In this document: positions 1 through 64,000 of the stretch, one piece after another
Position numbering within the stretch: the stretch's first letter is position 1
Layout of the letters: every line of letters starts with the position of its first letter
DNA from: Chrysomallon squamiferum
Lineage: Eukaryota > Animalia > Mollusca
DNA: 64,000 nucleotides
Direction of reading: 5' to 3'
NCBI GenBank assembly: GCA_012295275.1
Contig: CM022671.1
Location: 24,862,001-24,926,000 of the forward strand
The notes under the pieces: generated by a model
Database searches by the model: none
What the model was told of the DNA's origin: nothing
The model's input: only the letters and a program-made list of their open reading frames with translations
Translations under genes and position numbers: made by a program

Positions 1-4447
<4,447 letters not shown>

Positions 4448-5394
4448 TGGTATTAATTTTTCACTCCTGCTGTATTTCCGAGAAGAAGACACACACACAC
4501 ACACACACCTGTACAGGTAAGCTCTGAAGCCGAATCCAATTAAAAATACAGGTAGAACTGAAACGAGGGTAATCCAGCGTAAACAGTGCAGTTACTCACA
4601 CATACACACTCACAAACTCGCTGGACAGTCGTGTTTGAAGAGGCGTAGATGTTATAAAAACGTTCTTTTCACTAAAAAGGAGACAAAAAACCCCAGATAT
4701 ACGCCCATAATGAATATACTTTAACTGTATATTTCTGTTCGTTTATTAAGATGGGTGTGCTATCTAGGTAAAGTAAAGAAGGATATCTTCAGATTTTTTT
4801 TTTTTTTTTTTTTTTGCACAAATATTGTATAAACTGTTTGCTCTAAACCTGTTGTGTGTTTAACGAAGTTTCAGCTGAACATGGCGACAAAAGTTTCACC
4901 GAAAATACAAATATTAACAGGACTGAGAATTCAATAGACAGCTGAAGAAGGTTCGTGGATTTGATAGAATTTTAAAAAAAAAGAAAATAAAATAAATGCA
5001 GCCACCCTAGAATATTTGTGCAGTTGCAGTAACAGGATATTACAAGGCTGAAGTGCGAGGGACGTTCGAAAAAAAGCAAACAAATGTTAGTTAAACCAGG
5101 AATTTTTGCTGGGACTATTTAGATAGAACCAGGAACATAAACACGTGAATCTTTTAACTGCACCCAAAGTAAAAAAAAAAAAGAATAAAAAAAATAAAAT
5201 AAAAATGCATTATTGTATATCAACATAATAATACGTGTAAAAATACAAAATATGAAAATAATAAATATTCAGTCTGTATTATTTGTTCTAATTTAAAAAA
5301 AAGAAAGAGTTTTAATGGAATGTTTGGAATTAACGGTAGCCTTTTCAGGTTATTTACTTTGTTTTTTGTTTTTGTTTCTGAGACGTTTTAGTAC

Positions 5395-5461
<67 letters not shown>

Positions 5462-6275
5462 TTATTTAATTTTTTTTTTTTAATTATTTTTATATTTATT
5501 ATTATTACTATTATTATTATTATTATTGCTTTAAATTGTCAACTGCTAGTTATAAAAATGTCCTTTTGTTGTTTTTTTTTTTTTTTTTTATTTAGTTATT
5601 TTTATTTTAAAAGAAACTATTCCTATATATAATCTATTTAAAAAGATACACCGCACTCCAGTTTCTCCAAAGGAAGATAATTTTATTAATAAAAATCATA
5701 GCTTCAAATAATGTTGGATATATATATCTGAGAGATACGCTGACTGTTTTTCAGCAGTTTTCTGAACTTATAAGCTGTTTTCCAGTATCTCGCAATCCAA
5801 GCTGAGCTAACGTAATGAGACTAAGATTATTTGAAGTTGTCTAACTCTATACTTTCCTCTCCTCTCTTATTAAAAAGTGGTCGGCTGTTAGTCGAATTTG
5901 TGTTTGCTCATGGAACTAGACTCGGCTAAAACACACTTAGCCTTTTTTCTTTTTTTTCTTTAGGAACTTTCTATTGTACGCAGTGTAAACAAATTAACTG
6001 CACAGATTGAGTCTTGGATGTATCCCGCGTTAGATTTGTAAACACAGTTTTCTTCACTGATTAAATGAGCAAACATTTCAGTCGTCAGCTTTAGAAGAAA
6101 AAAAAAAGGTTTTAATACGAACTGCAGTCAGAAATTGTAAAGTTGTTATCGTTATAACATAAACAGCAATAGAAATTTAGAACAGTTATCATTATAATAT
6201 GAAATATAAAATAGAAATTTCAAAGTTGGTATCATAATATTATGACTTGAAATAAGAAATGTTAAAATTGGTTTC

Positions 6276-6368
<93 letters not shown>

Positions 6369-9053
6369 AATACAAACCTTCGAGACAAATTTTATAATCT
6401 TGAGAACTTATTCGTTGACGATATAAAAAAACATTTTCCAGTTTTGCTTTTACTTTCTTTCTTTCTTTCTTTTTTATTCTTAGTTCTCTTTACTGGAATA
6501 GACATTTTTAATTAAAATTCATAATAAGTAATTATTATATTTTATAAGTTCGCCATAGACTCCACAATGTCTATGTTTGAGATGTATGCAAATATATATT
6601 AGGGCGTGGTTCTCTTTTTATCAATAACAAATGACTGCTGATATTGTCTGCTGTGTGGACTGTGAAGATTGTTTGCTTCACCAGCCAATCTGTAGATGTG
6701 TACACATTTAAGTAGATTCGAAAATAATCCGAAAATGCAATAGTTCCTTCATTTTTTTAAAAATTATTATTCATCTGTTGTTGTTGTTAATATTATTTTG
6801 AAGATTTCAAACAAAATAAAAAAAGAAGTAAATAATAACAAAAAAAAAAACAACAACAATCAAAGAAAGCAATAATAAAAATGAATGAACAAAAAAAAAA
6901 AAAAAAAAAAAAAAAAGAAAAAGAAAGAGAAAATAAAGAAAAAGACGAAACAACAACAAAATAAACAAACAAACAAACAAACAAATAAATAAATAAATAA
7001 AGAAAGAAAGAAAGAAAGAAATAAAGAAAACAATCAACTAATAACCAAAAGCAACAACCTTAATAGGAAAGGTTTCGTCGTTGCCAAAATACTGCTGAAT
7101 ACCTAATGAAATAACCTAATCAAGGGATCCTCGCGAAAAAGGTAATTTAGATTCGGCTAAGATAAAACAAACAAAAAAACACAAACAAACAAACAAAAAA
7201 AAAAAAACAAACAAAAAAACAGAGAAACAAACAATCGAACAAACGAACGAACAGATAAAGAAATAAACAAACGAATGAATGAATAAAATAAATAAAATTA
7301 ATAATTAAGAAATTCAATGTTTTGCCAAATACACAATGGATACTTGGGTTTCTAGTTTCAGTTACTTATATAATAGATACTGGTAGACAGTGCGTAGACA
7401 GTCTTATATCATTTCGTTGTCTTATTTAAAATAAATAAATAAAAATATTATTCATTTTAATATATATTAACACATATAAATAAGGAAAACCTCACAAATG
7501 CACAACATACACAACATATGTAAACATACAAAGATAATGGCTTTACTTCATCATACACGCCACTCACACATACGCACAGACATACACATACAACATACAC
7601 AAAATCAAACCTGTACCAAACACAAAACCTCATAAAAACGCACACATGCACATAGATATATAAATACATTCGTATAAACAAGTAAAACAGATAATAAGAT
7701 CGATACATTTGTTACGTCATCTCATTTTCTATCTGAGGAGACGGCTGAATGAGTATTTGACGTAAGCAGTATTGTTGTGGAGATCCCAAGTCTGAGAAAT
7801 ACGTCTTCATTGATGACGCGTTGTTTTCTTTGCTTCATATAATGGATAAGGGCCGATAACTTAGTACTGAACTTATTTTATTATTAATCGTGAACATACA
7901 AACGATTATTTTCTTGAATGACGTACATGCACACATAATATTATAAGTACCTACCAGCTTTCTTCCTGGTCGTATAAATACGTAAAAAGAATACTGTGAA
8001 CACATCCGCGTATAAAAATATAAACACCTACGTATTTAAGTAGAAAGTGACGTTACGTCATCTCATTATCAAACAGACGATGCTGATATGTGCACGTACA
8101 GACAGATATGTAACATACGTATGAATGCATAGACTAAATGTAGATGTTAGTATTGAATCTCTCATAGCTAAAATTAATTACCGTTGACTCAAGTCACTAT
8201 ATCCAGATCGGCAGACAATGAACTACGTCATCTTCTTGTTTATTATGAAGATGATAACGTAGAGTTGTTTATTTTGAAATTGAATATAACTGTTTGTGAT
8301 ATGGTGCATGCGTGTATACGAACAGGTTTTTCATAAAGATAAATATTAACAAAATAGCGACCAGATATTATATATATCTCACCAGATATTATATACAGTC
8401 TATTTATTTATTTCAAACAAACGATAATCGATAGGCAATGACGATACGTTAGTTCATTGGTGTGCAACAGATTTTCTAAAAAAAAAAAATAATAAAAAAA
8501 ATAAATAAATAAACAAACAAATAAATAAATAAATACACAAATTTATATTCAGATGGACTAATTTTTAAAATTCGTGGTACGACGTAATATTTTTTACATT
8601 TTTTTTGTATTAATTATCCATTTTAATTCATACTTTATATATGTTGACTATGCGGCTGAGTCTCTTGCATGAAGCTGACTCCAACGACATCGGAATGAAT
8701 TTAGTCCTCATTACCGCGCGTTATTAGAAGGTGTCCTAATTTTACGACAAATCGTAAATTTAAATGCATCTTTACACACAAATATATATTTATATACATA
8801 TTAAACAATAGTTGTGTCCCTTTGATTTTTCTCTTGTCAGCATTTTTATATTAATCTGGTCATAATTAATTCAACATGGAAAATACACGTATGTAAATTA
8901 TTTACCTGTATGTGTGTATGTGTGTGTGTGTGTGTGTTTGTGTGAGTGTGTTTGTGTGTGTGTCTGCGTGTGTGTGTGTGCGTGCGAGCGAGGCCTTATA
9001 TATATCGCAAGGTTGTCATTAGTGAATCGATGTATTCAGACCTACTATTCAAT

Positions 9054-9571
9054 ACTTGCCAAACGTTCTGACGCTGGAAGAGCAATAGCTCAGAATAATG
9101 ACATTATTTCATAAAACCCCGATCATCAACTTCATTGTCTCGTATCAATAAATTTCAATAATGGAGTAAAAGACGTTTCTAACAACAAAATTTGGACAAA
9201 AACGTGACATATCCTTTAATCTTTTTAATCTGACTAATGGTAAAATATGTCCCGAAAGTCAATATTTTCAATTCATGTCTTTTTTATAATTTTTTCTTAA
9301 TTGTTTATCAAACATCAAATGGATGTATACAGATTTTACATTTCAATATGCATAATTAACTTGCCAAACGTTCTCTTGCCGGAAGAGCAATATTTCAGCA
9401 TAATGACATTATTTTTTTTTATTAAACACCGATCGTGAACTTTACTGTTATATCTCGTTCAGTTTCAGTATTGAAGTAAAAGATATTTCCAACTACAGAC
9501 TGGACAAAAAAGTGTCATATCCTTTAATCTTTTTAATCTGACTAATGGAAGAAAATGTCACAATTCATGTC
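9054..9571. repeat. Diverged local direct duplication (~9054-9280 and ~9359-9571)
   Basis: Shared acttgccaaacgttct...ggaagagcaata...ataatgacattattt...catatcctttaatctttttaatctgactaatgg...caattcatgtc. Confidence 0.85.
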
Positions 9572-11491
9572 GTTTTTTGTTTTTCTTCCTATTTTTTTTT
9601 GAAAACTACAGCACCCTAAAATGGTTCTTTTTAATGTGCTGTTATGTAATGCGTTCCGTTATTTTACATTAATTTAGTAATTTTATTTATTTACATCAGT
9701 ATAATGTTATTCTATGGAGACTCGTTGCTTCAGAGTGGTAGGGCAAGAGATGGATTGCTCCGAATTTTATGCCCGATTTTGGAAATAAACAATACCATAT
9801 TATATGTTATGCTGTGCTGTATATTACAGCTGTGTACTCTAATATAATACACTATACCACACTGAAAAACGCTACACAAATATATATTCTATTTATTATA
9901 TTATATTATATTATATTATATTATATTATGTTATATTATATTATATTATTGTAACATCTGTAATGTAATATTCACACTAAGAGTAGTTGTAGTATACTGT
10001 GGTATATTTGCTACTATACATTTATACTGTCAGTTTTGCCGTAAAGGAATGTGTAGTTTTAAATTTCTATTTATAACGACTAAACTCATCACTTTTATTT
10101 CTCCTTTATTTGATATACAACAGAACTATTATCATCCTTCAGCTTTGACAGAATTTAATTAATTCATTAAACTAATAGTGTTTTAATGCTTATGAACAAA
10201 ACCTGCAATTAATAAAGACGTTATATAAAATGCCAGAATAAATATTTAAGACTTATTTTTCAAAATAGAGTCTAACCAAGAAAATGTTTTCTATTAACAC
10301 TTTTCATCTGTATGTGGCTTTGGTACGTAATGACGTATATGTTCAACGTCCTTTGTTAAGAACGGCATCATTATCAAAATACCTATACAGATAATGGTCA
10401 CAATTTATGGTGACATTTCATTATAATTTACCCATGCTGTGCTAAAGATCAATCGTACAATATCTTTATCAGAATAGTTCTGGTGGAGGCTGAATTCGTG
10501 TTAAATATAGTATTGTCTCTGACAGCGTTAAATATCTATGTATCGTTATGCAAGTAAAACACGATATGTTTAAAGAAAAGTAACAAGAATTAACATGATA
10601 GATAAACAGACCATTGCTTATTTCAAATTAATTGTTTAAAAGCTATAATTTTCTATAATGTTTTTTTTTTTTAATTTGTGAATATCACTGAATATTATTA
10701 TTATGTCGTAATACAAGATAATTAATAGTTTAAGCAATTAAAACCATTTTCTACAATTTGAATTTAATTAAATAGATTTCATACAAAAATTAAATTTTAT
10801 TTTCCTCATGCTTAACACTATCAGAGCGTAGTTATTTAGTTACTGTTGTTAAATGCAATTTGTTAATATTAACATTTAATCTGTAGGTAGAACCTGCATG
10901 TTTCTGTTTTTTTTTTTTTTTCTTTTTTTGTGATTTTTTATTTATTTATTTATTTTTTTAATTTTGTCTTGTTTTATCATGCTTTGTTATTTATTTTATT
11001 TTATTTTATTTTATTTTTTTTTTTTTGCAGAAACATTTTTCTTGATTTTCACGCAACAGGTTTTGATATTCTATTCATGGATGACAAAAAACTTGAAACA
11101 GCTACTGTCGAAATTCAATCAACTAAACTATACGACTACTTGTTATTCTGCTTGTTATCTTTAATTATGACACTTAGTACATTAATTTTTTTTAATCATA
11201 AAATTTGAGAATATACACCTACTCACCTGTATTTGTTTTTCTTCTATTGTTTAGTATTGCTCCGTCCTTATTTAATGTAATAAATATGCAGGGTGGTAAC
11301 ACCTGGCGTTTTTATGAACTGTTTAATGAAACTAAAACAAAATAACTGAATTTTCCAGTGATGACGTATTTTGAAGGACAGTGTACAATAATGTAACATT
11401 AACACGTAACGATTATAAATTAAAAATAAAATTATTTTTGTAAAACAAACAAAAAGACAAGAAGAAAAGATGAAAGAGAAAGAGGCTTGTT

Positions 11492-11580
<89 letters not shown>

Positions 11581-12466
11581 TGATGCAATCAGTGCCCAAA
11601 GAATGTGTGACTGGTTAAATACACTTTTGATTAAGATACAAATAATGATGAAAATGTATGAAATACCAAATAATATACAAATCACAGATTATCTTTAGTA
11701 ATATATTGTTACGTAATCTGAAATAAAAAGAACACAATATAAGAATAAAAACGTAGTAAATTAAAATCTTGTCCCATCTTTTAGCTGAGGTTACATCTTT
11801 TTTTTCTTATTTTAAGGAAGGAAGAGCCAGAATGAAACAATATCTAAAACAGGGAAAGAAGAGTAGCAAATGAGCAGATTTCTAATTCCTTAGTTTGTAT
11901 TAAAACATTTTCTTGTTCACGTAAGAGATTATAAATTAATTTGTTATTGACAAAAAATGATTTTTTTTAATAATTAAAAAAGAAAATTTTAATTATTTCT
12001 CTCTCTCCAATAGTTTTTAATATTCATATTGATTTTTTAAGAATTTTTGTTGTGTTGCAGGTTCCTGGTTTTTAATTCATCTTATAAAATCCTGTCGAAA
12101 GGTTTTTATTATTTTATTACTTTTTCGAAAAACTTTTTCATTTCAGTGCCTTTTATTACTTGCGGACATGTTATCCTTTGTTGCTAATATTACCGTCAGT
12201 AATCCATAATGAAATACTTTTTAATTATTTACTTTTTGCTTCCAGAGTGTACATTATTTGAGTAGCGTTAAAACTAATTACTTGGCAAACTGTAAACTTC
12301 ATAAACACGTGCAGTTTTTAGATAAACGGTTTAATAATAAACAGTAACAATAGAATCGAGGTAAAATGTTATTCTTTTATTTTCTTCAAACACAAAAATA
12401 TATAGAGGAACTCAAGTACGCTTACAGACACCCCACACGTGCCCCCACAAACAAACAAACACACAC

Positions 12467-12543
<77 letters not shown>

Positions 12544-12568
12544 ACATACCCTATATATAAGCGATTAT

Positions 12569-13814
12569 GGCCCGTGAAGTCGACAATTTGTATAAATGAT
12601 CTTAAAATTGTGTCCACTTGGCAGGACAGGCTGAAATGTACCAGTGAGGAGCTGTCGATGTCCCGGGACTCGTTAACTGCCGTTTTACCTGGTTGACGCT
12701 GTGCGCAGTCAAAAAGTAACAACGAGGTGATACTGTACCGCAGCTATTACTACTACTACAATTCAGTTTCAGTTCAGTTTATTTATTTACCAAAGACACC
12801 ATGACTATAAACACAAAAACAGACAAGAATACAGTTATAAAACAGAAACAGCTGTGTAATAGGTTACAGTATACAAATACAGGGGAAAAAAAAAAATGAA
12901 ACCTAAGAATTAGGATAATAAAAAATATAAACATATAGTTGTTATACATATGTAGTTACAAATTAAATTACATATTTATCAAGATTCTTTAAAGTTTTTA
13001 TATTTTCTGAAGACAAAAGATCGATTATATTAAAGTAGATGGTCTTGATCCTCGAAATATCATTTTAAAATAAACATTTTGGCACACACACACACACACA
13101 CACACACTGGAAATCTCATCGGCGTTAATGTTAGGAACTGGCGTTGTTTCCATTTTGGCTCTGTCCATCAGTTTCGCCTTGAACGCATCAACGTGTCCAA
13201 TATTTTTAATGGCACCACCGGATGGTCGTGCTGTATCTGTCCTGCCGTCTGGAGCATGTTGTCCACAGTCACAACGTAGGCCTTGCATTGCGATGTAGTA
13301 CACCTCCAGTAAATTTTCTCTCCACGCTTTCTATTTACGCGAAATTTCTGCTGGTTGTAACACAAATGTCGTCCGTCGCTTAACGTGTCGATAGAAGTCA
13401 CTCTAACTTGTGCAGCTGCCATAATGTTAAATGTGAAATAGTTTTCCATTTTGATATAAAACTTTATATAGATTAAACCGGGAAAAGAACCTGCTCAATA
13501 CAAGAAAAAGATAAATTTACTACCCAAATCAGTAAATTGGTAGAGCATAATACGAGCAAATAAACTAAAAAAAAGCCACCAAAAACGCACAGGTACCTAC
13601 TCAATTAATGGAAGCGTAATCTGAAATTCTACCCAGGACATTCTACACCGTTGAAACAAAGACTGTTCATACCACAACGTAGAACATGCAAACCAGTTAG
13701 ATCTGTCTACTTCAGGGTTCTCATCTCGCTGTTAACAAAAATGGCGTCTCGTAACTGCAGCGCAGAACTTACATATCAATTAGATTTATCGACTTCCCGG
13801 GCCGGGCCGACACC
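12569..13814 (-). mobile_element. Degenerate Mutator-like (MULE) element carrying a FLYWCH zinc-finger remnant
   Basis: ORF 13449-13168 contains LCYNQQKFRVNRKRGEKIYWRC..SQCKAYV...HDHP (FLYWCH) and continues after a frameshift as FKAKLMDRAKMETTPVPNI; imperfect inverted ends ggcccgtgaagtcgaca (12569) / tatcgacttcccgggcc (~13787-13803). Confidence 0.7.
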
Positions 13815-13874
13815 ATATACACATACACAGGGCTTTGAAAATTGGCTACTGCCGAATGGTTTTCTCTCTATAAC

Positions 13875-13919
<45 letters not shown>

Positions 13920-14820
13920 GTAATTTAATAATGTCAAGTTTTTATACATGTTCTTGACATCGATATTCAGTACCAAGAATAATGCACGAAACCATGAATA
14001 TGCCAGAATATCCCATTTTCTGTGAAAAAAACGAAACAAAACAAAACCAAACACCAATAGTGGAAATACAATGAAATGTTTTTTTTTTTTTTTTTATTTG
14101 TTTCCTTTAAAATATTTTATTCATTGATTTGTAAAATTACTTTTATTACGGAGGAATGAAAAAATTACAAATTTTATAGTAATACTAAAAACAAAACTAT
14201 TCAATGTTTGCGTCCTTGTTACAGCAATGACTTGAACACGTGTGAATATAAGTGAAACCTTTCGATGTTAGTAGAGTCCGTAAAAATAATTATTTCAGCT
14301 AACCAAGCTACACGAGAGTGTGTGTACACATTAAATATGTATATTATCAATTAAATGTGGTACTTGTAAGAAGGCTTACGAGATGACATGAAGTTAAAGT
14401 CCTTACTACTTTAACCTAATGCCCCCTGCTCAATAACATCTGAATTTATATCTATCTGTTGAGATCTATGTTATGTATGCGATTTATTTATTGTTTAATA
14501 TTTCTGGGCTGGAATTTAAGATTTAGATAAAAATACGACAATGTGTAGTGTGAATGTGTGTCTTATTAATTAATTTATTTTTTAAAATACTCATAATTTA
14601 TAATTTACCTTACGCCACAACCTAGTAAAAAATATTTCACTCAAAAATTTCGTTTCTAATGAAAGCCGAAAAGAACTACATTTCATCAATACAAAAAGCG
14701 TTATATTTTCCGTACAAGATATTATAACGTCTAAATAATTAGATGTCAGTAATATTAATTAGTTAAAATTTAAAAAATTCAGAATCAAATAACTACAAAA
14801 AGAAAATTACAATCACAGAA

Positions 14821-14922
14821 CTGTCAATCAAAAATACTTTAAGAAATCACAGTCACATTATCCAATGAAATGCCTGCAAATTTCAGTAACTAACGGAAAT
14901 GGATTCTTAGCTTAATATAAAA
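14821..14922 (+). promoter_or_regulatory. Candidate promoter of receptor A1: CTGTCAATCA decamer, CCAAT (14862), TATAAAA (14916)
   Basis: Same three motifs in the same order and spacing upstream of A2 (17706/17746/17800) and A3 (24446/24486/24540). Confidence 0.5.
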
Positions 14923-15165
14923 GAGTACTGCAACTGTAACTAAAAAGTAAATTAATCTTTTATTTTTTGTTTGTTTAGATGCAGAGTTTAATGTAAGAAT
15001 TGAAAATAAATTCGTTATCATTAGTTTGTGAAATGGAATTAACGTTATACACGGTGATAAGCAAACTGAATGAATTTTATGGATATGAAGAAAAACATAT
15101 CTGTAATTAAAAACAGTCTGCAGAAATTTTAACTGATTTGGGCCAAAAAAGTTATAAAAGAAGCC

Positions 15166-16201
15166 ATGAATGAAAGTACTGTGAACTCAACAAAGCCGAC
15201 GTTTGAACAACATTTATCATTAACTGTTATTGGTTGTTTCATAACTGCATGGGGATTTTCTAACAACGTCTTCATGTTGTTGATTCTCGAAAAGTCCGGT
15301 ATGTTTCGTGAAGTAGTAGGACACTTCATGGCCAGTGAAGTGCTTGCGGACATGTCACTCGCTTTAGTTACTGAAGTGCTTATTTTAATTGACCTTAGTT
15401 CCCAAAAGTAGTTATCGTGTTCTCGTTAGCAACTGGACTGTCAGGGGTTAAATGTTTATCTTTAGCAGGACTAAGTATCGTTTTGAGCATTGCCATTTGC
15501 AATCCCATCCAGTACAGAATTCGACTTACAACGAGAAAAGTCAAAACATGTTTGGTTTTAACCTGGATGTGGGTTCCTGTTGTTATCACTTACATTCAAA
15601 CAGAAGGAACGTTCTACAAACTGAATGACTATTCAAACAGAATTGATCCCAATTATACATGTGAGAATTGGTGGGTTGGAGCTCTTAATATGTCAGGCAT
15701 TGTCGGTGTTCCTCTGATTGTCATCAGTATATGTGTAGTTAAAATAGCTCGACGTCAGAAGGCTGCAGTTTTAACCAACTGTTACTACAAAAGCGCAACG
15801 GAAAGTAAAATTCGATTAGCCAAATTAAACACTGTCATTTTTATTTTTCATGTCTTGTCACAACTACCTTTCCATATAGTTAATTCTCTGCATATCGTGG
15901 ATCCCAAAATACTGAATTTAATACTTTTGCTGTACTTCATGTATCCTTCGATGAAACTCTTCATCTATTTAGTTATGATGCAAAGCTTCAGACGAACGGC
16001 AGCGAAGATTTTAGATGTGGTTATTGTAAAAAAGAGAAAAGACAGAACTGTCAAAACTCTGATACAATAAATAAGGTGTATCATATTACAAAGGAAAAGC
16101 AGATAGGGCGTACTGACAAAAGACAGATTAAAGGTTTTGAATTAAAGACAGGAGAAACAAGTACCGCAACTGATGAATACGTCATTCACAGTGGCACGTA
16201 A
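15166..16201 (+). CDS. Intronless rhodopsin-like 7TM receptor, copy A1 (two -1 frameshifts as assembled)
   Basis: Co-linear with intact A3; 1-nt losses near 15408 and in a T-run at 16009-16012; corrected frame ends ...DEYVIHSGT* at 16201. Confidence 0.8.
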
Positions 16202-18214
16202 TTGTCAACTCAGAATAAAATATTTTAGGAATCTGCTAGAGGTGAAAAAAAAAAAAGTAAGAAAGAACAAAAGAACAGAAAACAAGAATAAAGCTCTATC
16301 AGCTTTGTAATTAAAACTATCTATGAAGTTAACGACACATCAACTAAAACTACAATAATAATGCATAAAATATTGTTGTCATGATTAAGAGATATCTAGT
16401 AGCCGATTTCAAACCTGGTTTATTTGCTGTCGTCAGTAGTCTTCGTTCAGTCAACAACATAAATCCACCATCGTAGACAGAAGTTTTCAAAAGTCTGATA
16501 ACTGGAGGAGTTTTTCACTCACAGATGTCTGATCTGCGATTTTACTGGTATGATTTAAGAAATGAGGATGGAAAGCAGTAACCGATGAACTGCTCTTTCT
16601 TTGACTTGTAACAATTGATCATTCATACGCATCTTTACTCAGGCAGGAAAATACTTACCACAGCCTTTATAATCCAGCATTAATGAATAACAGAAATAAA
16701 TATATGTTAATACTATTATTATTTTAAAACTAACAACATTAATGTACTTCAAAATATTCATATAACAGCGGAAATTAAAGCCAGATTCGAAGGTAACACA
16801 GATGATATTAAACTCGAGAATAAATCTTAGGGTTAATGATTGTGAATACATTCAGGTTTATAAACATATTATATTTAATAATAATAATAATAATAATACA
16901 TTTTTTATTATAACTTTGTAGTTTTGGAATTATCTATTTTATTTATTATAAAGAATGAACATTCATTTTGTTACGTACGATTGTAAGATAAATTATGCAC
17001 TCGGAATATCAAATTGTTTTCATTAATTATTCTTGAATATTTGTTTTAAAACCATTAACATTATTTTTATAATGTTTATTTCAGATACCAAACCATTTAT
17101 GCCGCTTCCAGGAAACCGTAATTACCAGAAATCTGGCTTTAGATGTCAGTTAATTAAAATAATGTTTTTTACTTTTCACTGTTTCTTTTACATTTTAAGT
17201 ATATATTAAACTTCGGTTCAGGATACCAGAAATTTAGGAATCCGGTTTGATAACTGAATAAACGGTTTGATAACTGTATTTACTTTTTTTTGGACAGTAT
17301 ATAAATATCTGTAACTGATTAATTTTCTATACACAGTCACCTATTATAATCTGAAATATTTATTCATAAATTTATTGTTATTATTATTATTATGATCCTC
17401 ATCATGAGTCGCACTTTCTTGACAACACGTATAATCTGTCCGCACCTCCAAACACCGGCTCTGCTGAGTTCACAGTTCTTTCATTCATGTCTTCTTTTAT
17501 AAAAAATGTTTTGCCCAAATCAGATTTGATGGCTTTCAGTCATTTTTCTTTTCTTTTTTATCCACCCCCTTTTTTTTCAAGTGTCGAGATATTATTATCA
17601 TTTAACGATCAATTTTGCTCATTTTCTGTGAGCAGCAAATAATAAATCAACAATTACATTTACAATATTATTATTATCTATGAAAAGAAAATTTCAGTTA
17701 CAGATCTGTCAATCAAATTACTTTAAGAAATCATAGTCACATTATCCAATGAAATGCCTCCAGTTTTCACTAACTAATCGAGGTGGAATCTAAGATTAAT
17801 ATAAAAGATACTGCAACGTTAAGTAAAATTAACATTTTTGTTTGTTTGTTTGGATGCAGAGTTTAATGACTGTAATGACAAATTGTTATTGTTGAAGATA
17901 AATTCGTTATCAGTAGCTTGTGAAAAGGAACTAACATATAAGGTTGTTACCAGAATGAACTTTATGAATGTGAGGAAATAACATTGTTAGTAACCAATAA
18001 AGCAAAACTTTTATAATAAAAAACAATCTGCAGAAATTTTAATAAAAATGCAAAAGTTTTATTTTTGAGGTTAAAATAGAAGAAAAAAAAAATTAGCATA
18101 GTATATGTGATTAATATTTCGACACTTGAAAAAAAGGGGAACAAAAAGAAAAGAAAAATGATTGAAAGCCATCAAAACTAATTTGGGCAAAATATTTTCT
18201 TTATAAAAGAAGCC

Positions 18215-19253
18215 ATGAATGAAAGTACTGTGAACTCAACAAAGCCGACGTTTGAACAACATTTATCGTTATCTCTTATTGGTTGTTTCGTAATTGCATG
18301 GGGATTTTCTAATAACGTCTTCATGTTGTTGATTCTCAAAAAGTCTGGTATGTTTCGTGAAGTAGTAGGACACTTCTTGGCCAGTGAAGTGCTGGCGGAC
18401 ATGTCACTGGCTATAGTTACTGAAGTGCTTCTTATAATTGGCTTCCGTACCCAAAATCTCATTATCGTTATGTCGTTAGCAACTGGACTGTCAGGGGTTA
18501 AATGTTTATCTTTAGCAGGACTAAGTATCGTGTTGAGCATTGCCATTTGCAATCCCATCCAGTACAGGATTCGGATTTCAACGAGAAAAGTCAAAACATG
18601 TTTGGTTTTAACCTGGATGTGGGTTCCTGTTGTTATCACTTACATTCAAACAGAAGGAACGTTCTACAAACTGAATGACTATTCAAACAGAATTTGATCC
18701 CAATTATACATGTGAGAATTGGTGGGTTGGAGCTCTTAATATGTCAGGCATTGTCGGTGTTCCTCTGATTGTCATCAGTATATGTGTAATTAAAATAGCT
18801 CGACGTCAGAAGGCTGCAGTTTTAACCAACTGTTACTACAAAAGCGCAACGGAAGGTAAAATTCGATTAGCCAAACTAAACACTGTCATTTTTATTTTTC
18901 ATGTTTTGTCACAACTACCTTTCCATATTGTTAATTCTCTGCATATCGTGGATCCCAAAATATTGAATTTAATACTGTTGCTGTACTTCATGTATCCTTC
19001 GATGAAACTCTTCATCTATTTAGTTATGATGCAAAGCTTCAGACGAACGGCAGCGAAGATTTTTGGATGTGCTTATTGTAAAAAAGAGAAAAGACAGAAC
19101 TGTCAAAACTCTGATACGATAAACAATGTGTACTATATTACAAAGGAAAAGCAGATACAGAGTGCTGACATAAGCCAGATTAATGGTTTTGAATTAAAGA
19201 CAGGAGAAACAAGTACCGCAACCGATGAGTACGTCGTTGGCAGTGACACATAA
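18215..19253 (+). CDS. Intronless rhodopsin-like 7TM receptor, copy A2 (one +1 frameshift as assembled)
   Basis: ORFs 18215-18697 and 18675-19253 join if one T is removed at 18693-18695 (AGAATTTGAT vs AGAATTGAT in A1). Confidence 0.82.
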
Positions 19254-20312
19254 CAGTCAACTCAAAATAAAATATTTTAGGAATCTGCCAGTAAGAAAGT
19301 AAGAAAGAACGAAAGAACTAAAAACAAGAATAAAACTCTCTCAACTTTATAATTAAAACTATCTATGAAGTTAACGACACATCAACCAAAACTACAATAA
19401 TAATGCATAAAAAGTTGTTGTCATGCTTAAGAGATATCTAGCAGCCGATTACAAACCTGGTTTATTTGCTGTCGTCAGTAGTCTTCGTTCAGTCAACAAC
19501 ATAAATCCACCATCGTAGACAGAAGTTTTCAAAAGTCTGATAACTGGAGGAGTTTTTCACTCATTAACAACTGAAATTTTTGTATACTTTGCAGTATTTA
19601 AGGTAAATTCAGCGGTAGCAGTTAAGGAAGAAATAGTTTGCGAACTCGCAAATGCTTCACACACGAGCGAAAGGAATTATGTCCTGGGAGTGAGACGTGA
19701 AGGAGAAAAACGCGAAAATTACTCAAAATAAAAGGAAATTTAATTGGAAGTTTTTGATACAGACTCGAAAATGAATTATACACAACTAATTTAATAAACA
19801 CTGCTATGAGCCCCTAAATAGTGCAGCTAGTAGCAAGCGATGTCTTGAGCATGACAATAATTAATTAATGTATTTATGCCGTAATAAATATACTAGTATA
19901 TTATTTATAAATATTTGTTTTTCTAATGAGCGTTTGTAGTGATCATTTGAAATATATTTGATAAAACTGTGTCTGATGGCTTCATTAAAAATAAATTGAC
20001 TAAGATGATGTATTGATAATTCATAAAACCTCCACGTGTGAAAATGTATCTTAGAACAGTAAAACAACTCAGAATTAATCAAAAGGTGGGTAACGGTTGC
20101 AGACGTAACTATGTGTGTATAACTTATAGAACAAAGCCGTAGACGTAATAGTGATGTGGCAAACTTTCATGTAGTTCATAAAATCAGCTAACTTATCATT
20201 GCTACTACTTGTATAATTGTAATGAGAATAAATCTTGGGGTTAAAGATTTTGAGTACGTTCAGTTTCATAAACATATAACAATAATAATATTAATAATAA
20301 TAATAATAACCA

Positions 20313-20352
<40 letters not shown>

Positions 20353-21166
20353 GTAAACATAATACATTCGTTAACAATTAACAAATTTTTCTCATAAATT
20401 TGTAGTTTTGGAATTATCTATTTTATTTATTATTAAGAATGAACATTCATTTTATTACGTACCTTTGTAAAATAAACCATACAATCGGAAAATGAAATTG
20501 TTTCATTCATTATTGTTAAGTATTTTTTTAAAACCATTAACATTATTTTATTTCAGATACCAGACCATTTATCCTGCTTCCGGGGAACCGTAATTACCAG
20601 AAAACTGGATTTAGATGTCAGTTAATTAACATAACGTTTTTTTACTTTTCACTGTTTATTTTACATTTTAATTATATATTAAGCTTCGGTTCAGGATACC
20701 AAAAATTCAGAAATCCAGTTTACATTCGGGCCGAATAAATGGTTTGATAACTGCAATTACTTTTTTTCATTAAGACAATATAAATATCTGTAAATGATTA
20801 ATTTTCCTTACAGAGCCACCTATTATTGGTAGAAGTAATATTTTAATCTGAAATATTTATTTATTTGATTATTTAATTATTAATGTAATTTAATTTAATT
20901 TAATTAATTTATTTATTCATTTTAAAATAGTCACAATCTATAATTTATCCTTACTTATTTAAAAGAATTTCCACTCAGAACTTTCGTTTCTAATGAAAGC
21001 AATAAAGAACTACATTTTATTAATATAGCAAGCATTATGTACGTACAAGATTATATATTTTAATAATTATATACCAATAATATTTTTAAAAAAATGCCAT
21101 TTACAAATATGAGTGCTTAGAAAATGTTTGAAATATAAATAATCATAAGGAAAAGCGCGTGAACAA

Positions 21167-21478
21167 GGATATATTTCAAAATAAAGCTTGTGGTATCACT
21201 GGATATATTTCAAAATAAAGATTGTAGTATCACTGGATATATTTCAAAATAAAGCTTGTGGTATCACTGGATATATTTCAAAATAAAGCTTGTAGTATCA
21301 CTGGATATATTTCAAAATAAAGCTTGTGGTATCACTGGATATATTTCAAAATAAAGCTTGTAGTATCACTGGATATATTTCAAAATAAAGTTTGTAGTAT
21401 CACTGGATATATTTCAAAATAAAGCTTGTGGTATCACTGGATATATTTCAAAATAAAGCTTGTGGTATCACTGGATAT
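21167..21478. repeat. 34-bp minisatellite, 9 full units plus a partial unit (GGATATATTTCAAAATAAAGCTTGTRGTATCACT)
   Basis: Units start at 21167, 21201, 21235 ... 21439, head-to-tail with no spacers. Confidence 0.95.
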
Positions 21479-22897
21479 TCGTTTCCATCAAAGATAATAG
21501 ATTTCTCATTTGCATCCAGTAAAAACATTTGAAGCAATGAAATACACACATTCTTATAGAAACACAGGTGCACACGTAAATACATACATACAAACAAACA
21601 CATACATTCATATATACATACATATATAAATACACGCACACATACAACCATACAAACATACATACATACATATATATATATATATATGCAAACATACATA
21701 CACAAACGTTAAAGATTATAAACAAGATCAGCACAACACTGTTCAGGACGTGGTAACTGACGAAACATTTCAACAATAAATTATTCAGTTTGTAATTCGT
21801 AAAAAGCTTTCAAAGAACCTGTGATATCTGGATATATTTTCGGTTAATGTACTCTAATTATATCAGATGTCATTGTAGGTCCACATTAAAAGCTGTGAAA
21901 GGAACGGATGTTAACTGACACAGAAGAAAAATCAACTATTTGTTGGTCAGTTTGTGTTCATCGTCGAAGATTAAGCAGAGACATTTTAAAATATACATCG
22001 AGAGAAATCAGTGCAGGTAGACATTAACTGTGTGAAAAGTACGGACATTAATGGATGTAACAAATAAATCAGCTACGGAGGATGTTCATCAAATTACGTC
22101 CCGTTCCATTTAAACATAACCATAGGAATCAACGTGTAAAGCTGATGAACGTTCTGCTGCATTCGTGTAATAAAGAAATAAACAAAAGTTTATTTTTATT
22201 TTGTTACATTTCACACAAATTCTATCTAAATCTTTGAAAAATGATTTAGTCGACAAAAAAAAAAAATAATAATAAAATACGTGCTGATTACCTCCCTTTC
22301 ATGTTTGTGTCTGATTTGTTTATAGCAAGTGCACAAAAAGTAAGAGTCGCTTTAACCATTATAACAACTTTTACATTTCTTAATGGTATTTATCATCATC
22401 ACTATCATCATCATTATCATCATCATCACTATCATCATCATCACATTCATGAAAAGAAGAAAGGAAAGACACTAATTAAAAAGAAGATTATAAATTACAG
22501 AAAATTGTTATTTTTATTTTATTTTTTAAATTTATTTTCTTTATAGCAATGGATTATAAATAAATATGTTAGTACCTTATCAAATTGTTGAAGTTTAGTC
22601 AAGTTCCTTTGAATATTGTACAGAACTTCCATGACTTAAATAAGTATTTAAAAAAAATATTGAAGAAAAAACATTAATTAAATGATGATCAGTTAGAAAA
22701 CATTGCATTAAAAAGAATGAGAGAATGAAAATAAAAATAAAATAAAGCAAATTAATTTGTCTTGCTTTTTTTCCCAAACACATTATTTTATTGATGAAAG
22801 AAATAATTATACTCATGTAAAAAAATTAAATTTATTTTTTCTCTGATAACAACAAGCAGGAAATAATGTTGTAAACTCGGTCTGGTCGAAGCATACA

Positions 22898-22931
<34 letters not shown>

Positions 22932-23529
22932 CATACATACATACATAAAACATAATAATATATATATATATATATATATATATTTCATAATCATTTTATA
23001 TATACATATAATGTATATGTAAAAAAATACATATATACATAAGTAAAATCATACATACATAAATACATACATACATACTAAGAACATATGTATGTATATA
23101 TCTGATTATCTGAGATATGTTGATCGTTTTAATATATAGACACGCATACTTTCATATATACATACATGCAGACATAAATAAATACGTACATACATACGTA
23201 CATAAATACATACATACATAAAACAGATATATGTACATATATACATAGACATACATACACACATACATACTCATATACACACATAAATATAGTGTACATA
23301 CATAAATTCATAAGATTATACATACTTAAAAACACATACTCTCATACACACATACGTACTTGCACAGATACATACAGATATACATTTAAATCCTAAAATA
23401 TATACTAGTCAGTGCCAGGTTTCCCACAAAACAAAAAAGATTCACGCAAAAATGTTTAAAGACAAAGAACTGCGTGCTTCGTGGGAAGCGATGATTTCCC
23501 TCGGTTACTGAGCAACCTTTGTTAAGTTT

Positions 23530-23745
23530 GTCTAGATAGCCGAACGGTAACATCGTCCACCTTCAGAGTGGTGGACAAATGGGTGACATACGTTCGAATC
23601 TCATCAGCGGCATCTGTCGGGGTTTATGAGGTGGTGATTGGATTTTGCCCTCCTGCACCAGTGCATTCCCGAATATATGATTATGTGCAGAGAAAAATCA
23701 GGCGTACCTAAGACAGAAAATATTCAAATCCTTAAATACGTACAA
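23530..23745 (+). mobile_element. tRNA-derived SINE copy
   Basis: Pol III A box TAGCCGAACGG (23537-23547) and B box GTTCGAATC (23592-23600); body homologous to the minus-strand copy at ~44340-44545. Confidence 0.7.
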
Positions 23746-24910
23746 AAATACATTCGTGTCTATAATAAATACATATATTAAGCTTACAAATAGGATCAAT
23801 ACACCACTATCAAGAACATCTGAAAGCTTTTGCAATGCCTTTGATAACGAGACATAATTTAAAGTTATGTATTCTAATTTACTGTAACCGTCGCAGGTTC
23901 CACTGGAAGTAGATATTAAAGGGGCGAAAGGAACTGTGTTCACATAAAAAATAAATCAGCTACGTAGGATGTTCATTCGTATTCAGTATTCAAAATTACG
24001 TCCGAATATATTTACACATAACCGTACAAATCAGTGTATGAAGCTGTATTCATCTGATGAATAAACAGGAACGTTTCATTTTACTGCGTAGTATTTCACA
24101 CGAATTCTGCAGTCACTGAAGAAGGAAAGGGTTGAGAAGAAAAGTACTGGTTATCTCTCTTTGATTTCATTGTTTGACCTTTTTCCAGTAAGTACCCAAA
24201 AAGCCATTACACAGTTTTTACCTCATTTATTTATTTGTTTATTTATTGTTATTATTATTATTATCATCCTCATCATGAGTCATACATTCATGACAAAATA
24301 TATAATCTATCTCCACCTCTTCATTATCTAATATATCATTTAACGATCAATTTTGTTATGTTTCTGTGAGCAGCAAATAATAATAGTCAACAACTGCATT
24401 TACGATATTTTTATTATCTACGAAAAGAAAATTGCAGTAACAGAACTGTCAATCAAATAACTTTTAGAAATCATAGTCACAGTATCCAATGAAATGCTTC
24501 CAATTTTCACTGCCTAATCGGGGTGGAATCTAAGATTAATATAAAAGATACTGCAACGTTAAGTAAAATGAACCTTTCTTGTTGCTTGTTTGGATGCAGA
24601 GTTTAATGACTGTAATGATAAAATGATATTAGTTGAAGATAAATTCGTTATCATTAATTTGTGGAATGGAACTAACATATAAAGTTGTTAGAGAACAGAA
24701 TTAACTTTACGGATGTGAGGAAATAATACTGTTAATAACAAAGAAAAAAAATATTTGTAATTAAAAACAATCTGCAGAAATTGTAATAAAAAAAAAAAAA
24801 TTTTTCATTTCTGAGCTTAAAAATGAAAAAGAAATACCATAGTATATGTGCTTAATATTTCAACACTGAAAAAAAAAAAAAAAAAAAAAAAAAAAGTTAT
24901 AAAAGAAGCC

Positions 24911-25948
24911 ATGAATGAAAGTACTGTGAACTCAACAAAGCCGACGTTTGGACAACCTTTATCGGCAACTGTTATTGGTTGTTTCATAACTGCATGGGGA
25001 TTTTCTAATAACGTCTTGATGTTTTTGATTCTCAAAAAGTCTGGTATGTTTCGTGAAGTAGTAGGACACTTCTTGGCCAGTGAAGTGCTGGCGGACATGT
25101 CACTGGCTGTAGTTACTGAAGCGCTTCTTGTAATTGGCTTCGGTAACAAAAATATAGTTATCGTGGTATCGATAGGAACTGGACTGTCAGCGGTTAAATG
25201 TTTATCTCTAGCAGGACTAAGTATCGTGTTGAGCATTGCCATTTGCAATCCCATCCAGTACAGGATTCGGATTTCAACGAGAAAAGTCAAAACATGTTTG
25301 GTTTTAACCTGGATGTGGGTTCCTGTTGTTATCACTTATATTCAAACAGAAGGAACGTTCTACAAACTGAATGACTATTCAAACAGAGTTGATCCCAATT
25401 ATACATGTGAGAACTGGTGGGTTGGAGCTCTTAATATGTCAGGCATTGTCGGTGTTCCTCTGATTATCATCAGTATATGTGCAGTTAAAATAGCTCGACG
25501 TCAGAAGGCTGCAGTTTTAACCAACTGTTACTACAAAAGCGCAACGGAAAGTAAAATTCGATTAGCCAAATTAAACACTGTCATTTTTATTTTTCATGTC
25601 TTGGCACAACTACCTTTCCATATAGTTTATTCTCTGCATTTCGTGGATCCTAAAATAATGAATTTAACAATGTTGCTGTACTTCATGTATCCTTCGATGA
25701 AACTCTTCATCTATTTAGTTATGATGCAAAACTTCAGACGAACGGCAGCGAAGATTTTTAGATGTGCTCATTGTAATAAACAGAAAAGACAGAAGTGTCA
25801 AAACTCTGATACGATAAATAAGGTGTATCATATTACAAAGGAAAAGCAGATACAGCGTACTGACAAAAGCCAGATTAAAGGTTTTGAATTAAAGACAGAA
25901 GAATCAAGTACCGCAACTGATGAGTACGTCGTTGGCAGTGGCACGTAA
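24911..25948 (+). CDS. Intronless rhodopsin-like 7TM receptor, copy A3 (intact, 345 aa)
   Basis: Seven hydrophobic segments; GxxNN (TM1), VLAD (TM2), AICNPIQY (ICL2), W4.50, P5.50, QLPF (TM6), IY...FRR (TM7/helix 8); N-terminal NES/NST sequons; GCCATG start context. Confidence 0.9.
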   Translation: MNESTVNSTKPTFGQPLSATVIGCFITAWGFSNNVLMFLILKKSGMFREVVGHFLASEVLADMSLAVVTEALLVIGFGNKNIVIVVSIGTGLSAVKCLSLAGLSIVLSIAICNPIQYRIRISTRKVKTCLVLTWMWVPVVITYIQTEGTFYKLNDYSNRVDPNYTCENWWVGALNMSGIVGVPLIIISICAVKIARRQKAAVLTNCYYKSATESKIRLAKLNTVIFIFHVLAQLPFHIVYSLHFVDPKIMNLTMLLYFMYPSMKLFIYLVMMQNFRRTAAKIFRCAHCNKQKRQKCQNSDTINKVYHITKEKQIQRTDKSQIKGFELKTEESSTATDEYVVGSGT

Positions 25949-27564
25949 CAGTCAACTGAAAGTAAAATTTGTTCTTATTTTTAAGAGATATCTAGCAGCC
26001 GATCAAAAACCCGGTTTATGTGTTCTCGTCAGTAGTTTTCGTTTAGTATACAACATAAATCCACCATTCTAGACAGAATTAGGATAATTGGAGAACTTTT
26101 TCACTCATTAACAAGTGACATATTATTTCTTTTTGTGTGCTTTTCTTTATTTAAGGTAAATTCAGCGGTAGCAGTTAAGGAAGAAATAGTTTGTGAACGT
26201 ATAAAAATGTCTGATCTGGGATTTTACTGGTATTATTTAAGAAATGAAGATGGAAAGCAGTAATTGATGAACTGCTCTTTCTTTGACTTGTAACAATTGA
26301 TTATTCATAAGCATCTTTACTCAGGCAGGAAAATACTTACCACAGCCTTTATAATCCAGCATTAATGAATAACTAAAAGACATTTTTATTTTTTACTATT
26401 TATTTCTATTTTTTTATTTTTTATTTTTTATAATTCTTATTTCATACTATTTTTTTTTTTCTTGCTGACAGCATTAATATATTTCAAAATGTTCTTATAA
26501 CTATGGGAATAAAAGCTAGATGAGTTAATTAATTAATTAACTTATTATGCATTTATTTTGTAATAAATATACTACTATATTATTTACTTGGCTAGTAATA
26601 AATTATTTGTATATTATTCTTAGAATATTTTACTGAAATTTGTTTTCTAATTAGAGTTTGTAGTGATCATTTGAAATAGATTTTATAAAACTCTATCTGA
26701 TGGCTTATTCATCAAATGTAAATTGACTAAGATGATGTGCTGATAATTTTAAAATCTACAAGTGTGAAAATATATCTTAGAACAGTAAAACGACTCAGAA
26801 TTAATCAAAAGGTGGGTAACAGTTGTAGGCATAATTATATGTGTATAATTTATTTCACAAAGCCGTACACTTTACCACCTAACTTATCATTGCTACTTGT
26901 ATAATTGTGACGAAAATGAATACTTGGGTTAACGATTGTGAATATTTTCAGTTTCATAAACATATTGCATTTAAATATTATAATAATAACAATAAGTTAT
27001 AATCACTTAGTTTGTATAAAATCAGTTTCTTGTGAAGTTGCAAAAAGAAGATTTGTATTTATCAAGTAGTGAATAAAAATTTCATTAGTATTTTTCAATA
27101 TTTCTTTAATTTATTATGAGAAGTGTCATTTCTTAAAAAAAAACTGACAGCAAATACTTCATCTTCTTCTTTTTTTTTTTTTTTTAATTGAATTATTTGT
27201 TTACTTATACGTATTATAAACAGAATGATTTAACTGAATAAAGTTTTGTTTTTTCTTCTTCTTTTGTTTATTACAACTGGAAACATTAAACGGAATAACT
27301 TGTTTTGTCTGACTGTTTTGCATATCACAGTGGCAAGCATTTTGTTTGGTGCTAATAAATGCACACGAAGTCAAAAGCTTTTCGGATAAACTGTCTGATA
27401 CCAGCGCAGAATAAAGAAAAAAACCCATTCAAAAACAAATCTTCTTTTCTTGTTGTTACTGACTGTCTCCGAATGTTTTCCACTTTCAAAATTTTCAAAA
27501 ATGTGCGGATATTATTGTCAAACCATTTATATATTTTGTCAGACGAAAACGAAAACAAAATATC

Positions 27565-28900
27565 GGTGTCAGGACAATTGCCCCCCGCAAAAAACACCCC
27601 GGACAATTGCCCTCCAGAACAATACCCCCCCTGGACAACTGCCTTTCATTTTTCTTCCAATATACTGTTAAGAATGATTTTCAAGCAACGTTCCAATAAA
27701 TTAGTCAAAGTGTTACATTAAACTTGATTAAAGCAATATGGATTACTAATTCTAATAAATTAGTAAAAGCTAACTAGAGTCAGCTTAAATTAAACTTGAG
27801 TAAAGGCATTTGGATTATTTTGATCTGCTAAAACATCTTATAAAACATCACTTAACATCAAAGCTAACTAGAGTCAGCTAATTACTAATTCAGGCTGATT
27901 AAAGGCTAAAGATTCCTTTGATTAGTCAAGTGACGTATAACCGAAATGAATGAAAAAGTATATAAGATCACTGTAGCAAAAACGCGCGACGGACACGCCC
28001 GCTGACCTGTCAGAAAGCGTGCCCGTCGTAGACGTGCTTCACAACAGCTTGCTCTGATTAACACGTTAATTTTTTTTCAAGTTCAAGTTCAAGCAAAAAA
28101 CATTATATTCTATAAGATGGAGTACATTGATTCAGAGTGTGGTCATCTAAAACTACGTGTATATCCGACAGAAGGAACTCAGTGGTGGAGTGATTTCTTA
28201 CCAGTGTGAAAGAACAAGGCACCCCAGTTGTAAAGCTAAAGTCAAAATTCTTGGTGAAGAAATTGTTGGTAGAATCAACGAGCTCAATCATGCAGCAGAT
28301 GAAGTTCGTAAAGAGGTTATCATGATCAGATGAACTATGAAAAATACGAATTGAGACAACAGAAGAAGCAAGACGGAAGCGACCTACAACCAGCGCCTGA
28401 ACAAGCTAGTGGAAGTGAAGGACACATTTCGAAATTGCATCGAAATATACATTTGAACGTGTTTTTCCCAAATGCATTGTGACTTTCATTTGAGCCAATG
28501 CATTTCTGGAACTTTATAGACATTTTAACGCGTGAATAAGCACTGAATGAACTGGAAATAAATCAGATGGCGGGGAAGCACCTCGACCACTTCGTCGAAA
28601 GAGCCAAGAAGCTTGACCTCGATTGTTGAGACTGGTTGAAAACCGACACGTCCTGGACTATTTGAGAGGAATAGCGCACAACATGAAAGTGTGAAAACTG
28701 AAAAATGTCAGTAAACTCTTCTTGTAAGAAGTGCCTTAGTATACCTGGTTATAGTTGAACCTGTACTTGTGAATGATCTGTGGTTATACAAATCTTTACT
28801 AGAGAACTATCGACAGACTGCTCTGAATTTCATTTTATATGTGGTCTGTTACTTTTTGAAGTATTAAAAGACTTGTCCAGGGGGCAGTTGTACTCGAATT
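27565..28900 (+). mobile_element. Internally deleted MULE DNA transposon with terminal repeats and TSD
   Basis: Left end GGTGTCAGGACAATTGCCCC with reiterated GGACAA(T/C)TGCC; inverted right end TTGTCCAGGGGGCAGTTGT; flanking AAAATATC at 27557-27564 and 28901-28908; internal FLYWCH-like YVYIRQKELSGGVISYQCERTRHPSCKAKVK...LNH and C-terminal HFWNFID / LDYLRGIAHNMKV* remnants. Confidence 0.8.
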
Positions 28901-29357
28901 AAAATATCTTATAACTTCAGGGATGTAATATATTTTCCTTTTTAAGTAAATCAACCTTTAGTTTGTCATCCAGTTAAAGGTTTTGTATTTTTAGTTAGTG
29001 CAAAACCATTGTCCAAAAAAAAATATCTCGGTGTACATGTGTAAGTGAATATGTAGCTGTTTGTGTGTGTGTGCGTGCGTGCGTGCGTGCGTATGTATAT
29101 TATTAATTATGGAAAAATCGTTCAGAGCTCCCATTGCAGTTGCTGATAGACATGTTTACATCTCGATGTCTGGAAGTCAGATGAAAATATTTATTGTTGT
29201 TAAGTTATTTAATCGAAACAAATAACATCCCAGAATGACAGAAATATCCAGTGTATAAATAAATAAATATTGTTGCTGGTTTTTTTTTTTTTTGTGTGTT
29301 ATGTTTTTTTGTGGTAAAATTCATATGATCGGAGGATTTTGAATGAGAATGGAAAAA

Positions 29358-29397
<40 letters not shown>

Positions 29398-30347
29398 AAT
29401 AATAATATTTTACTTAATGATCAGAGACAAAATCTATAAAGACTGGGTTACTAAACACGACAAAACCTCAATACATTATTATAGACATTTTTATACGAAA
29501 ACGTAAATTCATTGATATATTTTGGTGTGTCGGAGAATAACATAAACTATGAACTTGTTCTCGTCCACAAAATAGCACAACAGATAAGGCGCGTAATATC
29601 AGGTAGAGCTTGATTGTATTGATTATTTCACAAATACTGTAATTTGTACTAATACTATCATTACATTATCTTTCTTTTCTTTGTTGTTTTGTTTGTTATG
29701 AAGAAGTTTAACCTTGACTCTTTTTTAATTTTTTAATTTTTTAAATTAAACATCAGATGATACTGGGTTTTTGTTTTAGTATTTTATTGTTTGTTATTTT
29801 TTGTTTGTTTTTTGTTTGTTTGTTTGTTTATTTACGAATCACGGCATTATTAATGATCACCGTCCTTATTTCAAGCCAGACTATTTAAATTATTTTAAAA
29901 TTTTTTAAAAATTTAAAATTAAAAACTGCAAAGATATTTTTAAAATAATATGTACCAGAGACTTACTGGCGTGCATTAAATGAGAAACTGATGAATTATA
30001 ACGCACATACTCATATACACACAGACATACGCATCCACATTCAACACATGTTTTAATTTTTTTTTAAATTTGATTAAGCAGTTTGAGAAACAACACGGTT
30101 ATCTGGAACGAATGTATTAGTTCTCAAAAGAAAAAAACAACAAACAAACGTAACAAAAACATCTTTTACCTTTTAGTAAAAAGTTTTAATGCAATTATTT
30201 ATGTCAAGAACATAGTAAAATATTTTCAATAATTAATGATCAAAGGCTGTTTCAGTTTTGAAACTGATAATCGAAATTAAAAATAAGGAAGGAAAGATAA
30301 AATATATTTTGGGGGTTTAAATTTAATTAATTCATTAATTATTATTA

Positions 30348-30384
<37 letters not shown>

Positions 30385-30983
30385 TTAGAATATCCACGCA
30401 TTATATAACAATTTGAAAACGTACACAGTAATAGTAATTGCAACAAACTATCAAATCATGGGTTACATGTATAATTAATAAAAGTTTTAATTTCTTTATG
30501 TGATTATGTAATTTAAAAAAAAAAAATAAGAAAAAGAAAGAAGAGGAAAAAAATAATAAGTATTCTTTTTATTGTCTTTCTATGTCATAATTTCACTTGT
30601 TATGAAGCCGATAAATCGTAAAATAATTTTACGCTGGTTCATTAAAGTGTAGTTTAGTGGGTTTATTCAGTAGTTAAAGTGTTTATTTATTTATTAATTA
30701 ATTTATGTTTTTCTATATATATTTATTTTAGTTTTTTTTTTTTTTTTTACTTTGTATTTTTTTAATGGTAAAGCCAAATTAGAAACATAATCGAAAATTA
30801 CGGAACCCATTACGAATACTTTACGGGAAACAGAGATAATTTATTTTACTGGTATAATGTAAAATATAGAAGCTGGCTTCTCAGTGAATAAAGCCTGAAT
30901 GAATCGATGAATGAACGTATGTAGTATGCATGTACGTACGTAGGTATGTAATATGTACGTACGTAGGTATCTATGTGTGTATA

Positions 30984-31500
30984 CAGGGCCGACGCTACTT
31001 TTAGGCAAATAGGCAGCCATGTAGGGCGCTGATTTCAGGTATCGCATTTCTCCAAATCAACAACAGTTTTGAAAAATCAATAAAAAATGTTTCAGTTTTA
31101 TTGGAGGGTCGTTTTCTCTGCTCGTTTATTTCACACGGGGACAAATAATCGGGTAGATTCAGTCTGAACGAAGCATTAGGTTGACCGGAACAAGCAAAAC
31201 GAGTGAGTGGAAATCGCGCGTACATGAAACTTTCAGGACGTAATTATGTTTGCGTGTTTCTATAGGCCACGCGGAAACCAAACTGAAGGCGGTAACTATT
31301 TATTTTAATGGTATAAACACGGAAAGAAATGACCTGTGTGGGGTATTTAATTGTCCGTGACAGAAATTTTTTGTAAATTATTATCTATTACTGTTTGGAC
31401 TGTCAGAGTGAAAAATCAAACGTTTACTTTTTGTCGTAGTATAAAAACTCGTGGTAATAGACACTGGCATATCTAAAGTAGTGCGCTCGCCACTGCTGTC
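30984..31500. mobile_element. Possible hAT-type DNA transposon end/remnant
   Basis: GC-richer block starting CAGGGCCGAC; possible inverted partner CCGGCCCTG at 32890-32898, but no matching 8-bp TSD. Confidence 0.25.
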
Positions 31501-33818
31501 GGACTAATTACCACACAGTGTGTAATGTTGCTGTAAATTGGTATTGAACTGACTGTGCTCTGTAATTTCCCGTTGTATTCACAAATAGGAATTTTTTTTT
31601 ATGATAATTATGTCCATATCTGTCTTGCCCAGTAACATGTATTTGATACGCCCAAGTCGAAGGATGCTTTGCTTATTCAAGAAATGGGTGTGGCACATAT
31701 TTAGAAAAAAAAAAAAAAAAAAAAAAAAAAAAACAAAAAAAAAGGTTTCTTGTTGAAAGAATATTATTATTATTGTTTGTTGTTGTTGTTGTTGTTGTTG
31801 TTGTTATTATTATTATCATTATTATTATTATTATTTATTGAAGAGTCACTGTGACATAAGCGACGACTAATAGATTTAGACGAAAATTCGAAGTTTCGGA
31901 TTTAATGAATGTAATATGTACATATGTCACCTAGATACGACATAATAACTGTATTCGGTAAATGTTTCGCGATGTTTTAGAACTTGCATTAGTTAATATG
32001 TAATTTGAAAAAAAAAAAAAAAAAAAAAAAAAATTATCTTTCGTTCTTTTTGTCTGGGATTGGTTTCTTGTCAGCCTGAATGAACTATCGTTCTAGAAAA
32101 TTCCGTTTGATCCAAGGCAACCTTCCATCTGAAAATATACAGACTAAACTAATGAACATTTCTGCTATAATAAAAGAAAAACATGTCGTACGACTCACAT
32201 TTATAAACATACCCATATTACCATCTTATTTACTTTATTTTCGGGAACAGTACAGGATTATCTCGCGTTTATGAGTTGGAAAATACAGCATCTAACCAGC
32301 TGATTCGAAGGATGTGAAAAAATAACGATACGAGAGTATCATAAAGAATTCGTTCATACTAGAAATACTTTAGCTTGATACTGTAGAATAATAAAATAAA
32401 CAATAAGGTAAAATAAAACAAAATAAACTTTATTTTCAAAAATTAAAGTTTTTTTAAAGTTTCATTTTTGAAAAATAAAGGCATGAACATTTTATTTTCA
32501 GAAAATGAAATCTGAAAAGATTTACAGATTAAAGGTGTTTCACCATTTTCTTATGTTACCTGAGTTCTCGATAATATTGAATAAAGTTTTCTAACGTTCG
32601 CCGATATCACCCTACTTTCTGATAATCAATACTTCACTGTTAACAAAACTGCAGCAGAAACACATTCCATACTTATTGAGAGAGAAAAAAATAGAATTTG
32701 AACTTGCAATACCTCCAGAAGCTATTCTGATGCTCAGATTTACAACGTACAATAAGTAAATACGCTTGTTCTTTGTACAGTTTTGCAAGTCACTCTAAAG
32801 CACCAACATTTCAGCTACAATAAAAGAAAGAACTCAAACGTTTATAAACATACCCATGTTACAATGAATTATTCAGTATTAAGTCGTGACCGGCCCTGGG
32901 GCTATTGCCGCTCCAGCTGATGTTCAAGAAGATTTCCTTTGTGTTTCACAGTGTGATCACCATTATAGAGATAATTAATAACAACGTTACAGAAACGTTT
33001 ACACATTTTTAAAAGGAATCGTTAACATATTATTTGATCGCGCGCACTCTGAATTCGAACGATACACGTTTTGACTATCCAGACAGTTTTTGTACTGTGC
33101 TGATCACGTCATACTTTGCATCATACGTTTTCAAAAATAGTTTCCTATTTGTAGATGAATCTGACACACCTAAACGCACACACGGACACACACACACACA
33201 CACCGAGTGAGAGACAGAGAGAGAAATTCATACACATATATATGCATATGCTTGTGCTGTCAATCATATTGCATCAAAGATTTCTCGGGCGTTGTCCAAT
33301 TGGTAGCCAGAATTATTTTCTTTATTAATTTTTTTTAATTTTTCACTATAACAGATATACCAGAGAAATTAATTAATCACTGTTTCTTGTAGGTAAGTGG
33401 TAAAACATTCAGGGGATGTTTTCTTATATGTTTCGAATATGCGTTTTGATCAAAATACAAAGTTTTAAAATCTATCCACTGGTAAAATGACAAAACTAAT
33501 GAATCCGATAAAAAATTGTTTTATGATTTACTGCAAGACAAGACAAATTATGACAAAGGAGAGCAAAAAAAAAAAAAAGAATATATTAAGCATTATATAT
33601 ACTGAACACGAATTCGAATCAGACGACTTTATATTTCTTTGATTTAATAGACTCTTTGCATAAAATACTTTCGAATTAGAGGACATTGCATTATTCCAAA
33701 GAGAGGAATATACGCAGTTAATATAAAGAGCGTTCTTACCTCTGCATACAGTGCAAATGGATGAAATTAGTTACACCTGAATGCTTTCATCACAATAAAA
33801 TGTTTGTGCAACTCTAAC

Positions 33819-34752
33819 ATGGCTACAAATGAAAACAACACTGCCGTAATAATAATACCAGTGAGTGTTATAGGATTCGGTTCATCCATTGTTTTTTGCG
33901 GTCTTTCAAACAATGTCTTCATTTTAATAATTCTTATAAAATCTAAAATGGCTGCGGACGTTGTGGGACATTTTATGGTCAATGAAATCCTGGCTGACAT
34001 ATTGCTGGTTGTAATAACAGCAGTAATGCTCAGTGTTGGCTTCTACACGCAAAACGTGATGATTGGATATGTTTTGGCAACAGGTTTCGCATCTGTTAAA
34101 TGTTTTTCTCTAACGGGATTAAGCGTTGTGTTGAGTATTGCTATTCGCGACCCGTTCAGATATCACGTTCATATTTCAGTGAAGAAAGTGAAGATATTTC
34201 TGGCGTTGACTTGGTTATGGATTCCTGTCGTGATGTGTTATGTATTTCTAGAAGGAACGTACTATGTGGTGAATGAATATTCTAAAAGAATGGACCCAAA
34301 TTACACCTCTAAAAACTGGTGGGTTGGAGCTCTGAATATGTCAGGTGTGTCTGGCGTTCCCTTTATTATCGTTACTGTCTGTGTTGTTAAAATTGTCATA
34401 CACCAGAAATCTGCCATTTTGAACAAACGTACTAACAGTAAAATAACGGAAAGCAAAGTTCGTTTGGTCAAGTTAAACACGATCGTGTTCATATTTCACA
34501 TTTTGTCTCAAGTTCCACTTCACATCATTTTTTCTCTACACACAGTGGAACCGCACATTACTGAACTCAACGATTTTGTTTTATTTCATGTATCCGTTGA
34601 CGAAACTCTTTTTGTATTTAGCTTTGATGAAACATTTTAGACGTACGTCAATGAAAATGTGTGGATGTGACTGTTCCAGCAAAAGAGACGATACAAAGAT
34701 AGCGGCGATTTCTGTTAAGGCAAAGGAAAACGTCCAGCTGGATATTGTATAA
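33819..34752 (+). CDS. Intronless rhodopsin-like 7TM receptor, copy B1 (one +1 frameshift as assembled)
   Basis: Nearly identical to B3; extra G at 34547-34548 (GTGGAAC vs GTGAAC); corrected frame gives YPLTKLFLYLALMKHFRR...NVQLDIV*. Confidence 0.8.
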
Positions 34753-35929
34753 ACAGGAACACTAGAAATGTTGGAAAATACCAAAAGTTTTTAAATTCAA
34801 TTACAGTTCAAGCAGTGAATTGTCAAATGTCAACATCAGATGACACGAAAATGTGCACCATAGAATAAAATATTAACTTGCTCTGGGAAATAAAAACTTA
34901 TTGAAAAGTATTATAATCAGTATCAGATAATAAGAATTTTTTGGTAAGATACTCACTTTAAAAGCCTTATATCTGATTTCTAAGTGTGCTATCGTCGTAT
35001 AATTATTTCTGAACAAAATATTTAAATGTTGGTAGTTTCCAACATTTCTGTTTAGATGATCCTGTACAGTGTGTTGTATAAAAAGAGAGAAGTTTAAATA
35101 TTCTTATTTGTAAAACTAAAACTATTTTGTGTTGTCTTTATGATTTCCTCTTCAGTGCTAGTTAAGTAATAATGAATTATTTGTTTAATAGTTAATGTCT
35201 GGCTTTAAGTGTTAAGATTTTTTTTGACAGCATTTTAACAATTTTAAGAAATTAAAAGCACTGCTTATGCTTCATTTCTTATTAGCGGCAAACAAAATGA
35301 TACAGACAGGAAACCACAGAGTACGTGGTTTGATCAAACAGACGCCACAAGATGCTGGACAGAACAACAGTTAGCTAATGAACACATCAAGCAAAGCTCC
35401 TGTATAACCGTTCTCAGGTTTGTGTTTTAACCATTAAACTAAAGCCCGTTCAGATTTAAATACGTAACTAAAGAGACAATATGGTCATTCCGTATCAGAT
35501 CATTCAGGGCTTAACGTCACCGTCTTTGATTTTTCCAAAATTTGGTAGGCAGTTCGGACTTGGCATAAGTAGTCCAAATATTAGGTCAACCGGTAGTTTT
35601 GGAGCTATGAGTACTCGAATTTTTAGTTTTAGGTCATTTCAAGGTCACATGGGCCTCAAGGTCAAATTCAAGATCAAAAGGGATTCAAAATTTAGCTTGC
35701 ACGTATCAAGAAAATAATAAGAGATTTGGAATCCTTATCAAATTAACTTTCCGGCGACACGGAAATCATCAAAACATCAACATCGACTCACTAGTTATCA
35801 TGTCAGGATCAAAAGATTGGCGGTCACGTCCAGTTTTTAGCAAAAAGCCAAAATTCGAGCGCCTACAGCTCCAGAACTACTGCTCCGATAGAACTAATGT
35901 TTGAGAACTAATTTTAGAAAAATCGCAAA

Positions 35930-39160
<3,231 letters not shown>

Positions 39161-41681
39161 ACAGTGAACCGCACATTACTGAACTCAACGATTTTGTTTT
39201 ATTTCATGTATCCGTTGACGAAACTCTTTTTGTATTTAGCTTTGATGAGACACTTTAGACGAACGGCAATGAAAATATGTGGATGTGACTGTTCCAGCAA
39301 AAAGACGTCAGTAAAGTCGGTGGCGATAGCGTTTAGGAGAAACATGGATTATAATATGAGTAATGTTCAACTAAATACTTTGACAGCAGCAGAGTAGAAA
39401 TTCTTCAAAATTTGCAGCTGTTTAAACAAGATTTTAATGGAGGAATTGATATAAGGGATTCTCAAACAGTTAACATACAAAACGATAATAATGCTGTTAA
39501 CCGAACTATGAGCTTGACCGTTGAAAACAAATCTTTGGAAATTACTGAGTTCATCATCAAAGAAAATAAATTTCTTGAATGGATGAATACTTGATGTCAA
39601 AGACACTCTAGCAGTCTGTGAAATGATTGTACCAATTTAGTAATGTAATTTTATGCTTCATAATTTCTGAATTCCCTGAATACGTAATTGTTCCTAGTTT
39701 TCGTTGTTTCTCTTTACTTGTTATCAGTAGTACTTAGTAGTTTTTCACAAATACAGTTATGTCCACGGCTTTTTGTTTTTCTTAAATGTTACTTAACTAG
39801 CAATAAACTGGTTAACATCACCTTAATTTTTAACATTTTGTTTATTTTAATGATAATGATAATTATTTGTTTTAAATTTCTTACTTTTTTTTATTTATGT
39901 CAGAAATATTTATAATCAGTTATTTTAAATATTTAACACTTTTACAAAAAACATGTTTGTCACTATATGTTTAAAATGTCTAACTCTTGTTTCAGAGATA
40001 TTTATAGCTATTTATTTAATATGTTTAACACTTGTGGTTTTTTTTTTTAAAGAGCCTTCTATTCGCATGACAGAAATGCGGAAAATCTAGAAAATCGGTT
40101 ACTTTTGTATTACACGTGCTTTGTTTTAGCTTCCGTGACGCCAGATCAAACTAAAAGTGTCACCGTGTATATGTTATCTTATCACAATAAGTTATTATTC
40201 ATTCTCGTTTTTATTTATTATCATTTCTAAAAAAAAAAAAAAAACTAGCAGAACCAACTTGCTTATGAAAAGTGTATTATATACTGGTATTTTATGAATT
40301 ACAGATTATTTGATAAATATCGAACAGACTCGGCTTTAAAACTGTGTTAATCTTTATCTGTTAAATTTTGTATTTTTCGTTTATGTTATGTTTTAAGTAA
40401 AGATTTAGCATCTGTGCAGAAATTCGACAAAACGAGAAATTCGTGCCATCTCAAGTCCCGAGTTTGCCGAGAGATTGTCCGGTGCCTCTGTAACTATTTG
40501 TTTCAATTTTTTAACTTTCTGTTTTACAACAGCTCAGCAAATTTTATTAGTTGATGTCGTTTAGCATGATAATGATAAGCTTCGGCTGTTCTTTCTGATT
40601 AACAGCAAATAATCTTTTATAGACAGGAAATCAGACACTACGGGGTTTTAAATTGAATTTAAACAGCTGTCCATAATTTTTGTCACTGAAAATAACAGTG
40701 CTTTACTCAACGATGTTAATACAAAAATGAATGCGGATATGTCCAGTATATGCGTCTGTTCACTGTGAATAATATTTGTGAATAAAAACGTATAAAATAT
40801 TATTATTTTTCCAGCTGTCTGTGACAGTTAAAGATTAACAAAGGGAATAACAGCGGTTCATTTGTCACCATACGATTTACAGTCGAAATAAAAACGCATA
40901 ATGTTTTGTGAAACGGCCAGCATTTTTTTTGAAAATAAATTAGAAAAACAAAATGGACGGGGTGCTATTTTGAGCATCCGGCGAAGACGACTACCAAACT
41001 TTAACTGGCTTTCTGTACAAATTTTGTTTTTACTTTTTGAATCTGACATTAATGAATTTTGTACTTGTACCCCATATACACTTGAAAATCTCAACTTTAG
41101 AGAAAATGCGATAACTTTACAATTACCCCCAAAATGATGATGCACAGATATGTTTAAACTGTGTTCTTTTGTTTCTGTATTTTACTATTAACAGACACAA
41201 CAAAAAAAAAAAAAAAAAAGACCACAAAAAAATATAATAATAACAAAAAAAACCAGAACAACAAACAAAAAACCCAGAACAACAAACAAACAAAACCAAC
41301 ACAACACAACAGAATCAAAACCAAAGCAAAAAAATTTGAAAGTCTTTAGAATATATTTAGCCTATTTCTTCTTATCATCAAAGATACATTTTAAAGATAA
41401 GAACCGTAAAATTAACTTTTTAAAAGTCTGTAATATTAAAAGCCATTAAACGGTAAAACTGAGAAAGACGAAATTTTGCTACTGACAGAGGTCTTGATTC
41501 TAGACATAGAAAATATTTTGACTTTCCTACGATAACCCAGACAGAATCGTCGATGATTAAAACAGGCATATCATTCACAAACGAGGACTGAAGATTAAAC
41601 GGACTGCAAAATAAATATAAAAATAAGTTATAGGTAAAAAAATAAATTACACAATAATAAATAAATAAATAAATGAATGAA

Positions 41682-41736
<55 letters not shown>

Positions 41737-41829
41737 AATACAAATATATAAATAAATAAACAAATAATGAAAAAAAAAAAAAAATGAAGATATTCAAACC
41801 AAAGGCGACAACAAAAAGCGAAAAGGAAA

Positions 41830-42330
41830 ATAAAAAAATATCAATCAATAAAAGATTTTTTTTTTGTTATATTAATATTAATTTCGATTATTAATTTCAA
41901 AAACGAAAAAGCTGCAGTTTTCTTTCATCTTTCGGTCCTCAAAAGATTTTAATATGTTCTTAATATTAATACTTAAAAAAATTAATTTTCTATGTAGGTT
42001 TTTTTTTTATTCAATCCTGGCGATTGATTTGGTAAATACCTTTACATTTATTACAAATGTAATATTTTGCAGTAATAATTACAATTTTAATTCAGTAAGC
42101 TTTATTGTGTTTTGAAGCTGTGACTGCAGTGTGTTTCAAATTTCTGAAGTTTAATAATGTTGCTTTCTTTCTTTCGAGGAACTGTTGCGTCAGAAAGGAA
42201 AACAAAAAATAAAGAAATACTGATGTCCGTATTCATTATAATTGTTAAGAATTAAAAAAAAGAAGAAATCAATAATTATAAAATTTAAACAAAGGAACAC
42301 TGACATCCACAGTAAAAGAAAGAAACTGAA
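41830..42330. repeat. Third copy of a segment also found at ~57650-58030 (direct) and ~61240-61660 (inverted)
   Basis: Shared caaaagattttaatatgttcttaatattaatacttaaaa...tatgtaggtttt...gattgatttggtaaa.acctttaca. Confidence 0.8.
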
Positions 42331-42469
42331 ATTAATTTGTTGTTCTTGTTATTATTATTACTGTTATTATTAAAAGTTTCTTTTCCTATTAAAAAATGAC
42401 AATAAAATAGAAAACAAAAGAAAGAAACTGATTATAATGAAATAAGAATATTCCCTTTAGAAACTGTAC

Positions 42470-42621
<152 letters not shown>

Positions 42622-43819
42622 GAGAGAGAACAAAAGGGATATGTATATATGTGTATGTTCCGGCAGGTGCATGTGTGTTCATGAACCTGTCGGATATTCA
42701 AATTATTATAATTATTTTAAATACTGATTATTATTTTCAATCAGATTCAATTTTGAAAGTAAAACTTTCACAAAACACGATGAATGAAATTAAAATAATG
42801 AAATGGACACACGCATATCTTTTAAAAAAATTTATAATCTTCAGCGGTATTAATAACTTATTTATTTGTTTATCTCGCAGTCAGTTGAAACACGTTTCAG
42901 CAGTTTCAACGAACAAGAATGATTACGATTCCACTTCTAAATCAAATGTCTGAATTTAAAACATGTTGAGAGAGATCTCTAGCTTAGAAATGTTATTTAA
43001 TTATTTTGGTCAAACTTTCGTGTCTCCTAATAAAGTAGTGCAAACATATGATACTGTTAGGAAAGATCTGAACTCCGCTATTTTATCCTTTCACAATGTC
43101 GTCATCTCGTACTAGGCGAGCTAAGATATATATATATATAGATATATATACTATTTTGCTAAGAACAGCAGCAGAAACTTCAGAGAAAATGTTTCGCTCT
43201 ATATTGATTATATTATGAGCAAAAAAATAAAAAATAAAAATAGAGTGCGCTCGAACCTTTTTAAACTGCACTTAAGTTTAATATTGGACGAAAAAGAACA
43301 AATAAAACAATAGTTGAAATTTTGTAGTTATATTTAAATTATCTTTTTTATCATCAAAATTATACTTCAATGAAATACAAACAAATATAAGAAAAATGAA
43401 ATAACAACACGTAAAGCTAATACCCTATTGACGACCAATATGGCTTATATTTCCCCATACTTATGACGGTTACAAAAAGAAACAAAAGAAAAAAATTAAG
43501 AAAATTAGATAAACGCGTGATTCATTTCCTTTACTGTATGTGTTGTGTAGCATAATCAGAAACCGCTGTGTACTATTTCAAAAACAAACAGTCTTCAGTA
43601 AATTCCAAGTAAAATCCATTCCGGACTAAACTAACAAATCATTATATTAAACAGTTTTTTTTTTTCTGTACGGTATGTTAAGAAAAATGAATATACATTG
43701 CAAACAACGCAGTCTGTTCATAATCATTTTTCATCCATGTGGCTTTGAACACAGTATGTTTTGTTTTTCGTTTCTTTCTTTGTTGTCTTTCGATCTCATT
43801 ATTATTATCATTTTTCATT

Positions 43820-43858
<39 letters not shown>

Positions 43859-43930
43859 TTCGTTTTAACTTTGAAAAAAGATAATTTTATAGTCACAAGT
43901 AAATATTACAATGGAGCTGTATTGAATGAA

Positions 43931-43977
<47 letters not shown>

Positions 43978-44339
43978 ACCGAACTTGTAGTGGAATATAA
44001 GCTGGAATTAATTAATCCATATCATCCATATCATCCAACATAAAACACTAAACATCTTACTCTATTGCAAGAACCGTAAATATGGACGACATCTGTCGTT
44101 GTAATAATATTATTATCAACATTATAACACAAACTCTATCTCGAGTTAACTCCCCGTATACAGTCTATTGCTAGTTTTATTTTTTCATTTAAAAATTAAC
44201 ATTTAAAACAATTTACGATGGAAATAACATCACATATGTTCAGTGTTGCACATTTTCAGATGGTCCAAGTAATGGCGCGCAAGATAACAGGATTTGTTTC
44301 CATTCAGAAAAACAATAAATTGTTAGAAAATATGTATGT

Positions 44340-44545
44340 AATTTTTTAAAGATTTTAAATATTCTCTGTTTATACTTAGGTCTGATTAGACTCTGCACGT
44401 AGAAAATATTCAGGAACGGACAGGCACAGGAGGACAAAATCAAAAACAGGACGTCAAGTCCCCGCCGGATTCCGGTGATGAGACTCGAACGTACGGCACC
44501 CGTACTCTAAAGAAGGAAGAAGTGACGGTCCGGCCAAGAAGACAA
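44340..44545 (-). mobile_element. tRNA-derived SINE copy (same family as 23530-23745); extra 3' fragment at ~44655-44705
   Basis: Reverse complement has A box-like TGGCCGGACCG, B box GTTCGAGTC, then tcatcaccggaatccggcgggg...gattttgtcctcctg...gtgcagag...acagagaatatt matching the 23.6-kb copy. Confidence 0.7.
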
Positions 44546-47401
44546 GCCTAAGAAAGTCTGCTCAAAAACCGATGGTAATCATGGCTTCCCCCGAAACACG
44601 CTGTTCTTTTTGTCTTTCGTATTTTTTGCGGGTGTCTATTTTGGGGATATGTATTTTCGGATTTTGAATATTCTCTGTCATATATGACTAGACTCTGCAC
44701 ATATCAGTCTTCCTAGGTATGTATGTATGTATGTATCAATCTATGTATGTATGGATGTATGTACGTACGTATCTAAGATAAATAAAGGAAAAGAATAACA
44801 CGAAATCAGGTCAGATGAAATACACTTTAAATATTTTCCATTGCTAAAGATGAAATAGAACCATGGTTAGAAATCTAAAGAATCAACGCAGAAGAGCAAA
44901 TCAAATTTCAGAATAAATATTCCGAGGCAAGGGATTTTATTTAATCTTGTAGGAAAAGAGAAAAAAAAACAAAAATTTAAATCAGAACCATTACTCACCC
45001 GAAAGATGAGGAAGGTGATTTTGAAGTCAAGTGTAATATCCCGTTGCTTTACAGAATTCTGAACAGAGGAGATATGTTCTGTCGAGGAATTGGAAATTCT
45101 GGAGATAATATCTCATTCAGTGAACATAAATACCATAAAGATGTGTAAGGAAATAATACAATTTGGTATCACCGTAAATGGATATATCTAAGGTAGCTAT
45201 ACTGGGAATTAGCATAGTCGCTTGTCTGTGGATTTCAGATGGTATTGTTTACTAGAATAATAAACAACGCTGTAAATAGATTTTTTCAGTTGTACTTGTT
45301 TTACTGCAGAGATTGTGGCAAACGGAACCCCAGCGGATGTCTCACCAAGGTGACCAATAAAGAATCATTGCAAAACTGTTTACCAAGAAAACACTGATGG
45401 ACGAAACCACTCACACACATTATTGTAATCAGCCTCTAAACTGATTCTAACAAAACGAACATTTAGAAATTTTCAGTACTGCAAATCATCCCGTTTTTCA
45501 AATGCGCTCAACATTTAGTGACACGGTAAAGTACAAAATGAATAAAAACATTTTACTATGTATATGGTGTCACCATTGTTGCTGCTGCTACTATTGCTCT
45601 TGTTACTACTACTACTACTACTACTACTACTTTATTAGTACTGCTTGTACAACTGTAACAAATACTACTACAAACTGTACTACTACTCCATCGTGAAAAA
45701 CTATAACATTACGTTATTAATAACTATACTAAGTAAATTAAGCCCTTAACAACAACAACAACAATAATAATAATTTTATTATTACTACTACTACCACTAC
45801 GACATAAAATATTGATATGAGGAAGATATTACGAATTTAAAAAAATATATAAATGGATTTTATCATCCTTGTAATATTCATGAAAAGAGAAAAGCATTAT
45901 TTGTAATTTAATTTCCTTTATATATTTAAAACCGTAGATAGATGATCTATAAACCTTGTAATATGTTTTTATATATACATTAATGTTGAAAGAGTAGTAT
46001 ATACTTTTTCTACTTTAGTTTCTTCTTGCAGGATATTTTTAATAGTTCTTTCAAATCCTTTTATACATTACAATTCAGTTATAATTTATAATTTCAATTA
46101 CACAAACGATTCAGTTAAAATATTTTTTCCATACTTAAATTCTGTTTTTTTTTTTTTTTATATGTTATCAGAATTTTTTTTTTTTCAAATTATAAAGAAT
46201 TAAATAAATGTATTTGTACTTCATTATTTCGTCTTAATATTTTTTTCAAAGATAATGACTATTTTATTAACAAAAGAAATAATGTGACTGGTTTCTAACA
46301 ATAACGTTAATTACAAGATAGGATGAAACTAACTACATACAAACACAGATACATAAATAACGCAGAGAAATACGGAGATTTTAAGACAGGCTGTGTAAAA
46401 CCTATAAACCAGCAGTTGAAACGTAGATTATGATTCTTTTCAGAGAAAAATATAAAATAACAAGAACATAAAATATCATTGCTTATCTAAAAAAAAAAAA
46501 AAAAAATAAAAATAAAATGGATCGCAAAACTAATTGCTAATATTTTCTACTAGTACTGTTTACTTGATGAAACGAGAATCTTTCATAACATCACTTTTAT
46601 GAAGTACAGCTATAAATATATCATACTTAAATTAATACATATTCGTTGATAAAATCTTTGTATTAATTTTTAAAATATTTAAAGTTGATCCATATCTTAA
46701 TATAATAAATCTGTCATGTGGTCTCTAGTTATGGCTCAAAACACAGCCAATAACCGAATCACTGAACTCTTTCTATATTTACTGCAAAGCTCCAACCATT
46801 AAACTTCCACAACCCATAAAAAAATAACGTAAGTTAATAAAAATTAATTAATATGGAATATTTTTATAATAACTTATTTCTGTTTTCCATTAACATAATA
46901 ATAAGAAGAAACATTATAAGTAAAAAATGTCTTCTAATTTTTATATATATATATATTTCAAGGTTTCATAAAGATAATCGCAAATACATTAAGATAATGA
47001 AAAATGCAACCCCATTAGCATCAACTAAATAAAACAACAACACACACACACATATGTTTACTTGTATGGTATTAAACTGACATTCGCCGCAAATGAATGA
47101 CATTATCTTAAGTCTGGGAAAGAGGAAGTCCGTGAATTTGTTATCAGCATTTGTTTGATGAAAATATATTGTGTATCTTCCCTACATAAAGTCAAATGAA
47201 AACAGTCAGAAGCACACAAAGAAGAAAAAGAATAAATTTATCTCAGTGAGAAAGCAATTTACTATTATTTTTTCTTTTGAAGAGTAAGAAATTGTGGAAA
47301 GCTATTTTTTACCTTGACTTAAATAACGTTTACTGTGTTTCACTGAAGACGCTGTACAGAGATTTTGTTGTACAGGTAATTTAACTTTAACCAGAGTCGT
47401 C

Positions 47402-48335
47402 ATGAATCACAACATAACCAACATATCTACTGCCTTTTCTGAATATATTTCATTGGTGGCTGGTTCACTTGCAACGTGGGGATTTTCAAACAATTTGTTC
47501 ATATTGCTGATACTTTTCAAATCCAGGATGTGCTATGACGTTATTGGAAGATTCATGACGAACGAAGTTTTGGCTGACATAGGCATAAACATAACAATCG
47601 CGTCATTTCTCGCCTTTGGTCGATTTAACTCGAAAATGCGGATTATATTAGCTTTTAGTAACGCTTTCTCAATCACCAAGTGTTTTTCGCTAATGGGATT
47701 AAGCATTGTGTTGTGCATAGCCATCTGCGATCCTTTCAAATACCAGATTCATATTTCAGTCAAACGAGTGATGATCTACTTGGCAGGGATCTGGATATGG
47801 GTTCCCATATCTCTGACTTACATTCTTTTGGAAGGTACATTTTTTTGCAGTGAATGAACAATCCGGGAAAATGGAAACGAACTATAACTCTAGTAACTGG
47901 TGGGTTGGAGCAATTAACGTATGCGGTTTAGTTGTTTTTCCTTTAATAGTTTTAACAGTTTGCGTGATAAAAATAATTCTACACCAGAAATCTGCCATTT
48001 TGACCAACTGTTATAACAACAGTGCAACAGAAAGTAAAATTCGTGTCGCTAAATTAAAAATTATAATTTTTGTAATGCATATCATGTCTCTGTTACCTTT
48101 TCACATTGTCCGTGCTTTGCATATCAGAAATATGGTAATAAGTATTTTTATAATTTTGCTTTCTTTGATTTACCCTGTGATGAACGTATTTATTTACTTA
48201 ACTCTGATGCGAAATTTCAGAAACACTGCAAAGAAACTTTGCTGTGGATTTCGTGAAATTGCCAAAACAAGCGACAATAAAAAGAATGAAGATACAAAAA
48301 TTAGCAGAGTGAAGCTGCAAACTCTTTGCAGCTGA
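47402..48335 (+). CDS. Intronless rhodopsin-like 7TM receptor, copy C1 (one +1 frameshift as assembled; 310 aa corrected)
   Basis: ORFs 47402-47857 and 47850-48335 join if the T7 run at 47840-47846 is T6 (EGTFFAVNEQSGKM, cf. EGTYYVVNEYSKRM in family B). Confidence 0.82.
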
Positions 48336-48807
48336 GTGTTAGGAAAGCCATCATTGTGAATAGCAATAGTGATATGAATATTTATTTATTTATTATTATT
48401 ATTATTATTTTAGTCTTTTTAAATTTATTATTATTTATATATATATATATTTTGCAAAACACGTTAAAGAGGATGTAGAAGATAAAACTAATTTTAGTGC
48501 AAGTGGTTTTGCTCAAGAGAAAGACAGTTCAAGTGAAAAGTGGAATGGTGCATAATCCAGGATGTTATGATGGTTTATTCCCGAATCTGGCAGTGAGATT
48601 ATAACACATCTTAAATGGACACGCCATTTGTTCTATTCCGTTATGATATGAATTCTGCAAATACTATTTTCCATCGCAGGTTGAATGTCTGGTCTTGAAA
48701 TCGTCATACTGTAACAACATAATTACTAATAAGTATGATAACATTATGGTTTATATTATCGTTCATTGGGGTGCCAGGTATAATGTATATACATTCGTTG
48801 ATTTTTA

Positions 48808-48880
<73 letters not shown>

Positions 48881-51800
48881 TACTATTATTACTGTAAGTA
48901 ATTGTTTGATGTATGTAATAACAGTTTCGTAACAACCAACTTCGTATGTGAAATGCTACGTCTATCATCAAGAAAACCACCAGAATAAAAAATGTATTAC
49001 GTTTTGAACAGCGTGCTTTTCATTTAATTATTCTCTACGAGTGTAACTAAGATGTTTATGAAACAGCAAGATTGTAACTAAGATCTTGATCTAATGGCAA
49101 GAGTGTATAACGATGCCGATAAAACATCCTGATATAACAACGCAACATAATAGATAGACAGACAAACAAACAGATAGTTGGATGAATAGATAGATGGATT
49201 GATAAGTATGCGGACACACACACACACACACACACAGATATATATATTGAACGGTAGAAAAAGTATCTATAGGCTGAGTAAGCAGTAATGCGAGCTGGTT
49301 CTGAATACACCTTTGAGTGTAATAAATTAGAATGTGCATTTAAAGATGCTAAAAATTTTTACTATGAAATCAGCTAAGTGTAATTTTTGTTCATTACACC
49401 CTGTTATACATTATCCGAAATACCTTTATATTTCAGTTATAATTTTACAGATTACTAAATTATTATCTTTTTTCCCCATTGCTAATATTTATTGATTTTA
49501 TATATATATAATATAAAGAAAATAACAAAACAAAACAAAAATTCAAAAAAATTCGAGGCACTGATTTCAAAGTCCTGACCAGCTATTATTAATTTGTTAT
49601 GAACAAAACTGTATCTGATCCTGATGTCTAATTCGAATTCCTTGTAGAACAAAAGAACAATCTATACAGTCGTTAGCACTGTCAACAACAGCTCGCAGTT
49701 TTGCAACTGCGATCTCTTCTTAAACAATGATGGCAGTTTGCACGTAATTAGGCTTCCGCATGAGATGAAATGATTGACCTTCTGTGAAGGCTTAATAAAG
49801 AATGATGATATGATTCTTGATGTTGCTATAACAAGAAAATTATTAGTGTCTATTGATACGTATGTGAATTCACTGATTTATATTTGACGTTTTGCGTTGT
49901 CTAATGGAATTCGTTATAGTGGCAGAGTGACTCAAGAAAAACGACAAAATATCGAACTTTCAGTGCAGTCTAACGTGAAATTAATAGAAAAGTAGTTTTC
50001 ATGAAATCCACTGTGCTGACAGAAACATTTAGCTATGCTATATAAAATGTGGTGACCACTACCGGCAATTGTACGAAAACAAAAAATTTGGCAGAGACAG
50101 GCAAATTAAAAAATCTGAATGGATTGTCGATACACACAAACTTTCATACACTGACGTGTTAAGACACGGATCATTTTCAAGACACTTCAGAGTTTCAATG
50201 ACTGCATCATAACATGTTCCTGTAAAGGCGTTGTGATGGAAGTGTAAGCATATTCATACGCACATGCATGTTTGCATACATAAATAAATATATATATATA
50301 GATACATACATACATACATATATATACACACACACGTATGTACATACGTACATACATACATACACACATTCGTACACACTTACATTCTTGGACAAAGTAA
50401 TACAAATGCATATTGCAGAATGAATTAGTCAAGACAAGAAATATTACAGTGGAACATTAAAACACTAACACACTCAGAGTTACACAGGGAAACGCGGAGA
50501 CTGAAACTGAGGCTATTAAAAAGAAGCAATTAATCAACAATGGAAACGTAGATTAGGATCCTTTTCACAGATTAATGCGAAATAACAAGAGCGGTAAATA
50601 TACACAGTTAATATTTCACTTCTTGATTTTAAAAAACAGCCGAACAGTACGATACATTTCTGCTATTTCCTGCAGGCAATGTTTGCTCGACGAAACATAT
50701 ATTTAACCAACAAAGTTAAAAACAGAGACACATAAATATTTTTACGCAAAACGTATCTGAAATTCATGGCTAAAAGCTTTGTATTGATTTTAAAAATATT
50801 TGAAATAAATCCATATATTAACGTTATAAATGTGTCATCCAGTTTCTAGTTGTCGTTTTTAGTGACATTAGTGGTGATTTTGGTGCACATTCTGAAAGAC
50901 TGTTCACATTATCTAAATAAGTTGACAACTCAGCATCTGGAAAGTACTAAAATAATCAGGTTGCACTGTTGAGGAGAAAACAAAAAATTTGAAATGCTTT
51001 GTTGTTCATCACATAACCCGTGAATTCACCTGGGCCTTATTTCTGGAATTAAAATGTAATCATTTCAGAAGAAAACTCACCAGAAGATGTTAATTTTCCC
51101 TCCGATTTAATTAATATCTGCTCTTTCGTTGTTGTTGTTGTGTTATGGATTGTTGAAATTAATCCTTTTTATTGATGATTTTTATTTCATACATTTTTCA
51201 ATTTGAATTGTATAGATTTTTTGGGGAATTGTTTTTTTTTTTTTTAAATTGGTAATTATAATTTTTGCCTTGAAAGACACAGAATTCTTAATATGCAATA
51301 GTTTAAGTTTTTATTTTCAATTTACTCTCTTTCGTATATTTTCAGTTATGTTCAGAACGTTAAAAAAATAAATAAATAAATAAATGAAGAAGAAAATAAT
51401 TAGTTTTTAATTCATTTGAGTTACCTATGTTTGATCTGATCTTTAAGTTTCTTTCTGTATGGTAATTATATAATTTTAATTACAATTTAATTATCATGAT
51501 CGTCGTGTCTTTGACTGGTAAATAATTTTCGATAATTTTCATATCATCATCTGTTGAAGGACTGATCTAAATACAGACCATTAGACACGAAGATTTAACC
51601 ATGTGATCATTTGTCAAACGTTAATACGTTACCACCACGTTAGAAATTCATTGTTTTCACTGAAGTTTCTGGTAACTGTCATGTAACGAACCATTTCTCA
51701 TGTTAGCATTTGTTTTCAAGCTGAATTTTATTAGCAACGGAGGGACGATAGAGTGCTTACATTTATTGTTTTAGTTCATTTGAAGTGTACAATAATTTAA

Positions 51801-52419
51801 AATTAATAATTGTAATTATAATATCCATGCGTAAAAACAGAATCTGAGATGAGAGTAGCTTTAATAATTATAAAGTAATGTCTCCTTTATGAGTATCTAA
51901 AGCCAATAATTAAACATATAATACCAAATTTATAAACAAAGATATAATATCAAATCAATATGTAATAAAATAAACAAGAAACTTGGTGAATGTCGATAGT
52001 GTTCGTATACTTACTAGTCGAGATCAAATGCCAGTTCATTTTCTAAATTATCCTATTTCTTTAAAAAAACAGTCAACAGTCTAACAAAGAAAAGGAATCA
52101 GTTTTAATATATCAGCTGAAAAAGAAAAGAAAGCGGCCATGACATGATGTACATGTACTTGTAATATTATCTACCCTTTCACAACAGCAGATAAATATAA
52201 TTAAACTATCTTTCACTATGAAATTCAAAACACAGAAAGGTAAAGTCATTTTTATTTTATTTGTTAATTTTCTGGTCAGCCGTCGCTGAAGTATAAATGT
52301 AAAAACGATTTTTGAGGTTTATATTTATAGAAACACTACCAATTAGTTTGTTGTCTAAGTTGTCTTAATAAAAAAATCCGAATCCGAATTTTTTTTATTT
52401 TTATTTATTTATAAATAAT

Positions 52420-53160
52420 CTTGATGGTGAAAGAGTCCGAGCTTGTCTTGAGGAAGTGCGTTGTCTGGGTTTCATAATTACTTCCGTGAACACAGTACTA
52501 GCTGAAACAAAATATCGCAAAACAACTATTCTGGTTGGTTTATTCCCGAATCTGGCAGTGAGATTATAACACATATTAACTGGACACGCCAGTTGTTCCA
52601 TTTCTTGCAGTTTATTTCTCACCCTTACTAATTGGTGTTCCGTCACCTTAATTGATATACTTTTGTTAAACAGTATTTTGTCAGCAATTCTGTAACACTT
52701 TACACACGAAATGTCCCAGAAAGCACTCCACCGCAAGCTGAAAAATAGGAAGACGTGTCCCGGGTACAAGTGACGTACTCCAATCCCAGCTGGAAGAGCT
52801 TGTGCTTGTCTTAAGGTAGTATTTCCTGTCTCCAAATTTGACTGAGATAATAACATTAATTTCATGTCTCCAAACATTAATTTTCTTACAATCTCTATTC
52901 CGGCTCACCTCTGCTCCTCACTGCTCATTAAGGTTAATCTCGTTAATCGCCTCTTCTGTTCTTCACACATCTCATTATCCCCATGCGTCTGAATTGACCT
53001 TAATTGCTTACGCCAGTTTTCCCATTTCTAGAAGCGGATTACAACACCTCACCGCTTACCTAATCTGGAGGCTGCTAGTTTTGGGAACATACCTTCTCGT
53101 TTTAGGTCCTATCAGCAAAACCATTCTCGCTCGTCTAGGCTTTCATTTTGAATAGAAAAT
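52420..53160 (-). mobile_element. Possible decayed non-LTR retrotransposon ORF1 (gag-knuckle-like) fragment
   Basis: GC-richer, stop-interrupted coding-like block (KFGDRKYYLK, GHFVCK, ACPVNMCYN); a ~63-bp piece recurs at ~48570-48633, so it is a dispersed repeat. Confidence 0.3.
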
Positions 53161-54017
53161 AGGCGCCAGGATCGAGACTAACAAAAACGGTGAAAAGTGT
53201 TCAAAAAAAAAAAAAAAAAAAAAAATTGTAAACTAAGAATTATATTTATATTTTTATTTTTCTTTATTTTCACTGAAAAACATCCGAAAACCAACAAATA
53301 AAGTAAGCTTGGCCTAAAACAGTAATCTCAAGATAAACAAATCGTTACACTGACTGTATATTTACTAGAGAACGGTAACCATTAAATCTGCGTACTACAG
53401 GACAACCAATAAAAAACAAATAAAGTAATAAAATATAATAAATCTCCAAAATACTTTTTATAATGTAATTTTGTTTTTATTACATTATTATAACAAAAAC
53501 ATCAAAACTAACAATGTATCCCAGCAACTGTCGTCTAAGTGTCTGCTTTTAATCATACCACACAAACATGCATGCTGTAGATAATTAAAAAAAAAAAATC
53601 ACGTAAATCGACAGTAACATGTATACGTTTTCACGTCTGTCTACTAATCGAATGCTTTCTTCTTCTGGCCGATAGGAATTGTGTAGTACTGACTGACAGT
53701 CATCGAAAATGAACGAAATCATTTTAAGTCTGGAAAAAAGGTGGTCCATGAATTTATTATCAAGCATAAGTGTACGGTCGATGGAAATATACTGTGTACT
53801 TTACTTATATAAAGAAGATCAAAGTTTCTAGAAACACAGAAAGAAAGGAAAGTTTTAAAAGGATCTCAGTATAAAATCATAAAACTATATATGTATAAAT
53901 AAAATAGTTGAAAAGTGTGAAACTAACTGTAAAAACTTAATTTAGCGTTTACTAGTTTTCACTGAAGACGCCATACAAAGCTTTTTACTGCAGTAATCCT
54001 AATTTAACTTTATCGTC

Positions 54018-54570
54018 ATGAATAACAACTTTTTCAAATTCTGGATATGTTTTATTCGTGACTGGTTCGATCTGTCTGGGGAATTTCGAACAATTGGTTC
54101 ATACTGTTGATACCTTTTCAAATCCAGGATGTGTTATGACATTATTGGAAGATTCATGGTGAACGAAGTTTTGGCTGACATAGGCATAAACATAAGAATC
54201 GCCTCAGTTCTCACCGTTGACACGACGAATAGCTGGCAACTAAAAATTATATTAACTCTTGGTTACGCTTTCCCAGTCATTAAATGTTTTTCACTATTTT
54301 TATAATACATATCTTGTCTCAATTACCTTTTCGCATTGTACGTGCTTTGCACATAAAATATATGGTCATCAGTATCGTCCTTAATTTTCATTCACTGATT
54401 TACCCTCTGATGAATGTTTTTTGTGTACTTAACGCTGATGCGAAATTTCAGAAACGCTGCAAAGAAACTTTGTTGTGGGTTTCGCAAAAGCGACGAAACA
54501 GGCGACAATAAAAAGTATCAAGATAGAAGGAGAAGGAAGCTGGAAACCGCTATACGCTTCTAACAGTTGA
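54018..54570 (+). pseudogene. Degraded 7TM receptor copy C2
   Basis: Homologous to C1 (FKSRMCYDIIGRFMVNEVLADIGINI; HILSQLPFRIVRALHI; YPLMNVF); several frameshifts and a ~370-bp deletion from TM3 to TM6; upstream ~330 bp aligns with C1 upstream. Confidence 0.88.
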
Positions 54571-56452
54571 GTGCTAAGCAAACTGTCATTGCAGAACACT
54601 ACTACTATTATTATTACTACTACTACTACTACAACTACTATAACCACTAGTATTATTACTACTACTACTACAAATAATAATAATAAAAATACGATCTACA
54701 GGTTAAAACTATTTTGTTGCCTGTATTTTTCATCAATAATATAATGATATCAGAGAAAAATCCAGACTGACGAAATGATGGACAATAATGGCCATGTTAG
54801 ATTTTCTTTTACTCGTAATTTCGACGCATGAACTATGCTTCACTCTACGAACTGTGCTTCACTGTATAAACTACGTTTCTAATACGTATAGTAATAGTAT
54901 TTGTTAAGAATAACGCACTGCAGGTAATCTAGAAAATTCTTTGTCAACACGTACCAATAAAAAATAAAACATTTTCTAATATATAATTTGATCTGCTTTA
55001 ATATTCCATGTCTTAAAAGATTGCATTTCACTCTTTGTAATTTCTGTGTACATAAACAGATTATTTATATTTATACGTTTTCATGGTGATTGTTTTGAGT
55101 ATATTAATGATTCGTAATGTGTTCTTTGTTGTGTTTTGTCTCATTAAGAAACTCATTAAGAGACAGTACAATTTAACAGTTCTGGCAAATGTATTTTTAC
55201 ACAGCATTGCAAACAAAGAATATCTATTAAAATTGTGATGGTGCACAGGAGAATCAGGGATATTGGACATATTTGAAAAATTATGTTACTATTTTGCTAA
55301 ATGAAGAAAAAAAGAAAGAAAGAAAGAAAAAAAAAACAAGTAACAAACGGAGTTCACTTGTCATATTTAAATCTGATGATATGCAACTTTGAGTCGTTGT
55401 ACAATCGATCACTTCATTTGCGGGAAATGAACTTCAACGTTTTAATAAATGTAACTAAAGATCCACAGTTTTGCCCAGTCAATGTTTAGTATCAAAATAA
55501 ACAGCAATATTCCACAGAAATGAAATAAACCATTCATTAATTACATATATTGTAATTTCTTCTAAATAAAATGTGCATATAAAGTAAGAAATGTTGCATG
55601 TTATCACATGTTACTTCAGAATTACGCAGACTTTCAGTTGGAGAATAATAACAATACATTTTCTTTTTTAAAATTAAATTTTCTAATCTCTAAATAGATC
55701 ATTTTTTATTTGCTTCAGTGGAGGTTTTGCTTTGTAGCGTCAAAACATGCACCGGTTAGGCACATTTTCACACTTTTTAAACACAAATCTATGACATTTG
55801 CATGTTGACTGTAGCAAATCTGTGCAAAACTTGGTGATAACAATATTTTTCTAACGAGGCAATGTCAATAAAAACCAGTCTGACATTGCAACATATCTTT
55901 ATTATGCGATTTCAAAATACAATTTTTGTTTTTAAAAGCTTTAGTCAATACTTAAGTGTTCTAACAATATATGACACATTTCTGCCAAGTTCAGAAAAAA
56001 TTTGTTTCTTGCCCTTCTTTTAACACTTAAAATTTTCTTACAGATACGGATTAACCTTTACAACAACATCTGAGCAGGATGAAAACCGAAACTCAAAACA
56101 GTAGAAACATACGTTTTAGTATTAAGTGACATTCTACAACATAAACTGAAATTACGACACTTATATTTCTCACACTAAGAGAAGATTACTATTTTGTAAA
56201 TTTACCATTAAAATTTACTGTTAATCTAAGTTAGATCAAACAGTCAACAACTTTATAAAACTCATTATTATAAACCCATTTTGCACTACAGTAAATTTGT
56301 CACTGTTTCTAAATACAACAGTTTTAGTCTTTAAGTAATAAGACTGAAATTCCGTTCAGTACTATATGTCTGCAAAGTGTCAAACGATTTTTTATTTTAT
56401 TTTTTATATACTGTAAAGCAATAAGTTATTATGTATTTTTATTTTTCAGTCG

Positions 56453-56483
<31 letters not shown>

Positions 56484-56524
56484 GTACTGTATAGTTTAGG
56501 TAAGAAGATGTAAGGTCACCCACA

Positions 56525-56559
<35 letters not shown>

Positions 56560-57001
56560 TGAAGACATTCATTTTCATAGCTGGAATTCAGTAAAAAAAT
56601 TCTTTTTATCTAATAAACTGTTTTCAAAATATTTCTTAAAATAATAATAATTCATATATTTGGCATAAGAAGACTATTAGAAGCATGTAAACAAACAGCT
56701 AGATACAAATAAAATAAGACATCCATGCAAGTTACATAAACTATGCAAAATACTAGAATCCTGAATCCGCCCATTCGATGTCATTATTTACAAAGCAAAG
56801 AAATAATGGGAGTTTAAAAATATATATTATAACTACTTCTTCTTCTGCTGCTGCTACTACTACTGCTACTACTACTACTGCTACTACTGGTACTACTACT
56901 ACTACTATTATTAATCTTATTATTATTATTATTTTTATTATTATTATTATTATCATTGCTACTATTACTGCTACTATTACTACGATTATTACTGTTCAAA
57001 G

Positions 57002-57153
57002 GTCTATCTACGGGAAAAAGCGCCTACGGCACATCCAGAAATTGACAAAACATCTACCCATCCAAATTCAGATAGTCTTACTACAAAACCAGCTCAGAAA
57101 TATCAGTCAGGTTTTAACAGAAAGTGCTCAGTTCACCCTCTCACTCCTTTAAA
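57002..57153 (+). CDS. Candidate isolated coding exon, unknown product
   Basis: AAG|...|GTAATT boundaries; higher complexity than the flanks; open frame VYLREKAPTAHPEIDKTSTHPNSDSLTTKPAQKYQSGFNRKCSVHPLTPL. Confidence 0.3.
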
Positions 57154-58109
57154 GTAATTCGCATAGTATGCGACGTACTTCCAATATCTCAGATATGACA
57201 CTGTTATTACTACTTCATTTGCCGCTACTTCTACTACTTTTTCTACTTCTAACAATAACAGTAATACTCATGGCATTAACAGAGGTATTAAAAGCAGAGA
57301 TGATGATTAGATTGTGCTGAAGTATCTTATACCAGCTAAAATAGTAACGTATATTTCAGTGGTTTCAGTTAGATTATGTAAGTACTAAAGTGTTTTAACA
57401 AAACTTCTAAAAAAAAAAAACCCCAAAACTGAGTCATATATGTATTGGTTTTGACTAATATTTATTACGTTGCTATTATATTTAAAAACATTTAATCATT
57501 AATATGAAATATTTAAAAATGACATTCAAAATACAAATGTGTGTAGAAATTGGTTATATCGACAGAAAACATCTAAGGATATATGAAATATCTCAAATTC
57601 AAATAAGAGAAAATGGCTACAAGAGAAAACGAAAAGGAAAATGAACAACATCAATCAATAAAAAAAAAGGCTTGAGTTTTCTTTCATCATTCATTGTTCA
57701 AAAGATTTTAATATGTTCTTAATATTAATACTTAAAATTTTTTATTTCTTATGTAGGTTTTGCTTATTAAATCCTGTAGATTGATTTGGTAAAGACCTTT
57801 ACAGTTGATAAGTGTATTTTGTATTGTGTTTTCCTGCTGTAATCTGCAATGTGTTTCACATTTGTGAAGATTAATCAAGTTGTTTTTTTTATTCGAGGAA
57901 ATGTTGTGGAAAAAAAACGTAAAAAGAAACTGTTTTCGGCATTCAATAGAATGTCAAAAATTAAAAATACAATATTAAAAAATAATTTCGTGAAGAAAAC
58001 ATCAAAATCCATAGAATAAAAAAGAAACACAACTCGATTTTGTGATTATTATTGTAGATGTTTTTTTATTATTGTATAATTATTTAGATAAGTAGCAATT
58101 AGTGTTTGT

Positions 58110-58168
<59 letters not shown>

Positions 58169-58202
58169 TCTATTTATTTATTTATTTATTTATTATTATT
58201 AC

Positions 58203-58259
<57 letters not shown>

Positions 58260-58691
58260 ATATTTATTGACAAAAACCCTTTAAAAATAATAGAATAATA
58301 ATAAGAAGAAGAACAATAACAATAATAATAATAAAAAAAGTACATCGCAATAGTGAGAGACAGAAAGAAAGAGGGAAGGAATGAAAACGCTACTGCAGTA
58401 TTAACAGAGTCAGTATGAAAGACCAACAATATTTGTAACGGATGTTAATGATGCTAAATAGTTTTAATAAATTTAATTATCATCGTCTTCATAACTATTT
58501 GTGAAAATCGATATTTTATTGAATATCAAATAAATATTTCGTAATATTTCGTTCAAGCAAAAGAAAACCAAAAAAAAACACACCCAACAACAACGTGTAT
58601 GTGTATATATATAAACACAAATATATATGTATGTGTATGTATGTATGTATGTATGTATGTATGTATGTATGTATGTATGTATGTATGTATG

Positions 58692-58726
<35 letters not shown>

Positions 58727-58924
58727 GTCAGATGCAGCAGATACCTGAAAATAAACTCTTATATTTTGAATTAAATCTGACGGTAGACCTGAAGACTACA
58801 TATGGCGAGACAAATAAAATAAAATATAATTATGACCACTTTTTAGTTATTATTGTAGTGTTTTTATCTCTTAACTACGACAAAATAATAATAATAATAA
58901 TAATAATAATACAGAACACCTGAA

Positions 58925-58980
58925 CGCCGCCATTTTTTCTTTTATCACCTGGAATAGTGACGTCATTTCGTTATTGGCGG
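58925..58980 (-). promoter_or_regulatory. Promoter-like motif cluster: YY1-type AAAATGGCGGCG, palindromic CRE TGACGTCA, CCAAT
   Basis: CGCCGCCATTTT 58925-58936, TGACGTCA 58958-58965 and ATTGG 58973-58977 within ~55 bp of otherwise CpG-poor DNA. Confidence 0.45.
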
Positions 58981-61900
58981 GCTGATATGTTTGGATTACT
59001 GACAACACTAGAGCAAAATCTTCCCACCAAACCGATGACGCCAGAAAAAAATGAAAAAAAAAAAATGAGGAAAGCTTTTCCTCTGAATAAAAAATAAAAC
59101 ACAAACAAACTCTCTCTTTGTATCACCAAAATGACACTTTAATCAAATATAAAAGATCCGGCAGAAAAGATATAATGGTAAAAGAAGGAAAAAGAAACTA
59201 GATAATATCGATATTGCAAGAACCGTAACTCTGTATTTACCAGCCGCACGGAATAACCGAAACAGACAGGCGACTTTAAGTTAAGCCGCCTTATACAATA
59301 TTGTAGTGTGTTGAATTTTTTAATTTTTTATTTTAAAATAATTAAAATTATCAGAATATATTAAAACAAAGGCTATAGCTACAGAAAAGAGCGCTTGTGG
59401 AAAACACTGAAATTGCGCTCCTGCCTTTCGAAACATCTGAATCTTCTCTTTCAGACGGTCAAACTCTGTTAGTACATAACTAACTACAAGTCAAGTTCGT
59501 TGACCTTTTTATTAACAAATTAGAACATTACATGAGAACTGTAACCGCACGTTCTTCCTTAAATAATTAAGAAAGAAAAATAGAGGATACCATCGTATCT
59601 ATGACATTTTATAATCGCATATGGCTGTTTTATAAAATCGTATTATTGATAATGTAGTTTATTTTCATTTTTGTTTTCTTGCAAAGGAATGTGTTTTCCG
59701 GTTTCATGTAAATCCAGTTATACATCGTGCGTAATGTCTGTAATTTTAAATTGTAAATTAAATTACACAAATTACTCTCGCATACTGCCTTTTATTCTTC
59801 TTCTTCCATTGTTAATCGTTTTTTTTTTTTTTTTTATGTTGTTGTTTTTTTAAATATCGTTTCTTTTTCATTGCTTTTCTTTCATAAATAATGAATTATA
59901 AATTATTAGGACGGTTTCAGATCGTTCAGGCCAGCCAAGCTTCTGTGAATATAATTTTTCACATTTCTTACGACTGAAAAAAAAACTATGCTTTGTTTAA
60001 AAAGTATTTGAGTAAAAACATTACAGACAAAATCAGTAAGAAAACGCTGCATTAAAAATGACAAAATAACCCCAAAAATAATAATAAAAAAAAGATTAAA
60101 AAGGAAATTATTTCTTCTTACATTTTGTTTTTCAAAGATACTGTCTCTTTTTTATGCTGCTCTGAAGACATTGTGTTGGTAATATTCGTATATACATAAA
60201 CACACTCCTACATATATACATACATTTAATAAATGTGTTTCGGAGACTCTTTCGGTGTTTACATTTTTGTATACAATATCAGTAAATGTATTTTGGAAGT
60301 AAAGGGAAACAAATCCAGTTAACTTCAGCACTGATACTCAATCCTGAATCCACTGACAATCTTAAGGAATGGCCGGTTTGGCAGGTATTCGAGACGCCAG
60401 TTGAACACTAGATCACTGAGCAGCGTCTATTAAAATGAGACAATTCATCCTCCGTGGAGAGCAAAAACAATCGTTTCTTAAAATGTATTATCTGTTTTTC
60501 ATGATTATCACGAGCGAGAAGCTCTGGAACGGACAGATAAAAAGAATTATATAAACTGTTGCGTAATAATACTGAACTAGCAGATACCTCAGACTGCCAC
60601 TGAAAGCGATGTCTTTGGTTAGAGCATCATAAATCGCTATGCTTCAGTGAAAGCAACAACGTGCTGTTATAGATTTCCCCGTAATTATCTAACTGGTTAA
60701 TACAAAGATAAACGAACTTCAGTGCAATTTCAGTGTGTTTACCTTTAGAAAAAGCCGTTCTCTGAATATGTTCTGTTAAAATAATTATTTTAAAATGAAA
60801 ACTGAAACTTTCTGTAGCCTGTAATATTTTATAAGGCGGGTTAACGTGAGATTGACGACTTATTTCGGTTATTCCTTGCGGCTAGTAAATACAGAGTTGC
60901 GGTTCTTGCATTATCACATTTGCAAATAAATGTAACTTAAAACAATAATTTTAAGCGTAGACAGTGATGGTGTATCTATTCATTTGACATTATATTCCAT
61001 TTAGTATTGCTGATTTATAGTATAGTATAGTATAGTATAGTATAGTATAGTATAGTGTAGTATAGTATAGTATATATATATATATTTATATTTATATTAT
61101 GTTGTTGTTGTTGTTATCTACTATTCTTGGAGAGTTTTTGTCATTAAATATTTTAATAATAATAATAATAATATTAATAATAATAATGATAATGATAATA
61201 ATAATGACAGCAACAACAACAACAATAATAATAAGATCCAGTTGTTTTCTTTTTTCTTGTACGGATTTTAATAATTTTTTGATAATTATTTTCTAATATT
61301 GCATTTTTAATTTTTAACAGTTTTACTGAATGTCGACATCAATTTATTTTTGTGTTTTTGTCACAACATTTCCTCGAATAAAGAAAGCAACTTGATTAAT
61401 CTTCACAAATGAGAAACACACTGCATTTTACAGCGGAAAAACACAATACACTTATAATCAACTGTCTGTACAGTATTGGAAAAACATTTTTTAATTTTAA
61501 TAAATGTAAAGGTATTTACCAAATCACAATTTAATAAGAAAAACCTACAGAGGAATATAAGAATGTTTAAGTATTAATATTAAGAACATATTGAAATTTT
61601 CTGAAGAATGAACGATGAAAGAAACCTGCAGCCTTTTTCTCTTTATCGATTTACGCTGTTCATTGTTCTTTTCGTTTTTTTGTTCTAACCATTTATTTGA
61701 ATTTCGTTTTCGTTGTCATCTATTTATTTTATTTATTTGAGCTGTCTGTCACAGGATATTCAAGATATTCCTTATATCCTTAGATGTCTTCTGTCGATGT
61801 AACTAATTTTTACACACATTTGTATTTTGAATGTAATCTATATTTTTTATTGGATATAGTATATGATTAAAAGTTTTTAGATATAACAGCAATATAATAA

Positions 61901-64000
61901 ATATGAAGAGAAAAGCAACACATATATGACTCAGTTTTTTAGAAGTTTTATTAAAAGACCTTAGTACTTTTGCATGTCTTTACATAATCTAACTGAAACC
62001 ACTGAAATACACGTTACTATTTTAGCTGGTATAAGTACTCCACCACAGTTTAATCAGCATCACCACTTTTAATACCTCTGTTAATATTATGAGTATTATT
62101 GTTATTATTAGAAGTAGAAATATTTAGAAACAGCTTATTACATAATATATATATATATATATACTTTTTTTTTACTGTGTTACGTTATACAAAAATATAT
62201 GTTTTCAGAATAATAATAATTTACAATAGTATAAGAAAACGATTGTGTCAGTGCCATTATATCTTCCTACCTAAACTAAACAGTGTTGTAAAAAACGATT
62301 AAAAAATAAACATAAAATACTACTTACGTCTTTACATAAACACAAAATGTTTGACACTTTGCAAACATACAGTACTGAACGGAATTTCAGTCTTGTTACT
62401 TAGAAATTTGTTGTGATTAGAAACAGTGACACATTTTCTTGTAGTGCAAAATGGGTTTCTAATAATAAGTTTTTTGAAGTTGTTGACTGTTTGATTTAAA
62501 CTGGATTAAAGTAAATTTTAATGGTCAGTTTACAAAAAAGTAATCTCCTCTCAATGTGAGAACTATAAGTGGCGTGGTTTCAGTTTATGTAATAGAATGT
62601 CACTTAATACTAAAACGTATGTTTCTACTGTTTTGAGTTTCGGTTTTCATCCTGCTCAGATGTTGTTGTAAAGGTTAATCCGTATCTGTAAGAAAATTTT
62701 AAGTGTTAACAGAAGGGCAAGAAACACAATTTTTCTGAACTTGGCAGAAATCTGTTATATATTGTTAGAAAAATAAAAACAGTTAAGACCTGGATAAAAC
62801 TTTTAAAAATAAAAATTGTATTTTTAAATCGCATAATAAAAATATGCTGCAATGTCAGATTGGTTGTTACTGGCTTTGCTTTGTTAGAAAAATATTGTTA
62901 TCACTAGGCTTGGTACAGGTTTGTTCAAGAAAGAGACATTACATAATTCGTATCAATATAATATAATGTAATGCAATGTAATATAACATAAACATTTGTA
63001 CTTAGTTTTTTTTTTGCAGATGTTTGCTACAGTCAGCATGCAAATGTCATAGATTGGTGTTTAAAAAGTGTGAAAATGCGTCTAACCGAAAACTTCGTTC
63101 AAGAAAGAGACATGACATTACATAATTCTTCTCAATATAATATAATGTAATATAAACATTTGGGTCATGCATGTTTTGATGCTACAAAGCAAAACCTCCA
63201 TTAAAGCAAACCAATTATCCATTTAGATATATTAAAATTACATTTTTAAAATTTTGTGTTGTTATTATCCTCCACCTTAAAATGTACTTAATTATGAAGT
63301 ATTATGCGATGCCATGCAACATTTCTTACATTATTTACCCATTTTATTTAGACGAATTACAAAATAAGTATTTTACTTTTGTGAGTATTGGTTATTGTGA
63401 GACCAAAACGTACAGGACAAAAATATACTGTAATATCAGATTTCTTAAAACACAACAAAAAACCCATTACGAATTATTAATATACACAAAACAGTCAGCA
63501 TGAAAACACATAAATATAAATAATCTCTTTATGCGCACAGAAATTACAAACAGTTTATGGTTTCTTCGTGAAATGCAATCTTTCACGACATGAAAAATTA
63601 ACGTAGATCAAATTATATATTAGAATCTTTTATATTATTTATTTATTTGTTTAATTATTTATTGAATTTTATTTGACTTTTTTCTTCTTTTTATTTCATT
63701 TTACTTTTATTTTATTTTATTATTATTATTTTTTTTTGGTACATATTATTGCAAATATATTCTGTTGACAAAGACTTTTCTAAAGAAATCATTTTTAGAA
63801 AACAGCTTGGGTTTTCCTATCATCACGATCACGATAACCAAAGACAACGTCAATTGTATGACATCTAACTGTACTTGCACTGCATTGTTCTTAATAAATA
63901 TTAATACCCTACTATTAGTATCAGCAGCATACAGTTCATACAGTGATGCAGAGTTCATGACACGAAGAAAATCTAAACATAGCCATTACTGTCCATCGTT

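What the first reader, a model, noticed from the sequence alone, without database searches (positions are those of the whole stretch)
15166..54570. Tandem array of eight intronless class A-like receptors lacking every canonical activation switch
Seen: eight same-strand single-exon copies in three subfamilies. The class A scaffold is clear (N1.50, D2.50, AIxxP..Y in ICL2, W4.50, P5.50, P6.50, Y7.53, helix-8 FR, Cys-rich tail). Anchoring on those residues: DRY is VLS (A, B) or VLC (C1), so R3.50 is Leu; Y5.58 is Val/Ala; CWxP is (S/A)QxP or SLLP; F6.44 is an invariant His; NPxxY is KLF(I/L)Y or NVFIY, with a new invariant YP at 7.45-7.46; there is no C3.25, so no TM3-ECL2 disulfide. The replacements are shared between strongly diverged subfamilies, so they are maintained rather than decay. 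Established: R3.50, Y5.58 and NPxxY form the G-protein activation network in rhodopsin-family GPCRs, and atypical chemokine receptors with altered DRY motifs act as non-G-protein scavengers. Inference: a lineage-specific expanded family of atypical receptors (chemosensory, decoy/scavenger, arrestin-biased or partner-modulating) that may be undescribed.
Basis: partly seen in the sequence, partly recalled or inferred. Interest (0 to 1): 0.85.

Follow-up and report, generated by a model that had tools for sequence, protein, structure and literature searches.

The report
Snail receptors with built-in sodium lock
A tandem cluster of snail rhodopsin-type receptor genes belongs to an old gastropod family that has lost the usual G-protein switch and carries lysines where engineers place them to lock such receptors off, so they are likely chemical sensors that switch on by an unusual route.

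Summary
The array is real. There are eight same-strand class A (7tm_1) copies in three subfamilies. Only A3 and B3 are open in this assembly. Short-read contigs lack the 1-base frameshifts of A1, A2 and C1; B1 was not tested; B2 and C2 are broken. The motif register holds against solved receptors, and between subfamilies dN/dS is about 0.2. The family is not limited to this lineage: 31 database relatives (24 named, from Gigantopelta and four abalones) share the changes. Position 3.50 is L/M/I in 37 of 37, 7.49 is K/R in 35 of 36, and 7.45 is Y in 36 of 36. The window's clade adds K3.39 and E2.46 beside D2.50, and the one copy without K7.49 keeps K3.39. Basic residues at 7.49 or 3.39 are published engineered sodium mimics that lock receptors inactive. 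Recent substitutions cluster on the ligand side, while the cytoplasmic face is conserved. Best reading (0.45): chemosensory-type receptors with a lysine-locked off state that reach G proteins without R3.50, as bitter receptors do. Rival (0.3): arrestin-only or scavenger receptors. No expression or functional data.

The parts
15166..16201 (+). Copy A1, 345 aa when read through two 1-base frameshifts (about 15403 and 16008) that are likely assembly errors
   Evidence: contigs of 3 of 4 runs add a base at 15403, and the one run covering 16008 adds a base there
18215..19253 (+). Copy A2, 345 aa when read through one 1-base frameshift (about 18693), likely an assembly error
   Evidence: both runs that cover the site lack the extra base, though these contigs may merge A paralogues
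24911..25948 (+). Copy A3, intact, 345 aa: E2.46 (E58), D2.50 (D62), K3.39 (K96), L3.50 (L107), H6.44, Y7.45, K7.49 (K264), Y7.53
33819..34752 (+). Copy B1, 310 aa when read through one 1-base frameshift at about 34547 (not tested on reads)
36991..37682 (+). Copy B2, likely pseudogene: 19-nt deletion in TM6, no TM7; lies at the end of a local duplication unit shared with B3
   Evidence: against B3, 14.5 non-synonymous and 1.5 synonymous differences
38447..39397 (+). Copy B3, intact, 316 aa; modelled as a class A seven-helix bundle with helix 8
47402..48335 (+). Copy C1, 310 aa when read through a 1-base frameshift in a T7 run (about 47840); the only copy with N7.49, keeps K3.39 and E2.46
   Evidence: base left out in contigs of 3 of 4 runs (all depth in X4, about half in X1 and X7, none in X2)
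54018..54570 (+). Copy C2, pseudogene: 374-nt internal deletion (TM3 to TM6) and further indels
17449..17594 (-). Short inverted fragment of an A-type 5' end

Best explanation
These are members of an old gastropod family of class A receptors that lack R3.50 and carry a lysine in the sodium pocket, and they likely act as chemical sensors whose lysine is predicted to hold them off until ligand binds, then likely signal to a G protein by a non-canonical route, as bitter-taste receptors do. Shown: class A fold and register; family-wide L3.50, K7.49, Y7.45 and polar 2.46 with D/E2.50 kept; extra K3.39 and E2.46 in the window's clade; purifying selection between subfamilies; tandem birth and death; ligand-side diversification; conserved cytoplasmic face. 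Inferred from generic numbering and engineered mutants: K7.49 and/or K3.39 pair with D2.50 and E2.46 in place of Na+, which gives a stable, sodium-independent off state. Inferred, untested: expression in sensory epithelia, an external ligand, and a G protein rather than arrestin as the partner.
For: Gene organisation is that of chemoreceptor families: intronless tandem copies, recent duplicates and pseudogenes; several abalone members share one chromosome-length contig. Substitutions among A1-A3 fall in 25 of 100 extracellular against 13 of 144 core and intracellular positions (p=0.001), and in 14 of 28 positions at TM2-ECL1-TM3 against 24 of 238 elsewhere. Identity among A3, B3 and C1 is 0.57 intracellular against 0.36 extracellular, which suggests a conserved cytoplasmic partner. 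A3.53, I3.54, P34.50, I5.61, basic 6.30/6.32 and helix-8 FR are kept in 6 of 6 window copies. The 5.58-6.37 span (32 residues) lies within the canonical range of 27 and up, whereas C5aR2 and ACKR1 have shortened TM5/TM6. Precedents: M4 N7.49R salt-bridges D2.50, mimics Na+ and almost abolishes signalling, and M2 S3.39R acts likewise (PMC7055379). TAS2Rs lack DRY, have a built-in basic residue (R2.50) at the sodium site (PMC10392674, a modelling paper) and couple to G proteins. EHV2 ORF74 signals through Gi with DTW (PMC3414077). Gastropod chemoreceptor expansions also lack the TM3-ECL2 disulfide.
Against: The same engineered mutations silence canonical receptors, and the one native L3.50 receptor I read about in detail, C5aR2 (DLC), does not activate G proteins. 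Combining L3.50, V5.58, L7.50 and two pocket lysines may abolish G-protein activation altogether. Described mollusc candidate chemoreceptors keep R3.50 (Aplysia ERC; DRY and NPxxY in lophotrochozoan expansions). P34.50 is kept in only 5 of 16 other family members. Extracellular variability with intracellular conservation is general in class A and does not name the partner. I had no model coordinates, so no salt bridge was measured. No tissue expression, ligand or assay data.
Confidence: 0.45

Rival explanations
1. G-protein-silent receptors that work like C5aR2 or the atypical chemokine receptors: they bind ligand and signal or internalise through GRK and arrestin, or act as scavengers or decoys.
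For: L3.50 as in C5aR2 DLC; natural copies of two engineered inactivating changes; F at 7.53 in 19 of 36 family members, as in C5aR2 NPxxF; 6-13 Ser/Thr in the tails of the window copies.
Against: TM5/TM6 are not shortened. The tail is not conserved: 19-26 aa with 2-3 Ser/Thr in some abalone members. Known arrestin-only and decoy receptors are single genes, not birth-and-death arrays (recalled).
Confidence: 0.3
2. Non-signalling partner proteins: locked seven-helix scaffolds that act as co-receptors, chaperones or ligand-binding modules for another membrane protein.
For: A predicted permanent off lock; high-confidence stable fold; conserved cytoplasmic face.
Against: Rapid change on the ligand side and repeated duplication fit ligand tuning better. 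No partner was identified.
Confidence: 0.12
3. Constitutively active or sodium-insensitive receptors: loss of the ionic lock and of W6.48 leaves them partly on, and ligands act as inverse agonists.
For: D3.49 is lost in 37 of 37. Sodium-site changes can also give constitutive or biased signalling (introduction). EHV2 ORF74 without R3.50 is constitutively active. GPR19 orthologues carry K7.49 naturally with an intact DRF.
Against: Basic residues at 7.49 and 3.39 stabilise the inactive state where tested.
Confidence: 0.1
4. A decaying pseudogene array whose motif losses are neutral.
For: Six of eight copies are broken in the assembly; dN/dS among recent duplicates is 0.4-2.9 with wide intervals.
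Against: dN/dS is 0.16-0.30 between subfamilies; the same replacements are fixed in 31 relatives; read contigs lack the frameshift at 4 of 4 sites tested; no premature stop in six read-through copies.
Confidence: 0.03

Closest known systems
Lophotrochozoan lineage-specific class A expansions, candidate chemoreceptors (Nath et al. 2025, PMC11886862; Aplysia AcCRa-c, PMC2700072)
   Same: 7tm_1 members, tandem, single-exon, birth and death, variable ligand side, no TM3-ECL2 disulfide
   Different: Those are described with DRY/ERC and NPxxY. This family has L3.50, K7.49 and Y7.45 and is shared across gastropod orders. Members may sit unremarked in Nath et al.'s bulk data, which I could not see.
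C5aR2 (GPR77) and atypical chemokine receptors
   Same: Leu at 3.50 (C5aR2 DLC); F7.53 in about half of the family
   Different: No sign of kinship in any search; TM5/TM6 not shortened; sodium pocket holds lysines; multigene arrays; no functional data
TAS2R bitter receptors (and V1R, recalled)
   Same: Works-like analogy: no DRY or NPxxY, a built-in basic residue at the sodium site, intronless arrays
   Different: No TAS2R or V1R Pfam match in 20 of 20 members scanned. D2.50 is kept and the basic residue sits at 7.49 or 3.39, not 2.50.
Engineered inactive-locked receptors (M4 N7.49R, M2 S3.39R; N7.49K in oxytocin and V1b receptor crystal constructs)
   Same: The same positions and charge change next to D2.50
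   Different: Here natural and conserved, and doubled in one clade with a second acid (E2.46). For N7.49K the passages I read report only yield and stability.
GPR19
   Same: Natural K7.49 (KPxxY in an abalone orthologue)
   Different: Keeps R3.50 and P7.50; not closer to the family than other class A receptors (core identity 0.18 against a range of 0.15-0.22)

Membership tests
Class A (rhodopsin-like, PF00001) | 7tm_1 profile match | tested here: met
   3 of 3 window proteins above the cut-off; 20 of 20 family rows match at E<=0.01
Class A (rhodopsin-like, PF00001) | Seven-helix fold with helix 8 | tested here: met
   pLDDT 90 model; Z about 25 to A2A, SSTR2 and alpha1A
Class A (rhodopsin-like, PF00001) | N1.50, D2.50, W4.50, P5.50, P6.50 anchors | tested here: met
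   6 of 6 window copies
Canonical G-protein-activating class A | R3.50 in (D/E)RY | tested here: not met
   L/M/I in 37 of 37; no Arg from 3.43 to 3.54
Canonical G-protein-activating class A | NPxxY and sodium site (S3.39, N7.45, N7.49) | tested here: not met
   K/R7.49 in 35 of 36, Y7.45 in 36 of 36, K/R3.39 in 8 of 8 of the window's clade
Aplysia AcCR chemoreceptors | ERC signature with conserved Arg at the end of TM3 | tested here: not met
Lophotrochozoan chemosensory expansions | Tandem single-exon expansion, variable extracellular side, no TM3-ECL2 disulfide | tested here: met
Lophotrochozoan chemosensory expansions | Expression in chemosensory epithelia | not testable with these tools
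   no tissue data available
Atypical / arrestin-coupled receptors | No G-protein activation; arrestin recruitment or scavenging | not testable with these tools
   needs assays
Atypical / arrestin-coupled receptors | Shortened TM5/TM6, as in C5aR2 and ACKR1 | tested here: not met
   5.58-6.37 span 30-34 in the family, canonical range 27 and up, median 38; long TM5 and TM6 helices in the model
TAS2R / V1R / olfactory 7tm_4 | Family profile match | tested here: not met
   0 of 20 rows at E<=0.01
Opsins / retinochrome | Retinal-binding Lys at 7.43 | tested here: not met
   7.43 is F/L in the window copies; the conserved Lys is 11 residues before F8.50, i.e. 7.49
Pseudopsins | Conserved G-protein-binding motifs; sister group to opsins | tested here: inconclusive
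   PMC10097855 describes them with those motifs, which this family lacks; no pseudopsin sequence was in my trees

The most novel reading that the evidence does not exclude
A whole, old multigene family of seven-helix receptors in snails and abalones that is held in the inactive state by its own lysines (the natural form of the 'sodium-mimic' lock that structural biologists engineer) and senses ligands without any G protein. It would be an expanded repertoire of arrestin-only or decoy receptors in an invertebrate.
Probability: 0.3. Interest if true: 0.82.

Novelty: new variant of a known kind. Interest (0 to 1): 0.62.

Why it matters
The R3.50/NPxxY/sodium network is treated as near-universal in class A receptors, and putting a basic residue at 7.49 or 3.39 is a laboratory way to switch them off. 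A natural family that has kept such a substitution across gastropod orders, and doubled it in one clade, is a ready experiment on whether and how a class A receptor can work without sodium and R3.50. Abalones are farmed and have genomes, so expression and signalling can be tested. Public annotations (melatonin-, somatostatin-, opioid-, adenosine-receptor-like) mislabel these genes.

Tried and rejected
A single-protein word search with A3 found no homologue among 2558 candidates; only profile searches did. No RNA holder was listed among the 8 runs. No whole genome was available, so there is no genome-wide copy count. Raised contig depth over C1 is not a copy number and was not used. ESM Atlas with the Gigantopelta homologue returned only generic 7tm_1 clusters. 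A register shift that restores R3.50 or NPxxY was rejected. Opsin-like retinal binding was rejected because the lysine is at 7.49, not 7.43. An origin from GPR19 is not supported, and the sister group is unresolved. The family-versus-rest split had SH-aLRT 99 in a quick IQ-TREE of 50 rows (the careful search did not finish) but only 0.475 in a FastTree of the 196-column core with 79 rows, where two long-branch sequences lay nearest. That the model's top matches are inactive-state structures was not counted as evidence, because AlphaFold tends to give that state (recalled). No complex prediction was run, as no G-alpha or arrestin sequence was at hand. Earlier-findings look-ups were empty. Literature searches that found no description of this family; the library lacks most subscription journals.
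Full report
Observation. The window is AT-rich (26-36% GC), microsatellite-rich animal DNA. tblastn and a family profile run over six frames give exactly eight + strand copies: A1-A3, B1-B3, C1 and C2. Only A3 (345 aa) and B3 (316 aa) are open. A1 has two 1-base frameshifts, and A2, B1 and C1 have one each. B2 has a 19-nt deletion and ends after TM6; C2 has a 374-nt deletion.

Are the frameshifts real? I laid contigs of 4 of the 8 listed runs on A1-A2 and on C1-C2. At 15403, 3 of 4 runs add a base, one of them in a contig otherwise identical to A1. At 16008 the only covering run adds a base. At 18693 both covering runs drop one, though these may be merged paralogues. At 47840, 3 of 4 runs drop one, fully in X4 and in about half the depth in X1 and X7. 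So A1, A2 and C1 are probably intact. B1, B2 and the C2 deletion were not tested.

Fold and register. 7tm_1 passes its cut-off in 3 of 3 proteins. B3 aligns without gaps to the nociceptin receptor from 3.39 to ICL2, with L3.43 and S3.47 in place, so VLS sits on DRY and Lys91 sits on S3.39. The family profile aligns to histamine H2 with Y, K, L and Y on N7.45, N7.49, P7.50 and Y7.53. An AlphaFold model of B3 from an 81-row alignment has pLDDT 90 and seven helices plus helix 8, and matches class A structures (Foldseek TM about 0.7; Z up to 25.6).

Selection. With breaks read as X, there is no premature stop in six full-length copies. Nei-Gojobori dN/dS over the core is 0.16-0.30 between subfamilies (bootstrap upper limits 0.27-0.45; dS is near saturation). 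Among recent duplicates it is 0.4-2.9 with wide intervals.

Family. A profile search of 1.84 billion representatives gave 81 hits, 10 of them at E<=1e-10. Two further profile searches added 15 more members. A family profile split 88 sequences cleanly into 25 scoring 253 bits or more (seeds included) and 63 scoring 101 or less. Of 31 database members, 24 are named: one from Gigantopelta aegis (30% identical to B3) and 23 from four Haliotis species. Seven are unnamed. The window copies group with the Gigantopelta protein and P0001 (SH-aLRT 99). The host is therefore most likely a gastropod, and the family predates the split of abalones and neomphaline snails (Palaeozoic, recalled). The searches were not exhaustive, so the family's range beyond these groups is open.

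Motifs. In 37 family sequences (some near-duplicates), 3.50 is L34/M2/I1. Position 7.49 is K/R in 35 of 36 covered, 7.45 is Y in 36 of 36, 2.50 is D/E in 36 of 36, and 2.46 is polar in 36 of 36. In the 63 other class A hits: R3.50 56, N7.49 57, S3.39 52, L2.46 57, C3.25 52. All 8 members of the window's clade add K/R3.39 and E2.46. C1, the only member with N7.49, keeps K3.39, so 36 of 36 covered sequences have a basic residue at 7.49 or 3.39. Y5.58 survives in 10 and F5.58 in 17 relatives; H6.44 is largely specific to the clade.

What the lysines imply. In M4, engineered N7.49R salt-bridges D2.50, mimics Na+, adds 8 degrees of stability and almost abolishes signalling; M2 S3.39R does the same (PMC7055379, passages). 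N7.49K is a stabilising mutation in oxytocin and V1b receptor constructs (PMC7439316 and 10.1101/2023.07.05.547888, passages). I infer an internal lysine-acid lock from generic numbering; I could not inspect coordinates. A natural K7.49 also occurs in an abalone GPR19 orthologue that keeps DRF, so the lysine alone is not unique.

What they do. Among A1-A3, substitutions are enriched on the extracellular side (25 of 100 against 13 of 144, p=0.001), most of all at TM2-ECL1-TM3. Identity across subfamilies is higher on the cytoplasmic side (0.57 against 0.36). TM5/TM6 are not shortened, and cytoplasmic contact residues are kept in the window copies. With tandem birth and death, this fits ligand-tuned sensors that still talk to a conserved partner. 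Whether that partner is a G protein is open. C5aR2 with L3.50 cannot activate G proteins (10.1101/2025.11.01.685996, passages). EHV2 ORF74 does without R3.50 (PMC3414077, passages). TAS2Rs lack DRY and carry a basic residue at the sodium site (PMC10392674, section 11 and passages, a modelling study). V1Rs are a similar case (recalled). I give 0.45 to non-canonical G-protein chemoreception, 0.3 to arrestin-only or scavenger, 0.12 to a non-signalling partner, 0.1 to constitutive activity and 0.03 to decay.

Comparison with print. Nath et al. (PMC11886862; abstract, sections 12, 22 and 30, passages, one supplement search) describe tandem gastropod expansions without the TM3-ECL2 disulfide but with DRY and NPxxY. 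The two accessions I searched for were not in their supplement, and their deposited sequence sets were not visible to me. Aplysia AcCRs keep ERC (PMC2700072, passages). Pseudopsins keep G-protein motifs (PMC10097855, passages). PMC10733189 and PMC13494238 (passages) added nothing on this family. Searches found no description of it; bioRxiv supplements were closed and most subscription journals are missing.

Verdict. A real, maintained, apparently undescribed gastropod class A family with a rebuilt sodium pocket: a new variant of a known kind, interest 0.62.

Noticed in passing
window 634-3225, - strand: Exons of a gene with a chitin-binding CBM_14 domain (3043-3225) and EGF repeats (634-750; two near-identical EGF-like exons near 1525-1644 and 2530-2650 in duplicated blocks).
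   Followed up: partly
window 13171-13494, - strand: FLYWCH zinc-finger ORF (E 5e-9), possibly a transposon remnant.
   Followed up: partly
window 54956-59374 versus 60753-63643: Large inverted duplication of about 70-90% identity in several blocks.
   Followed up: no
window about 52350-53100 and 48350-48850: Very high-copy repeats (contig depth tens to hundreds of times background) between C1 and C2; no Pfam match for the 167-aa ORF at 52401-52904.
   Followed up: partly
window 21167-21478: 34-bp minisatellite, 9.2 copies, 96% match, between A2 and A3.
   Followed up: no
P0031 and P0038: GPR19-like proteins carry a natural K7.49 (KPxxY) with intact DRF; P0031 is named GPR19 by its source, P0038 is judged by motif likeness.
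   Followed up: partly
P0051 (unnamed): A class A receptor with NLY in place of DRY but canonical NPxxY: either an independent loss of R3.50 or an early relative; its place in the trees is unstable.
   Followed up: partly
P0010, P0084, P0085, P0098-P0103: Several of these abalone family members have very long C-terminal extensions (proteins up to about 780 aa); P0010's is repetitive and Pro/Thr-rich.
   Followed up: no
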